Shown: positions 1 to 64,000 of the stretch, piece after piece | How positions within the stretch are numbered: the stretch's first letter is position 1 | Layout of the letters: each line of letters opens with the position of its first letter | IMG/VR virus record: IMGVR_UViG_3300035696_000001 | Origin: a virus | Length of the DNA: 64,000 nt | Strand: one strand, 5' to 3' | Made by a program: the position numbers and the translations under genes | Notes under the pieces: model-generated | Seen by the model: the letters and a program-made list of their open reading frames with translations, nothing else | What the model was told of the DNA's origin: nothing | Databases searched by the model: none

Positions 1-1044
1 GACGTTGACGTTCAGGACAGGCTCGGCTGGCGACCCTCCTGTGCCGACCGTGGAAGCGAGGGCGGCGAGGGAGGATTCTGCGGCTGCGTCTTTGACGATC
101 CAAGGCGTCGTGCCTTGGGTGACCTCGAACTCCGATGGGAAATTGCTTACGCTGACGGTGGGCGCGTTCTCGATGTTTACGCCGACGTTCCCGCTTCCGT
201 CTTGGTTCAGGTTGTTCGAGAAGACGCCGCCCGAGGCAATCTGCGTGATCCAAGGCGAGGTGGACTGAGTAACAGCCACGGTTCCGGTCACCATGACAGT
301 GTTCGTCACGTCCACCAGCAGGTTGTACAATGCGTCAAGGCGAAGGTTTTGTAATAGGTTGCTGGGGTCTTGGGCACCGACGAGCACGGGCTGTATTGGC
401 CCGCCCGAAAATCCTGTGAGAACACTTGTGCCGGGGACGGAGACGCCCTGAACGAACGGGTCTGCCCACACAGCACTCGCGTTGCCCGGCTGCGAGATGA
501 GAAGCTGACCAGGGTGTGCTGGGGCGCTGATGTTCGTGGCAACCGGGGTGCATGTGCTGGTCGCAAGCTCGGTCGCCTCGATGACGCCGGAGCCGGGGCA
601 GGCAACGGTGAGCGTCGTGCCATCGCCGACAACGAAGCTCTGCCCGGTGCTGGTGCCGGAAATGATCTCGCTGAATGGCACTGACACAATGCCGGAGGTT
701 GCGTAATAGGCGCTGATGTTGCCGCTTGGGTCGTACTGCCAGATGACATTCGTGTATCCGGCAGGCGCGGCGGGCGTCGTGCTGTTGAAGTCCGGGCTGT
801 CGGGGCCGAACGGAACCGCGTTGCCATTGACGTAGACTGGCAGGTTGGACGGCGGGCTAGGCGGCAGAAGGCATGGATCGATGGTGCCTCCAGCCCCGGT
901 CATTACGATGGAGCCAGGCGGCGCGGGGCAGCCGGACGCTATATTCGCCCGCCACTCTGTCCAAGCGATTTGGTCGGGCTTGTCTCTTCGGTTGATGATG
1001 ACCGATTTTTGAAGCGCATCGAGGATGGGGTTCTCAGTGGACAT
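1..1044 (-). CDS. Structural / tail-fibre-like protein, 3'-partial (C-terminus beyond window edge)
   Basis: ATG at 1044..1042 on the minus strand opens a frame of 348 codons with no stop to position 1 (all triplets checked by hand). Absent from the ORF track, presumably because there is no stop in the window. Protein is G/S/T/N/V-rich (MSTENPILDALQKS...GTSTGQSFVVGDGTTLTVACPGSG...). The overlapping +306..827/370..684 ORFs are R/P/A-rich wrong-frame artefacts. Confidence 0.5.
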   Translation of the reverse strand, partial: MSTENPILDALQKSVIINRRDKPDQIAWTEWRANIASGCPAPPGSIVMTGAGGTIDPCLLPPSPPSNLPVYVNGNAVPFGPDSPDFNSTTPAAPAGYTNVIWQYDPSGNISAYYATSGIVSVPFSEIISGTSTGQSFVVGDGTTLTVACPGSGVIEATELATSTCTPVATNISAPAHPGQLLISQPGNASAVWADPFVQGVSVPGTSVLTGFSGGPIQPVLVGAQDPSNLLQNLRLDALYNLLVDVTNTVMVTGTVAVTQSTSPWITQIASGGVFSNNLNQDGSGNVGVNIENAPTVSVSNFPSEFEVTQGTTPWIVKDAAAESSLAALASTVGTGGSPAEPVLNVNV

Positions 1045-1045
1045 G

Positions 1046-1558
1046 TCAGTAGAAAAGCTGCTCCATATCCCAGAGGAATTGGGCGGCGACTGGACCTTGG
1101 AGCTTGCGTGGCTGCTGGGTCGTAGCTAAGGTGGACTCGGCGTAGTAAAGGTCGCACATGCGGTGCGTCGTGTCGATGACCTGCGCCCCGGCAGGCTCGG
1201 CGGTCAAGCCGTAGTCAGCGTTCGTGAAGTTCGCAGCGAACGATGTCGGCGTTGTGCTCGTGATCGTCAACAATTGCCCGTTAAGGAACGTGGAGTTGGT
1301 CAATCCGCTGAGGATGACAATCTGACCGGGACGCATCTGCCCGGTCGTGGTGACCGTCGCTGTAACGACGTTGCTGGTTACCTGCGTGGCGCTGACGCTG
1401 GCTAGGACGACTGCTGCATTTGCTTCGATGTACTGGATACCGTTGACTTCAACAATCGTCTCTTTTGAAACAGGATCGACGGTGGGATCAGGCCGGAAAA
1501 TCCACCATGCAGAATGGATCGTACTGTTAGCTTGAAATCCTGATTGTGGGTTAGCCAT
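1046..1558 (-). CDS. Hypothetical virion-associated protein (T/S/V-rich)
   Basis: Start is at the internal Met MANPQSG, with AAGGAG 7 nt upstream. The first Met of the ORF-track entry would overlap the upstream HNH gene. Confidence 0.5.
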   Translation of the reverse strand: MANPQSGFQANSTIHSAWWIFRPDPTVDPVSKETIVEVNGIQYIEANAAVVLASVSATQVTSNVVTATVTTTGQMRPGQIVILSGLTNSTFLNGQLLTITSTTPTSFAANFTNADYGLTAEPAGAQVIDTTHRMCDLYYAESTLATTQQPRKLQGPVAAQFLWDMEQLFY

Positions 1559-2336
1559 TTTGCACTCCTTGGCATAAACCACAATCGGGATTGATGACGG
1601 TTCGATTCACATGCCAACGTGCGTGGTTCCCACTGCGTCCACCTTTAGCACGAGATTCGGGGGTGGTAACTTTACGGAGTTGACCACTTTCCACCGCCCT
1701 GCGCCCTAGCTCAGCAGCCCAGCCGGACTCTTTGTTTTTTTGTCCTGCTATGGCAGATGCGTGTTTAAGATGACCATTTTCAACGGCTTTTTTACCCGCC
1801 GCTTTCCCGCCTTTAACGCAAACGTCAATGGTACGTATCCTATCCAAGTGACCGCTTTGGGCGTTCTTCAGTCCTTGAATACGGTTAACCTCTGGGTCCG
1901 GTCTGACACGATCCAAATGTCCATTTTTTATGTTTATTCTGCCTTGCGTAACTCCGAGGGCTACAGCATGGACTTTCTGTACAGCTCTTCCTCTTTCATA
2001 GACCTCAGCGTAAGAAGACACTTCTTCCGGCGTCAGTAGTTTGGCGGCTTTGCGGGGGGCGCTCATCAAGAAGAATGTCCTTTGAAATGAAAGACATTCC
2101 GGGGCGCACAAGGCGAGCCAGTAGTGCGCCCGCAGATGGTCGCCAACGGACAGGTAGATCAAGTTGTCGGGGTTTTTAACGTGTCCGGGAAACTCTCTCT
2201 TAGGGAGTATATGGTGGCGTTCTGAGTCTTTTTGATCACGTACAGGTCGGGATTCGATGAAGGCGAAATAAGGGACAAAGTCTGCGCCCGGAATCCGGTC
2301 GGACAAATCCCTGCGCAAGGTGTCGTTGGTGACCAC
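1551..2336 (-). CDS. HNH homing endonuclease with NUMOD-like repeats
   Basis: N-terminal HNH motif HHILPK..NLIYLSVGDHLRAH. Three repeated NGHLDR/SGHLDR/NGHLKH NUMOD3-like DNA-binding repeats. Confidence 0.7.
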   Translation of the reverse strand: MVTNDTLRRDLSDRIPGADFVPYFAFIESRPVRDQKDSERHHILPKREFPGHVKNPDNLIYLSVGDHLRAHYWLALCAPECLSFQRTFFLMSAPRKAAKLLTPEEVSSYAEVYERGRAVQKVHAVALGVTQGRINIKNGHLDRVRPDPEVNRIQGLKNAQSGHLDRIRTIDVCVKGGKAAGKKAVENGHLKHASAIAGQKNKESGWAAELGRRAVESGQLRKVTTPESRAKGGRSGNHARWHVNRTVINPDCGLCQGVQNG

Positions 2337-2407
2337 TTCGTCTATTCCTATCGGTGCCGACCTTGAGATTGGGGTCAGCCCTAATAAAGCACAGGAAAGA
2401 CGGAAAT

Positions 2408-3160
2408 TTACAGCAGCAGTCCTGCTTCTTTCGCCCGCGTGCAGTCGAGGGAGATGAAGTCCACCTCGCCGTTGCGCTTCGGTCTGATTTCTGCTGGGAC
2501 GCCGCGCTTTTTGCTATATTCCTCGGCAAGCTCCCTGATGCCGGTCTCGATGCCCGAGCCGATGTTGTACGTCCCGTTTGGTGCGTCCAAGGCGCGGACG
2601 ATTGCCTTGCACACCGTGTCCACATGCACGAAGTCGCGGGTCTGATCGCCGCCGTAGATTGTTATGGGGCTGTCGTTCTCGAAGTGGTTATGGACGGCTG
2701 CTTCGCCGCGCATGCCGCAGTCGCCGCCGTAAACGTTCGCCAGCCGCAGGATCACGTAATTCGCATGGAGGTATTGGACGATCAATTCCGCCTGGAGTTT
2801 GCTGCGCGTGTAAGGCGACCGGCAGTTGGCGAAGTCTGCGTCCTGCTCCCCTGCCATTCGCCGGTTGCCGTACAAGCCCCCGGTTGAGATGAACACGAGC
2901 CTGCCGATCTTGTTGCCTTGGAGGAAGTCCCACAGACCGGCTGCGTTGTTCTGGTAGTACTCCTCCGGCTTTTCGAACGACCCCATGACGCTGACGAGCG
3001 CGGCAAGGTGAATGACGGAAGAGAAGCTTCTGCCTTTGATGTCGCGGTAGTCCTCCCCGCGCTTTAGGTCGCAGCCTTCCCAGCCGGGCAACAGCCTCTT
3101 CAGGTGGGTGCCGATGTACCCGGCGTCGCCGATGATGATGAGGCTTCCCGGCATATACAA
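2408..3160 (-). CDS. NAD-dependent epimerase/dehydratase (short SDR-type nucleotide-sugar enzyme)
   Basis: Rossmann motif GDAGYIGTHL and catalytic YTRSK. Paralog of 10849..11658. Confidence 0.65.
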   Translation of the reverse strand: MYMPGSLIIIGDAGYIGTHLKRLLPGWEGCDLKRGEDYRDIKGRSFSSVIHLAALVSVMGSFEKPEEYYQNNAAGLWDFLQGNKIGRLVFISTGGLYGNRRMAGEQDADFANCRSPYTRSKLQAELIVQYLHANYVILRLANVYGGDCGMRGEAAVHNHFENDSPITIYGGDQTRDFVHVDTVCKAIVRALDAPNGTYNIGSGIETGIRELAEEYSKKRGVPAEIRPKRNGEVDFISLDCTRAKEAGLLL

Positions 3161-3217
3161 TAATCGTTCGCATAGACGGGAAACCTAAGCGCGAAAACCG
3201 TGCATTTGTGGGAAACA

Positions 3218-3844
3218 TTACTGACACAGAACTTGTAATTCCTGAAGAGTCTTTGCCTTTCCGGTATTGGGGTGAAAGGCATCGCCCGTGCAATCACAAA
3301 CCGCGACTGCCGAGCGATAATCAGGCTCGCGCCATCCGGGTACCCGAAGAGTATAACGCCTGTCCCAGTAGGGCATGATGCCATGCGTGTGGAGCACGCC
3401 GCCGACCCAGCGGTCTTCTGCCCATTCATTGGGCGGAATGGGGGCTTCGGCAAGAATTCTCATGCAGCGCTCATCGACCCAGTAACAAAACCCTGAACAC
3501 CATGGCTTGGGCGGGGTTGCGTTGATGAAACCTGCGTACGGCTGCGGCGGGATGGCGGACATGATGCGGTTGGCTGCGATGAAGGTGTCGTCGTCAAGCT
3601 TCATAACTTTCTGGTAACCGTTCGCCAGCGCCCACTGAAACATCAGCTTGACCTTGAGGGGAAGCGAGTGGTAGTCGTCAGGGGCATCAAGAAAGACTTC
3701 GTCGGGCAGCGGCTCCCGATCCTGCTTGGCAAGGAAGAACTTCACGTCCGCGCCTTGGATGCGGGGCACCCACGACGCCCGCTGGGCGTCAGCGCGTTCC
3801 TTGAGCCTTTCGCAGGTCACGACGGCAATTAGGATTTTCGGCAT
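3218..3844 (-). CDS. Fringe-like (GT31-type) glycosyltransferase
   Basis: LIAVVTCERL..ASW N-terminal pattern and DDDTF DxD motif. Paralogous to 16950..18930 trio. Confidence 0.55.
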   Translation of the reverse strand: MPKILIAVVTCERLKERADAQRASWVPRIQGADVKFFLAKQDREPLPDEVFLDAPDDYHSLPLKVKLMFQWALANGYQKVMKLDDDTFIAANRIMSAIPPQPYAGFINATPPKPWCSGFCYWVDERCMRILAEAPIPPNEWAEDRWVGGVLHTHGIMPYWDRRYTLRVPGWREPDYRSAVAVCDCTGDAFHPNTGKAKTLQELQVLCQ

Positions 3845-4803
3845 ACCTGCTCAGCAATCCATCTGTAGGTCGGCACCAAGCCGTCTGCCAAGAGCGTTGC
3901 CGGTTCCCACCCGAGGATTTCACGCAGCCTGCTGTTGTCGCTGTTGCGACCGCGAACACCTTGGGGCTTGCTGAGGTCGTGTACCTTGGTCAGGGTTTTC
4001 CCCGCGATGCCGCTCACGATGTCTACCAGTCCGTCCACGGTCACGAGTTCTTCCGTGCCGAGGTTCAAAGGTTTAGTATATCCAGACGCCATCAGGCGGA
4101 TCAGACCCTCGACGCAGTCGTCGATCCACATGTAGCTGCGGGTCGCCTTCCCGTCGCCCCAGACCTCGATTTCTCCGCCGTCTTGAGCAAGCGCGACCTT
4201 GCGACAGATGGCCGCTGGCGATTTTTCTTTGCCGCCGTCGTAGGTTCCAAGCGGACCGTAAACGTTGTGGAAGCGCACTATGCGGATGTCCAAGCCGTAG
4301 TCCCTCTGGTAGTACTCGCACATCTGCTCGGCGAAGAGTTTCTCCCAGCCGTAACCTGGTTCCGGCAATGCTGGGTAAGCGTCCTCCTCCTTCAACGGCA
4401 CCACGTTGGTGTCGCGCTGTTTGTCTTGGTTGTACACGCATGCCGAGGACGTGTAGAGGTACCTCTTTACGCCCCAGTCTTTGGCGGCTTCCAGCATGTT
4501 GACATTGATGAGGATGTTGTTGCGGGCGATGTCGGCGAGGTATCGTGTGATGTAGCCGATGCCGCCCATGTCCGCCGCAAGGTTGTAGACCTCGTCAAAG
4601 TCCCGGACGCCGTAAGGCACGCAGTTGAAAACGGCGCTTGCGGCGTGGCGCAGGTCGTGGATCACGAACTCGTCTGCGGCGCTCCCTTCGTACTCGGGGT
4701 ACTTGATGTCGATGGCACGCACGAAATGACCGTCGCGCTTCAGCCGCTTGACGAGATGATGCCCGATGAACCCGCCTGCCCCAGTTACAAGGATTTTGCT
4801 CAT
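3829..4803 (-). CDS. Nucleotide-heptose epimerase, HldD/RfaD-like extended SDR
   Basis: VTGAGGFIGHHL. YGWEKLFAEQ matches HldD YGYSKFLFDE and VRFHNVYGP matches HldD FRYFNVYGP. Context is the heptose pathway genes. Confidence 0.6.
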   Translation of the reverse strand: MSKILVTGAGGFIGHHLVKRLKRDGHFVRAIDIKYPEYEGSAADEFVIHDLRHAASAVFNCVPYGVRDFDEVYNLAADMGGIGYITRYLADIARNNILINVNMLEAAKDWGVKRYLYTSSACVYNQDKQRDTNVVPLKEEDAYPALPEPGYGWEKLFAEQMCEYYQRDYGLDIRIVRFHNVYGPLGTYDGGKEKSPAAICRKVALAQDGGEIEVWGDGKATRSYMWIDDCVEGLIRLMASGYTKPLNLGTEELVTVDGLVDIVSGIAGKTLTKVHDLSKPQGVRGRNSDNSRLREILGWEPATLLADGLVPTYRWIAEQVCRKS

Positions 4804-4808
4804 TTCAT

Positions 4809-5489
4809 TTACCTCCTGCCTTTGAATACCCCAGAGTAGCAGCGGCCGATGGCGATGCCCTCATCGGAGCCTTCTACGCACCGCACTCCCCCATAAAACT
4901 CTTTGATTTCTTCTACTTTACCGACCCCCCCAAGCCACTTGTTTAAGAGTGCTTCTGTCTGAATGTGTGAGTGTCCGGGAGAAATCTCGGTGTCGATCCA
5001 GTCGAAGAAACGAACGAGCTTTCCCGATTCGAGTGCGTTGGCGACTATTTTCTCGGGGTTTTCCGTGTGTTCCAAGACATTGTAGACCCAAACTTCATCC
5101 ACATCGAATCCCGAGACATCCTCGCCCTTGAGACGGCGATATTCAATACCAGCGATTGCGTAGCGTTCGACGATCCAGTCGGGAAAGGGCAATGGGTCGG
5201 CTAGGGTACCGCGAACATTCCTGCACTTCAACAGCAGGGAAGTCCCGCCGCCGCCAATATCTAGCACAGACCTGCCGCCAAGGTTGAAGATCGGGTACGG
5301 CGTCCCGTTTTTGAATACGCCTTTTTTGCTTCCCCAAGTCGGCTTGTAATCTGCTTTGTCCGCGTCCCACTCAGCAAAAGAGAAGAGTCCCATGCGTTTT
5401 GCGTACACAAGCTGTTTCATCTCCTCGCCCTCGGTCTCGCCGTGCCCCCACCCGCCGAGTTCCTCAACCTGATCTTCTTCCCAACTCAT
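4809..5489 (-). CDS. Class I SAM-dependent methyltransferase
   Basis: Motif I VLDIGGGGTSLL; acidic post-II motif. Confidence 0.5.
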   Translation of the reverse strand: MSWEEDQVEELGGWGHGETEGEEMKQLVYAKRMGLFSFAEWDADKADYKPTWGSKKGVFKNGTPYPIFNLGGRSVLDIGGGGTSLLLKCRNVRGTLADPLPFPDWIVERYAIAGIEYRRLKGEDVSGFDVDEVWVYNVLEHTENPEKIVANALESGKLVRFFDWIDTEISPGHSHIQTEALLNKWLGGVGKVEEIKEFYGGVRCVEGSDEGIAIGRCYSGVFKGRR

Positions 5490-5492
5490 GGT

Positions 5493-6161
5493 CTATTTCT
5501 CCCTGGTCAAGGGGACTCGTCTTAGTAAACCGCCCTCTGGCTGTATTTCATCATTGCTCCAGTCGTCGTAGACGGCGCTTACCAAACGACCGCTTAAGTG
5601 TCTTGAGGCGTCCGAGGCGAGGAACTCTACCAGCTTCACCGCCGGCCCCGGAACACCGTCGGATTCCGGGTTCATCTTGCTCCTCACAGACCCCGGAGCG
5701 ACGGCGTTAATCTGTATGTTGAAGTCTTTGAATTCGTCAGCCACGCACTCTACAAACCGGACTAGACCGGCTTTGGAAGCTGCATAGGCGGAATACTGAG
5801 GCCTGCCGTATGCTGCCCCGCCGCCCGAAAAATGGATGATTTTTCCGTAATTCTTGCCGACCATGCCGGGGAGAACGGCTTTGGTGAGATGAAAAGCGCC
5901 CACCAGATTTACGTTGATCGCTTGCACCCAGTGATCGGCGGGGTTAGATGTGACCGTCCCCACGGGGCCGAGCACTCCCGTGCAGTTTATGAGAATGTCG
6001 GGCTGGAAACGCGAAGCCGCCTGTTCGACATCCCCCAAGCTGGTGACGTCCACCCGATCTTGGTAAACTGTTGCTCCGCCATCCAGCATCCTCTGGGCTA
6101 CAGCGCTGCCGATCACCCCGGATGCGCCCGCCACCCAAACTTTCTTGCCAGTGAATAGCAT
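5493..6161 (-). CDS. Short-chain dehydrogenase/reductase (SDR)
   Basis: VAGASGVIGSAVA N-terminus and YAASKAG catalytic YxxxK. Confidence 0.7.
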   Translation of the reverse strand: MLFTGKKVWVAGASGVIGSAVAQRMLDGGATVYQDRVDVTSLGDVEQAASRFQPDILINCTGVLGPVGTVTSNPADHWVQAINVNLVGAFHLTKAVLPGMVGKNYGKIIHFSGGGAAYGRPQYSAYAASKAGLVRFVECVADEFKDFNIQINAVAPGSVRSKMNPESDGVPGPAVKLVEFLASDASRHLSGRLVSAVYDDWSNDEIQPEGGLLRRVPLTREK

Positions 6162-6162
6162 G

Positions 6163-7143
6163 CTACACCTCTACCCACACTTTTGCCGCTGCGCTGGCGT
6201 ACGCCGCCTCTATCAGTCGCTGCGCTTGCAGCCCGTCATGGCTGTTGCTTTGCAAGACGTTTCCCATGATCTCGTTTTCGAAGGCGGCCCAGTCTATTTC
6301 CCAGTGAGCCAGACTGTTTTCAAATGTTTGCGTGACCTCTGTGGGTCGGCTGTGATCCGGCAGCCGGTGCCCCGCAGTTAGTTTTTGGGGGCCGTAGAAC
6401 CCGTCGCGCCCCTCCAGTCTCAGGTAACCGTCGGTCCCAAAGATTTCCAACTCAAAGATGCTCATCCATTGGGTCCAGCTAACGTGAATCTGCGCCATCC
6501 CCTGCTGGGTTTCTAAGAGAAGAAACGCGTTGTCTTCGGTGTTAGAGAATTTGTGGAAGCAGCAATCCGTCCTCGCTAGCACTTTTCGGGGTTCGCCGAA
6601 AAGGTATCGAACTAAGTCCAGCACATGAATGGCTTGTTCAATCAAGACGCCCCCGCCGCTGAACTCTTTTTGGGTACACCAATCCTTCTCGTAGCCGGGG
6701 TGCCCGCCGTGCCCGTAGCGGCACCTGACGAACATGGGGCGTCCTATGTCACCCCTGTCAAGGCGGGCTTTGGCTGCTCGAACATGCGACATGTGCCGGT
6801 AGTTGAATCCGACGTGTAGCATGCGACTATTCTCTTTGGCGCAGGCGCACATGTCTAGGGCCTCTGAAAGATTCAGACCAAGCGGCTTCTCGCACAGGAC
6901 ATGCTTGCCCTTTTTAAGGGCTTCCATGGCTAGCTCAGCGTGGTACTTCGTGGGCGTGGCGATCACGACGGCGTCGATGTCTTTTCGTGAGAGAATTGAT
7001 TCCTTGGTGTCCGCCAAGTCGGGAGATACCTTGCCGTGGGTGGGGTCATGCGCAGCGACAAGCACAGACCGCTCCGAGTTTTTGATCGCCTCGGCGCGGA
7101 ACTGTCCCGCTCGACCCATCCCGAATATAGCTACGTTGATCAT
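6163..7143 (-). CDS. Gfo/Idh/MocA-family NAD(P) oxidoreductase
   Basis: Start at the internal Met MINVAIFGMGRAGQ, giving an ATGA overlap with the upstream gene. EKPL motif. Typical sugar oxidoreductase. Confidence 0.7.
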   Translation of the reverse strand: MINVAIFGMGRAGQFRAEAIKNSERSVLVAAHDPTHGKVSPDLADTKESILSRKDIDAVVIATPTKYHAELAMEALKKGKHVLCEKPLGLNLSEALDMCACAKENSRMLHVGFNYRHMSHVRAAKARLDRGDIGRPMFVRCRYGHGGHPGYEKDWCTQKEFSGGGVLIEQAIHVLDLVRYLFGEPRKVLARTDCCFHKFSNTEDNAFLLLETQQGMAQIHVSWTQWMSIFELEIFGTDGYLRLEGRDGFYGPQKLTAGHRLPDHSRPTEVTQTFENSLAHWEIDWAAFENEIMGNVLQSNSHDGLQAQRLIEAAYASAAAKVWVEV

Positions 7144-8012
7144 TGGCTGGTTTCCCGGATTTTGTCTACGAGTTCCACAGCGTCCAAAAGAGGGGTCTTG
7201 CAGCCGTACCGACGCCCCAATTCCTGGAGGACGTGCAGGTCTCTTATCAAGTGCCCGCCCGAAAGCCCCCAACCGGGGTTCACGTACGACTTTCCCCCCA
7301 CTCTGCTATCCGCTTTGGTGGCCCGAGCTACGTCCATCTCGTCGGCACCCACCTTTTTACATAGGTTTGCTATCTCGTTGGCGAAGCTGATCTGCGTCGC
7401 CAGCATGGTGTTGTGGGCGTGCTTGGCCATCTCAGCGGATCGCAGGCCCATTTGCAGAACGGGACGACCCAACGGCCGGTACAGGCTGACGACGCGCTCC
7501 AAGACTGCGGGGTCGTCCGCCCCTATGATAATCCGGTCTGCGTACAGAAAATTGGACACCGATTGGCCGGGCCGCAAAAGCTCTGGAACGTAAGCCACCA
7601 TTCCGCTTGTCAAACTCTCTGTCGTGCCCACGGGCACCTGAGAAGTTACGCACAGGATGCTGCCTGCGGATCGCAGTTCTTCTATCTTGGAGGCTGTGAC
7701 TAATGTGGATTCCAGCAGCAGCCCCTTCTCGTTAAACGGTAGGTCAATCGAAAGAAACACAAAGTCAGCCTCAGAGACGGCCTCGTTGTCTGTGGTGAAT
7801 CGAAGGCGGCGGAGAAGCAAGTTGTTGCGAAGCAGGGTCTCCAACCCCGGCTCGGGGATAGCGCCGGAATAATGCCCCGAATTCAACGCAGCAACGCAAC
7901 CGGCATCTCCGTCAATGGCCACGACCTGATAGCCTATCTCAGAGAAGCAAGCCGCTTGAACCACGCCCTGATGCTGCAAGCCTACGATGCAAATTTTGGG
8001 GGCGTCGCTCAT
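7140..8012 (-). CDS. UDP-glucose/GDP-mannose dehydrogenase-family protein, C-terminally truncated
   Basis: N-terminal NAD domain and central domain (RSAEMAKHAHNTMLATQISFANEIANLCKKVGAD, GWGLSGGHL). Only 290 aa, so the C-terminal UDP-binding domain is absent. Confidence 0.55.
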   Translation of the reverse strand: MSDAPKICIVGLQHQGVVQAACFSEIGYQVVAIDGDAGCVAALNSGHYSGAIPEPGLETLLRNNLLLRRLRFTTDNEAVSEADFVFLSIDLPFNEKGLLLESTLVTASKIEELRSAGSILCVTSQVPVGTTESLTSGMVAYVPELLRPGQSVSNFLYADRIIIGADDPAVLERVVSLYRPLGRPVLQMGLRSAEMAKHAHNTMLATQISFANEIANLCKKVGADEMDVARATKADSRVGGKSYVNPGWGLSGGHLIRDLHVLQELGRRYGCKTPLLDAVELVDKIRETSQ

Positions 8013-8725
8013 AGTTTGTACCCAGACTCCTGTGCGTCGCGGTAAAACATCCGCACGGTCTCAAGGGAGTATTCGTCGAGGTCTTTGCCCACAAGCGGGA
8101 GCTTTTTCAGGATGTCGGTCGTCGCCGTGATGATGTGGCATCCGACCGCGTCGGCTTGGAATACGTTCAGGAGTTCTCGCGGGGACGCCCAAAGGAGTTC
8201 GGCGTTGGGCGCGACGGAGTTGATGCGTCGCACCGCCTCCGCCATCTCTGGCACGGGGTCGCGCCCGGTGTCTGCGATGCGCCCCGCGAAAACGGAGATG
8301 TAGGCTGGAGCGCCGCCCGTCAGTGCGTCGCAGCACTGATCGACCTGCTCCAAGGTCATGAGAGCGGTCACGTTGACCTTGATGCCGTCGTGGGACAACT
8401 TGTCTACCAAACCGTAGGATTCGACGCCACGAGTATCGGTAACGGGGATTTTGACATAGACATTGCCTCCCCATGAAGCGATCTTGAGCGCCTGTGCTTG
8501 CATCGAGGCGTAATCGTCCGCGAGTACTTCGAAAGAGACGGGACGATCCGGCACGGATTCCAGTAGGTCTTTCGCGAAGGCTTCGTAATCCTTGATGCCA
8601 GCCTTGCGCATCAAGGTAGGATTTGTCGTGAAACCTTTAATGACGGGGTTCTTGTAAAGCTCCAGAATCGTAGCCTTGTCGGCACCGTCGCCGAAGATTT
8701 TCACTTTCAAATCGGTTACGTTCAC
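8009..8725 (-). CDS. tal: Transaldolase / fructose-6-phosphate aldolase family
   Basis: GFTTNPTL signature and ISVFAGRI. Start assigned to the GTG at 8725, in a GTGA overlap with the upstream stop. The ORF-track 5' extension is Arg-rich junk. Confidence 0.75.
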   Translation of the reverse strand: MNVTDLKVKIFGDGADKATILELYKNPVIKGFTTNPTLMRKAGIKDYEAFAKDLLESVPDRPVSFEVLADDYASMQAQALKIASWGGNVYVKIPVTDTRGVESYGLVDKLSHDGIKVNVTALMTLEQVDQCCDALTGGAPAYISVFAGRIADTGRDPVPEMAEAVRRINSVAPNAELLWASPRELLNVFQADAVGCHIITATTDILKKLPLVGKDLDEYSLETVRMFYRDAQESGYKL

Positions 8726-9825
8726 GGCTTGTCTCCCCGCAGAATCCAGCCCACAGCCTCTCTGAGGGATAGTACCGTGGCATCCGGCGTCGTTTCTGGG
8801 GTTTCGTTGCTGGATTCGATGAACACCGTTTTGCAGCCCGCTGCTTTGCCAGCAATGACATCTCGCCAATAGTCGCCGACCATGTAGCTGGAACCAAGGT
8901 CGATATTGAACGCCTCGGCAGCGAGCGCAAGCATGCCCGGCTTCGGCTTCCGGCAGCCGCAACCATCCTCATCGGAATGGTAGCAAACGTAAATGCGGTC
9001 TATGGGGAGTTCGGCAAGTAGCCTCTCGTTCACAGCTTCGACGAGGCTCCTTTTCACGAGACCTCGACCCACGTCGGGTTGATTCGTGACAACGATAAGC
9101 CTGTAGCCTGCTTCCTTGAGGTTGGCGAGGAGGGCCGCTGCTCCGGGAACGATTCTCAACTCCTCGACGGACTTGGGCGGAAACCGGTCCTCGGTCAGGG
9201 TGCCGTCTCGGTCTAAGAATACCGCCCGCTGGGGAAGCATGGACTCCCACTTGGTTTGTGCTTGCTTCAGAAGGGGATGGGAAACGAGGAGATGCCAAAC
9301 CACGGCCTGGAACGCCTCCGAGTGGGGCGTCACGCGGTCCGGGTTCGCCGTGGGGATTACGACGCATGCGTCCGCGACCTTGGCTGTGTACCCGCCGTCC
9401 CGCCCCACGATGCCCACCACGCGGCTCCCGACGCTTCTGGCGTAGTCTATGGCGGACACCAAGTTGGGGCTGACGTTCCTTTCCGCATCGCCTCCGCCCA
9501 CGGATAGAATCAAAAGCGTGTCCGTGGCTTTCAGGCGGCTGCCCCTGAGCCAAGCCGCGAAGACAGTCGCCCACCCTTCGTCGTTGGTTCTGGCTGTCAG
9601 TTCCGCGACGTTGTCGGTGGGGGCGTAGGCTTCGATCCCGGCTATCTTGCGGAAGTCGTTGACAGCGTGGGAAGCGTTGGCGGCGCTGCCCCCCACGCCC
9701 AAAACAAAGAGCCGACCGTTTTTGCGTGTGTCGGCGAGAATCTCAGCGCTGCGCTCTATCGCATCGAGGTCCAGCGCGGCGGCAATCTGCTGCACTTCCT
9801 CAAGGAAGAGTCTCGAAAAACTCAT
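8722..9825 (-). CDS. gmhA-gmhB: Bifunctional sedoheptulose-7-P isomerase (GmhA, SIS) / D,D-heptose-1,7-bisphosphate phosphatase (GmhB, HAD) fusion
   Basis: N-terminal SIS domain LFVLGVGGSAANASH. C-terminal HAD domain with FLDRDGTLTED and VVTNQ. Confidence 0.75.
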   Translation of the reverse strand: MSFSRLFLEEVQQIAAALDLDAIERSAEILADTRKNGRLFVLGVGGSAANASHAVNDFRKIAGIEAYAPTDNVAELTARTNDEGWATVFAAWLRGSRLKATDTLLILSVGGGDAERNVSPNLVSAIDYARSVGSRVVGIVGRDGGYTAKVADACVVIPTANPDRVTPHSEAFQAVVWHLLVSHPLLKQAQTKWESMLPQRAVFLDRDGTLTEDRFPPKSVEELRIVPGAAALLANLKEAGYRLIVVTNQPDVGRGLVKRSLVEAVNERLLAELPIDRIYVCYHSDEDGCGCRKPKPGMLALAAEAFNIDLGSSYMVGDYWRDVIAGKAAGCKTVFIESSNETPETTPDATVLSLREAVGWILRGDKP

Positions 9826-10802
9826 GAATGCACCATGATTGACGTCCCTACGAAGTCGAAACGGATGCGGACTTCGCGCAAACCGGCTCCAGACAATGCT
9901 TTCCGAAGTCGAGCCTTGTCCTCGGCGTAGAGCATCAAGAATCCCCCGCCTCCTGCCCCGACAAGCTTGCCGCCGAGAGCGCCGTTGTCCAACGCTAGCT
10001 GGTAGAGTTTGTCAATATGGGGGTTCGACATGCCCTCGGAACGCGCCCTCTTATGCAACCAGTGCTCGTGCATGAGGGCGGCGAAAGCACGCAGGTCGCC
10101 TCCCACGAGCGCATCCCGGCTCTGGAGACCAAGCTGTTTGGTGTGGTGCATGTTGTCGAGCATGGCGGCGTCGCTTTGCTTCGATTTGATGTCTTGGTCT
10201 GCAAGGATGCTCGACGCCGAGCGTGCATAGCCCGTGAAGAAAAGAAGCAGATTGTCTTCCAGGTTCGCCAGCGCTTCGCTGTTAATCGGCAACGGGCAGA
10301 AGCTCACGCTTCCGTTCCGGTTGAAGTCAAAGCAGGTCACCCCGCCTATCGCCGCGATGTACTGGTCTTGCTTGCCGCAGTGCTGTCCCAAAATGTCGTG
10401 TTCGATGTGGAACGCCTCCTCCGCGAGGTCTTGGCGCGTGATGGTCTGGTTGTGAAAAAAGTGCAGGGCTTGGAGCAAGGCTGTGGTAAAGCTGCCCGAC
10501 GAGCCTAGCCCGGTGCTATGGGGGATGTCGGCTACGTTAGCTATGTCAATAGAGTTCTGGATGCCCGTGAGCCTAAGAGCCTCGCGGATAACCGGGTGTT
10601 CGATCTGATCTACTGTGTCAACTTCCTCTTGCTTTGAGTATTTTAGGATGATCTTGGACTTGAAGGACTCGTTGACCGTGACATACACGTACCTGTTGAT
10701 CGCTGCGGAGAGGACAAAACCGCCGTGGTCTTGGTAGTAGGACGGCAGGTCAGTACCGCCCCCGCCCAAAGTGACCCTCAATGGTGATCGGACAATAATC
10801 AC
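9822..10802 (-). CDS. hddA: GHMP-family sugar kinase, heptose-7-phosphate kinase (HddA)-like
   Basis: MIIVRSPLRVTLGGGGTDLP N-terminus and PHSTGLGSSGSFTTALLQAL GHMP motif. Confidence 0.7.
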   Translation of the reverse strand: MIIVRSPLRVTLGGGGTDLPSYYQDHGGFVLSAAINRYVYVTVNESFKSKIILKYSKQEEVDTVDQIEHPVIREALRLTGIQNSIDIANVADIPHSTGLGSSGSFTTALLQALHFFHNQTITRQDLAEEAFHIEHDILGQHCGKQDQYIAAIGGVTCFDFNRNGSVSFCPLPINSEALANLEDNLLLFFTGYARSASSILADQDIKSKQSDAAMLDNMHHTKQLGLQSRDALVGGDLRAFAALMHEHWLHKRARSEGMSNPHIDKLYQLALDNGALGGKLVGAGGGGFLMLYAEDKARLRKALSGAGLREVRIRFDFVGTSIMVHS

Positions 10803-10848
10803 TCAATTTAAGCCTCAAATTAGGGCTTGAAAGTCTGCAACATAGGAT

Positions 10849-11658
10849 TTAGCCTTCGTAATCGTTGTTTGGCCGCCCGGACGGAATCAGACCTGCGTCT
10901 ATTGCTTTGGATGGGTCAAGCAGGGTGCTTTTTACGTCTTCTTTTCTGGCGGGTTTGTAGACGACCTCGACTCCGCGAAGCTTTCCGAAATGTTCCGCCA
11001 GGTCGCCGAGGCGGGTGGAATGGCCGTGGGCCAAATTGAACGTCCCGGTGTACTCCTCCCCGCTCGCCCGGATAAGCGCTTTACAGATCAGGTCAACGTG
11101 GATGAAGTCTCGAACTTGGTCGCCGCCGAACACCACGATTGGGTTGTCGTTCTTGAAATGGGTGAGCGCCAGCGTCTCGGCTCTTTCTGGAACGTGGCCG
11201 CCGAAGACGTTTCCGAATCTGGCGATGAAGTTGTTGGGGCACAGACGGTTGATGATGCCCTCGGCTATAAATTTGGATTGGGCGTAGGGGTTCAAGCACT
11301 TGTTCCAATGGGCATCCTCTTCCTTGGCGGGCGTCTCTCGCTCCCCGTACACCGCGCCGGAGGAGGAGAAAATGAACTTCTTCACCGTGTTGTTCTGGAA
11401 AAAGGGAATTAGGTTGAGGGCGTTCACTTGCATCATTTTGTCGGCCAGTTCGACGGAGCCGCCGAGGATGGACAGCGCCCCCAAGTGGAACACCACATCG
11501 AATGTGTGGCCCTGGAGGGTGCTGTAGTCTTGTCCTTCTTTGGCGTCGCACACGGAGATTAAGTCGTATGGAAAAGTCCTTGCGACCGCCTTCAGGAGGT
11601 GCGACCCTATGTAACCCGACGTACCTGTCATCAAAATGTGCATTTGAATCTCCTTCAT
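10849..11658 (-). CDS. NAD-dependent epimerase/dehydratase
   Basis: MTGTSGYIGSHL and YAQSKFIAE. Paralog of 2408..3160. Confidence 0.65.
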   Translation of the reverse strand: MKEIQMHILMTGTSGYIGSHLLKAVARTFPYDLISVCDAKEGQDYSTLQGHTFDVVFHLGALSILGGSVELADKMMQVNALNLIPFFQNNTVKKFIFSSSGAVYGERETPAKEEDAHWNKCLNPYAQSKFIAEGIINRLCPNNFIARFGNVFGGHVPERAETLALTHFKNDNPIVVFGGDQVRDFIHVDLICKALIRASGEEYTGTFNLAHGHSTRLGDLAEHFGKLRGVEVVYKPARKEDVKSTLLDPSKAIDAGLIPSGRPNNDYEG

Positions 11659-12431
11659 TTAACCCCGTATTTTTTCTTCAACTGCTCGTACAGGCTGTCT
11701 TCGGGGTAGTTTTTATTGGGGTTTAGCCCTAGATTGCCGTGTTGCCAATACGAGCAGCGAAGATGGATTGCGCGGGACTTTTCCGGGAAAGACCACGACT
11801 GCCCGCCGCTGACGAACCTCACATACTGCTTCCCGTCGAGGCAGCCTATGGCGTCGAAAACAGCCGAATCGCGATAGTAGTCTTGCAGACCCGCCTTTGG
11901 AACCCATTTTCGGAACAGCCCCGGTCCGATGCCCGCGTTTATGTTGCCTATGATTCTAGTGAGGTCGCACCCTTTTTGCGGGTTCCGGCTTTCGATCTCG
12001 TTGACTATGTTCTGGAGAAAAGGCGCTTCGGCTGGGGCTTTGAAAAGACACCCAGTCAAGTAAGCCGGGTCAAGGAGCGACGAGACACCACCGTCCGGGG
12101 ACTCGCAAAGAAGGACATAGGGTTCCGGGAAGTCGAAGGGCTTCAGGCAGACGATGTCCACATCGACATACCAGCCCCCCTTTTTGCAGATTAGATGAGA
12201 CCGGAAATAGTCGGAAAAGTGGTTTGGGCCGGTGAACCACGTATGAGCATCCTCGGGGACTACCTCGCTTGTGGCATGCACCACCGTGCCCTCGGGGATG
12301 CCCCGGCAGTCCGGGTGCGTGGTGTACAAATGGAACTCGTGCCCGTTGCTCAGAAAGGATCGGATCGAGAGCTTTTCGAGGTTCGTCAGTTCGACCCCAC
12401 ACCATACGCCGTTGATGATCTTGTTGTCCAT
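11655..12431 (-). CDS. GT32-like glycosyltransferase (DXD sugar-binding region)
   Basis: WCGVELTNLEKLSIRSFL..GHEFHLY and DVDIVCLKP DxD. ATG at 12431 is preferred over the TTG at 12464. Confidence 0.5.
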   Translation of the reverse strand: MDNKIINGVWCGVELTNLEKLSIRSFLSNGHEFHLYTTHPDCRGIPEGTVVHATSEVVPEDAHTWFTGPNHFSDYFRSHLICKKGGWYVDVDIVCLKPFDFPEPYVLLCESPDGGVSSLLDPAYLTGCLFKAPAEAPFLQNIVNEIESRNPQKGCDLTRIIGNINAGIGPGLFRKWVPKAGLQDYYRDSAVFDAIGCLDGKQYVRFVSGGQSWSFPEKSRAIHLRCSYWQHGNLGLNPNKNYPEDSLYEQLKKKYGVK

Positions 12432-12439
12432 TGAAACGA

Positions 12440-13084
12440 CTATTTTGCGCCTTTCTGCACCCAAGCGGAGTGGTCTGACAGGTTGTTGTAGATTGGTTGT
12501 TTACCTTGTTTGTGGAAAAACTCTAAGGCCGCTTTCTGGCATCCGGGCCAGAGGTAGAAATCGTCAAAATAGATAAAGCCGCCCGGTACGATAGCGTCAT
12601 AAAATTTTTCCAAGCAAACCCTTTCGGATTCGTACCAATCCGAATCAAGGCTTAGCATTGCGATTTGCGGGACTGCAACAGTCGGAAGGGTATCCTTAAA
12701 CCAACCCGCATGGATGTTGACCTTAGCCATATCTGCTCCGACTTTTTGGAGCACCTCCTTGACCGCGTCAACGCTGCCCTTACAACTACCGACGCAGCTT
12801 TCGGCAGTTACGCCGTTGGGCTGCGGAAGGTCTTCTTTGGTGGGTGTAGGTAGGCCCTCAAAAGAGTCAAATAACCAAACCTTTCTGTTAAACTTGGAAT
12901 TAGCTGCGAAGTGGGCTAAGACAGCGCCCAAGCCGCCGTTCCATACACCGCATTCGACCATATCTCCGGGGATGCCTTCTTCCTCTATTCGGCGTGCTAA
13001 AGGTATGTACTGGCGTACTTGGTCGCCGCAAGCCATAGTATAGGGCTGAACTATCTTTTCAAGTTCTTCGTTTGTTAACATCAC
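12440..13084 (-). CDS. TylF/MycF-family sugar O-methyltransferase
   Basis: ECGVWNGG, DSFEGLP and LSLDSDWYE motifs typical of macrocin-O-MTase-like enzymes. Confidence 0.65.
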   Translation of the reverse strand: MMLTNEELEKIVQPYTMACGDQVRQYIPLARRIEEEGIPGDMVECGVWNGGLGAVLAHFAANSKFNRKVWLFDSFEGLPTPTKEDLPQPNGVTAESCVGSCKGSVDAVKEVLQKVGADMAKVNIHAGWFKDTLPTVAVPQIAMLSLDSDWYESERVCLEKFYDAIVPGGFIYFDDFYLWPGCQKAALEFFHKQGKQPIYNNLSDHSAWVQKGAK

Positions 13085-14121
13085 GCGTTTCCCTTTTCAT
13101 CCAGTTTTGTTCTGTCCGCCAACTGCTGTTCCAGCCTGGCGACTTCCTTGCGCAGGATGCCGATTTCTTCTTCTGATTTGTGGAGTCTTTCCTGATGGAG
13201 GGCGTTCTCAGCTTTTAGTTGCTGCTCCACCTCGGCGACTCTCTCACGCAGGCTGCCGTTATCAGCTTTCAATTTTTCGCACTCAGTAACCAGAAATTGC
13301 ATATATTTTTCCTCGCAGTATCGTGCCTGTATCGTGCACTGCCACCTTGACCATTGGTGAAAGATGAAGTACGGTACGATGTCCGTTGCTTCGTTGTCCT
13401 CTATTTCATTATTCATCATCAATCCGTTCGTCAGTTTTCCGTGCGCCTCTACGAACGGGGCAAACACGAACTTATCTTTATATCGGAAGATTTTTGTTCT
13501 GTCCTTGTACTTGTCCTGGCGGATCAGGACGTTCAACCCCTGTTGGTCGCCGAGGCAGTCATCGTGTGTTGGGTGAAACTTTTCCCTTCGCTTGTCCCTC
13601 AAGCACATCGTGTAAATGTCCCGGCACAGGTCGGCGGCAACGTCCGGCAAGCCTGCGATGACCCCAGCGTTGAGGATTTCCTGTCCCATGAGGGACTCGT
13701 GAACTTCGTGGCCAAAGGCGTCGCAAAGCACCTTGTCATTCTCCTCGTACCGTCCGCTGTAGAGGTGCTCTTCGGAGCCAATAGCCAGGCTGTAGCCGCC
13801 GAGGCTGCCCCGTATCCACTCCATTGGGTTGCGCTGGAACACGACATCCTTGGTGTCGATCAGCAAAACGTAGCGAAGAGCAGTAGCTTCCTTGGCTAAG
13901 ATTTCGGAGATGATGCGGAACCGCGCCATGGCGGCTTCCTCCCCTTTGGAATCGACATCGCAGGTCTCGATGTCGTACGCCTCCAGTTTTTTGTCCTTGC
14001 AGTCAGTGATGAGAATACAGCGCCCGTGGTACCCCGACCACCGCAAAGAAACGACAAAAAACTCCAGTTCCTTCCAACCGTAGCCCGCAGCCATGCCGAT
14101 AATGAGATCATTCTCATTCAT
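13081..14121 (-). CDS. Putative glycosyltransferase-like protein with C-terminal coiled coil
   Basis: N-terminal nucleotide-diphospho-sugar-transferase-like region (LLIDTKDVVF). Last ~80 aa are a heptad-rich coiled coil (LKADNGSLRERVAEVEQQLKAEN..). Function uncertain. Confidence 0.35.
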   Translation of the reverse strand: MNENDLIIGMAAGYGWKELEFFVVSLRWSGYHGRCILITDCKDKKLEAYDIETCDVDSKGEEAAMARFRIISEILAKEATALRYVLLIDTKDVVFQRNPMEWIRGSLGGYSLAIGSEEHLYSGRYEENDKVLCDAFGHEVHESLMGQEILNAGVIAGLPDVAADLCRDIYTMCLRDKRREKFHPTHDDCLGDQQGLNVLIRQDKYKDRTKIFRYKDKFVFAPFVEAHGKLTNGLMMNNEIEDNEATDIVPYFIFHQWSRWQCTIQARYCEEKYMQFLVTECEKLKADNGSLRERVAEVEQQLKAENALHQERLHKSEEEIGILRKEVARLEQQLADRTKLDEKGNA

Positions 14122-14831
14122 TGATGCGCCTTGGGGTTGTCCTTCTCGATATGTATGATTTTGGGGACAAAATCAGGCGTATGCCAGATATGGGGCGCTC
14201 TCCAATAGATACGGTTGGGCGGAAACGCATAGGCCGGTGAAAGAGCTATCGCCGGGGGGTTGTGTTCCAAGTAGCAGTTCCAGTGAGACTCATCTTGCCA
14301 TTTCGCCACGATGCCCCTGCCGTCGTCAATGTCGATGTTGCGGGCGAGAATCTTGCATACCGCCAAATACTCGGGGGCCGAGCCGCCTTGGAAGCAGCCT
14401 TGGTAGTAAAAACGGTGGCTTTGGAGAAACGCTGTCGATTCTCGTCTAGTTTCGACATTCGCCCCCTCGCCGCTGGGGATGTAGTTCCGCTCCACACCGG
14501 GGTGAAGCACCGCTGTAATGCCTTTAGCACAGAATTCTTCTTCGAGAATGGGGGCCACGACCCTCATGTCGATGTCGATGTGCATCAGGTAGTCATAACC
14601 GGCAAGCCAGTCCGCTTGGCTGGATATGGCATGGTAGCGCATCATGCCAGCACGCGGCCACCCCAAATGCGGGTACTCCACGACGCGGGCATCATACGGA
14701 GCTTTGCTGTCCGTGAACAGGACTGGGTCGCAGGGCGGGAAGAACTTCCGCAGCGACTCAATGAGGGGCGGAACGAAGCTCAGGAATTCTTGCTTTCCCG
14801 TCGCGATCAGGATTACGGCAATCTTGCTCAT
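14118..14831 (-). CDS. GT6-family glycosyltransferase (ABO blood-group alpha-1,3-Gal/GalNAc-transferase-like)
   Basis: Start at the internal Met MSKIAVIL, in an ATGA overlap. Aligns with the catalytic region of human GTA/GTB: YLMHIDIDM (DxD), RRESTAFLQSHRFYYQGCFQGG, KWQDESHWNCYLE and ALSPAYAFP. Confidence 0.8.
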   Translation of the reverse strand: MSKIAVILIATGKQEFLSFVPPLIESLRKFFPPCDPVLFTDSKAPYDARVVEYPHLGWPRAGMMRYHAISSQADWLAGYDYLMHIDIDMRVVAPILEEEFCAKGITAVLHPGVERNYIPSGEGANVETRRESTAFLQSHRFYYQGCFQGGSAPEYLAVCKILARNIDIDDGRGIVAKWQDESHWNCYLEHNPPAIALSPAYAFPPNRIYWRAPHIWHTPDFVPKIIHIEKDNPKAHQ

Positions 14832-15508
14832 AAATCGTAGCCGCCCCGGTGCAAAAGTAAGACACCGTGAAAAAACCTGTGCTGCCATCCGGGCACATCG
14901 AAAGGATAGCCCTGATCCACGAGATAGTGACTTACTTCGCACGGACAACCCAACTCGTGGCACGGGTACCCCCGGAACGAAGTCACAGAGCAGCGGTCAC
15001 AGTCAGTTGCCAGCCGCTTCACGTCGTCAACGACGACGAAAGAGTCTGGGGCAAATTTTGCGATGGCGGCAAGTTCAAGCGGAACCTGGAACTCGCATGT
15101 CGTATGGGCATTGTCTCCGAAACAATGAGCGTCGAGCCAGAATAGGACACGCTTGCCGCTCGGAGGCGATGCCCATACCAGTGTCGGCAGGAAGTTTGGC
15201 AGCCAAGCGCCGCTGGAGCCGTGAACGCAGTGAACATTGGGCGCATTTTTGAACCTCTCTGTTGCCTTCTGGTACAAATCGTCACTCAGTTCGATAGTCC
15301 AGATTTCATCAAAATGGTTTTGGCAGGCAGCGGGCATGTTTCCCTTGTACGTTCCCGTTTCGACGAGGACGTTCAGGTCAAAGTGCTCGCCCAGCGCGAT
15401 GAGCAAGTCTCTGCGCCAGTTGTCGGTGGGATGCACCATGTCCGTGCCGCCGTAGCTCTTCCAAAACAACAAATCATTCGTAGTTGCAGGATCGCGAAAG
15501 GTGAACAT
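14828..15508 (-). CDS. SAM-dependent O-methyltransferase (CmcI/Methyltransf_24-like)
   Basis: Start at the internal Met MFTFRD. VLVETGTYKGN and FWLDAHC motifs. Confidence 0.45.
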   Translation of the reverse strand: MFTFRDPATTNDLLFWKSYGGTDMVHPTDNWRRDLLIALGEHFDLNVLVETGTYKGNMPAACQNHFDEIWTIELSDDLYQKATERFKNAPNVHCVHGSSGAWLPNFLPTLVWASPPSGKRVLFWLDAHCFGDNAHTTCEFQVPLELAAIAKFAPDSFVVVDDVKRLATDCDRCSVTSFRGYPCHELGCPCEVSHYLVDQGYPFDVPGWQHRFFHGVLLLHRGGYDL

Positions 15509-16122
15509 TAAAGAACCCTCACGCTGACCGCCGCTTCCCCGCTGTCCCCGATTGTGTGCAGGGCAAGGTATTCGTAGGGGCGTCCTTGGATGAATTCCTG
15601 GAACGCCTTGAACTCGTGCTCCCGCCATCCGGGGTAATCCATGTACTCGTCGAACATGATGACCGTCCCCGGCACAATCTTGGGGCCGAAGTTGTCGAAC
15701 ACCGTTTTGGTGGACGAATAAATGTCGCAGTCGATGTGTATAAAAGAGATCGGACCGGGATGCGACCTTGCGAAATCGGGAAGCGTGTCCGCAAACAGGC
15801 CCTTTACGATCTCTACATTTTCTCGAACTTTGGGCACGTCGCATTTGTTGCGCCCCTTTGGGGCGTTGCCCGGCCAATCCTCTGGCAGCCCTTCAAAGGA
15901 GTCGAAGCCGTAAATCTTGGCGGGCGCTACCAAGTCCGCGAGGCAGTTCAAACTACCGCCTGTCGCCACGCCCAACTCCATGATCAGACCCTCTATGGAG
16001 CGGGCGTCAGTGGAATACCTGTAAAAGTAGTGGCGACCGCTGGGGCGGTAAGAAGAATCGTCTGTGGGAAAGAGAAAGCGTGCGACTGTTTTCCCAGAGA
16101 AATAAAGATTCGAGTCGCGCAT
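15508..16122 (-). CDS. TylF-family sugar O-methyltransferase
   Basis: ELGVATGGS, FDSFEGLPE and IHIDCDIYSST. Confidence 0.6.
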   Translation of the reverse strand: MRDSNLYFSGKTVARFLFPTDDSSYRPSGRHYFYRYSTDARSIEGLIMELGVATGGSLNCLADLVAPAKIYGFDSFEGLPEDWPGNAPKGRNKCDVPKVRENVEIVKGLFADTLPDFARSHPGPISFIHIDCDIYSSTKTVFDNFGPKIVPGTVIMFDEYMDYPGWREHEFKAFQEFIQGRPYEYLALHTIGDSGEAAVSVRVL

Positions 16123-16123
16123 T

Positions 16124-16960
16124 TTATAGTTTTATAGCCGGGACTGTACCCGGCTCCCCCATTTTCACCCACCGCTCGGGAACAACGTCGTCGTAGCGGA
16201 CGGGCGCGTTGCCGAACCATTTCTTGGGTGCGATCACGATTCGGTCGGCCTGTGTGTCACCGAGCCAAGCGCCCCACCAGCCAAACGAGCTATTAGGAAA
16301 GATGGCGTGGCGGCACAGGCTCATCAACCACAAGTCCTCGTGCTCGTGCCCCGGACTGTCGCCGAAGCCCATCTTGTTGTGGTCTACGATTGTGCAGTCG
16401 GCAAACCTCTCCCGGCACCCGTCTGGGTCGTCCGAAAAGACGAAGAATTTCGCATCGGCAATACGTTCGCGTACGTATTGCATCGCCTCTGCATAATAGT
16501 CCCACGTCATGTTGCCGTGGAACGCCGCCTGCCCCGCGCCGAGGTAGTCGGTTCGCCGCACATGGATGAACGCGCTCTGCGGCGCTGCCGCGATTGCGTC
16601 AGCAACCCGCTTGGTCTGCTCGCCGACCGGGTTTCTGAGCGTAAAATCCCTTCGGATCAGGTCGGGTTCTGGCTCAAAGTATTTTTCCGTCTGCCAGCAG
16701 CCCCGGAAATTTGTCCCGTTCGGTACTTTGTAAACTTGCGGATCGAAAATCAGGTGCGATTCGTCGAAAAAAGGCCCTCCGCCTCCCCCGAACCGTACGT
16801 CGCGGACATTGAAGACGTCAAGCCCGTAGGCGCGGTGGCATCCGGGCCCCAAACCTACCTTGTAGAACAAAACATCCTCCCTTCGCACCCGCGAAACGCA
16901 GCGACCGAAAGCGTACTGGAACATCTGGTTGCCCAGGCCTCCATTGAGCCTAACCAACAT
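16124..16960 (-). CDS. GT11 alpha-1,2-fucosyltransferase (FutC/WbsJ/FUT2-like)
   Basis: Canonical motif I GGLGNQMFQYAF. HVRRTDY, FVFSDD and SSFGWWGAWL motifs match H. pylori FutC and E. coli WbnK. Confidence 0.85.
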   Translation of the reverse strand: MLVRLNGGLGNQMFQYAFGRCVSRVRREDVLFYKVGLGPGCHRAYGLDVFNVRDVRFGGGGGPFFDESHLIFDPQVYKVPNGTNFRGCWQTEKYFEPEPDLIRRDFTLRNPVGEQTKRVADAIAAAPQSAFIHVRRTDYLGAGQAAFHGNMTWDYYAEAMQYVRERIADAKFFVFSDDPDGCRERFADCTIVDHNKMGFGDSPGHEHEDLWLMSLCRHAIFPNSSFGWWGAWLGDTQADRIVIAPKKWFGNAPVRYDDVVPERWVKMGEPGTVPAIKL

Positions 16961-17585
16961 TACCCATCTCCCTGTGCTTCTTGTACATCCACGACACGTT
17001 GAAAGTTCGTCCTACAGTAGCGGAACAAAAGTGCGATGTTATCTCGTCGTTGTCACCGTACCGGATGTCGTCTTTCGCGGTGAGCCGACCTTCTGCGACC
17101 GCCGCCCCCACTATTTGGCCGATCCATTTGTCCTCGGCCCACGTATCAGGTTCCAGGCGCACGACCACCTCCATGGCACGCCGCGACATCCAATAGCCTG
17201 CCCCGCCCGATGCCCACGCATACCCGCCCTCCCTGACCCCCGGCACGCCTATCGGCCCGTTGAACCTGCCGATTTGGTCATATCCCTGCGGGTCGTAGGC
17301 AGCTAGCTTGGACATTACTGCGTAGGTGTCCGTGTCCGCTAAAAAAGCGTGGTCGTAGTCGTGCGCCAGTACCCACCCGAATATGGCGCGGGTCTTGTGC
17401 GGCAAGTCCAGATAGGCGTCGCCGCAATCCAACGGCTCCTCGTCCGGCGCAAGTTCGCCCCCGCCCCGCCCAACAAAAAACCTGTAATCAACTGGGCAGT
17501 TCTTCAGCCACGTGTCACGTACGGCTTGGTTGAATCCGTTGCGGCAATCGCGATAGCAGCTTTTTACGGCAATCAGTCTTTTCAC
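16950..17585 (-). CDS. Fringe-like (GT31-type) glycosyltransferase, paralog 1
   Basis: LIAVKSCYRD..VRDTW and DTDTYA DxD. ATGA overlap with the upstream paralog. Confidence 0.55.
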   Translation of the reverse strand: MKRLIAVKSCYRDCRNGFNQAVRDTWLKNCPVDYRFFVGRGGGELAPDEEPLDCGDAYLDLPHKTRAIFGWVLAHDYDHAFLADTDTYAVMSKLAAYDPQGYDQIGRFNGPIGVPGVREGGYAWASGGAGYWMSRRAMEVVVRLEPDTWAEDKWIGQIVGAAVAEGRLTAKDDIRYGDNDEITSHFCSATVGRTFNVSWMYKKHREMGNVG

Positions 17586-18223
17586 AGTATGCCTTTCGCC
17601 TTTTCGTGCACGGCATACAGGTTTGCCCTGTCACGTAGGTTCGTCAAAGAATTCCGTTCGTGGTTGTGACAGGTGATGACGTCGTTGTCGGGCTGGGGGC
17701 CTACCATTGTTCCCCTGTCAGTGCCGATCCTGTACCGGGGATCATGGAACGGTAGGATTCCGGCTTGCCTGAGCACGTAGCGCACCCACCAATCCTCAGC
17801 GCCGGAGCAAGCCGCAATTTCCCCCCTCGCCAAGAGCGCCTCCATCGCCCTGCGGCTGAGCCAATATCCCGTTCCGCCAAAGACGCTGTCGTCCCCCTGT
17901 ACGAATCCCGAATAGTCGTGCCTCTCAAAGCCCGAGGCGAGAAGGCGCGGGACGTGGACGTAGGTGTCCGTATCGCACCGGAACAGGTTGTCGTAGCCGT
18001 TCGCGAGCGCCCACGAAATTGACCCGAGTATTTTCAGACGAAGCTCAGAGCCGCCGCCATCGGGCACGTCCAAGAAGGTCTCGTCTGCTTCCGCATCCGG
18101 CTCCTTGGGGACTCCCAAAAAGAACCTGGTGTCCGCAGCCGGGGCGCTCAGCCACGTGTCACGGATTTGCGCATGGCACCAGCGGTCGCGATGGCAACTC
18201 TCTATGGCGATGAGGGGTTTCAC
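17582..18223 (-). CDS. Fringe-like glycosyltransferase, paralog 2
   Basis: GTG start in a GTGA overlap. VKPLIAIESCHRD..IRDTW and CDTDTYV. Confidence 0.55.
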   Translation of the reverse strand: MKPLIAIESCHRDRWCHAQIRDTWLSAPAADTRFFLGVPKEPDAEADETFLDVPDGGGSELRLKILGSISWALANGYDNLFRCDTDTYVHVPRLLASGFERHDYSGFVQGDDSVFGGTGYWLSRRAMEALLARGEIAACSGAEDWWVRYVLRQAGILPFHDPRYRIGTDRGTMVGPQPDNDVITCHNHERNSLTNLRDRANLYAVHEKAKGIL

Positions 18224-18930
18224 AGCGCACCCGCCGAGAGTTGGTGCGCCCTGTACATCATGCTCGGGTTGTAGGCACCCGTGCCGCAGCCGAGGTGTAC
18301 GCTGATCCCGTCGTATCCGTAGAGTTGGAGACGGTCGCCCTTGAACAGGTAACGGGGGTCGTGGTAGCCGTGCATCCCCAAGGGAAGCAGGATATTTGGA
18401 ATCCAAAGGTCTTCGGCTGGGTTGCCCTTGTTGTCGAGCCGCCTCCAGTCTAAGGGTGCGGCAACGATGGCTTCCATTGCGCGTTTGCTAGTCCAATAGC
18501 CGCATCCCCCCGAACAATAGGGGTAGACCCCTCGGGGATCGCAGTACTCGCTCAGGGTTTGCCCGTCCGCTGGCAGATAGCCTTCCTGCGGATGCAGGGG
18601 AAAGTGGCCCACGTAGTCACTCCGGTCAAAGCCGGAGACGAGCAGACGTCTCGGCGACAGGTAGGTGTCGCGGTCAGCCTTGAACACCCATTCATATTCG
18701 TGCTCAAGCGCCCATTTCCGTATGGCTTGCGACTTTTCCGGCAGGTGGGGGTAGTCATCCGGCACGTCAAGACGCTCCTCGTCGGGGAGCAGCGTCCGGC
18801 TGCCTTGCCCCACGAATATCTTGTAGTCCAGCCCCGGCACCATGTGCTGCATCCACGTGCGCCGCATGGCGTCGTGGCAGCCGTTTGCCGCGTCGCGCTC
18901 GCAACTCATCACGCCTATGAGAATTTTCAC
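18220..18930 (-). CDS. Fringe-like glycosyltransferase, paralog 3
   Basis: GTG start in a GTGA overlap. VKILIGVMSCERD..MRRTW and ADRDTYL. Confidence 0.55.
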   Translation of the reverse strand: MKILIGVMSCERDAANGCHDAMRRTWMQHMVPGLDYKIFVGQGSRTLLPDEERLDVPDDYPHLPEKSQAIRKWALEHEYEWVFKADRDTYLSPRRLLVSGFDRSDYVGHFPLHPQEGYLPADGQTLSEYCDPRGVYPYCSGGCGYWTSKRAMEAIVAAPLDWRRLDNKGNPAEDLWIPNILLPLGMHGYHDPRYLFKGDRLQLYGYDGISVHLGCGTGAYNPSMMYRAHQLSAGAL

Positions 18931-19676
18931 GCCCCCACCCAATCCTTGATGCCCTCTTTCCTCAGCATAATCGTGTGCCCTGCTGCGAAAGCCCGCCTGC
19001 GGAACCGCCCGTAGCGGGGGTCCTGCACGTCCGCCCCGGTGCCCAGCTTGAACGTGTCCACGCTCCAGCCGGGCAGCCACACCGTGACCCTGCCCGCCTT
19101 CTTCATGTGCCAGAAGAACTGCCCGTGCTCCCCGCCTATGGGGCGGACCTCCTCGTCCCACGGCACCCCGCGCAGCGTCGATGCGCGTGCGAGGAACGCG
19201 TTCACCACGAGGTCGCACCGCTGGTAGGGCGACCCGTCCGGCACCAGGCGGATTTCGCGGATCACATTCTTTTCGGCGTCAAAAACAAGATTTGATTCGT
19301 ACGGGTTGCCGTCCACGCGCCCGCCCACCAAGTCGATTTCGGGGTGCGTGTCGAGGATGTCGGCGGCTTTGGTCAAGCTTTCTTTGAACCCTTTGGTCGC
19401 GAAGTCGAAGTCGTCAGCGCCGCAGTACCAGTAAGGCGTCTCGCACAGGAGCACGCCACGGTTGCGCTTCGCCGTCAAGCCCGAGTCGAACGGCAACCAA
19501 GCCCACTGGGTGTTGAGCATGGGCGCACGCGGAGTCAAGTCCATGCCGCTCCCGCTGTCGTCCACGACGATCACTTGGCATTCCGGCAAGCTCATGCGGA
19601 CGCTGTCGAGGCACGCCCGCAGATAGCCCGGACGTAAGAAGGAGGATATAAACACTGAAATTTCATTAAGTGGCAT
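18927..19676 (-). CDS. GT2-family glycosyltransferase
   Basis: ISVFISSF, VVDDSGSG and GLTAKRNRG GT-A motifs. Confidence 0.65.
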   Translation of the reverse strand: MPLNEISVFISSFLRPGYLRACLDSVRMSLPECQVIVVDDSGSGMDLTPRAPMLNTQWAWLPFDSGLTAKRNRGVLLCETPYWYCGADDFDFATKGFKESLTKAADILDTHPEIDLVGGRVDGNPYESNLVFDAEKNVIREIRLVPDGSPYQRCDLVVNAFLARASTLRGVPWDEEVRPIGGEHGQFFWHMKKAGRVTVWLPGWSVDTFKLGTGADVQDPRYGRFRRRAFAAGHTIMLRKEGIKDWVGA

Positions 19677-19809
19677 GTGCCCTCACTTTCTTTTCGCGGT
19701 AACGGCGTGCTTTCTCTGCTCCAGTCAACGGTCTCTCACCTATGCGACGATAAGTACGGTGTCCTCCTATCCTCGCGGAGCCACATGTACGTGTAGTAGA
19801 CCTTGTCCA

Positions 19810-20481
19810 TCACAAATCTCCCCCCACCAACTGCTGGATGGTCTCGAACGGAACCGGCTTGTATTCGTTGCTGGTAAAGTTTTTTCGGCAGGCGTTCGTG
19901 TCGTGTATGCTGGCAATGACGAGCTTGGGGTCGAACAAATCCAATTTCGCCTCGGCAGGCAGTTTCCTCTGCAAATTATAGTCGGCACCCGCAACGATAT
20001 GGTCGAACTTGTTCTGCTCCCAGACGGATTTCCGAAACGCAATAGCCCCCAGCCAGCCGATGGACTTCGGGCTGGTGTACTGCCATGCCTTCTGCATGTC
20101 CTTCCGGTAGTAGTACAACGTGGACGTGCCCGTCATCTGCACCTGCTGCCGGTCGATCATGGGCTGTATCTGGCGTGCAAGGCGGTCTGTTGAATAGACG
20201 TCGTCATCGTCCCAAACGAGGAGAAAAGCCCCAGACGCCAGTTCGATGCATTGGTTGAGTTTGATCCCATGGTTGTAAACGTTCGATTGCCATGTGTACT
20301 TGATCCTCGGGTCATCCGGCAGCAGGGGCTTGACCGGCTCGGTCGAATCGTCAAGTATCAAAAGCTCCACGACCCAGTCAGCGGGGTACTGCTGCGCCTG
20401 AAAGCAGCGGATCGCACGCGGGATGAACCCACAGCGGTTGCGCGTGGGCATTAACGCTGATACGATTAAGGGGCTAGGCAT
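19810..20481 (-). CDS. GT2-family glycosyltransferase
   Basis: VSALMPTRNR and LVWDDDDV. First gene of the island, 133-bp gap to the next gene. Confidence 0.65.
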   Translation of the reverse strand: MPSPLIVSALMPTRNRCGFIPRAIRCFQAQQYPADWVVELLILDDSTEPVKPLLPDDPRIKYTWQSNVYNHGIKLNQCIELASGAFLLVWDDDDVYSTDRLARQIQPMIDRQQVQMTGTSTLYYYRKDMQKAWQYTSPKSIGWLGAIAFRKSVWEQNKFDHIVAGADYNLQRKLPAEAKLDLFDPKLVIASIHDTNACRKNFTSNEYKPVPFETIQQLVGGDL

Positions 20482-20667
20482 GGCATAACTCGCAGTTTGG
20501 GTTGGCCACCAACCCCACGGGCTTGCCGTCCACGAAGACTTCGTATGTTCTGCCGGACACCTCGGGCATTCGAATTTCCCCCTACTTAAAATACGAAAAA
20601 CCAGTAGATTGCCGGGCGTCGGGCTGGTATGCTAGGGATATTATGGTAAGGATCAAGGAGCCTGCCA
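20482..20667. promoter_or_regulatory. Divergent intergenic control region with inverted repeat CTACT-N16-AGTAG (20582..20607)
   Basis: Strand-switch point between the minus-strand glycan island and the plus-strand block. Lower GC; TATTAT and TATGCT -10-like hexamers. Carries the SD and ATG of 20668. Confidence 0.3.
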
Positions 20668-21495
20668 ATGCGAAAGGGAAGTAAGCCAGCCCTGATCTAC
20701 GACGATGCCCGCAAAGGGGCGGACGGTAAGCCGCTGCTCTTGGGCGTCGATCTTTCCTCGGATTTCTGCGCCGAGCACGAATGGGGCATCGCGGGCATCA
20801 AGAGAGCGTTCGGCCTCCTCGACGATCTGAAGGTTTACGGCCTGTGGCGGCGCATCATCACCCGCGTGCCCAAAGGCTTTGCGTGGGTGAAGTTCACATC
20901 CAAGTATTACGTCTCCAGACTAGACGTCGAGCGGGGGCTTGCCAAAAAGGTCGGGGACGTCGAAATCCAAAACGAAGGCTTCGTGTACCATAGCTGGTAC
21001 TGCGAGGAGCCGGAAAAGCTCGCCTTGAACTCCGAACTGTACGGCACCAGCCTGCGCGGCGCATGGTCTGAGGACGACTTTGCCGCAGTGTCGAGCAAGC
21101 CGGAGGAGATCGCAGCCCTGCGGGAAATCTTCGCTGAATTTGAAAAGCAGAACATTGCTTTCTGCTTCTCGGGCACGCTGCCAGTCTTTGAGAACGCCGG
21201 TCTCGTCTTCGCCATCGCCGACCGCCTGCCGGAAGGCGTCACCGAGAACTGGGACAAGCACGACCGCGACCGGGAACAGATCGATAAGGAGTTCGAGGCG
21301 ACGGGGATCGAGAAGCTTTTGGCCGATTCCGGCAAGAGGTACTACGCCCTCTCGCCCAGCCGCCAGAAGGACGGCAGCCTGCACTATTGGCTCAACCCCA
21401 TGGAGCAGCAGCAGAACAACTACGGCTGGTTCACGCTCGAAGACCTGCAAGCGTGGGCACGCGGCGAGGGTCCGATCCCGATGAAACAAAAGTAG
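20668..21495 (+). CDS. Hypothetical protein
   Basis: 275-aa ORF with AGGAG upstream. No motif recognised. Confidence 0.5.
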   Translation: MRKGSKPALIYDDARKGADGKPLLLGVDLSSDFCAEHEWGIAGIKRAFGLLDDLKVYGLWRRIITRVPKGFAWVKFTSKYYVSRLDVERGLAKKVGDVEIQNEGFVYHSWYCEEPEKLALNSELYGTSLRGAWSEDDFAAVSSKPEEIAALREIFAEFEKQNIAFCFSGTLPVFENAGLVFAIADRLPEGVTENWDKHDRDREQIDKEFEATGIEKLLADSGKRYYALSPSRQKDGSLHYWLNPMEQQQNNYGWFTLEDLQAWARGEGPIPMKQK

Positions 21496-21512
21496 CTCAG
21501 TATTAAGTCGAT

Positions 21513-21899
21513 GTGAAGCCATCGACTATCGTTGAAGCGATCCGCGCTCAACTCGGACCGCACCTCGTAAAGCCTAACTACAGAAAGTCCATTCCGAGGA
21601 ATGCCGCGCCTTCTTGGGGTTGCTGCTACGTCGCACATGAAGCCCTTTACCACCTATGGGGCAAGGAGAACGGCTTCACGCCTGTTCGCGTTCCCTATAG
21701 GGTCAGCCGCACCATGACCGGGCAGCATTGGTTCCTTGAGCACCGCCCCTCGGGGCTTCAGGTGGACATCACGGCAGACCAGTTCACGAGCCGGATGCCG
21801 GACTACGAGAAAGCGGTGCCCTGCGGGTTCATGACCAAGAAGCCCTCCAAGCGTGCCCAGCGGATCATTGACGTCGTCCGCAAAAACCTCTCAATTTAG
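21513..21899 (+). CDS. Hypothetical protein
   Basis: 128-aa ORF with coding-like composition. Confidence 0.4.
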   Translation: MKPSTIVEAIRAQLGPHLVKPNYRKSIPRNAAPSWGCCYVAHEALYHLWGKENGFTPVRVPYRVSRTMTGQHWFLEHRPSGLQVDITADQFTSRMPDYEKAVPCGFMTKKPSKRAQRIIDVVRKNLSI

Positions 21900-22444
21900 G
21901 ATTTTCCGTGCTCTTTATTTTCGTGGCGTTTTACCCAGTTGCAGTTAGCGCACAATACTTGGTACATCTGGCTTCTTTCGGGATCGGCAACGGCTTTCTT
22001 GTAGTCGTTATAGGCACCTCCTGCTTCTCGCCGAGTTTTATGGCCTCCCCCATGCTTGTGGTCTACCTGTAAACAGCGGAGGTCAGTGCATCCTTTCGTG
22101 CCATCATCGTTGACCCAATGGCAATTCGGGTCGGAACACCGACCGCCTAAAAGTCTTATAAGTTCTGTGTGTAGGCGCTTATTCCCTGACCAAAATTTTT
22201 CCAGATTTATAGGCTTTTTGGGGCAGGTTTCAGTGAATATCCACGGCTGAAAAGCCCCGGTTTTCCATGCTTCATAGTAGCATTTCCGGCATAGTCCTCT
22301 GGCTATTTTTGGCTGGTGAGTGCAAACAAATCTCATTCCGCTAAATACTGAAATCGCTAGTTGACACGAATTCCCTAAATATGTAGTATCAATAACAGAG
22401 AGACTTTGACGGAGACGTTTTCCCTGCGTTTGCAGGGCGGACAT
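21896..22444 (-). CDS. HNH endonuclease (zinc-ribbon type), homing-endonuclease-like
   Basis: VDHKHGGGHK...LCANCNWVKRH with CxxC pairs. Lone minus-strand gene in a plus-strand block, in a lower-GC island. Confidence 0.65.
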   Translation of the reverse strand: MSALQTQGKRLRQSLSVIDTTYLGNSCQLAISVFSGMRFVCTHQPKIARGLCRKCYYEAWKTGAFQPWIFTETCPKKPINLEKFWSGNKRLHTELIRLLGGRCSDPNCHWVNDDGTKGCTDLRCLQVDHKHGGGHKTRREAGGAYNDYKKAVADPERSQMYQVLCANCNWVKRHENKEHGKS

Positions 22445-22479
22445 CCCCCTCTTAGCAAACAGTTTTGATTTGGTTGTCG

Positions 22480-22700
22480 TGCAGCGGTGTTTGGCTGACG
22501 GTTACTTCTTACCTAGAAAATGTCCTTGCCCGCAAGGGCAGGACATGGGGAAACCCTCTCCGTTGCCTCTTGTTCCCTGCCGACAGTTTTCCAGCGCGGC
22601 GGTTTTTGGTTGCGGTTACTTCTGCCTGTAAAGCAGACGAGCGGGGTCCGAATCCCCGGCGACCCGCGAGGGTCGAGGCTTGGGCCTAGTCAAAATACCG
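22480..22700 (+). ncRNA. Candidate Y RNA (YrlA-like) with tRNA-like module, upstream of rsr
   Basis: 300-bp ORF-poor gap before the Ro60 gene. Hairpin with GCAA tetraloop (22521..22546). GGGG-TCCGAAT-CCCC T-arm-like hairpin at 22642..22658 containing GGTCCGA (22645..22651), which is identical to the conserved Ro-binding 5' strand of Y RNAs. CUAGUC 3'-strand-like element at 22686. Boundaries and strand not determined. Confidence 0.35.
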
Positions 22701-22749
22701 AGGCCTATTGTTCCCCGCGCCTAAATTTCTAGCTCAAAAGAGGTGAACC

Positions 22750-24174
22750 ATGGCATCACTCAACGCTGCAACCCGTACCGCAAAGACCCCGCTCCGCACC
22801 GCCGAGGGCGGCAGGGCGGTCGGCATCGGCAAGGTCGCGCAGCTTCAGCGCCTGCTGAACGCCTGCCTCCTGTGGGAGGACAACTTCTACTCGGACGGCA
22901 AGAGCGTCGCCGACCTCATGCGCGAGCTTGTGCGCGAAGTCCCAGCCGAGAAGGTCGCGGAGCTTGCGATCAAGGCCCGCGAGGAGCAGAAGCTCCGCCA
23001 TGCCCCGCTGCTCATCGTCTACGAGATGACGCTCGCCTCGAAGGCTCACCGCGAGCTTGTCGGGGAGACGCTCACCCGCGTGATCCAGCGCCCGGACGAG
23101 ATCACCGAGTTCGTCGCCATCTACTACAAGCTCGGCGGCGGGAAGCGCCCGCTCTCGAAGCAGGTCAAGAAGGGCCTTGCCGCTGCCTTCAACAAGTTCA
23201 ACGAGTATGCGCTCGCAAAGTACAACCGCGACAAGGACGTCAAGCTCGCGGACGTGCTGGCGCTCGTCCACGCCAAGCCGAAGGACAGGGAGCAGGGCCT
23301 CCTCTTCGCGAAGCTTGCGAACAAGGACCGCCTGCCGAAGAAGACCAAGTTCGCGCAGTTCCCGGTGGCCGACACCTACCGCTCGCTCGCGAAGAACTTC
23401 AAGGGTCTGGAGACCCCGGACACTTGGGAGGTCGCGCTCTCTGGCGGCGCGGACAAGAAGGAGGCCTTCGAGCGCCTCATCCGCGAGGACAAGCTCGGCG
23501 GCCTCGCGATGATCCGCAACCTGCGCAACATGCAGGAGGCGGGCGTCTCCGACGCGGTCATCAAGCAGGGCCTTGCGCAGATGAACGCCGAGCGCGTGCT
23601 CCCGTTCCGCTTCATCGCGGCGGCGAAGTACGCCCCGAAGTTCGAGGCGCACCTTGAGGAGGCGATGTTCAAGTGCCTTGAGGGGCACCCGAAGCTGCCG
23701 GGCAAGACCGTGCTGCTCGTGGACGTTTCCGGCTCGATGGATCAGCATGTTTCCTCGAAGTCCGACCTGATGCGCGTGGACGCTGCCGTCGCCCTTGCGA
23801 TGCTCCTCCGCGAGGTCGGCGAGGACGTGGTCGTGTATTCGTTCTCGGAACGGGAAGTCCTCGTCCCGACCCGGCGCGGGTTCGCCCTCGCCGAGGCGAT
23901 CAAGGGGTCGCAGCCCCATTCGGGCACGTACCTCGGCCGCTCCGTGACCGCCGTTGCCCGCGCCGAGGGCGACGCCGACCGCGTCATCGCGATCTCGGAC
24001 GAGCAGGCGCACGACAACGTCTCGAACCCATTCCGCAAGACCGAGTCGAAGGCGTACATGATAAACGTGGCAAGCGAAGCTCACGGAGTCGGATACCGTA
24101 ATGGTTGGAATCACATCGATGGATGGTCTGAGGCTGTGGTAGACTACGTAGTTGCTGAAGAGGCAACAAAATAG
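22750..24174 (+). CDS. rsr: Ro60/Rsr ortholog (TROVE domain + vWA/MIDAS)
   Basis: N-terminal TROVE-like region (LLWEDNFYSDGKSVAD..HAPLLIVYEM). C-terminal vWA domain with the MIDAS motif VLLVDVSGSMD. The overlapping ORFs 22743..23657 and 22756..24114(-) are frame artefacts. Confidence 0.8.
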   Translation: MASLNAATRTAKTPLRTAEGGRAVGIGKVAQLQRLLNACLLWEDNFYSDGKSVADLMRELVREVPAEKVAELAIKAREEQKLRHAPLLIVYEMTLASKAHRELVGETLTRVIQRPDEITEFVAIYYKLGGGKRPLSKQVKKGLAAAFNKFNEYALAKYNRDKDVKLADVLALVHAKPKDREQGLLFAKLANKDRLPKKTKFAQFPVADTYRSLAKNFKGLETPDTWEVALSGGADKKEAFERLIREDKLGGLAMIRNLRNMQEAGVSDAVIKQGLAQMNAERVLPFRFIAAAKYAPKFEAHLEEAMFKCLEGHPKLPGKTVLLVDVSGSMDQHVSSKSDLMRVDAAVALAMLLREVGEDVVVYSFSEREVLVPTRRGFALAEAIKGSQPHSGTYLGRSVTAVARAEGDADRVIAISDEQAHDNVSNPFRKTESKAYMINVASEAHGVGYRNGWNHIDGWSEAVVDYVVAEEATK

Positions 24175-24239
24175 TTGATCTGTTTTATTCCGATAATCAA
24201 CCAGAAAAGCTAATTCAGCCCTCGTATTAGAGGGTTGAA

Positions 24240-24785
24240 ATGCTTGGTCAAAGGTTTGGACGTTACACGGTTATTGAGAAAGCGGGCTACCACACATCGC
24301 CCTGTGGGCAGAAGCAAGCGATGTGGAAATGTCGTTGTGACTGCGGTACGGTGAAGACTGTCATTGGTGCAGCGTTACGAAGGGGCAATACTAAGAGTTG
24401 CGGATGCTTAAAGCTTGAGTTACTTCCTTTGTATCGTTTCAAACTCCCAGAAGGGCACTCCATACGGAACAAAGTGCTAGGAACCTATAAACATAGCGCT
24501 AAAGTACGAAAACTGATATGGCAACTTACGGATGTACAATTTGACATTTTGACGCAACAAAATTGCCATTATTGCGGAACGGCTCCGACAACTGTGCGTC
24601 AGATCAAAAACCTGAACGGACCGTTCGTATACAACGGTATCGACCGGAAGAATAATTCAAAGGGGCACACCCCGGACAATGTGGTATCATGCTGCGAAGT
24701 TTGTAATAAGATGAAGCTGACGATGTCAATCGAAAAATTTTTGGCACATGTACAGCGAATCGTTGCTCATATTCCTAGCATCTAA
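24240..24785 (+). CDS. HNH homing endonuclease
   Basis: N-terminal FGRYTV..W.CRCDCG zinc-ribbon module. HYCGT...NGIDRKNNSKGHTPDNVVSCCEVCNKMK HNH motif. Paralogous to the N-terminus of 58246..59388. Lower-GC island. Confidence 0.65.
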   Translation: MLGQRFGRYTVIEKAGYHTSPCGQKQAMWKCRCDCGTVKTVIGAALRRGNTKSCGCLKLELLPLYRFKLPEGHSIRNKVLGTYKHSAKVRKLIWQLTDVQFDILTQQNCHYCGTAPTTVRQIKNLNGPFVYNGIDRKNNSKGHTPDNVVSCCEVCNKMKLTMSIEKFLAHVQRIVAHIPSI

Positions 24786-25268
24786 GCTGTGAGGAGACCG
24801 AAGTGGTGCATAAGCGCGTGTTCAAGGCGGTAAACCGGAAGATCGACGGCAAGACCACCGTTTCCTACAAGGAAGGCGCTGACGGCACGGGGGTCACCTT
24901 GCCGTCCACCTGCGGGTTCTGCAAGGATCGCCACGGCAACGTGACGTTCGCGTGCCGCTCGCGCAGGGAGCGGAACCGCCACGCGAACGAATGCTCGGAT
25001 CGCGGGTAAAATGGCACAGAATTGCCAACGCTGCGGAAGCTACAAGCATACGACGGACGACCACGACCGCCGCAAGTTCGGAAGGCGGCGGGTTCTGCGG
25101 ACGAAGCCGGTTAAAAAAATGAAGAAGTGAAGATTCAGCGGGCGGTGCCGGACGACCTGCACCCGTCAAAGTGCTCTCTAATCGTCCATGTTCCCCCGCT
25201 TGTCAGCATCAACGAGGCGTTCCCCTCGGCGCTTTTCTGGGGTACAATTGCGGATTGAGGATACCCTG

Positions 25269-25634
25269 ATGAAGCTGTCGGCATTATTAGCCTTGATTTT
25301 TCTAGCCTTGCCATTGTTGATGGCATCCCCAAAGCCCAAAAAGGGGCAGACACAGCCTGACCCGAAACGCATCGCCGAGATTCAGCAAGCTCTCGCCGAC
25401 CATGGCTACCCTTCAGGCAAAAATTGGAACGAGACAAGGGAAATCTGCCGCAAAATCGCCGACGACCATGGCTGGCAGAACATGTGGGCACCCGACGCCC
25501 GCGTGCTTTTCCTGTTGGGCCTAGCACCGAACCTCAGCTTGAACGCCGACGACCTGAAGCCCGGCAATACCGACGCGTACGAGCGCAAGTGGGTCGAAGA
25601 CCACGGCGGCGAGGCGGCGCGAGCAACACAATGA
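25269..25634 (+). CDS. Small secreted protein (signal peptide)
   Basis: Starts MKLSALLALIFLALPLLMASPKPKKG, consistent with a signal peptide. Confidence 0.4.
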   Translation: MKLSALLALIFLALPLLMASPKPKKGQTQPDPKRIAEIQQALADHGYPSGKNWNETREICRKIADDHGWQNMWAPDARVLFLLGLAPNLSLNADDLKPGNTDAYERKWVEDHGGEAARATQ

Positions 25635-26113
25635 GCGGTAAGAGAGTCGGATTCACGGGAACCCACAAGGGCGTAAGCGCCTTTCAGCTTGCGGCTTTGA
25701 CGAAGAAGCTGGAATCCTTGAAGGAAGAAGGCTTCAACGAATTCCATCACGGTCAGTGCGTCGGGGCCGACGAGCAAGCCGCGAGGATCGCGAAGAGTCT
25801 CGGCTACCGCGTGGTGGCGCATCCCGGTCTGGCGAAAGACCCGGCGAACCTGCTGTACCGCTCCGAGTGGGGCGGGAACGACGAGGTGCGGGAACCCAAG
25901 CCGTTCATCGAGCGCGACCGCGACATCGTGGACAAGACCGAGACGATGCTTGCGACGCCGCTGACTTACGAAGAGACGACCCGATCCGGGACTTGGAGCA
26001 CGGTGCGCTACGCGAGAAAGCAGGGGCGCGTGGAGGGGCAGACTCTTTACGTGATTCGTCCGCCGTGGATGCCGCCGAGGTGGACAGATGGGATGCTCAA
26101 GGAGCCACAATGA
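25631..26113 (+). CDS. Hypothetical protein (Rossmann-like GFTGTHKG...HHGQCVGADE)
   Basis: ATGA-coupled to the upstream gene. Function unknown. Confidence 0.4.
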   Translation: MSGKRVGFTGTHKGVSAFQLAALTKKLESLKEEGFNEFHHGQCVGADEQAARIAKSLGYRVVAHPGLAKDPANLLYRSEWGGNDEVREPKPFIERDRDIVDKTETMLATPLTYEETTRSGTWSTVRYARKQGRVEGQTLYVIRPPWMPPRWTDGMLKEPQ

Positions 26114-26451
26114 GCGCAGACAACGGAATTTACATTGCGGTATTTGCTGACGGTAAGCGGCGTGTGGCGCACTGCCAAGCAATCGACAACTGCTACTATC
26201 CTGACCAAGAAAACGCCGAGTCGATAGTTGACTACTTCGGCGACGCGCCGGAGTTTTCAACGGAGCAGGAAGCATGCGGGCATGCCATGCGCATGCTGCA
26301 CGAAATCATGGACAGCGATTTTCCCGTACTGGAATACGGAATTTCTGAACTGAGGTTCGCAAAAGCGTTCGCTGACTACCTTCACGAATGCGAACAAAAC
26401 TACACGGACAAGGCGATGAAGGTCGTTGATTCGAAAAAGCGTACGAGTTGA
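26110..26451 (+). CDS. Hypothetical protein
   Basis: ATGA-coupled, 113 aa. Confidence 0.4.
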   Translation: MSADNGIYIAVFADGKRRVAHCQAIDNCYYPDQENAESIVDYFGDAPEFSTEQEACGHAMRMLHEIMDSDFPVLEYGISELRFAKAFADYLHECEQNYTDKAMKVVDSKKRTS

Positions 26452-26458
26452 GGGGCTG

Positions 26459-26809
26459 ATGGGGCACATCAAGCAAAACCGATTCAGGGGCAGCATGGCT
26501 GAGTACGGCGCGATAACGGCGCTGTTCGAGGACATCCCGGCGTCCGAGGTCAGCGTCACATCCGGGGCGCAACTTGCGTTCGACGCAGCCCGCGCCTTCA
26601 TCAAAGAGATGATCGCCAACCAATGCAGACTCGCCGGGTGCAAGCTGACAGGGCATCCCCATGGCGAGGGCGATGAGCATACGAACAAGTGCTGGTTCGG
26701 CATGAGGCAAGCTTACTACGCGGACAGGAACGCCAAAAAGCTGCTTCGAGAAGCCGAAGACCGGATGAAAATGCACGTCAAAGGCTTCGGAGGATTTGAG
26801 TTTGAATGA
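26459..26809 (+). CDS. Hypothetical protein
   Basis: GAGGGG SD before the ATG at 26459. Confidence 0.35.
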   Translation: MGHIKQNRFRGSMAEYGAITALFEDIPASEVSVTSGAQLAFDAARAFIKEMIANQCRLAGCKLTGHPHGEGDEHTNKCWFGMRQAYYADRNAKKLLREAEDRMKMHVKGFGGFEFE

Positions 26810-27216
26810 GCGAAGCATACTGGAAGGCGCGGTACCACGCAGCGGAGAGGGCGTTCCAGAAGCTCAAGGTTATCACCAAGCAAGTCCCTGCGGGCACGTG
26901 GACTGCCGACTACCGTAAACTGGCGGAGGCGGTGCATACCCTTGGGCGCGACGTATTCTGGGTGCCCCTTTGCGGCGGCTGCGGCAAATGCGAGGAGTGC
27001 CTGAAGGTCGAGCCTTCAAGTCGGGGGGAGGAAAAACCTATGGGTGACACAGTCAAGGCTACGAGCGGCATGGTCAAGTTTTGCGAGAAACACCAGCGGG
27101 AGTACGAGGTGATAAATTACGGAGACCGCTTCGGGATGGAATGCCCGGCATGCCGGGAGGAAGCCGAGTCCGAGCACACTGTGGCGTTCCTTGACCGGGT
27201 GGAATTTCCCAAGTAA
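26806..27216 (+). CDS. Hypothetical Cys-rich (zinc-binding?) protein
   Basis: CGGCGKCEEC and CPACREE pairs. Confidence 0.4.
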   Translation: MSEAYWKARYHAAERAFQKLKVITKQVPAGTWTADYRKLAEAVHTLGRDVFWVPLCGGCGKCEECLKVEPSSRGEEKPMGDTVKATSGMVKFCEKHQREYEVINYGDRFGMECPACREEAESEHTVAFLDRVEFPK

Positions 27217-27261
27217 CCAAAACCTCCGTCCTGGCTGTACACTATGGGCAGGAGGGTCACC

Positions 27262-27606
27262 ATGTATACAGGGAAGATCGTCAATGAGGGCGAGATCAAG
27301 GACGTTGACCGTATCGTCACGAATGGCGAGGGCAAGGTGCTTGACCTTGAAGCCAGCCTTAGGGTCGTGAACCATTCCCCAACAGGGTTCTGCTGGGGCT
27401 ACAACGGCTCCGGCCCGGCGCAGCTTGCGCTCGCCATCCTGCTCGACCACCTCAACGGCGACCGCGCTTACGCGCTGTCGATCTACCAAGACTTCAAGGA
27501 CAAGGTCATCGCCCGGCTTCCGATAGACGAGGACTTCGTGCTGACCGACCAGCAGGTCGAGTCCGCCATCACCGAGATCAACATTGAAAGAATGCGGAGA
27601 GCGTGA
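27262..27606 (+). CDS. Hypothetical protein (SPTGFCWGYNGSGPAQLALAIL motif)
   Basis: AGGAGGG SD before the second ATG. Confidence 0.4.
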   Translation: MYTGKIVNEGEIKDVDRIVTNGEGKVLDLEASLRVVNHSPTGFCWGYNGSGPAQLALAILLDHLNGDRAYALSIYQDFKDKVIARLPIDEDFVLTDQQVESAITEINIERMRRA

Positions 27607-28049
27607 GCGAATGGTTAAACCTAAGAAGAGACCGAAGCCCTGCTCCATGAAGATAGTTAGAATTCCTTTGTACATCGAACGTGCTGTTCAGCGGTTGGCA
27701 GATGACGAAGACCTATGCCGTGCTTTGCAAAGCGCAATGCCTTACTGCGTGCATGTTGTTGGAACGAGTTTCCATAACGCTACAGTGGAAGCAGGACACC
27801 GAGAAGACGAAGAATTACGGAAGCAAGACCTTTGCAAGCGGAAAGGTGGCGTAGCATGAAAATGGGAACCGAAGCCCTGCAATCCACACGCGAAGCCGAG
27901 TCGCTCATCGGCTCGCCGGTCACCCAGATGTTCATGGACAGTTTTCCCGAGCATCGTTTGGCGTGGCTCAGAGAAGCGCGGAAAATTCTCCGTGCGAACG
28001 GCGTCAAGCCAGAGAATCTCGACGGGCCGTGGCACACGGAGTAGTCGCC

Positions 28050-28355
28050 ATGAGAAAACTAACTTTTGCGCAATATCAGGTTCTTCAAGCATTGCTGGAC
28101 GGTAAGCCGTTCTGCGAGTTTTTAACCTTCGATAACCGCCGTTTGGTTTTTCGCACGTTGGGTAACTCTGTTCCTGCGCGTTTGAACTATGTGCTGGACG
28201 GCAAGCGGGTAGCGTACCGAACCTTTCGATCCCTGTTCAAGGCGAACATGATCAAACCGGGCAAGTACAAAGGTGACAACGATCCCGGAGACGGCATTAC
28301 GCAATTTTACCTCACTGAATTAGGGTATAAAACGTTGGTTGGAAACAAATGCTGA
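28050..28355 (+). CDS. Hypothetical protein
   Basis: Start at the internal Met, with GGAG SD. Confidence 0.4.
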   Translation: MRKLTFAQYQVLQALLDGKPFCEFLTFDNRRLVFRTLGNSVPARLNYVLDGKRVAYRTFRSLFKANMIKPGKYKGDNDPGDGITQFYLTELGYKTLVGNKC

Positions 28356-28554
28356 GTGGGCAACCTAATGCCAAAAGTCACGCGCAAGCAAAAAGCCGTT
28401 GAACTTCGTTGCCGCTTAGAGAATGGCCCGGCATTTGGGTTTCCCGGTCAAGAATTCACGCCAGAAATAGCGGCGCGGGATTTTCGCATCTGGTGCAATT
28501 CGTGGATTTTGCCTGTGGTTGACGAACTTGTTCCAGAATTGAGAAAGAAGAAGA

Positions 28555-29088
28555 ATGTCTGAATGTATCAGAGTACTGCCCCTGCGCTATTGGGACGACC
28601 CGGCGCTGTCCAAGGTCTGCGACAAGGTCGGCGACGGCGAGTTCGGGCCACAGCTTGAGGAGTTTGCCCGCCAGCTTGCGGCCACGATGGACGCCAACAA
28701 CGGCATCGGGCTGGCAGCCCCGCAAGTCGGCGTGCTCAGGCGAATGTTCGTGATGCGGTTTCCCGACCACCGGAATGCCGCGCCCATAACCGTGTGCAAC
28801 CCGGTGATGGTTTTCAGCGGGGCGAATTTGGCTGAGAGCGAGGGCTGCCTGAGCGTGCCGGGAGTGCATGTCCCGGTGTTTCGGGCATCGCATGCCAACA
28901 TGACGTACCGCACGCCGTCTGGCGAACACGTGGAATTGCTGCTAGACTTGTGGGACGCTCGCGTGGCGGCCCATGAGAGAGATCATTTAGACGGGATTAT
29001 GATGTTCGACCGGCTCAGGGTGTCGAGGCAGGTCAGCCGGGCGGCGTTGCGCGAGTGGGAGAAGGAAAAGAGGAAGCGGGGACTTTGA
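28555..29088 (+). CDS. def: Peptide deformylase
   Basis: All three PDF motifs present: GIGLAAPQVG, EGCLSVPG and HERDHLDG. Confidence 0.85.
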   Translation: MSECIRVLPLRYWDDPALSKVCDKVGDGEFGPQLEEFARQLAATMDANNGIGLAAPQVGVLRRMFVMRFPDHRNAAPITVCNPVMVFSGANLAESEGCLSVPGVHVPVFRASHANMTYRTPSGEHVELLLDLWDARVAAHERDHLDGIMMFDRLRVSRQVSRAALREWEKEKRKRGL

Positions 29089-29354
29089 GCGACCGTGCAC
29101 AACATTACAAGTTGGCAGGATGTCGCTCTCTCTCCTTGATCTGGTTACCGGGTCTTGTAGTCTCATTGACCGCCTTGGCGAACAAAAAGACTCAGTACCC
29201 ACGATCATCCTCTATCTGGTACGCCTGCATCTGCGGCGCTGAGGCTATTATATGCTCAACTTTGCATTTGTATATAGTTACAGGCATTTCCACTGCTTTC
29301 TTTTTGGTCAACATAGCCTTCGCCGTTTGGCGACCTATTAAGAAGGAGATTTAA

Positions 29355-29585
29355 TTGGCGACGACAGACCTTGACGGCGCGAATCTGCTGCTCCTGCGTG
29401 AGGGCATGCTGGTGACCCTCACCCTCGGCGACAAGAGCTACACCGGCGTCCTTAGGATGCGCAGGGAAGGCGTCCGAGAGTCCTGGTTCATAGCGCTGAT
29501 CTATCGGGCTGGGGACGACGTCCACGAAATCAAGATTCACAGGCGCGAAGGCGCGGTGGAGATCACTGATAAGAAGGAGGTTTGA
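29355..29585 (+). CDS. Hypothetical protein
   Basis: 76-aa ORF after a 270-bp lower-GC non-coding stretch (29089..29354). Confidence 0.35.
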   Translation: MATTDLDGANLLLLREGMLVTLTLGDKSYTGVLRMRREGVRESWFIALIYRAGDDVHEIKIHRREGAVEITDKKEV

Positions 29586-29816
29586 ATGACCCCCTGCGGG
29601 TGCCCGCCAGAGACGTTCTGGACGCTGCTCCATGACGCGGCGCATTGGGAATTCGAGCTTTTCCTGATGCTGGTCTTTGACGGCATCATCGGCGCGATTG
29701 CGTGGCCGTTCATAAAGAAGCACTGGCAGCACCACGTTGAGAGGGACACGGCGGAGGGGCGATGAAGAAGGGGGAAAGTCGAGTCATTATCAAGAGCGAC
29801 GGTCTGGAGGAAAGCA

Positions 29817-30902
29817 GTGGGCGAGTTTACCGAGCAACGGTTTGATTATTCTGCGGGACGCGAAGATGCCCCTGAATTGACTATTATGGTGGGGATCAGC
29901 GGCTCGGGGAAATCTACGCTCGTTAAGCAATGGATAAACCGTGGGCGTGGCGACATCGTGCGCCTGAACCGGGACAGCTTGCGTGCCATGCTGTATATAG
30001 ATGTGCCTTGGAGTAATAATTTGGAGAACTTAACGCGTGACGTGCAAAAGCACGCTGCGATTTTAGCGCTCCAACGGGGTAAGGATGTGATTATTGATGA
30101 TTGTAATCATCTTCGTCAAGTTCGTCAAAAATGGGAAGAGTTTGCCAAGGAAAACCGGGCGAAGTTTCGTATCGTAACAATGACTACAGACCTCGACGTT
30201 TGCATCAAGCGGGATTCCAAGCGCGAGGGTAAGGAAAAAGTTGGCGAGGGTGTGATTCGCCGCCAGTACAAGGATTTGCATGCTTTGGACAGGACTTCTA
30301 GGAAGGAAACGGCTCCGGCGAAGCTGACCCGCCCGTACTTCGAGCGCACCGAGTACCTCAAGAACGGTGGGTGGGTCACCCGCCTGCCCAACGCCAAGTG
30401 GGTGCTGGTGGACGTTGACGGCACGCTGGCGAACCATGTCGGCGTGCGCGGCCCCTACGACGAGTCCCGAGTGCTTGAGGATTCGGTGTGGGAGCCTGTC
30501 GCCGAGATGGTGCGCTCGCTGTACCCTAGCCACAACGTCTGCGTGGTGTCCGGCCGCCACGACTTTTGCGGCGACGACACGTGCGACTGGCTGGAGATGA
30601 ACGCCGTCCCGTTCGACCACATACTGATGCGGTACAGCGGGGACAACCGCTCTGACATTGTCATCAAGCAGGAGCTTCTCGACGAGCTTTCGGCGGTGAT
30701 CGGCAAGGAGAGCATAGCGTTCGTGATCGACGACCGCCCTCGGGTCTGCGAGATGTGGAGGAGCAACGGCCTCGCGGTGAAGCAGGTTTTCGCCGGGGAG
30801 GTCTTGGAAAACCCGACTCTTAAACATGCGGACGGATGCGCCTATGAGAAGCAAACGGGCTACCGGCGCTGCCCGGACTGCGGGGCTTTAGAGTATTTTT
30901 AG
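29817..30902 (+). CDS. pnkp: Polynucleotide kinase-phosphatase (T4 Pnk/PseT-like)
   Basis: N-terminal P-loop kinase GISGSGKST. C-terminal HAD 3'-phosphatase LVDVDGTLA..VVSGR. Same domain order as T4 Pnk. GTG start with GGAGG SD. Confidence 0.8.
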   Translation: MGEFTEQRFDYSAGREDAPELTIMVGISGSGKSTLVKQWINRGRGDIVRLNRDSLRAMLYIDVPWSNNLENLTRDVQKHAAILALQRGKDVIIDDCNHLRQVRQKWEEFAKENRAKFRIVTMTTDLDVCIKRDSKREGKEKVGEGVIRRQYKDLHALDRTSRKETAPAKLTRPYFERTEYLKNGGWVTRLPNAKWVLVDVDGTLANHVGVRGPYDESRVLEDSVWEPVAEMVRSLYPSHNVCVVSGRHDFCGDDTCDWLEMNAVPFDHILMRYSGDNRSDIVIKQELLDELSAVIGKESIAFVIDDRPRVCEMWRSNGLAVKQVFAGEVLENPTLKHADGCAYEKQTGYRRCPDCGALEYF

Positions 30903-30946
30903 TCTGGAAAATCCGGCTTCCGCAGTATTAAACAGCAGAGGCTTGG

Positions 30947-31738
30947 ATGTTCGTTTACCTGATCGTCAACGACGTGAATCTGAAGATTTACGTCGGCAAG
31001 ACCATCAGCAAAAATCTACAACTTTACTTTCAAAAGAAGCTTTGGGACGCAGAGCACCCCGAGTCCTCCCGAGGAAATTCCCATCTTTTTGCTTCTGTTC
31101 GTAAATACGGACGCGAACACTTCCACATCTTTCCGCTGTTCGAGGGTCAAACTAACGAAGAAATCTGCGTCCATGAGAAGCTACTCATAAAGGTTCTCGC
31201 TGTGCAGAATTCTGAGATTGGTTACAACATCTGCCGTGGTGGTGAAGGGCGCATGGGGTCGCACACCGCCGAGACCATCGTCAAAATTAGTAAGTCTAAT
31301 AAAATTACAAAGTCTGACCAGAAATATCGTGCTAAAGCCAGTGAAACCATGAAACAAACATGGAGAATCAATCCGCAAAATCGGATTAGGCTTAGTGAAT
31401 CTACTAAAAATAAATGGTCTACTCCTGAGTTTCGTGCAAAAGCCAGCGGAGGTATAAAGCAACGGTATATAACCGATCCGAATTATCGCTCCCAAATTTC
31501 CGAGGCGGGTAAAAAGCAGTGGATTGAAGCCGATCCTATAGAGCAAGTTAAAAGGGTAGAACGGTTAGTCAAAGCTACGAAAAGAAGGTGGGTAAAGTAC
31601 AGGGAAGAAACCAAAGAACTGACCGCACAAATTGTCAATTTACATCAAAAGGGATGGACTCAAAGGGCCATAGCGCATGAACTGAGCATAGGGAAAAGTA
31701 CAGTTCATAGCCGCTTAAAACAGACAAGAGATTACTAG
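30947..31738 (+). CDS. GIY-YIG homing endonuclease with NUMOD3 repeats and C-terminal HTH
   Basis: VYLIVNDVNLKIYVGKT (GIY) and YNICRGG (YIG). Repeated SHTAETIVKISKSN, ASETMKQTW and LSESTKNKWS NUMOD3 motifs. Markedly AT-richer than its flanks. Confidence 0.75.
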   Translation: MFVYLIVNDVNLKIYVGKTISKNLQLYFQKKLWDAEHPESSRGNSHLFASVRKYGREHFHIFPLFEGQTNEEICVHEKLLIKVLAVQNSEIGYNICRGGEGRMGSHTAETIVKISKSNKITKSDQKYRAKASETMKQTWRINPQNRIRLSESTKNKWSTPEFRAKASGGIKQRYITDPNYRSQISEAGKKQWIEADPIEQVKRVERLVKATKRRWVKYREETKELTAQIVNLHQKGWTQRAIAHELSIGKSTVHSRLKQTRDY

Positions 31739-31779
31739 ACGGCTAGCTTTCCGCCTCTTTTTGTAGGATAATCACTGAC

Positions 31780-32271
31780 ATGGCCTCGAAGAAAAATGAC
31801 ATCGAAAAGGCGCTGGGGAAGATCGGTGAAAACGCTCGTGCGGTCGGCAAGGCGGCGGAGAGCCTGAGCAAAGAGTGGCGTCAGACCCTCGACGACGTCA
31901 ACGAGGCGGACAAGGCATTCGGCGACGAGGTGTTTCAGAATAAGGAAAATTTTGTGGATTTCCTGAGAAGCAAAATCAGAAACGGCAAAACTGAAATCCG
32001 CGTGATGCAGGTTGGGCCGGATGGTCTCCTTACCGACGTCTCGGACAAGGTCAATGCAAAAGACCTCAAACCCGAGGACATCAGCGGCATCCAGACCGAA
32101 AACGGCAGGACAATACCAATCGGTCAGAGCAGGGAAGCCGCCTATCGGCTCTTGCAAGAACTGCTGACCTCAGCATCGGCAGCAAGCCAATTCGGCACAT
32201 CGGAATCGATCAGAAGAATGGAGCTTGTTTTGGCTGAGAGCGACAAAATTTTGGAGCATTGGAAGAAGTGA
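31780..32271 (+). CDS. Hypothetical protein
   Basis: 163-aa ORF, followed by a GC-rich stem-loop. Confidence 0.45.
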   Translation: MASKKNDIEKALGKIGENARAVGKAAESLSKEWRQTLDDVNEADKAFGDEVFQNKENFVDFLRSKIRNGKTEIRVMQVGPDGLLTDVSDKVNAKDLKPEDISGIQTENGRTIPIGQSREAAYRLLQELLTSASAASQFGTSESIRRMELVLAESDKILEHWKK

Positions 32272-32315
32272 CCCCCCTTCGGTATTAGACCCCGAAGAGG
32301 GGTCTGGTACCGAAA

Positions 32316-33434
32316 ATGAAGCTTTTACTCAAGAATATCCTGCCCTTCGACCTGTTCAGGCGCATGCTTGACGAGGGATACGTCCGCTCGCAGGTGCATC
32401 CCCTTTATCCTGAGTTGGTTGTCTTCAACTACACCGAGGCGGCCCAATTTGACCGTGCGTGGAATGAGGCGACCAACGTGTGCCGCGGCCTGGTCGTGCG
32501 GCTCGCAAACGGCGTGCTGGACGACGACGCCGAGGTGTTGGCGCGGCCTTTCAACAAGTTCCATAACCTGAACACTGCCTACGTGCCGGAGACTATGGAG
32601 GCGAGCCTGCCGGACGAGGCACCGCTTGTGACCACGAAGCTTGACGGCTCGATGGGCATCGTGTATTCGTACGACGGTCAATGGTGGGTCGCGACTCGCG
32701 GGTCGTTCGACTCGGATCAGGCACGCCGGGCGACAGCGTGGTACCGCCAGCACATAGCCGTGGGGTTTCCCCAGAACTGGCCCGACGGCGTTACGCCCGT
32801 GTGCGAGATCATCTACCCGGAGAACCGGATCGTCGTGGACTACGACTTCGAAGGATTGGTGTTGCTCTCGATGATCGAGAACGCAACCGGGCGCGAGCTT
32901 GCCCGCGACGAGGTGGAGGCATGGGCGAGAGTCAACGTGCTCCAGATCGTTGATAAGTTTGACAAGACGCTAGCGGAGTGCGCGGCTGAGAACGCGCTGA
33001 ACGAGGAGGGGTACGTTTTGACTTACTCGAACGGCGTGAAGGTGAAGGTGAAGTTCGCGGAGTACGTGCGGCTCCACCGCATCCTTACTGGGTTGAACCC
33101 GAAGGCGATCTGGGAGATGCTTGCCCAGAATTTCGGGGCGGGGGTGGATGCGATCCTTGCAGACCCGAAGATGCCCGTCACCTTCATCGAATGGTTCAAG
33201 GGGTGGGTGGATCAGCTTCGCAGGAAGTACGCGGAGATCGAGCGGGAGGCGCAGGCTGTGTTCGCCGCGCGTCCGCAGTCGCCCGTCCGCAAGGATCAGG
33301 CGCTCTACTTCATGCAGACGCCGCAGCACAAGTCTGTCCTGTTCGCAATGCTCGACGGCAAGGACTACGCCGGGATCATTTGGGACCGCATTGCGCCGAA
33401 GGGCAACCAGACGTTCAAGAAGGACGGAGAATAA
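32316..33434 (+). CDS. rnl: RNA ligase (T4 Rnl-like, ATP-dependent)
   Basis: Motif I TTKLDGSMG (KxDG), motif IV EEGYVL and motif V VKVKVKF. Partner of Pnkp. Confidence 0.7.
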   Translation: MKLLLKNILPFDLFRRMLDEGYVRSQVHPLYPELVVFNYTEAAQFDRAWNEATNVCRGLVVRLANGVLDDDAEVLARPFNKFHNLNTAYVPETMEASLPDEAPLVTTKLDGSMGIVYSYDGQWWVATRGSFDSDQARRATAWYRQHIAVGFPQNWPDGVTPVCEIIYPENRIVVDYDFEGLVLLSMIENATGRELARDEVEAWARVNVLQIVDKFDKTLAECAAENALNEEGYVLTYSNGVKVKVKFAEYVRLHRILTGLNPKAIWEMLAQNFGAGVDAILADPKMPVTFIEWFKGWVDQLRRKYAEIEREAQAVFAARPQSPVRKDQALYFMQTPQHKSVLFAMLDGKDYAGIIWDRIAPKGNQTFKKDGE

Positions 33435-33580
33435 AAGTTCCCGTGCGGTAACATTTCGTTGGTTTTGCCCCAAAACCGACAGAATGCTCCCGTGCGGGAA
33501 CATTGTATTCCAAAGGAACGTTATACTCCAAGTAACTGATCCTGCTGGGGTTATTCCCTTTTCCCTTTCTGGCCTTTTCA

Positions 33581-33600
33581 GGGGACTCCGCTGTATACTA
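33581..33600 (+). promoter_or_regulatory. Repeated promoter-like motif copy 1 (GGGGACTCCGCTGTATACTA)
   Basis: Extended -10-like TGTATACT. 30 nt shared with copy 2. Lies 19 nt before the ATG at 33619. Confidence 0.35.
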
Positions 33601-33618
33601 TAGGCGGAGAAACGATAA

Positions 33619-34995
33619 ATGAAGAAATCTACGGTCTTTTGGATGGTCGTGGCCGCCCTCGCTGTCCGCATCGCTTTCATGGTGGCGTTTGATACGTATC
33701 ACTTCGTTGGCGTAGACGACATGACCAAGGTCGGTGAAACGACGAACATCGCGGCGTCCATCGCCAGGGGGCACGGATTCAGTTCACCGTTCGGCGGCGA
33801 ATACACGGGGCCGACAGCTTGGATTGCCCCCGTCTATCCGTACTTCATTGCCCTTGTGTTCCACTTCTTTGGGATATTCTCGAACGCCTCAGCGGCAGTC
33901 GTTTTCACGATTCAAGCACTGTTTTCCGCCTTGACTGTCATTCCGATTTTGGGCATCGCCAATAAAACTGTCGGGAAGCGTTCCGGTTTGGTAGCCGCTT
34001 GGACATGGACTCTTTTCCCTTGGTTTAGCAAATGGGCATTAACTTGGGAGTGGGAAGTCAGCTTGAGTGCGTTGCTCCTCTCCTTAATCGTTTGGTACAT
34101 GCTCAGTCTGGAAAAGGCAGCCGCCGTTAAGTCGTGGGCTGGGTTTGGAATCCTAGAGGGATTCGCTCAGCTAGTCAATCCGGCACTGAGCGCCGTTCTC
34201 CCGGTTGCATTTGCGTGGCAGGTCTACAAACTGCGATTCAACCGCAAAGAGTGACTCAAGCCGGTCGTGGCGCTGCTGGCGTGCGTCGCCACAATAACAC
34301 CTTGGGTAGTGCGAAATCGCGTTGTGTTCGGACAATGGGTGTTCCTGCGCGGCAACTTCGGTTACGAGTTCGCCCTTGGCAACTACCATAACAGCTTCGG
34401 GCGCGGGTGGGGAGGGTTTCACCCTTCGGGTAACTTGCGCGAATACGACGACTACAAGCGCATGGGCGAGGCGGCTTACATCGAATCCCATAAAGAAAAA
34501 GGCCTCCAGTTTGTGCGCCAGTACCCGGTTGAATTCGTTACGCTAACAGCGAAACGGGTTTCCTACTTTTGGGATGGGAGCGCCGTCGGTTACCGGGCAC
34601 CCGTCGCCAAGCATTGGATTCCGTCCAGCTTCGGCGTGATCTCATTATTGCTGCTTCCAGCCCTGCTGATTACGTACAGGAATCGGGTACCGGCATGGCA
34701 AGCGTTCTTCGGTGTGTTTCTGCTGTACCCGGCACCCTATTATCTTACGTTCAGTCAATTGCGTTACCGGCACGCCGTTGAGCCTCTCATGGTAATTCTA
34801 ATCTCTTACGCCGTGGTCAACGCCATAACTGCGATCTATCAAAGTTTTTTAGGTTTGCGTCTTCCTAGCCTTTTCGGGGGACTCCGCTGTATACTACCGA
34901 CGAAAGCAGCGACGTCTGCGGCACCCGCTGCCCGAAGTCGGAGAAATCCGAAGGGCAAACGTCCTGCAAATTTTATGCTCAAGGACTCGTTATGA
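33619..34995 (+). pseudogene. GT-C fold membrane glycosyltransferase (ArnT/PMT-like) interrupted by a single in-frame TGA at 34252
   Basis: ORFs 33619..34254 and 34267..34995 are in the same frame, separated only by TGA 34252..34254 (NRKE*LKPVVALLA). Together ~455 aa with multiple TM helices and a first-loop VGVDD..GE acidic motif, typical of ArnT/PMT_2. May be a readthrough/recoded gene, a pseudogene or a sequencing error. Confidence 0.45.
34876..34896 (+). promoter_or_regulatory. Repeated promoter-like motif copy 2 (GGGGGACTCCGCTGTATACTA)
   Basis: Same 30-nt element as 33571..33600. Lies ~95 nt upstream of the CCA-enzyme gene start. Confidence 0.3.
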
Positions 34996-36317
34996 GTTGG
35001 AAGCGAGAAAATTTCATCTCGTCATTCCAGATTGCCGCGCACGCCAAGGTGATGTACAAGCTTGAAAACAAGGGCTTCGAAGCTTTCCTTGTCGGCGGCT
35101 GCGTGCGCGACCGGCTTCTCCAACGGCAATCCAGGGACTTCGATGTGACGACCGACGCCACGCCCGACCAGATTCGTGCCATCTTCCCTCACACCATCCC
35201 GGTCGGCGCGAAGTTCGGCGTCGTGGTCGTGCTGATGGACGGCGTGCAGGTCGAAGTTGCAACGTTTCGAAGCGACGGGACTTACACTGACGGTCGGCGA
35301 CCGGACGAAGTCACGTACAGCAGGAACGCAAAGGATGACGTCGTCCGCCGCGATTTCACCATGAACGGCTTGCTCATGGACTCCCTCGGCGACATTATCG
35401 ACCACGTTGACGGTCAGGAAGACATCAAGCACGGAATCATCCGCGCCATCGGCGACCCAAACGTGCGCTTCGCGGAGGATGCGCTCCGCATGATGCGGGC
35501 TGTCCGCTTCGCGGCGCAGCTTGGCTTCAAGATCGAGGAAAAGACCCTTGAAGCGATCAAGAGCAACGCCCGGCTCCTGTCCGCCATCAGCCGGGAGCGC
35601 ATCGCGATGGAGCTTTTCAAGATGCTTTCCGCGCCGTTTCCGCTCAAGGGGATCGTGCCTTTCATTGCGACGGGGCTGTTCCGCTATGCCTTGCCGGAGC
35701 AGTTCCCCGACCATGTGAACATGGCGCGAACCATACAGCGGTTCGGCACGTTCGAGGCGAAGGACGCCATGCTCGGCATGGCTATGCTATTCGCCGACAT
35801 CAACGACTTCTACTGTGGGGGGCTTGCGGATTACCTCAAGCTGTCCAACGAGCAAAAAGACGAGCTTATTTGCATGAAGAGCCACGTTCATAATTTCCAG
35901 CACCACTTAACCGGGGCGTACCGCATGACTGAGGCGCGGATCAAACGCAACCTGCGGTATCCGGGCGTCAGGCTGGCGCTGGAGATCATGACGCAGGACG
36001 AGGTCATGGGCAAGACCGGCTTCGGCATCGAGGCGCTGATGGCGTTCGTGCTCAAGGTCAAGGCGTACAAACCCGAGGAGATCAAGCCGAAGCCGCTGGT
36101 GACGGGCAAGGACTTGATTGACGCTGGCATCCCACCGGGGCCGATCTATACGAGCATCCTGTTCGACATTGAGAGCCACCAGCTTAACGGCGTGTTCACG
36201 ACGAAGGAGCAGGGCATGGAGTTCGTCCGCGAGCGCGTACGCCAAGGAGCGGGTCTGCATGGGCTTGAGTGGGTTTATACGGGCTTGTCCGCAACGGAAG
36301 CGCGGGAGCTAGAATGA
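34992..36317 (+). CDS. cca: tRNA nucleotidyltransferase (CCA-adding enzyme), class II
   Basis: Head-domain motifs LVGGCVRDRLL, RDFDVTTDA, VATFRSDG and DVVRRDFTMNGL (RRD). Confidence 0.8.
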   Translation: MSWKRENFISSFQIAAHAKVMYKLENKGFEAFLVGGCVRDRLLQRQSRDFDVTTDATPDQIRAIFPHTIPVGAKFGVVVVLMDGVQVEVATFRSDGTYTDGRRPDEVTYSRNAKDDVVRRDFTMNGLLMDSLGDIIDHVDGQEDIKHGIIRAIGDPNVRFAEDALRMMRAVRFAAQLGFKIEEKTLEAIKSNARLLSAISRERIAMELFKMLSAPFPLKGIVPFIATGLFRYALPEQFPDHVNMARTIQRFGTFEAKDAMLGMAMLFADINDFYCGGLADYLKLSNEQKDELICMKSHVHNFQHHLTGAYRMTEARIKRNLRYPGVRLALEIMTQDEVMGKTGFGIEALMAFVLKVKAYKPEEIKPKPLVTGKDLIDAGIPPGPIYTSILFDIESHQLNGVFTTKEQGMEFVRERVRQGAGLHGLEWVYTGLSATEARELE

Positions 36318-36868
36318 TCACCCCGCGTTTCAACCAGATCACCCTCCTGCACGGAAGGAACGAGCTTCCGAACGGAAAATTTCCCGGCGTCACCGAGCAC
36401 TTGGAAGCCATCCTGCATGCGGCGTATCCGGCTGTGCTTTTCGCCTGCCCGTTCGTGCCGTCCGACCTTGGTGCCAAGGATGCGTTCTTTTTCGTGCGGA
36501 AGAATTATGTCAGCCGGATGCAGGCCGACTCGCTGCTCGTCGGTCTGGAGCGCGGCGGTCTGATCGCGTGCGCCGTGCAAGATGCCTTTCCTGCGTTGCG
36601 CCTTTCGGTGTTCGCCGCCAACTCGCCCACTGAGGATGACAAGCTCGTCGTGGAGCCGTGCGATTCCCATACCCGCCTTGCCCTGTATTCCAGCGCTTAT
36701 CCCCCAATCAAGGGGCGCTGCGACTGGAAGGCGCTCACGTCAACGGCGTACGACGTTCCGTGGCTGGCGTCCGGCTGCAAGAACCTGTACCCGCTCGCCT
36801 ACCTGATCTCCGCGTACAGCCACGGGGTTGACATGGACAAGCAGGTTGCCATGATGTTCCCCTCCTAG
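36314..36868 (+). CDS. Hypothetical protein
   Basis: Start at the internal Met MITPRF, ATGA-coupled to cca, with GGGAG SD. Confidence 0.4.
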   Translation: MITPRFNQITLLHGRNELPNGKFPGVTEHLEAILHAAYPAVLFACPFVPSDLGAKDAFFFVRKNYVSRMQADSLLVGLERGGLIACAVQDAFPALRLSVFAANSPTEDDKLVVEPCDSHTRLALYSSAYPPIKGRCDWKALTSTAYDVPWLASGCKNLYPLAYLISAYSHGVDMDKQVAMMFPS

Positions 36869-36880
36869 TACAATCGAGGC

Positions 36881-37615
36881 ATGGACAAATGGCCTTCGCT
36901 CCTCATGCTCACACGGCATGGATACTCCGTCGCCAACGAGCGCAAGAACAAGGCTAAGCAGGCGGGTGCAGACTCGTGGGCCGGTATCGCCCGCGACCAG
37001 GACGCGGAACTGACCGCGCTGGGGCACCAGCAATCATTCGAGCTTGGCGTGATGATCGGAAAGTCCGTCAGCATCAATTTCAAGTCCGACCTTCCAGAAG
37101 TTATCATCACGTCGCCGCACCGCCGCGCCAAACAAACCACCGCAGGCATCGTACGGGGCGTTCAAAGCACCCACCCGGACTACAACCCGACCGTCGTCGT
37201 CGAGGAGCGCATCCGAGAGATCGAGTTCGGGATCATGGACGGCATCGACCGCGCCACGTTCCGCAAGCTCTTTTCATCCGAGGCGGATCGCCGGGAGCGC
37301 GACGGGAAGTACTATTACCGCCCGCCCGGAGGCGAGAATCGCCCCGACGTGCGCCTGCGGGTGCATTCCGTCCTCGACACACTGAACCGCGACTATGTCG
37401 GTAAGAAGGTTCTGATCGTCTGCCACAGCGTCGTCGTGCTTGCGTTCAGGAGCCTGATAGAGCGCTGGGAAGAGGACGAATACCTTCAAGTGGACAAGGA
37501 AGACGACGTCAAGAACTGTGGTCTTACGATCTACGACCGCATCGACTACCGGAAGCTCAAACTCCGGGAATACAACAAGGTCGCTCCTGCATCTAACCCG
37601 GTAGAGGCTCCATGA
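36881..37615 (+). CDS. Histidine phosphatase superfamily protein (PGAM-like)
   Basis: LTRHGYS (RHG catalytic motif) and a second His in CHSVVVLAF. Possible RNA 2'/3'-end phosphatase role in the RNA-repair context. Confidence 0.6.
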   Translation: MDKWPSLLMLTRHGYSVANERKNKAKQAGADSWAGIARDQDAELTALGHQQSFELGVMIGKSVSINFKSDLPEVIITSPHRRAKQTTAGIVRGVQSTHPDYNPTVVVEERIREIEFGIMDGIDRATFRKLFSSEADRRERDGKYYYRPPGGENRPDVRLRVHSVLDTLNRDYVGKKVLIVCHSVVVLAFRSLIERWEEDEYLQVDKEDDVKNCGLTIYDRIDYRKLKLREYNKVAPASNPVEAP

Positions 37616-37787
37616 GTAAAGCTGTTGAGCAACGAAACCAAGTAGCAGAGCGTATTTGCTTCGGCTGGAACTCCCTGCACGGACTCACCATGCTGCACAC
37701 CCTTAAGAACGCCATCGTGTACTGGAAATGCAAGTGCGGGGACGACGGCAAGACCGCCCAAGAGTGGAAGGAGCATCTGCACCAGAT

Positions 37788-38048
37788 ATGACACTTCACA
37801 CCAAGTTGAGCTATGCCAAAAGCGGCGTCCGCATTGTCGGCTGCGTTTGCCTGGTCGTCATCGGCGTCGCGCGAGGTTTGCTGGGCTTGTGGCTTGGCGG
37901 TGGGTTGCTCCTTCTTGCGGAGCTTATCGGCATCGCCGAAGAAGCGTGGCCCGGCGCGTACAAGGGCACCGAAACAGACACTTCGGGCATACGGGATGGG
38001 ACGGATGGTTGTAAGTATCATTCATCGTCTGACGTGAGCGTCAAATGA
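37788..38048 (+). CDS. Small membrane protein (2 TM)
   Basis: Start at the internal Met MTLHTK. IVGCVCLVVIGVARGLLGLWLGGGLLLLAELIGIA. Confidence 0.4.
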   Translation: MTLHTKLSYAKSGVRIVGCVCLVVIGVARGLLGLWLGGGLLLLAELIGIAEEAWPGAYKGTETDTSGIRDGTDGCKYHSSSDVSVK

Positions 38049-38293
38049 GCGAACCCCTCATGATAAAGTGCCGCTACCGCGCAGAAGGCATTCAGTGCAG
38101 TTCCGGTCTGCTGTACGACTCCGTCACGCTGGCACCCATCTTGCTTGACGGCACGGGCGTCTACTGCCCGGCATGCGAGGGCAGGGGCATGCTCCCGACC
38201 CCCAAGGGGCGCGAGTTCCTTGCGTTCCTGGAAAAATTCGGCAGGTCCCAACTCCGCGACATAGTGGACGAACTCTTCGGGGAACGCGGCTAG
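38045..38293 (+). CDS. Hypothetical Cys-containing protein
   Basis: 82-aa ORF with CPACEGRG. Confidence 0.4.
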   Translation: MSEPLMIKCRYRAEGIQCSSGLLYDSVTLAPILLDGTGVYCPACEGRGMLPTPKGREFLAFLEKFGRSQLRDIVDELFGERG

Positions 38294-38304
38294 ACGAAAT
38301 TCCT

Positions 38305-38322
38305 CTCCCCGCTGTATACTAC
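38305..38322 (+). promoter_or_regulatory. Repeated promoter-like motif copy 3 (CTCCCCGCTGTATACTAC)
   Basis: The -10-like TATACT ends 6 nt before the ATG at 38327, which implies a leaderless transcript. Confidence 0.35.
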
Positions 38323-38326
38323 TGAC

Positions 38327-38590
38327 ATGATCGAGCCTGCTGCATGGAACCCGCGCTACCTTGCTTACTGCCGGGCGCATAAAATGACCCCGGAGCAGAT
38401 GATGGAGCATGATCGCGAGAAATGGGAGGGCGGCTGCATGTGCGGCTTTATCCTCTGGCACACCGCCAAGCTGAGCGAGGCGCGGCGCATACACCGAGAA
38501 TTCTTCCACATCGAGATCAGCGGTACTGCCGGGGGCTTGCTTGACCACAAGGGCTACGATGAGTGGCTCAACGAGAGTGTGGCTAACTGA
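38327..38590 (+). CDS. Hypothetical protein
   Basis: 87-aa ORF immediately after the promoter-like motif. Confidence 0.4.
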   Translation: MIEPAAWNPRYLAYCRAHKMTPEQMMEHDREKWEGGCMCGFILWHTAKLSEARRIHREFFHIEISGTAGGLLDHKGYDEWLNESVAN

Positions 38591-38605
38591 GCCAAGGCGA
38601 CGGTC

Positions 38606-38818
38606 ATGAAGATCGAGAAACTGCAACCCGGTCAGATCAGCGTGGAGCGCCAAGGCATGGGCAACATCGTGTTTCGAGTCCACATAGTGGCAATCGACCC
38701 GAAGAAGCGGTGGGTGTTGGCTTCGTGGAACGGCAATATCCCGCGCAGATTCTCCAACCGCTCGGTCAGCAAATGGCGCGAGAAGAAACCCAATGAAAAC
38801 CCCACAGCCACAGCCTGA
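38606..38818 (+). CDS. Small protein, paralog A (MKIEKLQPGQ...WVLASWNGN)
   Basis: Paralogous to 39504..39788, ~55% identity by eye. Confidence 0.45.
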   Translation: MKIEKLQPGQISVERQGMGNIVFRVHIVAIDPKKRWVLASWNGNIPRRFSNRSVSKWREKKPNENPTATA

Positions 38819-39131
38819 TTGGCTTTACAACATCACCTACGGCTTGTCCGAGGGGCGAAAGACCCGCGTGCTGATCGACGGCACCCGGTTCGCGGTCGTG
38901 CAGACCCCCGGTGGCAAATGGTACGACAACTCGGGGGAGCACCTTGGATACGTGTGCTACTATCTCGTTGACAAGCAAACAAACCTTCGCAAGGCTCACG
39001 GACTCTTGGATTGCCGCGAGTTGCAGCGCGGCGGTCGTGCTAAGACCGCGAAGTGGAAGAAGCTCGTCGGGGGGCTAGACCGCAATCCGTGGCGCGTGTC
39101 CGAGTCGTTCGACGACCTTGAGGCTTGGTGA
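38793..39131 (+). CDS. Hypothetical protein
   Basis: 112-aa ORF. Confidence 0.4.
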   Translation: MKTPQPQPDWLYNITYGLSEGRKTRVLIDGTRFAVVQTPGGKWYDNSGEHLGYVCYYLVDKQTNLRKAHGLLDCRELQRGGRAKTAKWKKLVGGLDRNPWRVSESFDDLEAW

Positions 39132-39144
39132 GGGGGAAACTGCC

Positions 39145-39507
39145 ATGCGAGTTAACCACAAAGAATTTGTCACCATGCCTGCGATAGCGGAAGTCGTTGA
39201 CCTGTACGATGCAGGCTTGCTTGTCGAACAGGCGCAACCCACGGAGCACAGCCCAACCTGCCCGACCCAGCAGTTAACGCTCACCACCCTGTCGGCATTC
39301 TTGGAAGAGGATGAATGCACCTGCCCGCCAGAGACCCTTTACGCTATCGGCAGCCACGGAGAAGAGGCGGCGGGCATTTTGCCGTATTCTGTGACCCCGT
39401 CCTTTCGTAGCGTTGCGGAACTGGAAGCGTTTTGCAAGCTCAACCTCGACGAATTTCGGCGTTGCGCCGAGACCGACGAAGAGCCGAATTTGATCACACC
39501 CAAATGA
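39145..39507 (+). CDS. Hypothetical acidic protein
   Basis: Start at the internal Met with GAGGGGGAAA SD. Confidence 0.4.
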   Translation: MRVNHKEFVTMPAIAEVVDLYDAGLLVEQAQPTEHSPTCPTQQLTLTTLSAFLEEDECTCPPETLYAIGSHGEEAAGILPYSVTPSFRSVAELEAFCKLNLDEFRRCAETDEEPNLITPK

Positions 39508-39788
39508 AGATTGAAAAACTGCAACCCGGTCAAATGGTGTACAGCGTGGAGCGCCAGAAAATGGGCAACACAACGCTAACAACCATGTCCGTGTTCAGTG
39601 TCCGTATCGTGGAGATCGACCCGGAGAAGCAGTGGGTACTGGCTTCGTGGAACGGCAACACTCCGCGCAAGTTCTACAAGCACGCGGTCAGCAAGTGGCG
39701 GGGGAAGAAGCCAGCGATGATCTCTGGCATTTTTGGCAGCCAACGGCTGGCAACCCGCGAAGAGATCAAGGCAATGGGGCAAAAATAG
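39504..39788 (+). CDS. Small protein, paralog B (MKIEKLQPGQ...WVLASWNGN)
   Basis: ATGA-coupled. Duplicate of 38606..38818. Confidence 0.45.
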   Translation: MKIEKLQPGQMVYSVERQKMGNTTLTTMSVFSVRIVEIDPEKQWVLASWNGNTPRKFYKHAVSKWRGKKPAMISGIFGSQRLATREEIKAMGQK

Positions 39789-40300
39789 TGTTCGACTACG
39801 CACAACACGGCACCGTGGACACGCACCGCTACCGGAGCCATTACGACGCGCAACCCGGCTCGACGACCCAATGCGCCTATTGCGGTCGCGTCATACGCTA
39901 CTGCTACGTCATGCACGACCAGCACGGCAAGACCTTCGTGATCGGAACCTGCGACTTCGCCCGGTACAGGGGCACCAAGGAGCATGCCTACCTTAAAGCG
40001 GCGCAGCGGCTACAGGAATCCTTGCAAAGCAACATCCGGCATGATCTCAAGCTCTACGGCGGCGAAGCCGAGGTTCGGGAGCGCCGGAAGGCTTGGGCAC
40101 GCGCCCGGCGCGACGGCAAAAAGCTGGTGCGCATGTGGGTCATGGTCAAGGGCGCGTGGCTGCCGAGGGGCCTTTACGACCTGCGCCAAGCCGCTGGGGA
40201 AAAGCCCCGCCAGTACAAGCGGCCATCCGCCGCCCTCCGCTGGTACCAACGGCAAACCGAAAAAATCATTTCCCTGACGAAAAACATCGCCAGTATTTAA
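39788..40300 (+). CDS. Hypothetical basic protein with CxxC...C zinc-binding-like motif
   Basis: GTG start in a TAGTG overlap. CAYCGRV..GTCDF. Confidence 0.35.
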   Translation: MFDYAQHGTVDTHRYRSHYDAQPGSTTQCAYCGRVIRYCYVMHDQHGKTFVIGTCDFARYRGTKEHAYLKAAQRLQESLQSNIRHDLKLYGGEAEVRERRKAWARARRDGKKLVRMWVMVKGAWLPRGLYDLRQAAGEKPRQYKRPSAALRWYQRQTEKIISLTKNIASI

Positions 40301-40546
40301 CCCTCTACGAACCCCCCAAGTAGGGAGGGGTTATCACCGATGTCAAAATTTTTGGAAGACGAGGACTTCGACCGCGACGAGGGGGGTGCCGAGGTCGAGG
40401 AGGAAGAAGGCTACCTCGAAGAGGAAGAAACCCTCGAAGAGCTTGACGTGGACGACCGTGGGCATGTCCGCCCCCGACGCCGCCAGCGCGATGGGGACAT
40501 CGACCCCGAAGAGTACTGAATCCTTTGGAAGTGGTATTATACGGTC

Positions 40547-40834
40547 ATGAGCAACAAAGCAGTCCGCGAATTGGCTAAAGACGACCCTGATTTCCACGAC
40601 ATCCGGGCAAAAATCCTGCTTGAAGCAGCGCAACATATGGAGCGGTATGCAAAAGAGGCCCCATACGGCGCGGTTTCCGAGCGCCTTTTCGCGGCAGGGC
40701 TGCAAGAAGCGGCCGCCGAGCTTCGCCGCATGGCGTCCAACGCACGCCGGGCGCATAAGAAGCTCCAAGACGAGCGCCGGACTGTGGCGCAAGCCGGTAA
40801 CGCAAAAGTAAAAACGTTCGTATACAGAGACTAA
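40547..40834 (+). CDS. Hypothetical protein
   Basis: 95-aa ORF. Preceded by an unlisted 59-aa highly acidic ORF at 40341..40520. Confidence 0.35.
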   Translation: MSNKAVRELAKDDPDFHDIRAKILLEAAQHMERYAKEAPYGAVSERLFAAGLQEAAAELRRMASNARRAHKKLQDERRTVAQAGNAKVKTFVYRD

Positions 40835-40963
40835 TTCCCGCCAACAGTTGTGGGCTTTCCGCTCCTCGAAATAGAAAAATTTCACCGCTACCGCGTACTG
40901 TAGTGTGGGCAGCTTTATTGCCCTAGTGCAGTCAAATCCTGAGTAAGGTACAGTGAGGTTCAC

Positions 40964-42037
40964 ATGTCTCAGCAAGATGAAGCACGTCAATCCCCCATTT
41001 TCTCCGATTTTGGTGGTCAACTCCTCAATAAGCCGACGTTTGCCGCTCTGTCCGAAGCTATGGTTGACGCTGCCAACAGCATCAGTGCCGAGCCGTCTAG
41101 GGACGGAGGGCCGCTTCCGGGCGCGGCTTTCAACAAGCTTCGCGATCAGCTTTTCCTCTCGCCCCGGTTGTCCCAATGGCAAGTCGGAACCGATGAAAAG
41201 AGTAATCGCGGATACTGGCTGAAAAGCCAAGACCAGACCATAACCGTAACCGTCAGGGAGGACAAAGTCATTTTGTCTGCTTCAAAGTGCGAGGTGCCGT
41301 GGTACCCGTTCTACGATGTTGTCACGGACGGCTTAGCAGCAGCCACTCTCTTCAAATCCATACAGGACGCACAAGCCATAGTCCAACCGAAAAACCCGTC
41401 AGGAATGGCGACCGACGACGAAGACGGAGAGTTTTTCGGCGATAATGATCCGAAATACCTTTGGGGTGCCAACATGGACCCCGCCCTCGAAGAGACCCAC
41501 CCCAAGCCGTTGGTCGAGGATGACGCGGAGCTTATCGAAGAGGTCTGCGCTGAGGAGGAAATCTCAGGGAAAATAGCAGCGGACGAGGAGACCCCAGCCC
41601 TCGGTGATACCCACGTCTGGCAAAAAAACGAGCATGGCGAGCAGTGCCTAGTCGAAAAACAGGACAGTTACACGACGGCTGCAAACCAGAAAAACGCCGT
41701 TACTGACGGCTTTATCTGCCCCTACTGCGGCAACCTTAACCAGTCCGCGTACAAAGGCACCTGTCCGAAATGCCCCAAGACGATATTTGACACTGAAGTT
41801 GAACGAGCAAAAGTTCATGAGTCTTTGACCGCTACCCAGAAAGCACAATGGATGCCGCCGCAATCCAGTAAGGGTCTTGTCCTCAACACAGCTTTCATAT
41901 CCAACTTGAAATCGCTCCAAGGCCGAGTTTTGACCATTGTGGACGGATCGTTCTCCGACAAAACCCAGCGCGAGGCGGTCAAGCAGATGATCAACAAGGA
42001 ATTCCGCCGCGAAATCGGTAAGGTCACTGGAGAATAA
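40964..42037 (+). CDS. Hypothetical protein with C-terminal zinc ribbon
   Basis: 357 aa. CPYCGN...CPKCPK. GAGG SD. Confidence 0.5.
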   Translation: MSQQDEARQSPIFSDFGGQLLNKPTFAALSEAMVDAANSISAEPSRDGGPLPGAAFNKLRDQLFLSPRLSQWQVGTDEKSNRGYWLKSQDQTITVTVREDKVILSASKCEVPWYPFYDVVTDGLAAATLFKSIQDAQAIVQPKNPSGMATDDEDGEFFGDNDPKYLWGANMDPALEETHPKPLVEDDAELIEEVCAEEEISGKIAADEETPALGDTHVWQKNEHGEQCLVEKQDSYTTAANQKNAVTDGFICPYCGNLNQSAYKGTCPKCPKTIFDTEVERAKVHESLTATQKAQWMPPQSSKGLVLNTAFISNLKSLQGRVLTIVDGSFSDKTQREAVKQMINKEFRREIGKVTGE

Positions 42038-42039
42038 CC

Positions 42040-42234
42040 ATGCGTCCCAAAGAGACCGAGATCGCCAAGGTCGTCCGAAACTGCGACGGCTCCATGGACG
42101 TCACGTTCCGCGACGACTCCAACGCCCGGTACGCGGTGTTCACCATGCAGGACGGCGGCAAGATCAAGTTCAAGGACCCCAAGGGCTGCTTCCAGGCGAG
42201 CAGGCGCGTGGTCGAGGTCTCCATTCGCGGCTAA
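42040..42234 (+). CDS. Hypothetical small protein
   Basis: 64 aa, adjacent to the upstream gene. Confidence 0.35.
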   Translation: MRPKETEIAKVVRNCDGSMDVTFRDDSNARYAVFTMQDGGKIKFKDPKGCFQASRRVVEVSIRG

Positions 42235-42250
42235 TGGCGTATTAGACTAG

Positions 42251-44230
42251 GTGCCTGACCAAGAAGACTTCTCTGGCTGCCCCCTGTGGACGGCCTACGC
42301 GACGGACGAAAGCCTGAAGACCGACGTCCGTCCGTTCGCCGCCCTCGACAAAGACACGCTGGAACGGCTTTACATCATCCGCAGGTGGCCTATCGACGCC
42401 GTGAGCAACCCCATCCCGCTCAGGGTCCCAGACACCATCCGGCAGTTCCATTACGACGTAACCGCACGCAGCCTCACCGACACCCCGCTGGTCATCAAGG
42501 AATTCCAGAAGCAGGCGATTCAGCACCTCATCAGGATGCCTCGATTCATACTCGGCGACGCCGTGGGACTGGGCAAGACCCTTGACGCGCTGGCGGCCTT
42601 CGCGTGGCTCAAGGCGAAGAACCCGCAGGCGAAGATGGTCGTGATCACCACCAAATCCACCACGTACCAGTGGGCGGACGAATGCGAGAAGTACACCGCG
42701 CTGCGCCCAAGGGTGATGACTGATACTTATCGCGGGCTGAAGTCTTCCAATGCCCGCTACGCGCAGATGCGGGACTTCCTCCAGAACGATGACCACGACA
42801 TACTGGTCTGCAAGTACGACTCGCTGAAGGGCACGCGCAAATGGGTCGTCGAAGACGGCGTGAAGGAACGCCAGTGCGAATCCGAGGAGACCACATTCTA
42901 CAAGGGGATGTTCAAGGAGCACCGCAGCAAGCTGGTGCTAACGCTGGACGAATGCCACCGCTTTCGCGCCACGAGCACCCAGACGCGGCACTTCATCTCC
43001 CGCGTCTGCCGCTTCCCGGAGCGCGTGTGGGCGCTGACCGCCACGGCGATCAAGAACGGCCTGGACGAGTTCTACTCCATCGCGCACGCCATCGGCGTTC
43101 GGCCGCTTGGCCCGATGGCTCAGTTCTGGGAGGAGTATTGCCTGTGGCGCGAGCAGCCCATCGGGCAGGGTCGCACGATCAGGCTCATCCGGGGCTACCA
43201 GAACGTCGCCCATTTCAAGGAGCAGCTACGCCCGTTCTTCCTCGGGCGCTCGCAGAAGCAGGTCAAGGAGAAGCTCCCCGCTTTGTCCACCATCTACCAC
43301 CCCATCGACCTCGACGAGAAGCAGGCGAAGCTCCTCGTGGAAATCCCGATGGGCTTAGTCGAGCTTCCGCTGATCCTGTTCAAGGTCGCCGGGGAGGTGT
43401 TCGTCAAGGAGCGCGACGCCTCGAACGAGATGACCCAGCTTTCCTGCCAGCAGCTTGTGGCGAACCACTGGGCGCTGCTCGACCGCAACAACCTGGAGAC
43501 GTTCCTCACGCCGACGCTGTCGCCGAAGGAGGACGCGCTGCTCGACATGCTGGACGGCGAGTACCGGGGCGAGAAGGTCGTGGTTTACACAAAGTACCGA
43601 AGTTGGATAGATCGCCTCGAATGGCTCACCAAGAACGGGAAGTTCACCGAACGCAAGTTCCTGCGCATCACGGGTGCGGAGAGCGAGAGCCAGCGCAATG
43701 AGAACAAGCGCAAGTTCCAAGACCCTGACTCCGGCTATGACCTGATCGTAGTCAACGCTGCCGGGATGGAGGGCATCAACCTCCAGCAGGCAGCCCACAT
43801 GATCATGCTGGATGTGCCGTGGTCGTGGGGCGACTTGATACAGCTTGTCGGCCGCATGGTGCGCATGGCCTCGCCTCACTCCGCCTGCACGCTCCATATC
43901 ATGGTTGCCAAGGGAACCATCGACGAGTACGCCATCGAGACGCTGCGCGGGAAGAAAGGGGTCTTCGAGGCCATCTTGGGGAACAGCCATTCGGCTGGTA
44001 TCCTAGATAGCGGGGACAGTTTAGATTTGCAGGCGGGCATGGAAGTCGCCGGGAGCGACGCGGAGTTCAAGGCGCTGCTCAGGGCTTACGCCAAGAGAAT
44101 AAGGATGAGGGCATACCTCACGGGCGAACAGGTCGAGGCGGCGCAGGAGTTGGAGTACCTCATGCCTTTTGAGCGCGAACCCAAGAAGAAACGCAAGAGA
44201 GGGGGGCAGGACGACTCATGGGCGTTTTAG
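42251..44230 (+). CDS. SNF2/DEAD-like superfamily-2 helicase
   Basis: Motif I LGDAVGLGKTL, motif II LTLDECHRF and motif VI IQLVGRMVRMAS (QxxGRxxR). Confidence 0.8.
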   Translation: MPDQEDFSGCPLWTAYATDESLKTDVRPFAALDKDTLERLYIIRRWPIDAVSNPIPLRVPDTIRQFHYDVTARSLTDTPLVIKEFQKQAIQHLIRMPRFILGDAVGLGKTLDALAAFAWLKAKNPQAKMVVITTKSTTYQWADECEKYTALRPRVMTDTYRGLKSSNARYAQMRDFLQNDDHDILVCKYDSLKGTRKWVVEDGVKERQCESEETTFYKGMFKEHRSKLVLTLDECHRFRATSTQTRHFISRVCRFPERVWALTATAIKNGLDEFYSIAHAIGVRPLGPMAQFWEEYCLWREQPIGQGRTIRLIRGYQNVAHFKEQLRPFFLGRSQKQVKEKLPALSTIYHPIDLDEKQAKLLVEIPMGLVELPLILFKVAGEVFVKERDASNEMTQLSCQQLVANHWALLDRNNLETFLTPTLSPKEDALLDMLDGEYRGEKVVVYTKYRSWIDRLEWLTKNGKFTERKFLRITGAESESQRNENKRKFQDPDSGYDLIVVNAAGMEGINLQQAAHMIMLDVPWSWGDLIQLVGRMVRMASPHSACTLHIMVAKGTIDEYAIETLRGKKGVFEAILGNSHSAGILDSGDSLDLQAGMEVAGSDAEFKALLRAYAKRIRMRAYLTGEQVEAAQELEYLMPFEREPKKKRKRGGQDDSWAF

Positions 44231-44529
44231 CATTTGTATTGATCGTGCTGCTTTTGCTGGGCATCAAGGTCACATGGATGTCCGGTTACGTCGCTGGCAC
44301 CATGCATGAAGTGAAATTTTGGCTTGACGCGATAGACAAGCTCATGGTACCGAACTGGCAGTCCCTGCCTGTCACAGGGGACGATGAGAGCCTAACGCCA
44401 GAGCAGTCCAAGTCTGTAAATCAAGTTTATGTGTCGGCCTACGCTTTGGCTCTCTATACCATCAAGACGGAAATAGCCGAGGCAAGGCGCGAGGCTATCG
44501 AAAAAATAAAGGCCAAAAAGCTGCTATAA
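44218..44529 (+). CDS. Small membrane protein
   Basis: N-terminal TM helix VLAFVLIVLLLLGI. Confidence 0.4.
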   Translation: MGVLAFVLIVLLLLGIKVTWMSGYVAGTMHEVKFWLDAIDKLMVPNWQSLPVTGDDESLTPEQSKSVNQVYVSAYALALYTIKTEIAEARREAIEKIKAKKLL

Positions 44530-44542
44530 CGGAGGTTTCAGA

Positions 44543-44854
44543 ATGAACAATCCGATCAAAGGCGAGTTCCCCACTTTCGCGGACTTCTGCTACCGTCCCG
44601 ATCCCGAGTACCCGAGGGGGAGGAACGGAAAGTTCCAGTGCCCGTGCTGCTGCAACTTCACGCTGGACGCGGTTGCGGTGTACAACATCTGCCCGGTATG
44701 CTTCTGGGAGGACGACGGCACCACAAACGAGCATTGCTTTTCCCCGAACGGCATCAACTTGGACGAAGGACGCATGAATTACCGGAAATACGGCTCAAGC
44801 AAGGAACACGACATCCCATATGTGAGGCCCCCGAAGCCCGATGAGCTTCCATAA
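44543..44854 (+). CDS. Cysteine-rich CPCC-family protein
   Basis: KFQCPCCCNFTLD...ICPVCFWEDDG matches the CPCC cysteine-rich domain. Confidence 0.5.
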   Translation: MNNPIKGEFPTFADFCYRPDPEYPRGRNGKFQCPCCCNFTLDAVAVYNICPVCFWEDDGTTNEHCFSPNGINLDEGRMNYRKYGSSKEHDIPYVRPPKPDELP

Positions 44855-45036
44855 CCACAGGAGTGCATTCCCGAAGCGCAACGTTGACCGCTTCACGATA
44901 AGCTGCCCCGCTTGCGGGACGGGCAAGAATTCCGAGGATTTCGGCGGAAACGACCGTTGCTTCCACTGCGACACATGCGGGCTGGTCGAATGCGAAATAA
45001 CCAGCCCGGCTGTCAAAAACGAGAGTATTAACGGGT

Positions 45037-45396
45037 ATGGCCAAAGTCAATAAGCTCGCTCTGGTGCGCCTCGCGCTGCGCACGACCCTCCTCCAACTGG
45101 ACGACAGGGAACTGCTGTGCGTCCTGACTGACATGTACACGGGCGGCGCTGTCGCTGATCAGCCCCGCTGGTGCGGCAACGGCGGCGGCACAAGCGGTCT
45201 TGAACAGGGCATTTACAACTATATGACGACGTTCCGCCGCGTCGCGAACTTGTGGATGAAGATCATAGCCCTACACGACAGCGATAAGGACAAGATCAAG
45301 CAAGAAACCATGCGCGTGCGCGACATGATCGTAAAGCGGCTCACCGAAAAAGGGGTGGAACTGACGGAAATCGAAGTAGAGGAGCCGAATGAGTAA
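45037..45396 (+). CDS. Hypothetical protein
   Basis: 119-aa ORF. Confidence 0.4.
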   Translation: MAKVNKLALVRLALRTTLLQLDDRELLCVLTDMYTGGAVADQPRWCGNGGGTSGLEQGIYNYMTTFRRVANLWMKIIALHDSDKDKIKQETMRVRDMIVKRLTEKGVELTEIEVEEPNE

Positions 45397-46276
45397 CGCA
45401 GTCTCCGGCGTGATGAACGCCCTGAAGGCCGAGGAGCTTCTGAAAGGCTCGCAGCTTTTCGACCAAATCGAGAAGCTGCGCGGCAACGTTTCGTACAGCA
45501 CGGCGGACGGGAAGCTCGCCTTCGACGATTACTTCAAGACGCTCGCGGAAGCTATCGACGCGATCCCGAAGCTCCAGCTTGAGGACGACGTCGCCCCCGG
45601 AACCGAGACCACCTACACCATCCAGCTTACCCAGGAGGTCGAGCGGATCGTTGACGAGTGCGACCGCATCTTCCGCAGGCTCAACCAGTTCGAGGGGAAG
45701 CTCCGCGAGGCGGAGCGCCAAATCCTCAACCAGAAAGCGGAATTCGTGGCGTGGTACATGCTTGCGGCGGCGACCCTCCTGAAGGACTTGGAGGACATCA
45801 AGCTCCCGCAGGCGGAGATACGCAAGCTCGGGGAGGCTGAGTTCTCCCGGCTCATGGGCGGGCTGGACGTCGTGCTCGCGTCATTGCTGGACGCCGTCAA
45901 GATCGAGACCAACCGTGCCGCGCAGCACAAGGCTTCGCAGAAGGAGAAATACAATCTCGGCAGGGATCAGGCGAACGCAAGCTGGACTAGCTCGCTCCCG
46001 GCGTTCGGCAATGCCTTCGCCGAGGAGCGCGGCGAAGTGTCCGGCGTCCAAGAAATGGACGAGGATGTGCCCGCACAGGTCAAGGCAAAGCCGCAGATTT
46101 CCATCGGCGACACGCTGCGCGTCATCAAGCCTGAGGATGCTACGATCAAGGGAACGTTCGCTAAGACGGGTGACCCGGTGCCAGCTAGGGTGATCGGCGA
46201 AGTTGAAATCCCAAATGAAGAAAAGCCGAAGTCCCCGCGCAGAAAGCTGATCGAGGAAGAGGACGAGGCGGTCTGA
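45389..46276 (+). CDS. Hypothetical coiled-coil protein
   Basis: 295 aa, helical and acidic C-terminus. Confidence 0.45.
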   Translation: MSNAVSGVMNALKAEELLKGSQLFDQIEKLRGNVSYSTADGKLAFDDYFKTLAEAIDAIPKLQLEDDVAPGTETTYTIQLTQEVERIVDECDRIFRRLNQFEGKLREAERQILNQKAEFVAWYMLAAATLLKDLEDIKLPQAEIRKLGEAEFSRLMGGLDVVLASLLDAVKIETNRAAQHKASQKEKYNLGRDQANASWTSSLPAFGNAFAEERGEVSGVQEMDEDVPAQVKAKPQISIGDTLRVIKPEDATIKGTFAKTGDPVPARVIGEVEIPNEEKPKSPRRKLIEEEDEAV

Positions 46277-46475
46277 TGCCGCCGTTCGTCGAAACCGTCA
46301 GGCTCACAGAGCAAGAACGAAAAGTCCTCAGCTTAACAGGCGAGGTATGGAACGAGTACTGCAAGCTGGACCGGGTGCATCCCGACGAGTTCGAAGAGTT
46401 GCGGCAATTCGTCCACCAGATTCAATATCTTTTGGCGAGACGAGTCGCACGGCGCGTGGAACCGGAGGTTTGGCG

Positions 46476-47078
46476 ATGAGCTTGTACGGCATGATCAACC
46501 CCGAGATTCGTCTTGCCGCTCTTGAGGCGGAGCAGGGGCATTACCTCAGCTTTGTCGCGCTCCTCGCGTTAATCCCGAAGCCCAACTACACTAAATTTTG
46601 GGAGATTATCCACGACCACAAGGAAAAAATCGTCAAGGGCCTAGGTTCCAGCCATAACCACCAGAATTGGCCTGGGGGCTACCTCGACCACATCGTGGAG
46701 ACGATGAACATAGCCTGCCAGCTTTACCGCACATTGAACGGGCTGCGCAAGCTGCCGTTCAGCCTCCACGAGGCGCTGGAGGTCATGTTCCTGCACGACA
46801 TCGAGAAACCGTTCTCCGAAGAGTTGAAGGCGGAGGGCAAATACGCCAAGGCGGACCGGAGGCGGTTCCGGGCGGACATCATCCAGAAATACGAAATCAG
46901 CCTGACGCCCGAGCAGGAGAATGCCCTGCGCTACGTGGAGGGCATACCGGACAGCGAGTACACGCCCGACGAGCGCGTCATGGGCGAGCTTGCGGCGCTT
47001 TGCCACAGCGTCGATATTTTGTCTTCGCGCCTGTGGCACGACAGGGGCAGCAAAGTCCCCGCGCCGGATTGGGAGTGA
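46476..47078 (+). CDS. HD-domain phosphohydrolase
   Basis: Start at the internal Met MSLYG. SSHNHQ..GGYLDH and FLHDIEK (H, HD, D). Confidence 0.5.
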   Translation: MSLYGMINPEIRLAALEAEQGHYLSFVALLALIPKPNYTKFWEIIHDHKEKIVKGLGSSHNHQNWPGGYLDHIVETMNIACQLYRTLNGLRKLPFSLHEALEVMFLHDIEKPFSEELKAEGKYAKADRRRFRADIIQKYEISLTPEQENALRYVEGIPDSEYTPDERVMGELAALCHSVDILSSRLWHDRGSKVPAPDWE

Positions 47079-47483
47079 GCTATGAAAAAATTCAATAAAC
47101 GAGAAAAAGCCTTCTTGCGCGACATCAAAAAGGCAAAACAGTTGGTAGACAAGAATTTCAACGGAGGCGATTCCGATGCGCTATGCGATGCGAATCTTGC
47201 TGCGTCGCGTGCATTGGACAATATTTTGAAAGGATTAGAGCCTTCATGCCGAGCCTGCTGAACGCTGCGCGGCACCTGTTCGACGAGTCCGGCATGGAGT
47301 TTATCTGGCTTGACGATCCGATGTTCCCAGACCCGATCATCGCCGTCAAGGACGCCGAGACCCTCAAAGCCATCCACACCCTGATGTGCGCCGCGACGGG
47401 GGCAGACCCGGCGTACGTCAACGTACGGCGCGTCGCCGACTGGCTGACCGAGGGGCACGCCGCCCGGAAAGCCAAGGCGGCGC

Positions 47484-47960
47484 ATGCCTCTTGATGCCGA
47501 GGTCGTCGTCAATAAGGATTTCGAGGGCCCCTCGATTCTTGAACTGACGGACATCATCCCCGGAGTCGAGGACGCCGTCAGGGTGGACTGGTCCAATTCC
47601 CGCGACGAGATAGCCACGATCCTGCGCTTCCCCGGCAAGAAGCTCATCCTCTACGTCCGCGACTTTGCCGCGCGGGACCGCACGGTGTCCTCTCTGGGGC
47701 TTCCCCTGAGGATCGAGGAGCCGGTGGTCGCAAGGGCGTGGAGCGCCCTCGCTTACCCCAAGGAGTACGACTGGCGCAACTTTTGCAAGCAGAACGAGCA
47801 CGGACCGTCCACGCGCAACATCCTGCTCAAGCTGGCGGCGGACTCGCTGCGCAAGGGCAACCGCCCATTTATAGCCGACCTCATCGAGCCGCTTTTCCTC
47901 GACGGTGTTAATATTGTGGATGTGGACGTGCTTTTGCGTTTGAAAGGCAGACAAAGGTAA
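47484..47960 (+). CDS. Hypothetical protein
   Basis: 158-aa ORF. Confidence 0.4.
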   Translation: MPLDAEVVVNKDFEGPSILELTDIIPGVEDAVRVDWSNSRDEIATILRFPGKKLILYVRDFAARDRTVSSLGLPLRIEEPVVARAWSALAYPKEYDWRNFCKQNEHGPSTRNILLKLAADSLRKGNRPFIADLIEPLFLDGVNIVDVDVLLRLKGRQR

Positions 47961-48218
47961 GCATGTGGAGGGGGCTGTGAGCATGAAGGCATTTGACAGC
48001 GGGAAAGTGACGTTCGACATTCCAAGAACATTCGATGGGGACAAGTGCCCTACGTGCGGCACGGTATTCATCAAGGACATGCACCCGTTCGCCGTGAAGT
48101 TCCGCAAGGAGCAGGAGCGCAAGCGCCGCTCCCGCGCCGCCAAGAAAGGCTGGCAGAGGCGCAAGTGCGAGGAAAACGACCCCGACCGCGACGGGGCGAG
48201 GCACTACTAGGGCATAAT

Positions 48219-48470
48219 ATGTCAGAAGCCTGTAACCACGAACGCTACAACCCAACGTGCAAGCATGCGAAGCCGACTAAGTTCGAGCTTAAGGTCGCCA
48301 AGGTGCTTTGCGACGCGCAGGGCGAGTACGACTGGAAGGGTCTCAAGGATGTAAAGAATAACCCCTCCACGGCGTATGCCTATTACGACTACATCGAGAT
48401 GGCTCAGAAAGTCATCAAGAAGTTGGGGCTGAAAGACGATGCCGAAGGGTCAAAGGGGATGTCGCGATAG
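48219..48470 (+). CDS. Hypothetical protein
   Basis: Start at the internal Met MSEACNHERY. Confidence 0.35.
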   Translation: MSEACNHERYNPTCKHAKPTKFELKVAKVLCDAQGEYDWKGLKDVKNNPSTAYAYYDYIEMAQKVIKKLGLKDDAEGSKGMSR

Positions 48471-48514
48471 CCCGGACATACGAGCCACGAGGCGTTTCCT
48501 ATTCGTCGAGGCTG

Positions 48515-48904
48515 TCAGTCTTTTCTCTCACCGCGATCCACGAGCTTAATGATCCCGTCCCTGATTTCCCGCGAAAGCAAAATCTGTTCCTCGTGGTACT
48601 TTTTCTCGTCGATGAGAGCGTCCTCAATATGCCGAAGGTGGTTAGTTTCAATGGCGTCCACCCCAAGCTTGGTCTCTGCAACCATCTTAGCAGACTCGAC
48701 CAATGTTACTTTCATTTCTTCGATACTCATGATGTTGCGAAACGCCTCGGAACTTTTCTCGTACATAACGCCTATCCACCGGATCATCCCGTAGCACACG
48801 CCGACAGCGCCCCCCACGCTCACGATGATGCCGCAAACCCAAAGTAGTTTTGTCAGGGATACGAGTGCGAGGAAGGTCGTTACGATCTCGGCTTTTGGTG
48901 TCAT
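48515..48904 (-). CDS. Hypothetical membrane protein (opposite strand, lower-GC islet)
   Basis: Start at the internal Met MTPKAEIVTTFLALVSLTKLLWVCGIIVSVGGAVGV. The upstream part of the ORF-track entry is junk. No good SD. Confidence 0.35.
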   Translation of the reverse strand: MTPKAEIVTTFLALVSLTKLLWVCGIIVSVGGAVGVCYGMIRWIGVMYEKSSEAFRNIMSIEEMKVTLVESAKMVAETKLGVDAIETNHLRHIEDALIDEKKYHEEQILLSREIRDGIIKLVDRGERKD

Positions 48905-48973
48905 ACTACTTAAAGGACAGGAAGTTAAGGAATATCGCCGGATTGCGGTATTACTTTGAAGAGGTAAGGAAAT

Positions 48974-49276
48974 TTGCCAATAAATGAAGCAAATATGGTG
49001 GCGACCGCTGACAGTGAGGTAGTGACGTTCGACAGGACATCGAATACCTGCTATGGAGAAACGATGGCGATAGACTGGAAAAAGGAGCTTAGCCTTCTCG
49101 GGCGCGGTTATTGGTGGTATATGAAGGCGGGCCTCATCTCCGTGCCCTTCGGCATTGCCTACGGGTGCATCAACCTGTACCTCGGGCACGAAAGCAAGGC
49201 AGCCTTCGTCGTCATCATCGCCGCGGCCTTGATTACTACCTTCAAAATTCAGGGGATGATGCCGCCGAGAGAGTAA
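48974..49276 (+). CDS. Hypothetical membrane protein
   Basis: TM segments ISVPFGIAYGCINLYL and AAFVVIIAAALITTF. Confidence 0.35.
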   Translation: MPINEANMVATADSEVVTFDRTSNTCYGETMAIDWKKELSLLGRGYWWYMKAGLISVPFGIAYGCINLYLGHESKAAFVVIIAAALITTFKIQGMMPPRE

Positions 49277-49296
49277 TAGACTCGTGGAGGTCCGCC

Positions 49297-49611
49297 ATGA
49301 GTAAAAACAATTCGTACATCACCCTTGTCCAAGCACCCGGAATCCCCGCGTCAGAACGCAAAGCCCTTGAGGCGCATTGGCGCAAAGCTGAGCTAGACCC
49401 TAATTACGCCGTCGTATTAAACTACGAGTGCAGGGTCGATGTGATCACAATTTTACCCGGTTCTAAGCTGCTTGTGCAGGCTCCCGAGATTCCGGTGTCG
49501 GAGCTTCGCAAGCTTGGCGAGCAGGTCACGAAGGCAAGAAAAGCCAAGCGACAAGAAGATCGTCTAGTTGTGGTCAACTACGGATGCCGGATCGACGCTG
49601 TCGCCGCCTGA
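49297..49611 (+). CDS. Hypothetical protein with internal duplication
   Basis: VQAPGIPASERKALE and VQAPEIPVSELRKLGE half-repeats. GGAGG SD. Confidence 0.4.
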   Translation: MSKNNSYITLVQAPGIPASERKALEAHWRKAELDPNYAVVLNYECRVDVITILPGSKLLVQAPEIPVSELRKLGEQVTKARKAKRQEDRLVVVNYGCRIDAVAA

Positions 49612-49944
49612 AGTGGTGTGGTAGACTTGCGGGGGAGGCTTGATGGCGACGAAATCAACCATTACCGACCTGCAAGCGGTCTTGGATCGCCTTCGCTCCC
49701 ATCGTGAATGCGAATGTTGCGGGGAGACCGTGGTTTGCCTCGGTCCCGACCCCAACAACAGACCCTACGGATTGTGGGTTCACGAAGCCACACAGGACAA
49801 ATTGTGCCAATACGATGATGCCGAGGCGCACGAAGCGAGGAGACGATGACGGATCGCTTGGGAACCCACAAAGTCGGTCATCCTCCGGGGCACCGTGCGG
49901 CAGACCTGAAAATCGGGAATAGCCTCCTTTAGTAGGAGCTTTCG

Positions 49945-50625
49945 GTGAACAATTGGTATGACATCCTAAAAATGACCCAAGTCGGTCACAGGCTTTTCGT
50001 GGGCGGATACGCCCAAGCGACGGACTTGGCCAAGGACAATCCCCACAAGATCACTGCGGTTTTGTGCGTCCATCAGGTGATGGACTACCCCAAAGACCCC
50101 GGCATTGTCTACATGCACATCCCGTTCGCTGACGGCGAGGGCATTCCGCCCAAGGTGTTTGTGAGATGCCTCGGCTGGCTGAAGTACATGTACGAGAACG
50201 GGCATACGATCTACATCCACTGCGCCGCTGGCATTTCCCGGTCGGTGGCGATAATGGCAGCCTTCATGCACTACGAGGGCATTGCGGAATTCAACGAGGC
50301 GCTCGACCAAATTCGCCTGTGCCGCCCGAACGCCAGCCCCGCGCCGAACGTGCTCAATTCCGCGAGGCAGATGCTGGGCGTGTACCCCTACGACGGGTCA
50401 TATGACGCCGAGCCGGAACACCAGAAAGCTGTTCACAGCGATCTGATCGAAGCAGCGCAAAACCGCCGTGCCGCCGAGCAGCACCCGGACGAGAATTGTC
50501 CGATGCGGCAGTTTCTCCTGTCGGGAACGGAAAGCAACGTGCCGCGCCACGAGATTCCTTGTTCCTGCGAGTCGCTCCAAACGCCGCTGGACATCGCAAG
50601 GCAGAAGGACGAAGCACCCCAATGA
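49945..50625 (+). CDS. Dual-specificity protein phosphatase (DUSP, CX5R)
   Basis: Active-site P-loop IHCAAGISRSVAIMAAFM. Confidence 0.8.
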   Translation: MNNWYDILKMTQVGHRLFVGGYAQATDLAKDNPHKITAVLCVHQVMDYPKDPGIVYMHIPFADGEGIPPKVFVRCLGWLKYMYENGHTIYIHCAAGISRSVAIMAAFMHYEGIAEFNEALDQIRLCRPNASPAPNVLNSARQMLGVYPYDGSYDAEPEHQKAVHSDLIEAAQNRRAAEQHPDENCPMRQFLLSGTESNVPRHEIPCSCESLQTPLDIARQKDEAPQ

Positions 50626-50799
50626 GCATTGGGCTATGCCCTACGGGCGAGCATTACGACGACTGGTGCTGCAAGGTGCACGACCACGGCATCGAGGACG
50701 CTCTTTGCGTTTGCGATGAGCTTCGGGAAAATGCTGAGGATTTTGCCAGGGCGCTAAAGACCGCCTTCTCTCCCCGTCGCATCAAACCCAGTGGGAGCA

Positions 50800-51440
50800 A
50801 TGGTGACACCTGAACAAATCCTCGACGAAGCCTTCGACAACGAAGGCGTTGCCCAGAACCATCGCGACGACATCAAAGCCTACCTTCATGCCCTGAAGAA
50901 CCGCGACCCGAAGACCTATGAGCACAGCATCCGCGTCGGCGTGCTGGCCAGCAGGGTTGCTCTTTATGCCGCCAAGCCGGGAATCAGCGCGAGGATGCTC
51001 CTCTGGGCTGGGTTGCTGCACGACATAGGCAAGACTCTCGTCCGCCCGGAAGTCCTCACCAAGACGTCGAACTTCACGCAAGAGGACTACGCCGCCATAG
51101 AGCCGCATGTCCAGTACGGCTGGGACATGCTGAATCGCGTCCACGACTGGACGGCGTACATCATCGTTAGGCACCACCAGTTCAGGGCTAAACCCTATCC
51201 CGCCGAGCTTCCCCCGCTGCCGGAGTACCTGCGCGACAAAGCCGAGATAATCCAAGTTGCCGCCCGCCTGTGTTGGCGCTTGCAGATTTTTTTGACGCCC
51301 TCACCCACAGGGATAACGACAGGAACGGCAACAAGCCCTTTACAGCTAGGGAAAAACGCGAAATCTACATGCGGGATAACGCCGACCAGAGAGAACTCAT
51401 TGAGCTTCTTGAATCAGTTGGCGTGCTGAAGTTCTCATGA
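50800..51440 (+). CDS. HD-GYP/HDIG-type HD-domain phosphohydrolase with apparent frameshift near 51270-51285
   Basis: YEHSIRVG..LLHDIGK..HHQ in frame A up to ~51280. The canonical C-terminal IADFFDALTHRDNDRNGNKPF..REIYM continues in the -1 frame, which ends at TGA 51438..51440. No single intact frame covers both parts. Confidence 0.5.
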
Positions 51441-51683
51441 CGCAAGACGAATGGCGGGAAATCATAGAGATTCTTTTTGACCATTGGAACCCGTTCCCGA
51501 GCCGGTCTTATTGTGAAAAAGTGGGCTGGGAGGCGAATCCAGACGGCACCGTCGAAACACCGTTCGGATGCATCCCCACCAGCGACCTTTGCGAAATCCG
51601 GGAGCTTGAAGCGTTATACCGAAAATGACCCTAGCCAAGCGAATAAGACTGTTTTTCAGGCGCTTAGGTAGGGGAAAACCTGC

Positions 51684-52154
51684 ATGGCAGTAGAAATCAA
51701 AGCGCCCGGAAAGTACGATACCTCAGCACGCTACACGATCTTCCTTGCAGGAGCCATAGACCAAGGGAAGGCGGAGAACTGGCAGGAAAAGGTCGTCCGA
51801 GCGCTGGATGAGTTTGACGTCACCGTTCTGAACCCACGTCGGGACGACTGGGACGACTCTTGGGAACAGACTGCCGATAATCCTCAGTTTCGGGAGCAAG
51901 TAGAATGGGAGCTTGATGCGCAAGAAGCGGCTGATATGATCGTTTTCGTTTTTACCGCCGACTCGAAGGCCCCGATCACCTTCCTTGAATTCGGGCTGTT
52001 CGCCCCGAAGAAGGACGCGGTGGTCTGCGCCGAGGAGGGCTTCTACAGGCAGGGGAACCTCGACATCGTGGCCGAGCGCCACAAGGTGTCGATGTACCAC
52101 AACCTCGACGAGATGATAGCCGATCTGCAAACAGTTTTGAGGGAGAAGGCTTGA
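51684..52154 (+). CDS. Nucleoside 2-deoxyribosyltransferase-like protein
   Basis: YTIFLAGAIDQG N-terminus and FLEFGLFAPKKDAVVC with a candidate catalytic Glu. Weak family assignment. Confidence 0.4.
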   Translation: MAVEIKAPGKYDTSARYTIFLAGAIDQGKAENWQEKVVRALDEFDVTVLNPRRDDWDDSWEQTADNPQFREQVEWELDAQEAADMIVFVFTADSKAPITFLEFGLFAPKKDAVVCAEEGFYRQGNLDIVAERHKVSMYHNLDEMIADLQTVLREKA

Positions 52155-52984
52155 TGGGCCAGATGGTGTATGTCTTGACGACTTTCGAGGGCACCGGCAA
52201 GCACAAGGAATGGAGACCCGTGGCCGTGGTCTCCAACCCTGACCTCGCGAGCCAGTGGTACGAGTACGGCACGAACGTTGACTGGATTCCGTTTGAGCTT
52301 GACGACGTCAAGAACATCTCGCCGGAAAACATGCCGACCTTCCACCCCCGCGAAACCACGCCCGGCGAGGCGAGAGCCATCGAACTTAGCAAAAAGATGG
52401 AGGCGACGATCCAGCGGATGCAGAAGATCATCGACGACCAGGAAGCGCTCATCAAGAAGCTGACGCGGGGGAAGAAAGCCGGGCACGAGTCGATGCTAAA
52501 AGGCGTCAATGTACTGAACATCTCAGACCCGGAGAACCCAGCCCCCAACCCTTTCGTCCACAACTCGGGGACTGCCGAGGAGGATACAATCCCGCCAAAG
52601 CCGATGGAAGGCGGTTCGCGACCATTTCCCCCGACGTTGGACGCGCAAGGGATCGCCGATTACATCGAGACCTACGCGGTGTACCCGGTGGACAACGAGT
52701 TCGTGTACGAGAAGTTCCGGGGCAGCCACGCAGTTCTCAAGCTGGTGCCGATAGCCAGCCTCCGCGAGGGCGGTCGCGAGCAGAATCTCCGAAGCAAGAA
52801 GATCGAGGACAAGTACCTGAAGCAGAGTCTCAAGACGCAGCCCCCCGCCGTGGTCGAGGACGGGGAGGTCTTGGACGGCAACCACAGGCTCCGAGCCAAC
52901 AAGCGGAGGGGTTTGACGCACATGTGGTGCTATGTTGTTATGGGGGATGAGAATGGTGACACTGACGCCAACGGCAGTAATTAA
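52151..52984 (+). CDS. ParB-like nuclease domain protein
   Basis: C-terminal VVEDGEVLDGNHRLRANKRRG (DGxHR ParB N-terminal-domain motif). Confidence 0.5.
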   Translation: MMGQMVYVLTTFEGTGKHKEWRPVAVVSNPDLASQWYEYGTNVDWIPFELDDVKNISPENMPTFHPRETTPGEARAIELSKKMEATIQRMQKIIDDQEALIKKLTRGKKAGHESMLKGVNVLNISDPENPAPNPFVHNSGTAEEDTIPPKPMEGGSRPFPPTLDAQGIADYIETYAVYPVDNEFVYEKFRGSHAVLKLVPIASLREGGREQNLRSKKIEDKYLKQSLKTQPPAVVEDGEVLDGNHRLRANKRRGLTHMWCYVVMGDENGDTDANGSN

Positions 52985-53282
52985 GATCAAGCAGATCGCG
53001 GAGCAGCAAGACCCGAAGCCTCCTGCGGTGCGCATCGGCGTGCGCGGCGGGGGATGCAGTGGTTTTAGCTACGCCATGGCGTTCGACCCTGAGCCTGCTG
53101 CGGGCGAAAATGACAACGAGTTCGACCTCGACGGCTTGAAGGTGCGGGTGGACAACATGTCGGCCATGTACCTTGAAGGCTGCGAGATCGACTACGTGGA
53201 GGCGCTGGACGGCGCGGGCTTCAAGTTCAACAACCCGAACGTGAAGAGCACGTGCGGCTGCGGAAGCTCGTTCAGCGTATAA
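52953..53282 (+). CDS. iscA: IscA/ErpA-type Fe-S cluster insertion protein
   Basis: RIGVRGGGCSGFSY...NPNVKSTCGCGSSFSV carries the three conserved Cys. Start at the internal Met MVTLTP with GGGGGATGAGA SD. Confidence 0.8.
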   Translation: MVTLTPTAVIKIKQIAEQQDPKPPAVRIGVRGGGCSGFSYAMAFDPEPAAGENDNEFDLDGLKVRVDNMSAMYLEGCEIDYVEALDGAGFKFNNPNVKSTCGCGSSFSV

Positions 53283-53291
53283 TGGGGAAGC

Positions 53292-53954
53292 GTGAATTTC
53301 CCGTACAACAAAGTCCTTGAGATCAGGGCGCAGTACCAAGCCGGGAAGCTCGACCGCGAGGCGGCGAAGGAACGGCTTGCGTACCTGCTTGACTTGAAGG
53401 ACGACAGCGACTTCTGCGAGGATGCCGTCAAGGCTCAGGTCGATAGCGGCGGCTGGGGGGAGCTTTGGTCAAAAAACTATCGGAGCTACGGCCCGCTCCT
53501 GCGGCTGTCCGATGTGTGCAACGTCCTGAGGCTGTGGGCTAGGGTGTATGCCGCGCCGCTTCCCGGCGACGACGAACACAAAAGGCAGGACCGCGAGAAG
53601 CTGCAAGAGACGGCGAGCTACGTGGACATGCAAATCTCGAAAAGCTGCCTGCTCGACCGCCTCTTCCTCCAAGAGGAAGGGCTGCGCACTGTCCCTTGCC
53701 CCGAGCACAAAGGGTACTGGAGCGGCTGCAACTGGGACGCCCTTGGCTGTGCGTGCCGCAATGGGGCGAACGTGACGGGCTGGCTCCCTGCCGGGGAATC
53801 CACCGGGTACTCCGACGACCCCGAAGCCCCGCCGTGCGATTTCTGCGGCAAGCCGCCGCTCAGGCAGGGGCTGTGGAGCCGCCGGATAGACGGCAAGCAT
53901 GGGCACCCCGAGTGCCTGGACAAAAATCCCATGGCCCCGAAGGACGCAGCATGA
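53292..53954 (+). CDS. Hypothetical Cys-rich protein (possible metal/Fe-S client)
   Basis: 220 aa with CPEHKGYWSGCNWDALGCACRNG and CDFCGKPP...HPECLDKNP. Confidence 0.45.
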   Translation: MNFPYNKVLEIRAQYQAGKLDREAAKERLAYLLDLKDDSDFCEDAVKAQVDSGGWGELWSKNYRSYGPLLRLSDVCNVLRLWARVYAAPLPGDDEHKRQDREKLQETASYVDMQISKSCLLDRLFLQEEGLRTVPCPEHKGYWSGCNWDALGCACRNGANVTGWLPAGESTGYSDDPEAPPCDFCGKPPLRQGLWSRRIDGKHGHPECLDKNPMAPKDAA

Positions 53955-54286
53955 TCGGCGCGGGCACACACATCCCAACTCCGAAGGACGCCCCCACGGG
54001 GGGCTGGGACACGGGGGGCTGGGACACGGGGGGCTGGGACAACATGTACTGCTACAGCGTGCCCGCGACGCCTGAGCGCCCAGACCCACGCAAAAACCCC
54101 AAGAATTGGGCGCTGTGGTTCCGGGAATTCCTGGCGCTGGTCTGCCTCCGTTGTGAACAGCCCACAATTCGAGCTACGAGGATCGTTTATGATTGGCTCG
54201 CCGGGCAAGTGCGCTGCCGATCCGGCACCCTGCCGACCCGTGAATGGAAAATGAAGGATTGGGTTCAAGCGCTGAGAGCTTCCTGA
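53951..54286 (+). CDS. Hypothetical protein with GGWDT x3 repeat
   Basis: ATGA-coupled. Encodes TGGWDTGGWDTGGWDN from a 15-bp tandem repeat. Confidence 0.4.
   Translation: MIGAGTHIPTPKDAPTGGWDTGGWDTGGWDNMYCYSVPATPERPDPRKNPKNWALWFREFLALVCLRCEQPTIRATRIVYDWLAGQVRCRSGTLPTREWKMKDWVQALRAS
53996..54045. repeat. 15-bp tandem repeat x3 (GGGGGGCTGGGACAC)
   Basis: Direct perfect repeats visible in the sequence, lying in-frame within the CDS 53951..54286. Confidence 0.8.
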
Positions 54287-54666
54287 TGGCGTACAGCGAA
54301 AAAGTTCTGGATCATTACAACAACCCCCGCAATGTGGGTTCGCTGGACAAGTCCAGCCCGGATGTGGGCACGGGCTTGGTCGGAGCGCCGGAGTGCGGGG
54401 ACGTGATGAAGCTTCAGATCAGGGTAAACGGAGCCGGGGTCATCGAGGACGCCAAGTTCAAGACCTTCGGCTGCGGCTCGGCAATTGCCTCGTCCTCGCT
54501 TGCGACCGAGTGGGTCAAGGGCAAGACCGTGGACGAGGCGCTCCAGATCAGGAACACCGAGATCGTCAGGGAGCTTTCCCTTCCCCCGGTCAAGATTCAC
54601 TGCTCAGTGCTTGCCGAAGACGCGATCAAGGCCGCCATTGCGGATTGGAAGAATAAAAAACAGTAG
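54286..54666 (+). CDS. iscU: IscU Fe-S cluster scaffold protein
   Basis: MAYSEKVLDHYNNPRNVGS...GAPECGDVMKLQI...FGCGSAIASSSL...PPVKIHCSVLAEDAIKAAIADWK. Near-collinear with E. coli IscU (~75-80% identity by eye), including the three Cys and LPPVK. Confidence 0.9.
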   Translation: MAYSEKVLDHYNNPRNVGSLDKSSPDVGTGLVGAPECGDVMKLQIRVNGAGVIEDAKFKTFGCGSAIASSSLATEWVKGKTVDEALQIRNTEIVRELSLPPVKIHCSVLAEDAIKAAIADWKNKKQ

Positions 54667-54754
54667 CTTACGCTGCGCCACAAAATAGCCAACTTTTCCC
54701 CATTTTTCGGGTATTGAATCCCTAGTAGGCGGCTAAACCGCCAGAAAGGGAAAC

Positions 54755-55099
54755 ATGTACAAATACCCGAAGTACCCACGCCGCCCCCACCCTGGATGCC
54801 CGGCGAATCAGGAGCCTTGGATCGACCCGTGGTGGGAGTCTCAATGCATCCTTAACAAGCCCCTTATGATAGTGATACCACCGGAAGGCATCCATCTTCC
54901 CTGCCCGGTGCACCCGGAAGGTCACCACATCTACGGCTCCGGCATCGTGTGGTGCGAAAACAACCTGCCCGACCCGGCCAACAAGCCGTGGTGCGAGTAC
55001 GAGCACGACCCCTCCAAGGACTTAACTTACGACTCAACGAGGCCTTGCGGGACGGCAACAGGCTTTACCGGAAAAGACACCTTCAAATTTTCGATGTAA
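54755..55099 (+). CDS. Hypothetical Pro/Trp/Cys-rich protein
   Basis: 114-aa ORF. Confidence 0.4.
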   Translation: MYKYPKYPRRPHPGCPANQEPWIDPWWESQCILNKPLMIVIPPEGIHLPCPVHPEGHHIYGSGIVWCENNLPDPANKPWCEYEHDPSKDLTYDSTRPCGTATGFTGKDTFKFSM

Positions 55100-55118
55100 A
55101 CTGCCCAATTAGTTTAAC

Positions 55119-55556
55119 TTAGACGGGTCTATTTCGTTTCAACCATCCACGCTGCTTCCGGGAAGCTATTCGCTTTGCAACATGAGCGGCTGTCTGCTTA
55201 CGGCCAAGATTCAGTGGATTGCCCTTTAAGGAAATGCTATTTTTTGCGTTAATCTGCCTTCGAATTTCTGGTGTGATGGCTTTAGCTCCTTCTTTACCTC
55301 CTGCCCTGCTGTTGCAAATAAAGTGGGAAAACGCGATATTGGTGAGGTCCCAAAAGAGCGCTGGGTCAACATCAAGCCAACGTTGTTTATGTTCGATACT
55401 AAAGTCTTTCACTTGTTCAATCTGTTTACCGCAGCGGTAGCATGTGTCTAACCCTAGACGTTGAACCAACGAAAAGAGAATGATACGTTCAAGTCGTTTG
55501 CTTGCTCTCCCGTGATCCATCCCAAGTTGCATTTGATATTTGACTTTGAGTTCCAT
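55119..55556 (-). CDS. HNH endonuclease, homing-endonuclease-like
   Basis: CYRCGKQI..SIEHKQRWLD..NIAFSHFICN. Opposite strand in an AT-rich islet. Confidence 0.6.
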   Translation of the reverse strand: MELKVKYQMQLGMDHGRASKRLERIILFSLVQRLGLDTCYRCGKQIEQVKDFSIEHKQRWLDVDPALFWDLTNIAFSHFICNSRAGGKEGAKAITPEIRRQINAKNSISLKGNPLNLGRKQTAAHVAKRIASRKQRGWLKRNRPV

Positions 55557-55647
55557 TTTTAGTATTACTATATAAGCGGGAGAAATCCCGTATCCAATGG
55601 ACTTAAAAATGGGCGTTTAGTCCATGCGCCGTTAAAGGAGACCCACC

Positions 55648-56463
55648 ATGGTCTACAGTCCGAACAAGGTAGTAGCTTGCGTCAAAGTGGACGGGAAGAT
55701 TCTGCGCGAGGACAAAAACGTCGTCACGCTGCCTTTCGGTTCCGAGTATTCCGTTTTCATCAAGAACCTCAATGCGGTCCGCATCAAAATCAAGGTGTCC
55801 GTGGACGGCACCAACGCCACAGAAGGCGTTTGGCTTGTCGTAGAGCCGAACTCTGATTTGGAATTGGACCGCTTCATCCGCGCCGCCAACGTAGAGAGAG
55901 GCAACCGCTTCAAGTTCATCGAGTCTACCAGCGACATCGAGGAGCACCGGGGCATCAAGGCGGAGGACGGCCTGATCCGCGTCGAGTACCAAGTCGAAAA
56001 GCCGAAGCCCATCGTCCGGGAAGTCATTGAGGAGCATCACCACCGTCACCATGACGATTGGCCTTGGTACCCGCCATACTACCCGCGTCCGTACCCCCGC
56101 CCATGGAGGTACTACGAATGCTCTATTGGCGGAGCCTTGAAGTCTTCCAACAGCGGGCCGCTCCGTGCCAGCATGAGACCTAGCGCAAGCATGGCGAAGA
56201 AGGTCGTTCGCCCCATGTCGTTTAACGACCACGGCATCACCGTGCCGGGCAGCGAGTCCAACCAGAAGTTTCGCTGGACTGAATGGTTCGAGACGGGGCC
56301 AAGCGAAGTCATCGTGCTCCAGCTTCGCGGCGAGGTGGCAGGCAAAAAGGTGACCAAAGCGGTCACCGTGGCAACCAAGCTCTGCTGCCCGACCTGCGGC
56401 AAGACGCAGAAGAGCACGGAGAAATTCTGCGGGAAGTGCGGCACCGCCCTGGAGATCATCTAG
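55648..56463 (+). CDS. Hypothetical protein with His-rich and Pro/Tyr-rich segment and C-terminal zinc ribbon
   Basis: EEHHHRHHDDWPWYPPYYPRPYPRPWRYYE and CCPTCGKT..CGKCGT. AT-rich promoter-like region and inverted repeat ATGGACT-N15-AGTCCAT upstream. Confidence 0.5.
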   Translation: MVYSPNKVVACVKVDGKILREDKNVVTLPFGSEYSVFIKNLNAVRIKIKVSVDGTNATEGVWLVVEPNSDLELDRFIRAANVERGNRFKFIESTSDIEEHRGIKAEDGLIRVEYQVEKPKPIVREVIEEHHHRHHDDWPWYPPYYPRPYPRPWRYYECSIGGALKSSNSGPLRASMRPSASMAKKVVRPMSFNDHGITVPGSESNQKFRWTEWFETGPSEVIVLQLRGEVAGKKVTKAVTVATKLCCPTCGKTQKSTEKFCGKCGTALEII

Positions 56464-56488
56464 CCAAATCTGGGTATTAGAGGTAGGT

Positions 56489-56986
56489 ATGGTGGACGAC
56501 CGTACCTACCTCGATACCTGCTATGAGTACGCCAAACAGACCACGTGCGTAAAGGCGCGGGTTGGCGCTTTGGTGGTATCTGCCGGTCAAGTTGTTGGCG
56601 CAGGTTACAATCACCCGCCTAATGTTGCGTTCCTCGACTGCGCCAAACTGTGCGCCGGAGGCATCAGGCAGGGCGTCAAGTCCGGCACCCGACTGGAATT
56701 GTGTTACGCCGTCCACGCTGAGCAGTGGGCTATCCATGAGGCGGGCCCGCTTGCCAAGGGCGCGACGCTGTACGTCGCCTCGTTCGATGACAGGTGGAAC
56801 AAGCGCCTGAAGGATTCTTCCCTCCCGCTGGGGCACCCCATGCATTCTTTCTATTGTTCGATGTGTGCCCGCGCCTGCTGGATGGCGGGCATCGACCGCA
56901 TCGTCACTGACGGCGTCAGCGGCATCGTGGAGTTCACCCCCGAGGAAATCTGGAAAACGTCATACGGCGTTGCCGGGAGTATTTGA
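56489..56986 (+). CDS. Cytidine/deoxycytidylate deaminase family protein
   Basis: HAEQWAI (HxE zinc-ligand motif) and SFYCSMCARA (CxxC). Confidence 0.6.
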   Translation: MVDDRTYLDTCYEYAKQTTCVKARVGALVVSAGQVVGAGYNHPPNVAFLDCAKLCAGGIRQGVKSGTRLELCYAVHAEQWAIHEAGPLAKGATLYVASFDDRWNKRLKDSSLPLGHPMHSFYCSMCARACWMAGIDRIVTDGVSGIVEFTPEEIWKTSYGVAGSI

Positions 56987-56990
56987 GATT

Positions 56991-57470
56991 ATGGAACAAA
57001 AACAAATGTACGTGGTCGGATTTTTGTTAGACCCCACGTTGTCTAAAGTCGTCCTCATCCGCAAGACGAAGCCCGAATGGCAAGTTGATCTTCTCAATGG
57101 CGTCGGCGGCAAGATAGAGCCGGATGAGGGTGCGCTAACCGCCATGCACCGAGAGTTTCTGGAGGAGACCGGGGTGGGGGGCTTGGAGTGGAAGCCGTAC
57201 CTCACGCTTCATACCCCGCACTCCGAGATTCACTTTTTCCGCGCCGTGGGGAACGTCCACTATTGCGCGTCTGTCACGGACGAGGCGGTGGGCGTGTTCG
57301 ACATCAGCAACGTGATGGATCGTTGCGACACTATGCCCAACATCCGTTGGTGCATCCAGATGGCTCGCACTTTCCACTTCGGCGAAAACGCACAGGCATT
57401 CGAAGTAAAGGAAGTTATGGCCCCAGAATGGTCTGGAGACGGCTACCGATTGGGAAAGAGCGCGACGTGA
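56991..57470 (+). CDS. Nudix hydrolase
   Basis: Nudix box GGKIEPDEGALTAMHREFLEETGV. Confidence 0.8.
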   Translation: MEQKQMYVVGFLLDPTLSKVVLIRKTKPEWQVDLLNGVGGKIEPDEGALTAMHREFLEETGVGGLEWKPYLTLHTPHSEIHFFRAVGNVHYCASVTDEAVGVFDISNVMDRCDTMPNIRWCIQMARTFHFGENAQAFEVKEVMAPEWSGDGYRLGKSAT

Positions 57471-58246
57471 AAACAAAGCGTCCGGTAAACCAAGGAGCGG
57501 AGGAATTTCTTTACGTTGAGATTCCTGTCTTAGACAAGGGGTATATAAAGCTTGTGGATTACATGGGCAACGACGACTCGGTTGTGGGTGCCGCACGGGT
57601 CAGCTATGCGAAAACCGCCAACCCCGAGGAGGCGGAGAAGAACGCCAAGCTCATTAGCTACCTGATGCGGCATAAGCACACGTCGCCGTTCGAGCAATGC
57701 ATCCTGACCTTCGAGTGCAAAATGCCCATTTTCGTGGCCCGGGAGTGGGTCAGGCACCGCACCGCGAGGCTGAACGAGATGTCGGGGCGCTATACCCAGC
57801 TTCCCCAAGAAGTCTATACCCCCAGCCGCGAACGCATAATGGGGCAGGACAAGGCGAACAAGCAGGGAAGCGCAGGCGAAGTATCTGAAGACATTAAAGA
57901 CAGCTTTTTGGCGACGCACGGCTCCGCCACTCAAGAAGTCTTTCAACATTATCAAGCCTACATCGACGGCGGCATCGCCAAGGAGGTCGCCCGGATCGAC
58001 CTCCCGCTGAGCACCTACACGAAATGGATATGGCAGATGGACTTGCACAACCTGTTCCACTTTCTCCAGCTTCGGATGGCCCCGAACGCACAGTGGGAAA
58101 TCAGGCAGTACGCGAACGCAATCGCCCAAGTCGTGGAGAAAAGCTTCCCCGCCGCCTGGGACGCCTTCCAAGAGCACGTTTTGAATGCCGTGACTATACC
58201 GATTGCCGAGTACCGACAATTGACAGAGCGCAGAGGAGACAAATAG
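57467..58246 (+). CDS. thyX: Flavin-dependent thymidylate synthase ThyX
   Basis: ThyX motif RHRTARLNEMSGRY. GTG start in a GTGA overlap with the Nudix gene. The ORF-track 5' extension is junk. Confidence 0.85.
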   Translation: MKTKRPVNQGAEEFLYVEIPVLDKGYIKLVDYMGNDDSVVGAARVSYAKTANPEEAEKNAKLISYLMRHKHTSPFEQCILTFECKMPIFVAREWVRHRTARLNEMSGRYTQLPQEVYTPSRERIMGQDKANKQGSAGEVSEDIKDSFLATHGSATQEVFQHYQAYIDGGIAKEVARIDLPLSTYTKWIWQMDLHNLFHFLQLRMAPNAQWEIRQYANAIAQVVEKSFPAAWDAFQEHVLNAVTIPIAEYRQLTERRGDK

Positions 58247-59388
58247 TGCCTGCGAAGATTAAAAGTCTTGTGGGGCAAACTTTTGGCGAACTTACTGTGG
58301 TTCGCATGGGCGAGCGTACCGGCAAAAGAAATCGAGTGACTTGGGTGTGTCGTTGTTCGTGCGGAAATGAGGTACAAGTAACCGCTTCTAACCTCATAAG
58401 AGCGGGGAAATTCAGCCATACGTGTAAGAATCATGCTGGATATGGGCTTGTGGGAAAACGTTTTGATCGTTTATTTGTGCTTCGTCGCTCGACAAAACGC
58501 ACGCGATATGGCGGGGCGTACTGGGAGTGTCGCTGCGATTGCGGGAATACCGCTGTTGTCTTAAAACAAGCTCTTATTAACGGTTCTATACGATCCTGTG
58601 GCTGTCTGAAAAAGGAGAAAGAGACTAGGTTTGAGGGCATAAGCGGTAATTATTGGGGTTCCCTAAAGGCAAGCGCTCTAAAACGCAGACTAGAGTTTTC
58701 TATCAGCATTAAGCAAGCATGGGACTTATACAACAGCCAGAAGGCCCGTTGCGCCTTGTCTGGGGTACCGATTTTGTTTGGGCATAATCAAACAGCATCA
58801 CTGGATAGGGTTGATAGCAACCTTGGCTATGTGTTGGGGAACGTGCAATGGCTTCACAAGGATGTGAACAGAATTAAAAGCGATTTTTCGGAGTTCGATC
58901 TTACCCAATGGTGCGCCAGAATTTATTTGACTTCTTTGAAGAACTTGAACGGAGACGACAAGTGGGATATGAGGTTTTTGCAGCTAGCCAGATTTATGGC
59001 CTCATTCTCCAAAGACCCGTCCACGCAAACGGGGGCGGCTATAATTCGCCCCGACCGAACTGTAGTGTCTGTGGGCTATAATGGGCTTGCTCGCGGGGTA
59101 CAGGACAGCCCTGAACGTCTCAATAACCGTGAGATCAAATACAAAGTTATCTGCCATTGCGAACGCAATGCCATTGTGTTTGCTCGGCAAGACGTAGGCG
59201 GATGTACTCTATATACGTGGCCCTTCATGTCGTGTGCGGCTTGTGCTGCTATAGTCATCCAAGCCGGGATCAAGCGCTGCGTAGCCCCGCGCAACGACAA
59301 TCCCCGCTGGCAGGAAGACTTCAAGCTGGCGCAGCAGCAGTTCGCCGAAGCCGGAGTGACGATGGACTTTACCGACTCTATGGAGTAG
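58246..59388 (+). CDS. HNH endonuclease fused in-frame to dCMP deaminase
   Basis: GTG start in a TAGTG overlap. N-terminal ~230 aa carry two FGxLTV..W.CRC.CG modules and an HNH motif (paralog of 24240..24785), in lower-GC DNA. C-terminal ~150 aa are a dCMP-deaminase domain (AAIIRPDRTVVSVGYNG, HCERNAI, SCAACAAIVIQAGIKR) in high-GC DNA. Confidence 0.6.
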   Translation: MPAKIKSLVGQTFGELTVVRMGERTGKRNRVTWVCRCSCGNEVQVTASNLIRAGKFSHTCKNHAGYGLVGKRFDRLFVLRRSTKRTRYGGAYWECRCDCGNTAVVLKQALINGSIRSCGCLKKEKETRFEGISGNYWGSLKASALKRRLEFSISIKQAWDLYNSQKARCALSGVPILFGHNQTASLDRVDSNLGYVLGNVQWLHKDVNRIKSDFSEFDLTQWCARIYLTSLKNLNGDDKWDMRFLQLARFMASFSKDPSTQTGAAIIRPDRTVVSVGYNGLARGVQDSPERLNNREIKYKVICHCERNAIVFARQDVGGCTLYTWPFMSCAACAAIVIQAGIKRCVAPRNDNPRWQEDFKLAQQQFAEAGVTMDFTDSME

Positions 59389-59398
59389 AATTATTACC

Positions 59399-60346
59399 GT
59401 GCCTAAAAAAGCCAAAGCTAAACTGCCCAAGCTGCGACCCTATCGCGTGGACTATTTCGACATCGAGGAGATGAAGGACAACGACTTGGCTCTCGTCCGG
59501 TCGGTCGTCGTTCGCGCCGTAACCGCTGGCGATGCGATCTACGAGATCACGGCAAGACCCGAGTTGAACACGACCAACTATCCTTCTTTGGTCGTCATCC
59601 GCGCTTATCGCTACTACAAGAACCTCGTCCACAAGAAGGACGTATACAAGGCGGTTGAAGACCTTTTCACCGCGAACAAAGCGGTCGAGGTCATGGAGAC
59701 AGTCGAAGCCTACCGCAGGAAAAAATCCGGCGGGCACGTCACCAGACTCTCCGATTCAAGCTTGTACGATGAGGTCTGCACGAACTGCGGAGCGACGGAC
59801 GCCAGTGGAAAACTTAATCAGCCTTGTCCCGCGACTGCTCCCGCGCCTGAGCCGACTCCCGCCGCCGCCCCCGCGACCGGACCGGACAGTCCCGCGACCA
59901 AAGCCGTGGTCGCCGACCTGCAAGGCATGCTTTCGCACGACGCGCACGAGCAGGCGATGGACACGTTTATTCCCCAAGTCACGCCCGGCATTACCACTCC
60001 ACAACTTCAAGCTGCCGTAGGGACAAAGGAGCCGTTCACTGTCCGTACAAGCAACGGAAAGCTCGGAGTGCTCGACCCAACTGCCACTAATGAGGCAGCG
60101 AAAACCCCAACGTCAAAAGTGACTTATAAGTCAATCGGGATGCCGTGGCTTCACCACGACACAGAACCTCCCATCGAGCCAGATCAGGCAGTAGGCCCTA
60201 CTGGACGCCCCAAGTACTTCAACGATTCGCCGCCTCCACCTCCACCGAATGTCTTTGGCAATTTCCCGCTATGGGCAAAGATTTTTCTCTTCCTCGGCGT
60301 GCTGGCGATCACAATCCTGACGGTTCTTGCCCTCCTGCACCACTGA
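59399..60346 (+). CDS. Hypothetical membrane-anchored protein (Pro/Ala/Thr-rich linker, C-terminal TM)
   Basis: C-terminal hydrophobic anchor LWAKIFLFLGVLAITILTVLALL. Confidence 0.45.
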   Translation: MPKKAKAKLPKLRPYRVDYFDIEEMKDNDLALVRSVVVRAVTAGDAIYEITARPELNTTNYPSLVVIRAYRYYKNLVHKKDVYKAVEDLFTANKAVEVMETVEAYRRKKSGGHVTRLSDSSLYDEVCTNCGATDASGKLNQPCPATAPAPEPTPAAAPATGPDSPATKAVVADLQGMLSHDAHEQAMDTFIPQVTPGITTPQLQAAVGTKEPFTVRTSNGKLGVLDPTATNEAAKTPTSKVTYKSIGMPWLHHDTEPPIEPDQAVGPTGRPKYFNDSPPPPPPNVFGNFPLWAKIFLFLGVLAITILTVLALLHH

Positions 60347-60390
60347 CTTGTGGAGCAGGTGTATAATGGTATAGTGGTCTTGGGGCTTGT

Positions 60391-60900
60391 ATGGAACTAC
60401 AAAAAGAGTTGCTACAGATACGGCAGGCTGGGATGAAGAAGGCTGCGGCGATTTGGGAAACCCTAGAAAGCCTCCCGGTTCCGATAGCGCCAGCCAACAT
60501 TTACAAAGCCGCAGTGTCCGTGAAATGCGCGGAATTCACCAACCGCGTACGCACCCACAGGTTCGCCCCCGCGCTTCTAAAGCTTGTGGTCCAGTTTCTG
60601 GACGACACCCTCGATGTGGTCGGCGTCAATGCAGGCGACATATCCGGGGGCGTACGCGCCCTCGCATTTTTTGCGGAAGCTATGCCGCTGACCAATGAGA
60701 TTTTCAATGATCCGGCAGCCTACGCAATGCGCCAGCACGTGTACGATGATTTGCTCCTGCTGGCTGCCTTGCGGCTTGGCAAAGAAGCCGAGACCAAAAA
60801 GTGCATCAATGACATGCAGTATGGCGTGATGAGGTTGCTGGTCACAGGCTATTTCGAAGGAAGTAGCCTACGATTCGACCCGGACAAGCCGCAAGCATGA
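60391..60900 (+). CDS. Hypothetical protein
   Basis: 169-aa ORF. Confidence 0.4.
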   Translation: MELQKELLQIRQAGMKKAAAIWETLESLPVPIAPANIYKAAVSVKCAEFTNRVRTHRFAPALLKLVVQFLDDTLDVVGVNAGDISGGVRALAFFAEAMPLTNEIFNDPAAYAMRQHVYDDLLLLAALRLGKEAETKKCINDMQYGVMRLLVTGYFEGSSLRFDPDKPQA

Positions 60901-61199
60901 TCATCGAGCAAATTTTCGACGATGAGCGGGAGCGGAAAGTCCTGCGCGAGACCATGGAGAAGCTGGGCATCTCCGCCGAGGCAACCGTCCGCTACCTTTG
61001 CCGGATAGGGCAGCTTGTCGATCACCAAACCCGGCAGGGATACAAGCTCGCATGGGTCAAGGATGGCGAGGTCGTCGATCCTCTTGACTTGGGTCCCAAG
61101 AGGGCACCCACGGGGGGCGGTCACGTCGATTGCCCGTGCTGGATCACCGGAAGCTTCAAGCGGACGGAAGGCTGCCGCTTTCACCCCTACGACCTGTGA
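60897..61199 (+). CDS. Hypothetical protein
   Basis: ATGA-coupled, 100 aa. Confidence 0.4.
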   Translation: MIIEQIFDDERERKVLRETMEKLGISAEATVRYLCRIGQLVDHQTRQGYKLAWVKDGEVVDPLDLGPKRAPTGGGHVDCPCWITGSFKRTEGCRFHPYDL

Positions 61200-61425
61200 A
61201 AGCCCGAGTCACATTGACGCCCGCTCTCCTGAAGCTGCTGCTGGACGGGAAGCCCCTCCGGTTCAAGTTCCCAAAGGCGGCGACAGAGGTTGAAATTACC
61301 ATTGAAGAAGACATTTTTGCCAAGTTTGACCGCATTTTTTCCAAGCTTTGGCACAAGGCGCTGGACAAGCTCGACAAGCTGACCTAAAAACCCAATTGGC
61401 GATCCCTTAGTAGGACAGGACGCCT

Positions 61426-62016
61426 ATGCCGCGCTACATCCAAGTCAGTTCCGAACGCTTCTCCGAAATGCATGAAACGCTTGCGCTTATCGAGGCTGTT
61501 GACAGGGACGGCTTTTACAATCTCGACCTGTACATCTACGGTCTGACCACCAACCCCCAGATTTTGGACGCCGCCAAGGAAGCCATCGCTGAGGAAGCAG
61601 AGATCGCCGAACAGGACGTCCAGCTTGCCGAGGTCGCTGTCGCCATTCCCTTGAGTTCCGACATCATCTACTACTTTGCCGGAAGCGGGCTGACCCTTCG
61701 GCGCGAGGACTTCGCTTACATGGGCGGGGGCGGCGAAGGCGTCCGCACCATGAGCTTTGCCTTTGCCCACTACCGCCCCAAGGCAACCTTCAGCTATTTC
61801 AGCAAGCTGGCGCTGGCGAATTCCAGCGCTTGGCTGGACGACTTCCTCCGCAAGGAAGGCTCCGGCAAGCCCGCCACGGTCACCCAGAACGTCCGCCGCA
61901 CCGAGGAAGCCACCCAACCCGGCGTTCCGCCCGCGCCGCAACCAGCAGCCCCGCAGGGGCGGATGCCGAAGCAGACTTCTCTCGACCAGAAATTTTTCGA
62001 CGAGTTTTTGGACTAG
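61426..62016 (+). CDS. Hypothetical protein
   Basis: 196-aa ORF. The overlapping 550-aa minus ORF 61384..63036 is rejected. Confidence 0.45.
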   Translation: MPRYIQVSSERFSEMHETLALIEAVDRDGFYNLDLYIYGLTTNPQILDAAKEAIAEEAEIAEQDVQLAEVAVAIPLSSDIIYYFAGSGLTLRREDFAYMGGGGEGVRTMSFAFAHYRPKATFSYFSKLALANSSAWLDDFLRKEGSGKPATVTQNVRRTEEATQPGVPPAPQPAAPQGRMPKQTSLDQKFFDEFLD

Positions 62017-62070
62017 ACACCCCCAACTTATTTTTGTATCATCCTTGCCGAGTCTGGCATCATAGAGACT

Positions 62071-62979
62071 ATGGCGACCAATTTCCGCAAAGATGCCTTT
62101 GGCGACCGCATGAAGCGGTACGAAGAGGCGACGCGTTTCGTTCTTCCCAGACGCACTTACACCATCCTTCGGGTTGACGGTCGGGCGTTCCACTCGTGGA
62201 CGCGGGGCCTCGCCAAGCCCTACGACCCCAACTTCATGGAGTGCATCGACAGCGCGGCGGTGGTCTTGTGCGAGCAGATTTCCGGCGCACAGTTCGCCTA
62301 CGTGCAGTCCGATGAGATCAGCGTGCTCGCCGTGGATTTCCTCGCAGTCGATACCCAAGCGTGGTTCGACGGCAATGTGCAGAAGTGGGCGAGCATCGGA
62401 GCGGGCATTGCTACGATGGCATTTAATAATATGGTTGTGAGCATGCACCACCGGGCGCTCGACGCACTCGAAGAGCACACGAGCAAGACGCTCCCTGAGG
62501 AGCGCAGCAAGGACTGGGTGAACCCCTACAGTGAGATTTCCAGGAAGGCACCCAACGCAGTTTTTGACGCCCGCGTGTTCACCGTCCCGGACCCAATCGA
62601 GGTGGAAAATTATTTCGTCTGGCGGCAGCAGGACGCGGAGCGCAACTCCGTCATGATGCTCGCTCGCGCTCATGCCAGCCACAAGCAGCTTGCGGGCAAG
62701 AAGCGGGCCGACCAGCACGAGATCATCCACAAGGCGGGCGATAACTGGGCGAAGCATCCTGTGCGGTTCAAGCACGGGGCTGTCGTCCGCAGGTCCGGTG
62801 TGAAGGACTGGGGCAAGGATGTGGGTCGGCAGCCCTTCTCGGAGAACTATTTCGTCGGCAACTGGTTCGTGGACAACGACACCCCGATGTTCACCAAGGA
62901 TCGGAAGTACCTCCGCAGTCTCGTCCCCATCGTCTGGAACGACGACCTGTTGGTCAGGAAGGCAGCGGCGGGTGGCTAA
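62071..62979 (+). CDS. Thg1-like protein (tRNA-His guanylyltransferase family 3'-5' nucleotidyltransferase)
   Basis: ILRVDGRAFHSW..KPYDPNFMECIDSAA...AYVQSDEISVL matches the Thg1/TLP catalytic core (RxDGxxF, SDE). Confidence 0.75.
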   Translation: MATNFRKDAFGDRMKRYEEATRFVLPRRTYTILRVDGRAFHSWTRGLAKPYDPNFMECIDSAAVVLCEQISGAQFAYVQSDEISVLAVDFLAVDTQAWFDGNVQKWASIGAGIATMAFNNMVVSMHHRALDALEEHTSKTLPEERSKDWVNPYSEISRKAPNAVFDARVFTVPDPIEVENYFVWRQQDAERNSVMMLARAHASHKQLAGKKRADQHEIIHKAGDNWAKHPVRFKHGAVVRRSGVKDWGKDVGRQPFSENYFVGNWFVDNDTPMFTKDRKYLRSLVPIVWNDDLLVRKAAAGG

Positions 62980-63125
62980 GAGACTGAAAAAAGCAACGAA
63001 GCGCCGGACATCCGTGGCAGATCGCATTATCGCCATTGCGGAGCGGGAGCGAGAACCGATAGGTTACGGCGAAGACGGTGTGACCCGCGAGGGGTATCAA
63101 AAGATTTTGAGGATTTTAAGGGACA

Positions 63126-63413
63126 ATGGCCTCTAAGAAGAGACCGAAGAAACCGGAATGCTACCTGTTGGTGGTGATTGGCCCGCTTGGTTTCGACTAT
63201 CCCGCCGACGTGCGCTGGCTGTCAAAGCCCCCGGAAAGCCTTTACCAGTACACGCGGGGCGAGGGGCAGGCGCTCCTGTTCAAGCTGGAAAATTATGATG
63301 CGTCCACAGAGTTCCATGAAGCGCTTCTTTCGGGAGAGGCGCAGGAAGCCTACGGCAAGATAGCCTTTGCTCTGGCAATGAGCGGGAGAAAGCCGAATGG
63401 AAAACAGCAATGA
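63126..63413 (+). CDS. Hypothetical protein
   Basis: 95-aa ORF. Confidence 0.4.
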   Translation: MASKKRPKKPECYLLVVIGPLGFDYPADVRWLSKPPESLYQYTRGEGQALLFKLENYDASTEFHEALLSGEAQEAYGKIAFALAMSGRKPNGKQQ

Positions 63414-63750
63414 CGGCAAGCTGGGGTACCGGGTCATCAATCTCCTCGGCGCAACATTCCGCTTCCGCATCAAGCGGCTGGAGACGGAGTTCCTGTTTGC
63501 CGATGGCTCCGTCCATGTGTTCTCGAACTGGGACGTCAAGGGGTGCCGCGAGCGGTTCTACATGGAGGAGTTCGTCAACGTGCCCATAGACGAGTACCTG
63601 CGGATGGCCGCCGAGTCCGGCGAGATCGTGGAATACGGGATCAAGACTTCCGATGTCAGGAGGTTCGTTGAGCAGAAAGCGGAATTCTTCGAGGACTTGC
63701 TGCTCGCTGCGGCAGGCGACATGCCCCTCGACTCAAAAGAAAATTTATAA
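63397..63750 (+). CDS. Hypothetical protein
   Basis: 117-aa ORF. Confidence 0.4.
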   Translation: MENSNDGKLGYRVINLLGATFRFRIKRLETEFLFADGSVHVFSNWDVKGCRERFYMEEFVNVPIDEYLRMAAESGEIVEYGIKTSDVRRFVEQKAEFFEDLLLAAAGDMPLDSKENL

Positions 63751-63760
63751 GGCGATTGGT

Positions 63761-64000
63761 ATGAAAGACATCAAGGTCGAACTGGCACGGCTGCGGCAAG
63801 GGGTCAAGACTCTGAGCCAAATGGCAGACCTGCTGGTGATGGACAAGCAGGTGCGCATCCTGTCTGACTACAACGGTCAGCCATACGGCAGGTCTCGGTG
63901 CTCGCTGCGCGGGCAGATCATGACGGTTGAACGGGCGCACATTGACCCGCACTGGGGTGTCTTTTTGTTCCTTCGAGGGGAGAGGGTCTTGATCAGAGAA
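63761..64000 (+). CDS. Hypothetical protein, 5'-partial in window (continues past 64000)
   Basis: MKDIKVELARLRQG... runs open to the window end. Confidence 0.35.
   Translation, partial: MKDIKVELARLRQGVKTLSQMADLLVMDKQVRILSDYNGQPYGRSRCSLRGQIMTVERAHIDPHWGVFLFLRGERVLIRE

Follow-up and report, generated by a model that had tools for sequence, protein, structure and literature searches.

A GT11-GT6 glycosyltransferase gene pair in a phage sugar island and its candidate role in envelope glycan assembly

The E. coli O86 enzymes WbnK and WbnI, members of glycosyltransferase families GT11 and GT6, act on lipid-linked units of the O-antigen/LOS type (PMC4506291), and lipid-linked O-antigen or LOS is also the acceptor class of BoGT6a (PMC3516806). 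PaGT6, the sole assayed member of the minimal clade of GT6 enzymes with a DXD motif, depends on Mn/Mg and transfers GalNAc only onto acceptors that carry fucose (PMC3516806). The GT6 of cyanophage PSSM-2 has been discussed (PMC3516806, PMC3961637), and envelope modification is a hypothesis stated for cyanophage clusters (PMC9602691, PMC12801897), while the literature searched contained no enzyme assay of any phage GT6 or GT11. The 64,000-nt stretch of DNA analyzed here (the window) carries both families within a sugar island (Table 1) and, judged by its peptide deformylase, HNH and GIY-YIG homing endonucleases and PHROG virion protein, belongs to a large uncultivated phage of bacteria.

Both ORFs of the pair, and all of the motifs quoted for them in an initial annotation, were found on the minus strand where they had been placed, and profile searches put each ORF inside its proposed family. 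The GT6 ORF matches PF03414 (Glyco_transf_6) at E 9.4e-17 (61.2 bits versus a cut-off of 25), and a PDB sequence search aligned its residues 56-212 with BoGT6a (1.1e-20) and with the human ABO transferases (~3e-16; 2.9e-16), which bears out the suggested alignment with the catalytic half of human GTA/GTB. It contains DID (D86-I-D88, window 14568..14576), FYYQGCFQGG (residues 141-150, 14382..14411), KWQDESHWNCYL (residues 177-188, 14268..14303) and LSPAYAF (residues 197-203). With residue roles (donor, acceptor, catalytic) assigned after PMC3516806, the DXD motif, the catalytic Glu (E181, 14289..14291) and the C-terminal Lys (K230) are intact, D86, D88, H110, W178, D180, E181 and K230 are invariant across a 21-sequence alignment, the donor tetrad is Q144-G-C-F147 (14391..14402), and acceptor positions A1 (His) and A2 (Gly) are both conserved, with His at A7. 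The correct start is the ATG at 14831 and not that of the longer GTG ORF reaching 14963, since every homologue, like the genes called on independent contigs, starts at this position. The GT11 ORF matches PF01531 (Glyco_transf_11) at E 2.3e-20 (73.5 bits versus 23.9), and aligns over its full length with H. pylori FutC at 28% identity (E 4e-33). Its motifs are GGLGNQMFQYAF (residues 7-18, window 16907..16942), HVRRTDY (residues 133-139, 16544..16564), FVFSDD (residues 173-178) and SFGWWGAWL (residues 225-233), and it has 4224 homologues at E<=1e-10, with PF01531 present in all among the matches listed. As sequence comparisons, the motif and family matches of both ORFs lie far above chance, and Pfam, PDB and NCBIfam concur on the families.

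Table 1. Features of the sugar island and its flank (window coordinates)
Feature	Coordinates	Strand	Evidence
5' part of 1794-aa Ser/Thr/Val/Gly-rich repeat protein, fiber-like	1..1044	-	phrog_1645 match
GalE-like SDR	2408..3160; paralogue 10849..11658	-	
Fourth GT31-like copy	3218..3844	-	Pfam Galactosyl_T PF01762, 27.4 bits vs 23
GDP-mannose 3,5-epimerase (GME), product GDP-L-galactose / GDP-L-gulose	3829..4803	-	PDB 8sg0, 2c59
phrog_3603 protein	4809..5489	-	
SDR	5493..6161	-	
GFO/IDH/MocA oxidoreductase	6163..7143	-	
Nucleotide-sugar dehydrogenase	7140..8012	-	
Transaldolase	8009..8725	-	TIGR02134, 339.7 bits vs cut-off 282
GmhA-GmhB fusion	8722..9825	-	SIS_2 plus HAD/GmhB matches
HddA-like GHMP kinase	9822..10802	-	HddA 179.6 bits, sub-threshold
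GT32-like glycosyltransferase (Gly_transf_sug, DXD)	11655..12464	-	Pfam PF04488, 29 bits vs 23
TylF (macrocin O-methyltransferase family) methyltransferase	12440..13084	-	Pfam PF05711 4.6e-43, 147.8 bits
346-aa protein, C-terminal coiled coil ~85 aa	13081..14121	-	Stop and start both overlap adjoining genes
GT6 glycosyltransferase, minimal catalytic domain, DXD type, 237 aa	14118..14831	-	Pfam PF03414, PDB matches
226-aa protein, class I SAM-methyltransferase fold	14828..15508	-	Motifs, AF2 model
TylF / Methyltransf_24-type SAM methyltransferase, 204 aa	15508..16122	-	Pfam PF05711 9.1e-14, PF13578 1e-13
GT11 glycosyltransferase (alpha-1,2-fucosyltransferase family), 278 aa	16124..16960	-	Pfam PF01531, FutC match
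Three tandem GT31/Fringe-like paralogues	16950..17585, 17582..18223, 18220..18930	-	Mutual BLASTP E 1e-20 to 1e-35; PF01762 on 17582..18406 weak, 18.1 bits
GT2-type glycosyltransferase, upstream island end	18927..19676	-	PF00535 21.4 bits, below cut-off
GT2-type glycosyltransferase, upstream island end	19810..20481	-	Pfam PF00535 51.9 bits

The gap between the two genes, put at 1.3 kb by the initial annotation, measures 1,292 bp (14832..16123), and the two genes in it had been called O-methyltransferases. The one next to GT11 is 32% identical to its paralogue at 12440..13084. The other has no family match in Pfam, NCBIfam or PHROG and five homologues were found, with the motif set ETGTYKG...TIELS...LFWLDAH (ETGTxxG...TIELS...LFWLDxH); its AF2 model (pLDDT 64.7, pTM 0.70) has 831 Foldseek matches in the PDB at E<=1e-3, of which the best are all SAM methyltransferases, COMT/CCoAOMT-type O-methyltransferases among them, which points, by predicted fold only, to a SAM methyltransferase of class I. 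The methyltransferase part of the earlier call thus stands, for one gene by Pfam and for the other by fold, and the "O-" would be presumptive. In all, three methyltransferases are interleaved with the island's glycosyltransferases. The 346-aa protein beyond GT6 has no family match in Pfam, NCBIfam or PHROG (single-sequence AF2, pLDDT 40), and the GT32-like protein shares 45% identity with the product of the gene that comes immediately after GT6, on its downstream side, in contig L015.

The island spans window positions 1046 to 20481, at least 20 kb, with about 25 genes, all on the minus strand and with overlapping stops and starts. No TM-like segment was found in any of the 25 island proteins, and the enzymes are proposed to be cytoplasmic and soluble. 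Its only GDP-sugar enzyme is GME, which matches PDB 8sg0 (1.5e-96) and Arabidopsis GME 2c59 (3.6e-95) over residues 3-322 and keeps the SSAC, YGxEK and EKxPAAxCRK motifs, presumably the sites of the catalytic Cys, Tyr/Lys and Lys of the Arabidopsis enzyme; an NCBIfam match to the Fcl model is sub-threshold (136.5 bits versus 500). Neither GMD nor Fcl, the enzymes of GDP-fucose synthesis, was found within the window, so fucose would have to come through the host or through genes beyond the window. GME and GT11 are co-conserved in the L015 cluster (66% and 52% identity, respectively), and GME probably provides the donor that GT11 uses. Judged by its family matches, 8009..10802 is a heptose-1-phosphate pathway. 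Beyond the island, this strand continues with genes for a 170-aa protein, the 1794-aa repeat protein and a 520-aa fiber-like protein that has repeats in common with it. The 1794-aa protein continues beyond the window (contig L011 12801..18185), matches phrog_1645 "virion structural protein" at 1.7e-11, and contains 12.3% Ser and 11.3% Thr (S+T 23.6%).

The GT11-GT6 pair, which many known phages carry, is not new, and the viral module that the initial annotation thought notable is no novelty for viruses: in P-SSM2 the order GT11, two ORFs, GT6 is so annotated in GenBank, and the PSSM-2 GT6 is in the literature cited above. In 10 of 10 phage lineages checked the two genes share a strand, and in nine GT11 lies upstream of GT6 within 1.5 kb, either abutting or overlapping the GT6 start (B23, DSL-LC03, Bellamy, S-PRM1, S-CAM9, SynMITS9220M01 and DSL-LC02) or 0.8-1.5 kb away (ACG-2014f and P-SSM2); GT11 lies 11 kb downstream in the tenth, the 635-kb phage LR745206. 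The four nearest metagenomic contigs all have GT11 0-2.4 kb from GT6, upstream in three. The nearest GT6 relatives are natural fusions with Gly_transf_sug (GT32; P0152, P0153, P0155, P0156), Galactosyl_T (GT31; P0154, P0156, P0157), GT2 and Methyltransf_24 domains, and a 407-aa homologue (P0005) has ~180 extra C-terminal residues, putatively methyltransferase-like as judged by eye.

This conserved pairing strengthens the case for sequential action of the two enzymes, and therefore makes H-to-A/B-type branching by GT11 and then GT6 plausible. It is possible, with chances put somewhat below even, that the pair serve in a glycan assembly line that the phage encodes and that runs in the cytoplasm, its most likely destination being an envelope glycan. 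GME would supply GDP-L-galactose; the transaldolase, GmhA-GmhB fusion and HddA-like kinase would yield a heptose phosphate; and UDP-sugars would be acted on by the GalE-like epimerases and the nucleotide-sugar dehydrogenase. GT2 and the four GT31-like enzymes would build a chain with a terminal beta-galactose, to which GT11, with a GDP donor, would add an L-fucose-type sugar in alpha-1,2 linkage (L-fucose if the host provides GDP-Fuc, or L-galactose via the phage epimerase) and the metal-dependent, DXD-type GT6 an alpha-1,3-linked hexose on the same galactose, giving a branched trisaccharide of H-to-A/B topology. Up to three SAM methyltransferases would O-methylate the branched product, and all three probably modify what the island makes. 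Sharing of one assembly line is supported because the families fused to GT6 in its relatives occur here as separate genes. The glycan would be a lipid-linked one in the envelope of the infected bacterium, of O-antigen, LOS or capsule type and exported by the host; priming phosphoglycosyltransferase, flippase, polymerase and ligase genes were not found in the island, so this destination would rely wholly on host functions for these steps. If true, the bacterial surface that phages recognize would be altered, as proposed for cyanophage "LPS" clusters.

The soluble nature of all 25 proteins and the missing lipid-carrier priming, flipping and polymerizing genes are also consistent with the same chemistry acting in the cytoplasm on the phage's own Ser/Thr-rich fiber-like virion proteins before assembly, a possible reading that we nonetheless lean against. 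Glycosylated virions have precedents in mycobacteriophage capsids and tails, the chlorovirus capsid glycan and Mimivirus fibril glycans with methylated sugars, and the fiber-like virion protein genes directly following the island on its strand fit about as well. This adjacency does not discriminate, however, because receptor-modifying genes also commonly adjoin fiber genes; an S/T-rich composition is ordinary in phage fibers, no protein-O-glycosyltransferase was recognized, and the characterized prokaryotic GT6 and GT11 enzymes all use lipid-linked O-antigen/LOS units (PMC4506291, PMC3516806). An uncoupled pair, in which GT6 takes an acceptor without fucose and/or UDP-glucose while GT11 decorates another position or another glycan, with no H-to-A/B branch formed, is unlikely. 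The 11-kb separation in LR745206, a contig (L016) with GT11 fragmented and GT6 intact, the best but sub-threshold NCBIfam model for GT6 ("family 6 glucosyltransferase", 108.7 versus 250), and a donor tetrad and A7 His unlike those of GTA, GTB and BoGT6a would favor it, but the shared strand and neighborhood in every lineage and nearest contig, the fucosyl-acceptor-type A1 and A2 residues, and the requirement of PaGT6 for a fucosylated acceptor (PMC3516806) argue for coupling.

The initial annotation had gone further, to a capacity for an A/B-like epitope and to the idea of a viral ABO-like mimicry module. Such a module would make a product that mimics the A/B antigens of vertebrates, to evade immunity or to interact with a host. 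The pair's two families are indeed those at work in the human H and A/B pathway and in E. coli O86, and GT6 matches occur in two human-faecal phage contigs (25-28% identity). Epitope capacity is not established, given the Q-G-C-F tetrad, GME without GMD or Fcl in the window and the three interleaved methyltransferases; the product would be A/B-like in architecture, from which A or B antigenicity does not necessarily follow. Mimicry is unsupported and very improbable, because the carrier infects bacteria (peptide deformylase, PHROG matches) and marine cyanophages share the module; its closest relatives come from environmental contigs and from cyanophages of marine or fresh waters, settings in which vertebrate immunity plays no part, and the island supplies GDP-L-Gal, not GDP-Fuc, for an epitope that the methyltransferases would probably alter. 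Least probable of all the readings is that the glycosyltransferases make sugar-hypermodified bases that protect phage DNA against restriction, a possible role raised for cyanophage glycosyltransferases (PMC12801897). Two dCMP-deaminase-domain proteins, ThyX, a nucleoside 2-deoxyribosyltransferase-like protein and a NUDIX protein are encoded in the window, but on the opposite strand and at a distance of >30 kb; enzymes of GT6 and GT11 elongate glycans and take sugars as acceptors, and ~10 glycosyltransferases, a heptose pathway and sugar O-methyltransferases go far beyond known DNA-sugar modification.

The phage tetrad Q-G-C-F differs from L-G-G-F in GTA, M-G-A-F in GTB, A-G-G-L in BoGT6a and H-A-A-I in a3GT, and because it equals that of no characterized GT6, Gal, GalNAc and Glc are all possible donors. 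On the acceptor side, the His at A7 is neither the small residue of GTA and BoGT6a nor the Trp of a3GT, and the A1 His and A2 Gly are as in the fucose-requiring GTA and BoGT6a, unlike a3GT.

Both glycosyltransferase reading frames fall within the families to which the initial annotation had assigned them. The GT6 frame scores 61.2 bits against Pfam PF03414 Glyco_transf_6 (cut-off 25, E 9.4e-17), above the family threshold of the curated CAZy GT6/PF03414 profile, and the GT11 frame scores 73.5 bits against PF01531 Glyco_transf_11 (cut-off 23.9, E 2.3e-20, best stretch residues 86-252), with all of the motifs quoted earlier present in the two ORFs at the computed coordinates. In a PDB sequence search, GT6 chains match the GT6 frame, whose start is the ATG at 14831, at 1e-20 to 1e-14. 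The best solved structure is Bacteroides ovatus BoGT6a (1.1e-20), followed by a long series of human ABO transferases (~3e-16) over query residues 56-212, which bears out the proposed likeness to the catalytic half of the human A and B transferases (GTA/GTB). GT11 has no PDB match at E<=0.01 in the same type of search; it carries HVRRTDY, of the GDP-binding form HxRRxD(Y/F), and GGLGNQMFQYAF, of the N-terminal form GGLGNQMFQYA. It also aligns end to end with H. pylori FutC at 28% identity (E 4e-33), both motifs included, as a supporting comparison only. GT11 homologues number 4224 at E<=1e-10, and the fifth residue of HVRRTDY is Thr in 64 and Gly in 38 of the nearest 120. This Thr was rejected as the mark of a changed donor, because it is the commonest residue among the nearest GT11 proteins and is found in cyanophage P-SSM2, which bears GMD, an enzyme of GDP-fucose synthesis.

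Homologues detected by tblastn in GenBank phage records (GT6 in 72, GT11 in 103) belong almost entirely to cyanomyoviruses, and the pair was mapped in ten distinct phage lineages taken from these records. A phage GT11-GT6 module was defined as two genes on the same strand, a few kb apart, within a nucleotide-sugar/glycosyltransferase cluster, and this is the arrangement in the window, where 1.29 kb separate GT6 from the GT11 upstream of it. Nine of the ten lineages have the same order and strand. GT11 abuts or overlaps the GT6 start in B23, DSL-LC03, Bellamy, S-PRM1, S-CAM9, SynMITS9220M01 and DSL-LC02. The upstream GT11 stands farther off in ACG-2014f, at 0.8 kb and separated from GT6 by an annotated methyltransferase, and in P-SSM2, at 1.5 kb, where two ORFs intervene as in the window and GMD is found farther upstream. 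In LR745206, a 634,780-bp phage, GT11 shares the strand of GT6 but lies downstream, at a distance of 11 kb; a Fringe-like gene adjoins GT6 there, and ORFs that look methyltransferase-like on sequence reading alone follow both GT6 and GT11. Since the pairing is seen in many phages, the module is not new for viruses: P-SSM2 already carries the pair, annotated as GT11 and GT6. Cyanophage GT6 enzymes have been discussed (PMC3516806, PMC3961637), as have cyanophage fucosyltransferase and 'LPS' clusters (PMC9602691, PMC12801897). The window feature is a divergent, enlarged version of a known phage glycan module.

The four nearest metagenomic GT6 contigs carry GT11 on the GT6 strand at a distance of 0-2.4 kb (three have it upstream, and the contig of protein P0009 has it downstream), together with TylF, Galactosyl_T-like and Gly_transf_sug neighbours. 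One of the four, the phage-like contig L015, shares with the window a GDP-mannose 3,5-epimerase (GME) gene (66% identity; L015 16370..17322), a GT32-like gene (45%) and GT31-like genes, and also carries a GH108 endolysin. A full scan of 1.84 billion representatives returned 1810 GT6-like clusters, and in the nearest of them GT6 is naturally fused to Gly_transf_sug, Galactosyl_T, GT2 and Methyltransf_24 domains. Such fusion proteins from public metagenomes (P0005, P0152-P0159) reach 963 aa and up to four catalytic domains, and GT6-domain multi-enzyme glycan synthases are apparently undescribed. Distant GT6 homologues, 25-28% identical to the window protein, occur in two human-faecal phage contigs (MT836157.1 and MT838506.1), and these would bear on blood-group mimicry more than the window GT6 does.

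By size, DXD motif and similarity, the window GT6 belongs with a clade of minimal DXD enzymes that includes cyanophage PSSM-2, marine metagenome sequences and Parachlamydia acanthamoebae PaGT6. The last of these depends on Mn/Mg and transfers GalNAc onto 2'-fucosyllactose or the H trisaccharide, but does not act on LacNAc (PMC3516806). Its D86-I-D88 aligns with GTA D211-V-D213 and BoGT6a N95-A-N97, and D86 and D88 are invariant across an alignment of 21 phage and environmental GT6 sequences. Because the GT-A DXD is a metal-binding motif at the subdomain junction, with NXN in metal-independent bacterial members (PMC3516806, PMC3961637), the window enzyme is predicted to be metal dependent. E181, in a WQDES stretch aligned to WHDES, equals the catalytic GTA E303 and BoGT6a E192, and K230 equals K359 of the alpha-1,3-galactosyltransferase-type enzyme a3GT and K231 of BoGT6a; both are invariant in the 21-sequence alignment, and W178 and D180 are conserved. 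Roles of the catalytic Glu, C-terminal Lys, acceptor and donor positions follow published work (PMC3516806, PMC3961637). Enzymes of the GTA/GTB/BoGT6a/PaGT6 type, which use a 2'-fucosylated acceptor, were recognized by His at A1, Gly or Ser at A2 and a small residue at A7, and a3GT carries Gln at A1, Trp at A2 and Trp at A7 (PMC3516806, PMC3961637). In the window GT6, A1 (H110) and A2 (G112) resemble the fucose-requiring GTA and BoGT6a, while A7, three positions ahead of K230, holds the ambiguous H227, a residue that is not small and not Trp. The donor tetrad Q144-G-C-F147 differs from GTA L-G-G-F, GTB M-G-A-F, BoGT6a A-G-G-L and a3GT H-A-A-I, and is thus neither the blood-group A (GalNAc) nor the B (Gal) form. 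In the same alignment Q-G-C is common to cyanophage GT6, with A-G-G-F in other relatives. The donor cannot be assigned from sequence, and the top NCBIfam model, 'family 6 glucosyltransferase', scores 108.7, well short of the 250 set as its cut-off.

No GMD or Fcl equivalog was detected by Pfam or NCBIfam in the 64-kb window, so GT11 is not accompanied there by a cognate GMD/Fcl supply of GDP-L-fucose. The sole GDP-sugar enzyme found is the GME, which matches solved plant-type GMEs over its full length (326 bits, E 1.5e-96), with SSAC, YGxEK and EKxPAAxCRK conserved in the alignment, motifs that in the Arabidopsis enzyme hold the catalytic Cys, Tyr/Lys and Lys. The top NCBIfam name, GDP-L-fucose synthase, was rejected on a sub-threshold 136 bits against the 326 bits to GMEs; automated naming would label this gene GDP-fucose synthase or a generic epimerase. 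With GME present and neither GMD nor Fcl in the window, the phage's own GDP-sugar would be GDP-L-galactose (6-hydroxy-fucose) and not GDP-fucose, and the GT11 donor could be either host GDP-Fuc or phage-made GDP-L-Gal. The observation behind the initial annotation is confirmed and its interpretation as an ABO-like module partly supported: the family assignments and the pairing are upheld, and the A/B-like epitope finds no support in the donor tetrad or in a GDP-fucose supply.

The genes between GT11 and GT6 had been described as two O-methyltransferases, of which the methyltransferase part is upheld, by Pfam for the first (TylF/Methyltransf_24) and by its modelled fold for the second, and O-methylation is an inference. 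The second, 14828..15508, has no match in Pfam, NCBIfam or PHROGs, and only five homologues were found, with ETGTxxG, TIELS and LFWLDxH in common. An AlphaFold model from this small alignment (pLDDT 64.7, pTM 0.70, Rossmann core well predicted) finds its PDB matches solely among class I SAM methyltransferases (831 at E<=1e-3), COMT/CCoAOMT-type O-methyltransferases among them. The two enzymes would presumably methylate sugar hydroxyls. Neither has detectable homology to the methyltransferase between GT11 and GT6 in ACG-2014f; the likeness is one of arrangement and not of ancestry.

The surrounding island is a minus-strand run of ~25 genes (1046..20481) with overlapping stops and starts (see table). 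Pfam finds no priming transferase, flippase, polymerase or ligase in it, so that it lacks the flippase, polymerase or priming transferase by which a Wzx/Wzy-type O-antigen cluster is recognized, and none of 25 island proteins has a TM-like segment. For the heptose pathway genes, no heptose-1-phosphate nucleotidyltransferase is recognizable in the window. In the nucleotide-sugar dehydrogenase the C-terminal UDP-binding domain has no match, and the following gene begins where this one stops. The 346-aa protein (13081..14121) and the 226-aa protein of 4809..5489 gave only chance-level matches in the PDB sequence search. The HNH endonuclease gene inside the island is present in the related contigs L012 and L013 and absent from the otherwise collinear L011, a presence/absence polymorphism of a mobile endonuclease.

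Features of the sugar island, the rest of the window and the adjoining fibre-like genes
Feature	Coordinates	Strand	Setting	Remark
Two GT2 enzymes		-	island	
GT31/Fringe-like paralogues	fourth at 3218..3844	-	island	three in tandem and a fourth
HNH homing endonuclease	1551..2336	-	island	phrog_12434, 3.7e-10
GME	3829..4803	-	island	
226-aa protein	4809..5489		neighbour of heptose genes	PHROG 3603 (family of unknown function), 5e-35
Nucleotide-sugar dehydrogenase, 290 aa	7140..8012	-		N-terminal NAD-binding and central domains
Heptose-phosphate set	8009..10802	-		transaldolase, GmhA-GmhB fusion, HddA-like kinase
346-aa protein	13081..14121	-	island	coiled-coil tail
GT11, two methyltransferases, GT6	14118..16960	-	island	
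GT6, 237 aa	14118..14831	-	island	
Methyltransferase fold	14828..15508	-	island	
TylF/Methyltransf_24 methyltransferase	15508..16122	-	island	
GT11, 278 aa	16124..16960	-	island	
TylF methyltransferase (strong), GT32-like enzyme		-	island	
GalE-like SDRs, GFO/IDH/MocA oxidoreductase, SDR		-	island	
Ro60/TROVE-vWA	22750..24174	+		
PNKP (kinase and phosphatase)	29817..30902	+		
Rnl1-type RNA ligase	32316..33434	+		
GT-C-type membrane glycosyltransferase	33619..34995	+	between RNA ligase and CCA-adding enzyme	PMT_2
CCA-adding enzyme	34992..36317	+		
Thg1-like tRNA-His guanylyltransferase	62071..62979	+		
170-aa T/S-rich protein		same as island	L011, directly after island	
1794-aa repeat protein			L011	S 12.3%, T 11.3%; phrog_1645 'virion structural protein', 1.7e-11
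520-aa protein			L011	~35-residue repeat common with 1794-aa protein

Peptide deformylase, together with PHROG virion and homing-endonuclease matches, points to a large tailed phage of a bacterium as the carrier, and a giant eukaryotic virus was rejected on these matches and on the operon-like overlapping genes. The window also encodes a SNF2 helicase, deaminases, HNH and GIY-YIG homing endonucleases and many ORFans, and PHROG scans of 20 proteins gave few matches. On the plus strand, the Ro60/TROVE-vWA protein, PNKP, RNA ligase, CCA-adding enzyme and Thg1-like protein form a full RNA-repair/tRNA-maintenance set, and no tRNA genes were found in the 64 kb. The GT-C gene, which scores 34.6 bits with Pfam PMT_2 (cut-off 26.1) and weakly with STT3, is interrupted by one in-frame TGA at 34252..34254; it could be a pseudogene or a gene in two pieces, or the stop could be a sequencing error. 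A functional product would be the only periplasm-facing glycosyltransferase in the window. Recoding of this stop was rejected as unlikely, because more island genes end in TGA than in any other stop (12 of 22). Among 50,697 phage records, megablast found no match to 12000..20500, nor did a peptide-pattern scan of IMG/VR with the GT6 protein find a relative. The exact GT6, methyltransferase-fold and GT11 proteins (P0001, P0024 and P0030) are recorded on several environmental contigs, the longest of 894,233 bp, which would be exceptionally large if it is a single phage genome; a 315-aa protein of the window (59399..60346) is recorded only on contigs of up to 196 kb. On the same strand and directly after the island (L011 12287..20294, which takes in window 1..1558 and runs on past the window start) lie three genes for fibre-like virion proteins, candidate glycan acceptors or receptor-binding proteins.

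As we envisage it, soluble enzymes would build a hetero-oligosaccharide at the cytoplasmic face, to which a GT31-like enzyme would supply a terminal beta-Gal. GT11 would then attach a sugar of the L-fucose type in alpha-1,2 linkage, either L-Fuc drawn from the host or L-Gal made through the phage's own GME. The DXD GT6, by the retaining alpha-1,3 transfer that defines its family, would add a hexose to the same Gal, and the methyltransferases would cap hydroxyls. By analogy with O86 WbnK/WbnI, the best reading of the product is an H-to-A/B topology, which does not imply A/B antigenicity.

The destination tentatively favoured for this glycan, at somewhat under even probability, is the host envelope, because enzymological precedents have lipid-linked acceptors and because the literature puts this hypothesis forward for cyanophage clusters. 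Glycosylation of virion fibres is possible with lower probability, and is suggested by enzymes that are all soluble, an island without export genes and Ser/Thr-rich fibre genes adjoining it. In its fullest form, which we regard as speculative and on the whole doubtful, the GT11-then-GT6 pair would be the conserved core of a phage-specific glycan carried on the phage's own Ser/Thr-rich fibres, from cyanomyoviruses to >600-kb phages. That glycan would be L-galactose- or fucose-branched, O-methylated and possibly heptose-containing, a virion glycocalyx with blood-group-like branching in which GDP-L-galactose replaces GDP-fucose. The conserved neighbourhood, and fusions with families that are separate here, leave the coupling of GT11 and GT6, and their joint action with GT31-/GT32-like and methyltransferase partners, well supported comparatively. 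An uncoupled GT11 and GT6 is improbable. Vertebrate mimicry and DNA modification are each very unlikely.

The new points of use come from comparison: unrelated phage lineages keep GT11 and GT6 as neighbours, GT6 is naturally fused to GT31-, GT32-, GT2- and methyltransferase domains, and a GME replaces the GDP-fucose pathway. The unusual Q-G-C-F donor tetrad is also among the most useful specifics. If the pair works as proposed, an H-to-A/B-type branched sugar lies within the capacity of many large phages in the bacteria that they infect, with a bearing on receptor masking, superinfection exclusion or virion surface chemistry. Glycan synthesis would likewise gain a small, soluble, metal-dependent GT6 and a GT11 with possibly new donor specificities (Q-G-C-F; GDP-L-galactose).

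Virus-encoded virion glycosylation systems, such as mycobacteriophage capsid/tail glycosylation and the chlorovirus and Mimivirus glycan machineries, have soluble viral glycosyltransferases, sugar-nucleotide enzymes and sugar methyltransferases near structural genes, as does the window; they are not known to use a GT11-GT6 pair. The same two CAZy families are found in E. coli O86 (WbnK, GT11; WbnI, GT6) and in human FUT1/FUT2 and ABO, where the two activities modify a single galactose in turn, yielding Fuc-alpha1,2-(Gal/GalNAc-alpha1,3)-Gal, the H-to-A/B topology described for WbnK/WbnI (PMC4506291). However, both of these systems draw on GDP-L-fucose made by GMD and Fcl, whereas the window encodes only GME (GDP-L-Gal); the O86 cluster has the Wzx and Wzy that the island lacks, neither pathway has interleaved methyltransferases, and the human enzymes reside in the Golgi as type II membrane proteins.

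With BoGT6a (PDB 4AYJ/4AYL) the window GT6 shares the acceptor His (A1) and Gly (A2), the Trp and Glu, and a Pro at the GTA D326 position, but BoGT6a has N-A-N instead of DXD, is metal independent, and carries an A-G-G-L tetrad (UDP-GalNAc) and a C-terminal membrane-binding region. The GT6 clade 1 enzymes (cyanophage PSSM-2, marine metagenome homologues and PaGT6) have, like the window protein, ~230 aa, no membrane-binding domain, the DXD, the catalytic Glu and the C-terminal Lys. PaGT6 is a proven GalNAc transferase on H-type acceptors (PMC3516806); the window GT6 has the Q-G-C-F tetrad, from which no donor can be assigned. The cyanomyovirus 'LPS / cell-wall modification' clusters (P-SSM2 PCMG_00269..00272, ACG-2014f gp226-229, B23, Bellamy, S-PRM1, S-CAM9, DSL-LC02/03) differ from the window in several respects. 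Protein identity is only 28-34%, the window carrier, at ~57% GC, has no DNA similarity to these AT-rich cyanophages, and its island is larger, with a heptose pathway, four GT31-like paralogues and two TylF-type methyltransferases in addition, and GME in place of the GMD of P-SSM2. Yet in these clusters, as in the window, the two genes share a strand with GT11 upstream (P-SSM2 likewise having two small ORFs between them), the pair is embedded among nucleotide-sugar epimerase and glycosyltransferase genes, and GT6 is a minimal, DXD-type enzyme with the same Q-G-C donor signature.

Follow-up and report, generated by a model that had tools for sequence, protein, structure and literature searches.

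This locus has three adjacent, paralogous glycosyltransferase genes, with a fourth copy in the same operon. The window, the whole 64,000-nucleotide stretch of IMG/VR record IMGVR_UViG_3300035696_000001 that was analysed, encodes PNK, RNA ligase, CCA-adding enzyme, a helicase and ThyX, and the helicase shares 52.9% identity with that of the Tunturiibacter jumbo phage Tunturi_5. The source is an uncultured large soil phage (genome of at least 196 kb) distantly related to this jumbo phage of Acidobacteriota, and its host is probably a member of the Acidobacteriaceae. We found that about 24 genes of the window, covering about 19.4 kb of the minus strand (about 1046..20481), form a single glycan operon with about ten glycosyltransferase (GT) genes, four of them of family GT31 (W1 to W4). 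From the upstream end, its features are:

20640..20668, minus strand, putative promoter, the strongest sigma-70-like match (10/12) of the divergent intergenic region ahead of the operon
19810..20481, minus strand, GT2 glycosyltransferase of 223 aa, the operon's first gene (PF00535, 51.9 bits)
18927..19676, minus strand, GT2-like glycosyltransferase of 249 aa, the gene just before the triplet (PF00535, 21.4 bits, just under the 23.3 cut-off)
18220..18930, minus strand, W3, GT31-like glycosyltransferase of 236 aa, GTG start
17582..18223, minus strand, W2, GT31-like glycosyltransferase of 213 aa, GTG start
16950..17585, minus strand, W1, GT31-like glycosyltransferase of 211 aa, GTG start
16124..16960, minus strand, GT11-family (alpha-1,2-fucosyltransferase-type) protein of 278 aa (PF01531, 73.5 bits; phrog_2644, 6.8e-49)
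15508..16122, minus strand, TylF/Methyltransf_24-type (sugar) O-methyltransferase
14828..15508, minus strand, protein of no recognised family, about 226 aa, no hit
14118..14831, minus strand, GT6-family (alpha-1,3-Gal/GalNAc-transferase-type) protein of 237 aa with a D-I-D motif (PF03414, 60.5 bits; phrog_3317, 7.9e-40)
13081..14121, minus strand, 346-aa protein, no family assigned, with a coiled-coil-like C-terminus
12440..13084, minus strand, TylF-family O-methyltransferase (PF05711, 147.8 bits)
11655..12464, minus strand, GT32-like (Gly_transf_sug, DXD) glycosyltransferase, start codon uncertain
10849..11658, minus strand, short SDR-type NDP-sugar epimerase/dehydratase
9822..10802, minus strand, GHMP kinase; best match HddA, D-glycero-D-manno-heptose-7-phosphate kinase, under the equivalog cut-off
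8722..9825, minus strand, fusion of a SIS domain (GmhA-like isomerase) and HAD-IIIA (GmhB-like heptose bisphosphate phosphatase)
8009..8725, minus strand, transaldolase/FSA family protein
7140..8012, minus strand, nucleotide-sugar 6-dehydrogenase, UDP-Glc dehydrogenase-like (TIGR03026, 191.6 bits, above cut-off)
6163..7143, minus strand, GFO/IDH/MocA oxidoreductase
5493..6161, minus strand, short-chain dehydrogenase/reductase
4809..5489, minus strand, phrog_3603 protein, function unassigned
3829..4803, minus strand, SDR epimerase/reductase; best match GDP-L-fucose synthase, below cut-off
3218..3844, minus strand, W4, fourth GT31-like paralog, 208 aa, ATG start
2408..3160, minus strand, short GalE-like SDR epimerase
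1046..1582, minus strand, small Ser/Thr-rich protein of 170-178 aa

The orthologs of the GT2-like gene at 18927..19676 in two other phage contigs, L052 and L054, were called Glycos_transf_2. The nucleotide-sugar enzymes are of heptose, fucose-like and uronate type; the transaldolase/FSA protein is a possible source of sedoheptulose-7-P, and a nucleotidyltransferase for the heptose branch was not identified among the operon genes. No membrane protein is present in the cluster, with no hydrophobic 19-mer above KD 1.42 in any cluster protein. Promoter-like sites in the upstream intergenic region were no more numerous than in shuffles.

W3, W2 and W1 fill positions 16950..18930 exactly, back to back, and their lengths were matched by independent gene calls on the source contigs; of the lengths given by the initial annotation, 211 aa is correct, but 214 and 237 aa included the stop codon. 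The GTG start of W3 overlaps the stop of the GT2-like gene, and the same GTGA overlap recurs at W3/W2 and W2/W1, so that two of the three overlaps had been described correctly, but the ATGA proposed for the third is absent from these junctions. Downstream, W1 and the GT11 gene share 11 nt (ATGTTGGTTAG), from the GT11 ATG to the W1 stop (TAG, 16950). Although such overlaps are compatible with the translational coupling that had been proposed for the triplet, four-nucleotide NTGA overlaps occur at 11 of the 24 junctions across the operon, and coupling would therefore be an operon-wide habit rather than special to the triplet. The previously noted fourth copy, W4, is a genuine paralog about 13 kb from the triplet, flanked by two SDR-type sugar epimerase/reductase genes, the end of the one at 3829..4803 overlapping its start by 16 nt.

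Pairwise BLASTP comparisons of the four proteins give E = 1e-21 to 4e-36 at 31-36% identity (1e-23 to 4e-36 within the triplet), and a four-way alignment has 36 invariant columns; their paralogy is far beyond chance. In the comparison with outside sequences, identity between the paralogs is 28-42%. W1, W3 and W4 each have orthologs with 70-83% identity in other phage contigs, including a W3 ortholog (P0015, 70%) in L052, and W1 orthologs with 66-70% identity adjoin GT11 in L054 and in a third contig, L057, whereas W2 diverges most, with 45% identity to its best match elsewhere. Since orthologs are thus closer than paralogs, the triplication is old; three adjacent paralogs are present, as first described, but not as the product of a recent event. 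In a neighbour-joining tree with 121 leaves, 59 of them descend from the last common ancestor of W1-W3. Indels between the paralogs cluster before the Gly-loop, where W3 has an insertion of about 18 aa and W2 a deletion, and around the xED motif. Loops flanking the Gly-loop and the catalytic base are the acceptor-reading regions of GT-A enzymes. W1 to W4 are old, functionally diverged paralogs, differing mainly in these loops.

GT31 comprises beta-1,3-Gal/GlcNAc/GalNAc-transferases, including C1GalT1, B3GalT6, B3GNT2 and Fringe. A profile of the four sequences run against PDB sequences matched C1GalT1 (7q4i) with E = 8.8e-11, B3GalT6 with 6.3e-8 and B3GalT5 with 3e-3, but Manic Fringe only with 0.2. 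The AF2 model of W1 (pLDDT 95.3, pTM 0.92) gave in a Foldseek search of the PDB 19 top matches that were all GT31 (E from 1e-11 to 5e-9), the best being the CHSY3-CHPF heterodimer, and other GT-A families appeared from 7e-7. PF01762 was found on most of the best 120 of 233 homologs detected; individually, only W4 passed its cut-off of 23 bits, W1-W3 scoring 13.9-19.5 bits. PF02434, the Fringe family proposed for comparison, touched only W3, below cut-off (16.6 bits). Profile, fold and motifs thus uphold the GT31-type identity and give no sign of a non-GT family, and the description "Fringe-like" holds at the superfamily level but not for the nearest relative, W1-W4 being closer to core-1/β3-GalTs than to Fringe. 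W1-W4 are best explained as GT-A glycosyltransferases of CAZy GT31 that are minimal in size (208-236 aa), soluble, metal-dependent and inverting. Although the enzyme type is ordinary, the GT31 family has not previously been described in phages, and a homolog was absent from 50,697 GenBank phage records and from PHROGs.

The N-terminal and DxD motifs quoted for the paralogs are present: LIAVKSCYRD..VRDTW, LIAIESCHRD..IRDTW, LIGVMSCERD..MRRTW and LIAVVTCERL..QRASW at the N-termini, and DTDTY in W1 and W2, DRDTY in W3 and DDDTF in W4. All four copies retain the RxTW (QRASW being among the N-termini), DxD, Gly-rich loop and xED catalytic-base motifs, located in W1 at D84-T-D86 (DxD), 126-132 (Gly-loop) and 150-152 (xED). 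A C-terminal His (H185 in W1) is conserved in the W1, W2 and W3 types, with Cys-Asp instead in W4 and its subfamily. In the profile alignment, D84/D86 of W1 fall onto D181/D183 of DmC1GalT1, and D152 onto D255, the proven catalytic base (PMC9065035). Among 119 family members, the positions of D86 (the second DxD Asp) and G128 are invariant, D84 (the first) is present in 100, and E151-D152 are more than 90% conserved. None of the four looks like a pseudo-enzyme, all appear catalytically competent from their sequences, and we consider GT31 membership together with catalytic competence highly probable.

On balance, we favour the explanation that the paralogs act stepwise in the cytoplasm, assembling a complex glycan whose carrier is probably a virion protein. 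The operon would be translated as a coupled unit, and each GT31 paralog would add one beta-linked sugar from a UDP-sugar, acting in the cytoplasm on a different intermediate of one growing heteroglycan; the W1 product (probably a beta-galactoside) would then be fucosylated by the adjacent GT11 enzyme, and the GT6 enzyme would cap or branch the chain, with O-methylation also applied. The reaction order need not follow gene order. Here we infer donors, linkages, reaction order, coupling and acceptor; for donor, linkage and acceptor the extrapolation starts from eukaryotic GT31 enzymes that are only distant relatives (15-22% identity).

Stepwise action on one glycan is fairly probable, sequential additions being made more plausible by fusion proteins elsewhere with at least two GT31-like domains and by the conserved GT11 and GT6 neighbourhood. 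At least two hmmsearch stretches of the domain were found in 34 of 134 new representative proteins, some of these rows being fragments of one domain, and P0121 (708 aa) is one clear case of two full domains. Joint action is also suggested by arrays of 2-6 copies on one strand in many of 43 IMG/VR viral loci, and by a related phage with three tandem copies and a fourth. Within 10 kb of the GT31-like genes, GT11 is present in 13 of the 43 loci, a homolog of the Fcl-like gene at 3829..4803 in 17 and GT6 in seven, and the 346-aa protein type co-occurs in eight; the gene order in L052 is W3 ortholog, GT6, GT11.

The acceptor would most likely be a virion surface protein (fibre or structural) encoded beside the cluster, an assignment that we make tentatively, through guilt by association in three genomic contexts. 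Here the next genes after the cluster, on its own strand, encode the 170-aa protein and a 1794-aa protein whose phrog_1645 domain is virion-structural; the gene of the latter runs past the left edge of the window, and the Ser/Thr-rich protein, lying between the glycan genes and this structural gene, is a candidate partner or acceptor on the basis of position only. L052 has two phrog_1645 proteins directly ahead of its cluster, and in L057 one flank carries tail fibre (phrog_2631, 5e-54), capsid and adaptor genes and the other neck/tail genes, so that the glycan genes adjoin genes for virion structure or fibres in three phage contigs, this one included.

It is possible, but rather unlikely, that the operon, GT31 paralogs included, instead remodels a host surface polysaccharide (LPS O-antigen, capsule or the abundant acidobacterial EPS) during infection, building a new repeat unit on host undecaprenyl-phosphate with the host's initiating transferase, flippase, polymerase and ligase; superinfection might then be blocked, or fewer progeny adsorb to debris. 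Soluble GTs also make lipid-linked O-antigen/EPS units with a host-supplied initiating transferase, flippase and polymerase, and the missing TM segments are compatible with such a role, most O-antigen GTs being soluble or peripheral. Mixes of GT2, GT11, GT6 and methyltransferases are typical of bacterial O-antigen clusters, such as wbn of E. coli O86, and PHROGs class the GT11 and GT6 homologs as "moron, auxiliary metabolic gene and host takeover". However, Wzx, Wzy, Wzz, an initiating phosphoglycosyl transferase and a ligase are all absent from the operon's 24 genes, and in three phage contexts the cluster lies in or beside modules of virion structural genes. Prophages are the classical agents of seroconversion, and no integrase or lysogeny marker was found in the about 50 window ORFs scanned (about 30 further ORFs lay outside the scan, in a phage of at least 196 kb that may yet be temperate). 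Extracellular polysaccharide is made by Tunturiibacter hosts (PMC11924767), which fits surface remodelling.

Less probable still is that the paralogs are alternatives, serving different acceptor proteins or sites or acting as interchangeable variants that diversify the glycan between strains, the array being a product of diversifying turnover with no pathway order. In the related phage L054, the three slots hold W3-type, W3-type and W1-type copies, with a fourth copy besides; this second W3-type copy in the W2 slot indicates that the array is plastic, and hence that the paralogs might be alternatives. Both copy number (1-6 in the IMG/VR loci) and subtype vary among related contigs, L052 having only W3 and W4 and L057 only W1; homing endonucleases within or beside the clusters point the same way. 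The two-full-domain fusions and the tight 4-nt coupling, however, argue for stoichiometric co-operation, and the conserved GT11/GT6 adjacency fits chain extension.

We consider it very unlikely that one or two paralogs are non-catalytic and serve to stabilise or direct one active GT31 partner within a hetero-oligomer. Enzyme/pseudo-enzyme pairs have GT31 precedents in Cosmc with C1GalT1 and CHPF with CHSY3, the latter heterodimer being the best fold match, and 4-nt coupling favours equimolar synthesis. Cosmc lacks the DxD motif (PMC9065035), but here DxD, Gly-loop and xED base are in all four copies and the C-terminal His in W1-W3, with positions conserved inside each subfamily. That the GTs hypermodify phage DNA with glycan to evade restriction (compare glucosyl- and arabinosyl-hydroxymethylcytosine) is scarcely credible: although virus-encoded GTs that attach diverse glycans to DNA are known (Pyle et al. 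2024, as cited in PMC12619734) and nucleotide-metabolism genes are also in the window, its thymidylate synthase belongs to the usual ThyX type (203 bits, cut-off 87.9) rather than to the ThyA-type hydroxymethylases, the surroundings of the cluster contain neither a hydroxymethylase nor a base-modifying gene, GT31, GT11, GT6, the TylF methyltransferases and the heptose pathway are enzymes of glycoconjugate synthesis and not of DNA modification, and the cluster adjoins structural genes.

Among known enzymes, C1GalT1 (T-synthase, 7q4i) and B3GalT6 (9sp7) resemble the phage paralogs most, as the best profile matches, in the GT-A fold (TM 0.72 across the whole phage protein), in the RxTW, K-x-D-x-D-T-Y, SGGxGY and AED motifs and, for W1-W3, in the C-terminal His. 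The phage proteins differ in sharing only 15-22% identity with these enzymes, in lacking a signal anchor, a stem and disulfide-rich lumenal additions, and in their presumed cytoplasmic location; W1-W3 have T/T/R at the middle DxD position, Cys-Asp stands in for the C-terminal His in the W4 subfamily, and there is no Cosmc-like inactive partner of the kind that C1GalT1 has. Fringe (O-fucosylpeptide beta-1,3-GlcNAc-transferase; Manic Fringe 2j0a) shares the superfamily fold (Foldseek 5e-10), but the phage system has no EGF/O-fucose context and no copy passes the PF02434 cut-off.

The GT genes of mycobacteriophages are reportedly few and from other families, unlike the about ten GTs (four GT31), methyltransferases and nucleotide-sugar pathways found here. 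Both systems have phage-encoded GT genes beside structural genes. For mycobacteriophages, capsid and tail-tube glycans (Freeman et al. 2023, as summarised in PMC12619734) are proposed to be attached to virion proteins within the cell, and a virion target may likewise apply here. Giant viruses (chloroviruses, and Megavirinae with their fibril glycans) also encode their own glycosylation gene clusters (PMC9614988, PMC10117803), with host-independent GTs, sugar-nucleotide enzymes and methyltransferases directed at capsid or fibril proteins. Among viral folds, W1 is matched most closely by "Fringe-like" domains of Pithovirus, Cedratvirus and Dasosvirus; the giant viruses, however, are eukaryote-infecting Nucleocytoviricota rather than tailed bacteriophages, and enzyme repertoire and sugars differ. 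In ABH histo-blood-group-type synthesis, a GT31 beta-3-GalT is followed by a GT11 alpha-1,2-FucT and a GT6 alpha-1,3-Gal/GalNAcT, a pathway mimicked in bacteria by the E. coli O86 wbn cluster, which uses a GT2-type beta-3-GalT and includes Wzx/Wzy, missing from the phage operon. At the family level only, the phage operon appears similar to ABH-type synthesis, with GT31, GT11 and GT6 all in one operon, W1 directly upstream of GT11, and GT6 two genes further.

On the minus strand, three adjacent GT31-like genes (W3, W2 and W1, read from the reverse complement of 16900..19000 plus the ORF list) and a fourth copy (W4) were located as follows.

W3, 18220..18930, minus strand: GTG start at 18930, 236 aa
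W2, 17582..18223, minus strand: GTG start at 18223, 213 aa
W1, 16950..17585, minus strand: GTG start at 17585, 211 aa
W4, 3218..3844, minus strand: ATG start, 208 aa

Pairwise BLASTP E values of 1e-21 to 4e-36 at 31-36% identity, together with 36 invariant columns in a four-way alignment, confirmed the initial annotation of three adjacent paralogs plus a fourth copy at 3218..3844. Among the lengths then given, 211 aa is correct, but 214 and 237 aa had included the stop codon; gene calls on public contigs with identical DNA also give 236, 213 and 211 aa. Longer upstream starts for W2 and W3 are not supported by the orthologs, all of which begin with M-K-x-L-I, and would create overlaps of 180-290 nt with the gene before. 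The GT2-like/W3, W3/W2 and W2/W1 junctions each carry GTGA, the ATGA overlap formerly assigned to the triplet being an error, and the W1 stop overlaps the ATG of the next gene by 11 nt.

When searched singly against PF01762 (Galactosyl_T), W4 scored 27.4, W2 19.5, W3 17.3 and W1 13.9 bits, so that only W4 exceeded the Pfam gathering score of 23 and W1 to W3 fell under it; precomputed PF01762 assignments were present on most of the 120 metagenomic homologs among the matches listed. Compared with PDB sequences, a profile of the four paralogs matched Drosophila C1GalT1 (8.8e-11), human B3GalT6 (6.3e-8) and B3GalT5 (3.3e-3). Modelled by AlphaFold2 from 119 family sequences, W1 reached a pLDDT of 95.3 and a pTM of 0.92, and in a Foldseek search of the PDB with this model, ranks 1-19 were all GT31 structures (CHSY3/CHPF, B3GalT6, B3GNT2, Manic Fringe (Mfng) and C1GalT1; E 1e-11 to 5e-9), with the first non-GT31 GT-A family at 7e-7, a hundred-fold gap in E value. 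As modelled, W1 would have a GT-A (single Rossmann-like) fold most like the solved GT31 structures. The profile, the Foldseek ranking and the conserved motifs support the earlier label 'GT31-type'. 'Fringe-like' holds at the superfamily level but not as a statement of nearest relative: for PF02434 (Fringe), W3 alone was matched, at 16.6 bits under the gathering score of 21 bits, and Manic Fringe matched the four-paralog profile at E = 0.2 only, against 8.8e-11 for C1GalT1.

The GT-A landmarks of C1GalT1 are the DxD (D181/D183), a Gly-rich loop, the xED with the catalytic base D255, and a C-terminal His, H324; the D255A mutant of the Drosophila enzyme (DmC1GalT1) is inactive (PMC9065035). In a HMMER profile alignment, W1 D84/D86 align with D181/D183 and W1 D152 with D255 of DmC1GalT1. 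Across 119 family members, the second DxD Asp (W1 D86) and G128 are invariant, the first Asp (D84) is retained in 100, and E151-D152, R23, W26 and Y131 are at least 90% conserved. R23 and W26 belong to RxTW, the N-terminal motif of beta-3-glycosyltransferases, which reads VRDTW, IRDTW, MRRTW and QRASW in the four copies and aligns with VKRTW of C1GalT1 and IRSTW of B3GalT6. The check for DxD and other catalytic residues suggested with the initial annotation found DxD in all four copies (LADTDTY, RCDTDTY, KADRDTY and KLDDDTF; expected context, K-x-D-D-D-T-Y) and xED, as AED, likewise in 4/4. Because the DxD, Gly-loop and xED are conserved, no copy is an obvious pseudo-enzyme, and that reading was rejected. 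The C-terminal His (W1 H185, matched to H324 via the B3GalT6 alignment) is present in W1, W2, W3 and their subfamilies; in W4 and its subfamily it is replaced by Cys-Asp (33/36 subfamily members), which may reflect altered metal coordination.

GT31 membership predicts inverting, beta-1,3-forming transfer from UDP-sugars for W1-W4. The four proteins start straight at beta-strand 1 (MK.LIAV) and contain no hydrophobic segment (maximal 19-residue hydropathy, 0.43-0.61), and the type II topology with a stem region was not found in any of them by hydropathy or at the N-termini. Such topology is typical of eukaryotic GT31 members and is no requirement of CAZy. Judged by their sequences, W1-W4 are minimal, soluble GT31 catalytic domains.

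All four genes belong to one minus-strand gene string, hereafter the operon, which runs from about 20481 to about 1046 in the following order.

Operon start, minus strand: GT2, a GT2-like gene, then W3, W2 and W1
After W1, minus strand: GT11 (PF01531, 73.5 bits)
After GT11, minus strand: O-methyltransferase, then a protein of no known family
14118..14831, minus strand: GT6 (PF03414, 60.5 bits)
13081..14121, minus strand: 346-aa protein of no Pfam, NCBIfam or PHROG family
After the 346-aa protein, minus strand: TylF methyltransferase, GT32-like gene and epimerase
8009..10802, minus strand: heptose branch (HddA-like GHMP heptose-7-P kinase, GmhA(SIS)-GmhB(HAD) fusion and transaldolase)
After the transaldolase, minus strand: nucleotide-sugar dehydrogenase, GFO/IDH/MocA oxidoreductase, SDR and phrog_3603 protein
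Next, minus strand: GDP-fucose-synthase-like SDR, W4 and GalE-like SDR
1551..2336, minus strand: HNH homing endonuclease (phrog_12434/phrog_655), between the last epimerase and the small Ser/Thr-rich protein
Operon end, minus strand: small Ser/Thr-rich protein (170 aa)

The start-stop overlaps had been interpreted initially as coupling of the triplet. The 4-nt overlaps do exist, but they are not special to the triplet; NTGA occurs at 11 of the 24 operon junctions and is therefore the operon norm. Only one good promoter-like site was detected, upstream of the initial GT2 gene, and none of promoter or terminator type inside the triplet, in a scan that did no better than with shuffled sequences. 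The homing endonuclease gene (1551..2336) is missing at the same place in an otherwise colinear sister contig (L004, 11500..12290), indicating a mobile insertion. In L057, a contig with a related cluster, an endonuclease-like ORF of the NUMOD3 type separates GT11 from the W1 ortholog. The GT6 enzyme carries the motif H-I-D-I-D-M, a DxD; mammalian GT6 has DxD, and the metal-independent GT6 of Bacteroides has NxN. The 346-aa protein, which has a heptad-like, Glu/Lys-rich C-terminal tail and accompanies GT31-like arrays in 8 of 43 viral loci, may be a further transferase or a scaffold. No sugar-1-phosphate nucleotidyltransferase for the heptose branch was identified in the operon.

The 'triplication' of the initial annotation is not a recent one. 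The paralogs share 28-42% identity within their own genome, whereas W1, W3 and W4 are 70% (P0021), 70% (P0015) and 83% (P0006) identical, respectively, to their closest outside relatives, all encoded on metagenomic contigs; for W2, the best outside identity is only 45%. In a neighbour-joining tree, the smallest clade containing W1-W3 comprises 59 of the 121 leaves. Since W1, W3 and W4 are nearer to copies on other contigs than to one another and the W1-W3 clade is this broad, the tree and identities indicate that the triplet is an assembly of ancient, diverged subfamilies. Indels cluster in two places, ahead of the Gly-loop (where W3 has 18 additional residues and W2 a deletion) and about the xED helix, and regions near these two elements shape the acceptor sites in GT-A enzymes.

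Same-strand copies, numbering 2-6, were present in many of 43 IMG/VR loci examined by HMM scan. Three tandem copies and a fourth occur again in a related phage (L054-L056; 69% identity between the W1 orthologs), whose triplet is made up of W3-type, W3-type and W1-type genes. In a representative library of 1.84 billion proteins, the phage GT31 branch amounted to 1,327 clusters (50% identity) at E<=1e-30 and 5,007 at E<=1e-10. At least two hmmsearch domain stretches per polypeptide were found in 34 of 134 newly returned representatives, some of these being pieces of one domain; a clear case is P0121 (708 aa), with full domains at 289-465 and 515-692. Fusion of GT31-like domains is classical evidence that the modules act together. 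Among P0121, P0126, P0131 and other family members, some have two full domains fused in one polypeptide, and a few giant proteins (P0139, 2159 aa; P0140, 2123 aa) contain up to 7 weaker stretches.

A search with the four-sequence alignment placed homologs on MAG contigs at five loci, assigned to Terracidiphilus, two Acidobacteriaceae, Gemmataceae and one Alphaproteobacteria. No match to W1 or W4 was obtained by tblastn in 50,697 GenBank phages (E<=1e-3), PHROGs contained no family for any of W1-W4, and a literature search for GT31 together with phage returned nothing relevant. The nearest viral fold matches of W1 were 'Fringe-like' domains of Pithovirus, Cedratvirus and Dasosvirus and one uncultured Myoviridae protein. 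The GT31 enzyme family, the idea of phage glycan clusters and one UniProt 'Fringe-like' entry from an uncultured myovirus were already known. What is new is the size of the phage GT31 branch, which has no counterpart in the 50,697 deposited phage genomes, PHROGs and the literature found, its array/fusion habit, and the unusually large pathway around W1-W4.

The gene content identifies the window as phage DNA, with genes for polynucleotide kinase, RNA ligase, CCA-adding enzyme, a TROVE/Ro-like protein, helicase, ThyX, dCMP deaminase and homing endonucleases. When 14000..22000 was compared by megablast with 50,697 GenBank phages, nothing matched; several metagenome assemblies from ENA, Logan (SRA-run) and JGI contained the same DNA, on contigs of up to 196 kb. 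Tunturiibacter phage Tunturi_5, a 309-kb jumbo myovirus of Acidobacteriota with 58.4% GC (PMC11924767), encodes a helicase that shares 52.9% identity with the one in the window, across 96% of the latter. Based on this likeness and on the MAG homologs in Terracidiphilus/Acidobacteriaceae, the host is probably an acidobacterium. Tunturi_5 gp300 and gp301 ('galactosyl transferases') were considered as homologs of the GT31-like proteins and are unrelated (hhalign probability <=1%). The window yielded no tRNA genes; Tunturi_5 has 43. Also noted in the window were an RNA-repair-type module (22750..36317, comprising the TROVE/Ro60-like, kinase, ligase and CCA-nucleotidyltransferase genes), a group-I-intron-endonuclease-like ORF and a thyX locus.

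22750..24174: TROVE/Ro60-like protein with a vWA domain
29817..30902: polynucleotide kinase
30947..31738: group-I-intron-endonuclease-like ORF
32316..33434: RNA ligase
34992..36317: tRNA CCA-nucleotidyltransferase
57188..59388, plus strand: ThyX, FAD-dependent thymidylate synthase (203 bits), then a 454-aa ORF

The 454-aa ORF has an HNH endonuclease region at residues 134-303 and a dCMP deaminase region at 312-447, and it shares about 220 nt with the end of thyX. It may represent a deaminase gene into which a homing endonuclease has been inserted, or with which one has been fused, or else an artefact of ORF calling.

As to the target of the glycan, the glycosyltransferase genes adjoin virion structural genes in three independent contexts. 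In this uncultured phage (window and L004), the operon runs on into a 1794-aa protein (L004 12801..18185), one region of which matches phrog_1645, 'virion structural protein' (E 1.7e-11). GenBank phages offered no informative homolog of this protein. In L052, two phrog_1645 proteins (429 and 392 aa, 5845..8386) are directly upstream of GT2, GT2, the W3 ortholog, GT6 and GT11. In L057, a short cluster (GT2, W1 ortholog, homing endonuclease, GT11 and epimerase-methyltransferase) has a tail fibre (phrog_2631, 5e-54), major capsid and head-tail adaptor on one side and neck/tail genes on the other. The phrog_1645-region proteins beside the clusters in two phages are candidate glycan acceptors or fibres. 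No operon protein has a transmembrane-grade hydrophobic segment (none above KD 1.42), and none matched the flippase, polymerase, initiating phosphoglycosyl transferase or oligosaccharyltransferase families in Pfam; in contrast, a Wzx/Wzy-type O-antigen or capsule cluster has a polytopic initiating transferase, a flippase and a polymerase. The structural-gene adjacency in three contexts and the lack of export machinery favour cytoplasmic glycosylation of a virion protein, for which there are precedents in the glycans of mycobacteriophage capsids and tail tubes (reviewed in PMC12619734) and in the glycosylation clusters that giant viruses encode for themselves (PMC10117803, PMC9614988). The main rival, that the operon remodels host LPS or EPS via the host lipid carrier and export proteins, is possible because the glycosyltransferases of O-antigen synthesis are likewise soluble. 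Glycosylation or other hypermodification of DNA is unlikely, since ThyX is plain and no hydroxymethylase is near the cluster.

For glycosylation of a virion protein, we propose that the operon would be transcribed from about 20650 and that the GTGA junctions would let terminating ribosomes re-initiate, giving roughly equimolar GT2-like, W3, W2, W1 and GT11 proteins. Each GT31 paralog would engage a UDP-sugar and Mn2+ (DxD plus C-terminal His), use the xED Asp as base, and add one beta-linked residue to a different intermediate. The neighbouring GT11 fucosyltransferase may take the W1 product as its acceptor; L054 and L057 retain the W1-GT11 adjacency, and GT31-like arrays co-occur with GT11 in 13/43 loci and with an Fcl-like gene in 17/43. 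GT6 and the methyltransferases could then finish the chain.

The triplet is ordinary enzymology, and its interest comes from the phage context and from how large the pathway is. Soil and peat phages carry an extensive GT31 branch of minimal soluble enzymes that had not been described before. It broadens the glycobiology encoded by phages, offers glycoengineering a set of beta-glycosyltransferases of predicted activity that are compact and easy to express, and suggests that phages of Acidobacteriota, a group whose viruses are barely known, decorate virions or host surfaces with complex glycans. GT31 is a eukaryotic Golgi family acting in core-1 O-glycans, Lewis/ABH precursors, the proteoglycan linker and Notch modification, and synthesis of ABH-type antigens uses the same family set as this operon, GT31 + GT11 + GT6, a likeness that may be taken as a lead, not a result. 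We put forward tentatively, as a rather unlikely reading, that an Acidobacteriota tailed phage carries a self-contained, membrane-independent factory of about ten glycosyltransferases (four GT31, GT11 and GT6 among them), heptose, fucose-like and uronate nucleotide-sugar enzymes and O-methyltransferases, which would work in the cytoplasm of the bacterium, building a complex histo-blood-group-like methylated heteroglycan (Fuc-alpha-1,2-Gal-beta-1,3-R, alpha-Gal/GalNAc-capped) directly on fibre proteins of the virion. If so, its soluble GT31 modules of 210 aa would represent a reservoir, in viruses of prokaryotes, of a family that is otherwise seen as essentially eukaryotic, and the factory would be both the most elaborate phage protein-glycosylation system known and the bacteriophage counterpart of the glycosylation machinery of giant viruses.

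What the first reader, a model, noticed from the sequence alone, without database searches (positions are those of the whole stretch)
22445..36317. Dispersed but comprehensive tRNA/RNA repair and surveillance toolkit (Ro60 + candidate Y RNA, Pnkp, Rnl, CCA-adding enzyme, His-phosphatase; Thg1-like at 62071)
Within 14 kb the plus-strand block encodes Rsr/Ro60 (22750), T4-type Pnkp (29817), RNA ligase (32316), a class II CCA-adding enzyme (34992) and a histidine phosphatase (36881). A Thg1-like 3'-5' polymerase lies at 62071..62979. Established functions: Pnkp and Rnl reseal anticodon-loop breaks made by PrrC/RloC-type nucleases; CCA enzyme rebuilds damaged 3' ends; Thg1-like proteins repair tRNA 5' ends; Ro60-Y RNA tethers PNPase for structured-RNA decay. 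Together they cover every known class of tRNA end or loop lesion. This suggests a counter-defence system against host tRNA-targeting immunity that is more complete than the classical T4 Pnk/Rnl pair.
Basis: partly seen in the sequence, partly recalled or inferred. Interest (0 to 1): 0.85.

Follow-up and report, generated by a model that had tools for sequence, protein, structure and literature searches.

The report
Phage RNA-repair genes with Ro60/Y RNAs
An uncultivated soil jumbo phage encodes a Ro60 protein with two Y RNAs, plus enzymes that heal, reseal and re-tip broken tRNAs; every gene call is correct, but extended RNA-repair sets like this are already described for jumbo phages, so this is a new example and not a new system.

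Summary
Observation confirmed. All six protein calls hold at the stated coordinates: Ro60 (TROVE+vWA), a bifunctional T4-type Pnkp, an Rnl1-type RNA ligase, a class II CCA-adding enzyme, a branch-1 histidine phosphatase and a bacterial-type Thg1-like protein (TLP). Their catalytic motifs are intact.

The "candidate Y RNA" is real. It is two tandem Y RNAs upstream of Ro60. One is YrlB-like (22475-22585). The other is YrlA-like with a tRNA-like domain (22594-22720). Both are supported by covariation within the clade and across distant phage Ro60 loci.

The order Ro60 - Pnkp - Rnl1 - CCA - unknown gene - His-phosphatase, with the TLP downstream, is syntenic in related soil phage contigs of up to 463 kb. 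The nearest cultured relative is Tunturiibacter phage Tunturi_5.

This is not an operon, and it does not cover "every" lesion class. The His-phosphatase has no demonstrated RNA role. CCA and TLP could equally mature phage tRNAs. The counter-defence idea for this same gene repertoire (tRNAs, Rnl1/2, PNK-HAD, TROVE, CCA, Thg1) was published for jumbo phages in 2021. Phage Ro60 with two upstream Y RNAs was shown biochemically in 2025.

Verdict: new member of a known kind, modest interest.

The parts
22361..22389 (+). Promoter-like site (TTGACA, 17 nt, TAGTAT) about 85 nt upstream of the first Y RNA
   Evidence: Consensus scan, 10 of 12 matches. This is a consensus match only. The sequence just downstream (22391-22411) is shared with L002.
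22475..22585 (+). Y RNA unit 1 (YrlB-like). From the ends inward: terminal stem, bulged C, GG:CC, internal loop (5' UGUUU / 3' UCUUGUU), second stem, then an apical domain of three predicted hairpins (two of them maintained in relatives) after GGUUACUUC
   Evidence: MFE -48.9 kcal/mol, z = -4.5. Conserved with compensatory changes in L002, L004, L104 and L105. Top hit in the window, both strands, for a covariance model built only from Y RNAs of distant phage Ro60 loci: 16 bits, E about 0.07.
22594..22720 (+). Y RNA unit 2 (YrlA-like) with a tRNA-like domain. It has the same Ro-binding-type stem module as unit 1, then a V hairpin 22621-22637, a T arm 22642-22658 (CGGGG UCCGAAU CCCCG), an acceptor-like hairpin 22660-22675 and a miniature D arm 22676-22687 (loop UUGG)
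   Evidence: The fold reproduces the comparative structure. It aligns with YrlA-type units of L008, Gurke (L001) and L017, with 19 of 26 pairs showing compensatory change. The terminal stem covaries within the clade: GCGCGG/CCGCGC, GUGCGG/CCGCAC, GCGUGG/CCACGC.
22750..24174 (+). Ro60 / Rsr orthologue (TROVE HEAT-repeat ring plus vWA domain)
   Evidence: Pfam TROVE, VWA_2, vWA_Ro60. Full-length match to Thermus phage phiLo Ro60, 9KOP/9L5Y, 1.3e-29. 44-49% identical to Ro60 of Brevundimonas and Caulobacter giant phages. 81-87% identical in IMG/VR relatives.
29817..30902 (+). Bifunctional polynucleotide 5'-kinase / 3'-phosphatase (T4 Pnkp type)
   Evidence: AAA_33 plus HAD_PNKP. Matches Pnkp1 4xrp 2.5e-26 and T4 Pnk 1ltq 3.9e-21. 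P-loop GISGSGKST and DVDGTL are present. Homologues occur in 2902 phage records.
31780..32271 (+). Conserved unknown 163-aa protein directly upstream of Rnl1 (g49)
   Evidence: No Pfam or PHROG hit. Homologues only in this phage clade. Sits before Rnl1 in L026 and L029. The AF2 model is mostly long helices with low confidence, pTM 0.30. Membership in the repair set is inferred from position only.
32316..33434 (+). ATP-dependent RNA ligase of the Rnl1 family
   Evidence: RNA_lig_T4_1. Matches T4 Rnl1 2c5u at 5.2e-19 with motif I TKLDGS, EGYV and KVKVK. Homologues occur in 1588 phage records.
34992..36317 (+). Class II tRNA nucleotidyltransferase (CCA-adding type, no HD domain)
   Evidence: PolyA_pol plus PolyA_pol_RNAbd. 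Matches 1miv at 2.5e-60 with motifs GGCVRD, DFD, RRDFTMN and EDALRMMRAVRF. Homologues occur in 468 phage records.
36314..36868 (+). Conserved unknown 184-aa protein (g54). Its start overlaps the CCA stop codon. Minimal alpha/beta-hydrolase fold without the canonical Ser-His pair
36881..37615 (+). Branch-1 histidine phosphatase (substrate unknown)
   Evidence: His_Phos_1 7.6e-23. RHG and CHS motifs present. Only weak similarity to PhoE and fructose-2,6-bisphosphatase. The only phage-database homologue is Tunturi_5 gp303, 51% identical. Metagenome gene callers start it at 36905.
62071..62979 (+). Thg1-like protein (bacterial TLP type 3'-5' polymerase)
   Evidence: Thg1 1e-23. Matches B. thuringiensis TLP 4kgk at 5.4e-49, with RVDGRAFH and QSDEIS conserved and a roughly 38-aa insertion at residues 123-159. 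Present at the same relative place in L034 and L035. Homologues occur in 163 phage records.

Best explanation
The window comes from an uncultivated soil jumbo phage that is distantly related to the Acidobacteriota phage Tunturi_5. It carries two functionally separate RNA modules within a long + strand block of auxiliary genes.

Module 1 is a Ro60 ribonucleoprotein. Two Y RNAs appear to be transcribed ahead of Ro60, probably from the promoter-like site at 22361-22389, and processed out of the transcript. Both offer the same bulged-stem binding site to the Ro60 ring. The second one adds a tRNA-like domain. By analogy with D. radiodurans and Thermus phage phiLo, the RNP would recruit host PNPase or other partners to structured or damaged RNA.

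Module 2 is a tRNA end-healing and sealing set. Pnkp would convert the 2',3'-cyclic phosphate and 5'-OH ends left by anticodon nucleases into 3'-OH and 5'-phosphate. Rnl1 would reseal them. The CCA enzyme would rebuild nibbled 3' ends. The TLP would refill 5'-truncated acceptor stems.

Together the two modules would keep the tRNA pool usable during infection, against host tRNA-targeting defences.

Shown here: the identity of the genes, intact catalytic motifs, the two Y RNAs and their structure, and conservation of the arrangement in the clade. Inferred: every activity, the substrates, any co-operation between the modules, and any role for the His phosphatase, g49 and g54.
For: - Domain and active-site evidence for all enzymes.
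- Y RNA structure with covariation, both across distant loci (11 of 15 pairs; 19 of 26 pairs) and within the clade (90.8% of cells paired against 44-48% in slid controls; 6 pairs with double changes).
- Independent model hit at the expected place and strand.
- Synteny of Pnkp - Rnl1 - CCA - g54 - His-phosphatase in lineages down to 50-62% protein identity. In L027 the block spans only 7.6 kb.
- TLP conserved downstream in relatives.
- A second Ro60 lineage (L005) has Rnl and Pnkp within 9 kb.
- Established biochemistry: T4 Pnkp/Rnl1 against PrrC, TLP 5'-end repair (PMC3061083), the Ro60-Y RNA-PNPase complex (PMC4201824, PMC12135203), and Rsr-YrlA encoded with the RtcB repair ligase in Salmonella (PMC7790460).
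- No tRNA gene in the window, in 10 kb on either side, or in the syntenic loci of relatives. A purely local tRNA-maturation role is therefore not evident.
Against: - There is no experimental or expression evidence.
- The genes are not contiguous. The TLP is 24.5 kb from the rest, and 16 predicted ORFs (15 small unknowns and a peptide deformylase) lie between Ro60 and Pnkp.
- Collinear phage genomes keep gene order for all genes, so synteny in relatives is weak evidence of functional coupling.
- Nine of about ten independent phage Ro60 loci show no Pnkp or Rnl within 10 kb.
- In Tunturi_5 the CCA enzyme, RtcB and the His-phosphatase homologue lie inside a tRNA gene island, and that paper reads them as tRNA processing enzymes.
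- The rest of this phage's genome (contigs of relatives reach 332-463 kb) could not be inspected for tRNA genes.
Confidence: 0.55

Rival explanations
1. Translation-support reading. The CCA enzyme and the TLP, perhaps with the peptide deformylase at 28555-29088, serve mainly to mature and maintain tRNAs encoded elsewhere in this very large phage genome. CCA addition would serve tRNA genes without encoded CCA, and G-1 or 5'-end completion would serve tRNA-His. On this reading they do not repair damage inflicted by the host.
For: In the nearest cultured relative, Tunturi_5 (SNF2 helicase 53%, His-phosphatase 51%, CCA 34% identical), CCA, RtcB and the His-phosphatase homologue are interspersed with 41 ARAGORN-called tRNA genes (43 are reported). 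The authors read them as tRNA processing enzymes. Several other phage Ro60 loci abut tRNA arrays (L008, L014, L001). A deformylase is conserved in the block.
Against: No tRNA gene in 84 kb (window plus flanks) or in the syntenic loci of four relatives. This reading does not explain Pnkp plus Rnl1, whose only established joint role is resealing broken RNA. The TLP is of the bacterial repair type (best match BtTLP), not a G-1-specific Thg1.
Confidence: 0.25
2. Unconnected modules. The genes are independent auxiliary genes that happen to lie in the same early/middle region of a jumbo phage. Ro60 with its Y RNAs would redirect host PNPase, for host RNA decay or interference with host RNA processing. 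Pnkp/Rnl1 would be the ordinary T4-type pair. The His phosphatase, g49 and g54 would have nothing to do with RNA.
For: Ro60 is separated from Pnkp by 5.6 kb holding 16 predicted ORFs, 15 of them without an assigned function. Ro60 loci elsewhere rarely carry repair enzymes. The phiLo study proposes PNPase hijacking, not repair. The His phosphatase resembles metabolic phosphatases only weakly. g54 lacks a catalytic triad. The surrounding region is a mix of nucleotide-metabolism, Fe-S and helicase genes.
Against: All five RNA families are individually uncommon in phages: 89, 163, 468, 1588 and 2902 of 50,697 records. Yet they co-occur and stay syntenic across the clade. Co-occurrence is, however, expected to rise with genome size. 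Cellular precedent links Rsr/Y RNA with an RNA ligase operon (PMC7790460).
Confidence: 0.15
3. Moonlighting or other substrates. Pnkp would act on DNA ends. The Rnl1 homologue would act as a tail-fibre attachment factor, as T4 gp63 does, or on non-tRNA RNAs.
For: T4 Rnl1 is also gp63, the tail-fibre attachment catalyst. Some database records annotate the homologues in this way. T4 Pnkp also dephosphorylates DNA 3' ends (established knowledge).
Against: All nucleotidyl-transferase motifs of the ligase are intact. It lies among RNA enzymes and not among structural genes.
Confidence: 0.05

Closest known systems
Jumbo-phage RNA-repair repertoire described by Iyer, Anantharaman, Krishnan, Burroughs and Aravind 2021 (PMC7824862, section 3.4.9), building on Burroughs and Aravind 2016
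   Same: The same families are read in the same way: Rnl1 ligase, PNK-HAD kinase/phosphatase, ROT/TROVE protein with a tRNA-like RNA partner, CCA-adding enzyme and Thg1. They are interpreted as the counter to host attacks on tRNA.
   Different: This phage is not in that survey; it is an uncultivated soil clade with no nucleotide match in the phage database. It lacks RtcB, RlaP, 2H, KptA and PTH2 among the proteins scanned. It carries a His phosphatase and an alpha/beta-hydrolase-fold protein in the block, and that paper does not mention such proteins.
T4 Pnkp + Rnl1 anticodon-loop repair (against PrrC)
   Same: Bifunctional kinase/phosphatase with P-loop and DxDGT. Rnl1-family ligase with KxDG, EGYV and KxK motifs.
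   Different: About 20-25% identity level only (E 1e-19 to 1e-21). Here the genes are separated by a GIY-YIG endonuclease gene and a conserved unknown gene. The target nuclease is unknown.
Thermus phage phiLo Ro60 with Yrl1 and Yrl2 (PMC12135203)
   Same: Best solved-structure match of the window's Ro60. The locus layout is the same, with two Y-like RNAs directly upstream of the Ro60 gene on the same strand.
   Different: The phiLo Yrls carry a CGAA motif. The window's RNAs have RGCGGUK at that place. One of them carries a tRNA-like domain, which the phiLo paper does not mention.
Bacterial YrlA/YrlB Y RNAs (Chen et al. 2014, PMC4201824) and the Salmonella rsr-yrlBA-rtcBA operon (PMC7790460)
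   Same: Same order along the RNA: Ro-binding 5' strand, YUAY, V, T, acceptor-like hairpin, D, then the 3' strand. One tRNA-like and one simpler Y RNA per locus. Ro60 is encoded near an RNA ligase.
   Different: The GNCGAA(N)G motif is replaced by a variant. The D arm is reduced to a 4-bp stem with a UUGG loop, so ARAGORN calls no tRNA here, whereas it does in Gurke and L012. The ligase is ATP-dependent Rnl1 with Pnkp instead of RtcB/RtcA.
Tunturiibacter phage Tunturi_5 (PP885688, PMC11924767)
   Same: Nearest cultured relative (SNF2 helicase 53%). It shares the CCA enzyme and the otherwise unique His phosphatase. Jumbo genome with similar GC content, from soil.
   Different: There the enzymes sit in a tRNA gene island together with an RtcB ligase. 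Whether Tunturi_5 has Ro60, Pnkp, Rnl1 or a TLP was not determined.
Bacterial Pnkp1-Rnl-Hen1 repair complex (4xrp)
   Same: Pnkp1 is the best solved-structure match of the window's Pnkp.
   Different: No Hen1 methyltransferase among the proteins scanned. The ligase matches only T4 Rnl1 in the PDB.

Membership tests
Ro60 / Y RNA ribonucleoprotein (Rsr with YrlA/YrlB) | Protein with a TROVE HEAT-repeat ring followed by a vWA domain | tested here: met
   Pfam TROVE 9.7e-18, VWA_2, vWA_Ro60. Full-length match to phage Ro60 9KOP.
Ro60 / Y RNA ribonucleoprotein (Rsr with YrlA/YrlB) | Structured small RNA(s) encoded within a few kb of the Ro60 gene on the same strand, whose 5' and 3' ends pair into a bulged stem | tested here: met
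   Two units at 22475-22585 and 22594-22720, 30-275 nt upstream of Ro60, + strand. The stem, bulged C and internal loop are supported by covariation.
Ro60 / Y RNA ribonucleoprotein (Rsr with YrlA/YrlB) | GNCGAA(N)G (CGAA) motif in the 5' strand of the Ro-binding region | tested here: not met
   The window has AGCGGUG (unit 1) and GGCGGUU (unit 2). Distant phage loci have GGCGAAG (L009) or GGCGUAG (L008, Gurke) at the aligned place, so this is a divergent form of the motif.
Ro60 / Y RNA ribonucleoprotein (Rsr with YrlA/YrlB) | tRNA-like domain (T arm, acceptor-like hairpin, D arm) in at least one Y RNA | tested here: inconclusive
   The T arm (UCCGAAU loop) and the acceptor-like hairpin are clear and align with YrlA-type units. 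The D arm is only a 4-bp stem with a UUGG loop. ARAGORN and Rfam call nothing here.
Ro60 / Y RNA ribonucleoprotein (Rsr with YrlA/YrlB) | Physical binding of the RNA to Ro60 and tethering of PNPase | not testable with these tools
   Needs pull-down or EMSA.
T4-type Pnkp/Rnl1 tRNA repair pair | Bifunctional enzyme: N-terminal P-loop 5'-kinase and C-terminal DxDxT 3'-phosphatase | tested here: met
   AAA_33 at residues 21-153 and HAD_PNKP at 194-328. GISGSGKST and DVDGTL present.
T4-type Pnkp/Rnl1 tRNA repair pair | Rnl1-family ligase with the lysine nucleophile motif KxDG and motifs IV and V | tested here: met
   TKLDGS, EGYV and KVKVK align to T4 Rnl1 K99, E227 and K240/K242.
T4-type Pnkp/Rnl1 tRNA repair pair | Rescue of phage growth from an anticodon nuclease (PrrC-type) | not testable with these tools
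   Genetic test needed. The host and its nucleases are unknown.
Class II CCA-adding enzyme | Head domain motifs A-E, including GGxVRD, DxD, RRD and the EDxxR nucleotide template | tested here: met
   GGCVRD, DFD, RRDFTMN and EDALRMMRAVRF; 2.5e-60 to 1miv. CCA specificity, as opposed to CC-only or A-only addition, was not tested.
Thg1-like protein (bacterial TLP) | Thg1 palm domain with conserved catalytic carboxylates, closer to bacterial TLPs than to eukaryotic Thg1 | tested here: met
   5.4e-49 to BtTLP 4kgk against 4e-12 to 6e-6 for Thg1 enzymes. RVDGRAFH and QSDEIS conserved.
Bacterial Pnkp1-Rnl-Hen1 system | Hen1 2'-O-methyltransferase encoded with Pnkp1 and the ligase | tested here: not met
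   No methyltransferase domain among the + strand proteins scanned between 20 and 64 kb or in the precomputed labels for 53-64 kb.
Single co-transcribed repair operon | Contiguous genes without intervening unrelated genes or mobile elements | tested here: not met
   A GIY-YIG gene lies between Pnkp and Rnl1. Two clade-variable ORFs lie between Rnl1 and CCA. The TLP is 24.5 kb away. Only CCA - g54 - His-phosphatase are tightly packed (a 4-nt overlap and a 12-nt gap).

The most novel reading that the evidence does not exclude
The clade-conserved block would be an integrated phage "tRNA repairosome". The Ro60 ring with its tRNA-mimicking Y RNA would act as the platform that captures broken or misfolded tRNAs and hands them to phage Pnkp, Rnl1, CCA enzyme and TLP. 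This would be an ATP-ligase counterpart of the cellular Rsr-YrlA-RtcB system.

The tightly packed trio of CCA, an alpha/beta-hydrolase-fold protein and a branch-1 His phosphatase would be a new 3'-end healing unit. In it the His phosphatase would remove 2',3'-cyclic or 3'-phosphates before CCA rebuilding, replacing the HD phosphohydrolase domain that proteobacterial CCA enzymes carry.

The anticodon-like V hairpin of the Y RNA (5 bp, loop CUGUAAA) could additionally act as a decoy for anticodon nucleases.
Probability: 0.1. Interest if true: 0.65.

Novelty: new member of a known kind. Interest (0 to 1): 0.3.

Why it matters
The window adds a well-resolved example from an almost unstudied group: very large soil phages related to the only cultured jumbo phage of Acidobacteriota. 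It shows that the Ro60/Y RNA module and the healing, sealing and terminus-rebuilding enzymes travel together and stay syntenic there.

It supplies two concrete, testable Y RNA sequences. Their Ro-binding motif is a variant and their tRNA-like domain is reduced, which is useful for building a proper covariance model of phage Y RNAs. No Rfam family matched these RNAs.

It also flags two conserved unknowns (g49, g54) and a His phosphatase as candidates for new repair accessories.

It does not change how phage counter-defence against tRNases is understood.

Tried and rejected
- Rfam at gathering thresholds and at E up to 10 found no Y RNA or tRNA family in the window or around Ro60. ARAGORN found no tRNA.
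- Megablast of 16 kb against 50,697 phage records found nothing.
- The covariance model from seven distant short Y RNAs found unit 1 as the top hit, but only at 16 bits. It mis-aligned unit 2 because of that unit's long apical insertion. I did not build a second model.
- A metagenome-wide pattern search for the T-arm region returned only three loci.
- I looked for tRNA arrays of this phage by walking 10 kb off both window ends and by searching viral contigs with the Tunturi_5 RtcB. The flanks held no tRNAs, and none of the window clade's contigs has a close RtcB relative. The tRNA content of the genome stays unknown.
- g49: no family hit, and the model is low-confidence (pTM 0.30), so no fold search was run.
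- g54: the fold was identified but no function follows from it. The idea that it is an active serine hydrolase was rejected, because the nucleophile position varies and no catalytic His is conserved.
- ORFs that fill the gaps of the block in relatives L026, L027 and L029 were scanned for further repair domains such as RlaP, 2H or KptA. Nothing was found.
- Burroughs and Aravind 2016 is not held in the library, and the 2021 paper has no held supplement. An exact count of known phages with all five families could therefore not be made.

Full report
**What the window is**

The sequence is about 57% G+C and has no nucleotide match among 50,697 phage records. Its proteins occur on soil and peat metagenome contigs (JGI 3300033405, 3300034091; ENA ERZ27256877, a 196-kb contig) and on IMG/VR viral contigs of 84-463 kb. 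The nearest cultured relative is Tunturiibacter phage Tunturi_5. That phage is a 309-kb myovirus of an Acidobacteriota host from tundra soil. Identities are 53% for the SNF2 helicase, 51% for the His phosphatase and 34% for the CCA enzyme. I called genes with a simple codon-usage script. Positions 1-20.4 kb are a minus-strand sugar-biosynthesis and glycosylation cluster. From 20.7 kb onward almost everything is on the + strand.

**Checking the observation**

Comparison with solved structures sharpens the calls.
- Ro60 aligns over its full length with the Ro60 of Thermus phage phiLo.
- The kinase/phosphatase aligns with Pnkp1 and T4 Pnk and keeps the P-loop and the DxDGT phosphatase motif.
- The ligase matches only T4 Rnl1 and keeps the lysine motif KLDGS plus EGYV and KVKVK.
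- The nucleotidyltransferase aligns at 2.5e-60 with the Bacillus CCA-adding enzyme and keeps motifs A, B and D.
- The 3'-5' polymerase is of the bacterial TLP type (5.4e-49 to BtTLP). It carries a 38-residue insertion.
- The His phosphatase keeps its RHG and second His motifs, but it resembles only generic members of its superfamily.

**The Y RNA**

The 305 nt upstream of Ro60 hold two tandem structured RNAs on the + strand. Both share three features: a 5' segment RGCGGUK...GGUUACUUC, a 3' segment UUGUUCC, and a terminal stem with a bulged C next to two G:C pairs.

This region is more conserved than ordinary spacer in three related contigs. It also changes by compensatory substitutions, for example GCGCGG/CCGCGC, GUGCGG/CCGCAC and GCGUGG/CCACGC. 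On the five-sequence clade alignment, 90.8% of cells pair, against 44-48% when partners are slid. Six pairs show changes on both sides. That structure was derived from the window sequence, which favours it in this comparison.

The GGWUACUUC / UUGUUCC signature recurs beside Ro60 genes in nearly all 16 other phage loci fetched, with one to four copies per locus. Seven short units from six distant loci fold into the same architecture, with compensatory change at 11 of 15 pairs. A covariance model built from those seven alone ranks window unit 1 first among all positions on both strands (16 bits, rough E 0.07).

Unit 2 aligns with YrlA-type RNAs of other phages. It has a V hairpin, a T arm with loop UCCGAAU, an acceptor-like hairpin and a much reduced D arm. 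Nineteen of 26 pairs show compensatory change. In Brevundimonas phage Gurke and in L012 the corresponding element is called a tRNA by ARAGORN, and in Gurke it is also annotated as one.

This is the YrlA/YrlB arrangement that Chen et al. 2014 found next to Ro60 in 254 bacteria and 22 phages. The two-Yrl layout was shown to bind phage Ro60 in phiLo. The window's version differs in two ways: it lacks the canonical GNCGAA(N)G motif, and its D arm is miniature. A promoter-like site lies about 85 nt upstream, and there is no terminator before Ro60. This suggests co-transcription with Ro60 and processing of the RNAs out of the transcript, but that is inference.

**Anatomy of the protein block**

The gene order is:
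- Y RNAs, then Ro60
- HNH endonuclease gene
- 14 small ORFs, then a peptide deformylase, then 2 more small ORFs
- Pnkp
- GIY-YIG endonuclease gene
- g49, then Rnl1
- two clade-variable ORFs
- CCA, g54, His phosphatase

The TLP follows 24.5 kb further on.

Local tblastn shows the same order in four related lineages down to 50-62% identity. In L027 the stretch from Pnkp to the His phosphatase is only 7.6 kb. The TLP is kept at the same relative place in two relatives. The homing-endonuclease genes and the ORFs between Rnl1 and CCA are absent from relatives, so they are insertions.

Two unknown genes are conserved within the block. g49 gave no usable model. g54 folds confidently (pLDDT 90) as a minimal alpha/beta hydrolase, but it lacks a conserved nucleophile and a catalytic His. 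Both are restricted to this phage clade. Only CCA, g54 and the His phosphatase are packed like an operon.

**How it most likely works**

Pnkp and Rnl1 have one established joint function, which is healing and sealing RNA breaks with 2',3'-cyclic phosphate and 5'-OH ends, as in T4 against PrrC. The CCA enzyme and a bacterial-type TLP restore tRNA 3' and 5' termini. Ro60 with its Y RNAs forms a separate RNP that, in the two systems studied, recruits PNPase. The best reading is therefore a set of RNA-maintenance functions that protect the tRNA pool during infection. I put this at about 0.55.

It remains inference from homology. Against a single integrated system:
- The dispersion of the genes.
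- The general collinearity of related phage genomes, which makes synteny weak evidence of coupling.
- Among about ten independent phage Ro60 loci, only L005 also has Rnl and Pnkp nearby.

The main rival is tRNA maturation for phage-encoded tRNAs. In Tunturi_5 the CCA enzyme, an RtcB and the His-phosphatase homologue lie inside an island of 41 tRNA genes. No tRNA gene occurs in the window, its 10-kb flanks, or the relatives' syntenic loci. Most of the genome could not be inspected.

**Comparison with what is known, and novelty**

Each family is individually known in phages. The record counts out of 50,697 are:
- Pnkp: 2902
- Rnl1: 1588
- CCA: 468
- TLP: 163
- Ro60: 89

 If these were independent, a five-way co-occurrence would be vanishingly rare. 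They are not independent, because all are enriched in large genomes.

Iyer et al. 2021 describe this same repertoire in jumbo phages and give it the same counter-defence interpretation. Anantharaman et al. 2010 had already linked Thg1 with polynucleotide kinase and RNA ligase, and had raised a phage anti-defence role. "More complete than T4" is true of many jumbo phages. "Every class of lesion" is an overstatement, because several known repair components are absent.

The new elements are modest:
- a new, uncultivated phage clade
- a variant Y RNA pair
- two unknown proteins and a His phosphatase kept inside the block (that paper mentions no histidine phosphatase or phosphoglycerate-mutase-type enzyme)

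**Verdict**

This is a new member of a known kind, with interest 0.3.

The most novel reading not excluded is an integrated Ro60-scaffolded repair machine in which the CCA / alpha-beta-hydrolase-fold / His-phosphatase trio forms a new 3'-end healing unit. I give it about 0.1 probability.

Noticed in passing
window 1-20451, minus strand: A cluster of about 25 genes for sugar-nucleotide synthesis and glycosylation. It includes several NAD-dependent epimerases, a GHMP kinase, a SIS+HAD fusion (GmhA/GmhB-like), a transaldolase, UDP-glucose dehydrogenase, a GFO/IDH/MocA oxidoreductase, a TylF-type methyltransferase and glycosyltransferases. It is unusually large for a non-cyanophage. A 1794-aa protein lies beyond the left end.
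   Followed up: partly
window 21896-22336 (-), 24240-24785 (+), 30947-31738 (+): Three low-GC homing-endonuclease-like genes (two HNH, one GIY-YIG with a C-terminal HTH). They flank the Y RNA/Ro60 locus and follow Pnkp. They are absent at these places in related contigs. In L002/L003 a third Y RNA sits downstream of Ro60, where the window has the HNH gene.
   Followed up: partly
window 22621-22637; L002 equivalent; L001 (Gurke) 14811-14885: The V hairpin of Y RNA unit 2 has the geometry of an anticodon arm: a 5-bp stem and the 7-nt loop CUGUAAA, with U at loop position 2 and A at position 6. The loop is CUGUUAA in L002 and CUGCUAA in Gurke, where ARAGORN reads it as a tRNA-Ser anticodon. The feature is not universal among phage YrlA-type RNAs.
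   Followed up: partly
window 52953-53282 and 54244-54666: Phage-encoded Fe-S cluster assembly proteins: an IscA-like Fe-S_biosyn protein and a NifU/IscU scaffold.
   Followed up: no
window 49945-50625, 50803-51429, 51684-52154: A dual-specificity phosphatase-fold protein, an HD-domain phosphohydrolase and a nucleoside 2-deoxyribosyltransferase-like protein lie in a row. The first two could in principle act on nucleic-acid ends, but nothing links them to the repair genes.
   Followed up: no
window 28555-29088: A peptide deformylase gene lies between Ro60 and Pnkp. It is conserved at that place in all related contigs.
   Followed up: partly
clusters of g54 and g49: The exact window proteins are recorded on a contig of 894,233 bp, and relatives on contigs of 447-463 kb. 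This phage clade may have genomes near 450 kb; the 894-kb record could be a concatemer or a mis-assembly. That contig could not be retrieved.
   Followed up: no
L031 (Tunturi_5) 22876-23571: Tunturi_5 gp303 is annotated as a DNA methyltransferase. It is in fact the 51%-identical homologue of the window's His_Phos_1 phosphatase, so the annotation is probably wrong.
   Followed up: partly
L008 4701-5103: One small viral contig carries four tandem Y RNA units directly after Ro60, followed by a tRNA array. This is the highest copy number seen among the loci examined.
   Followed up: partly
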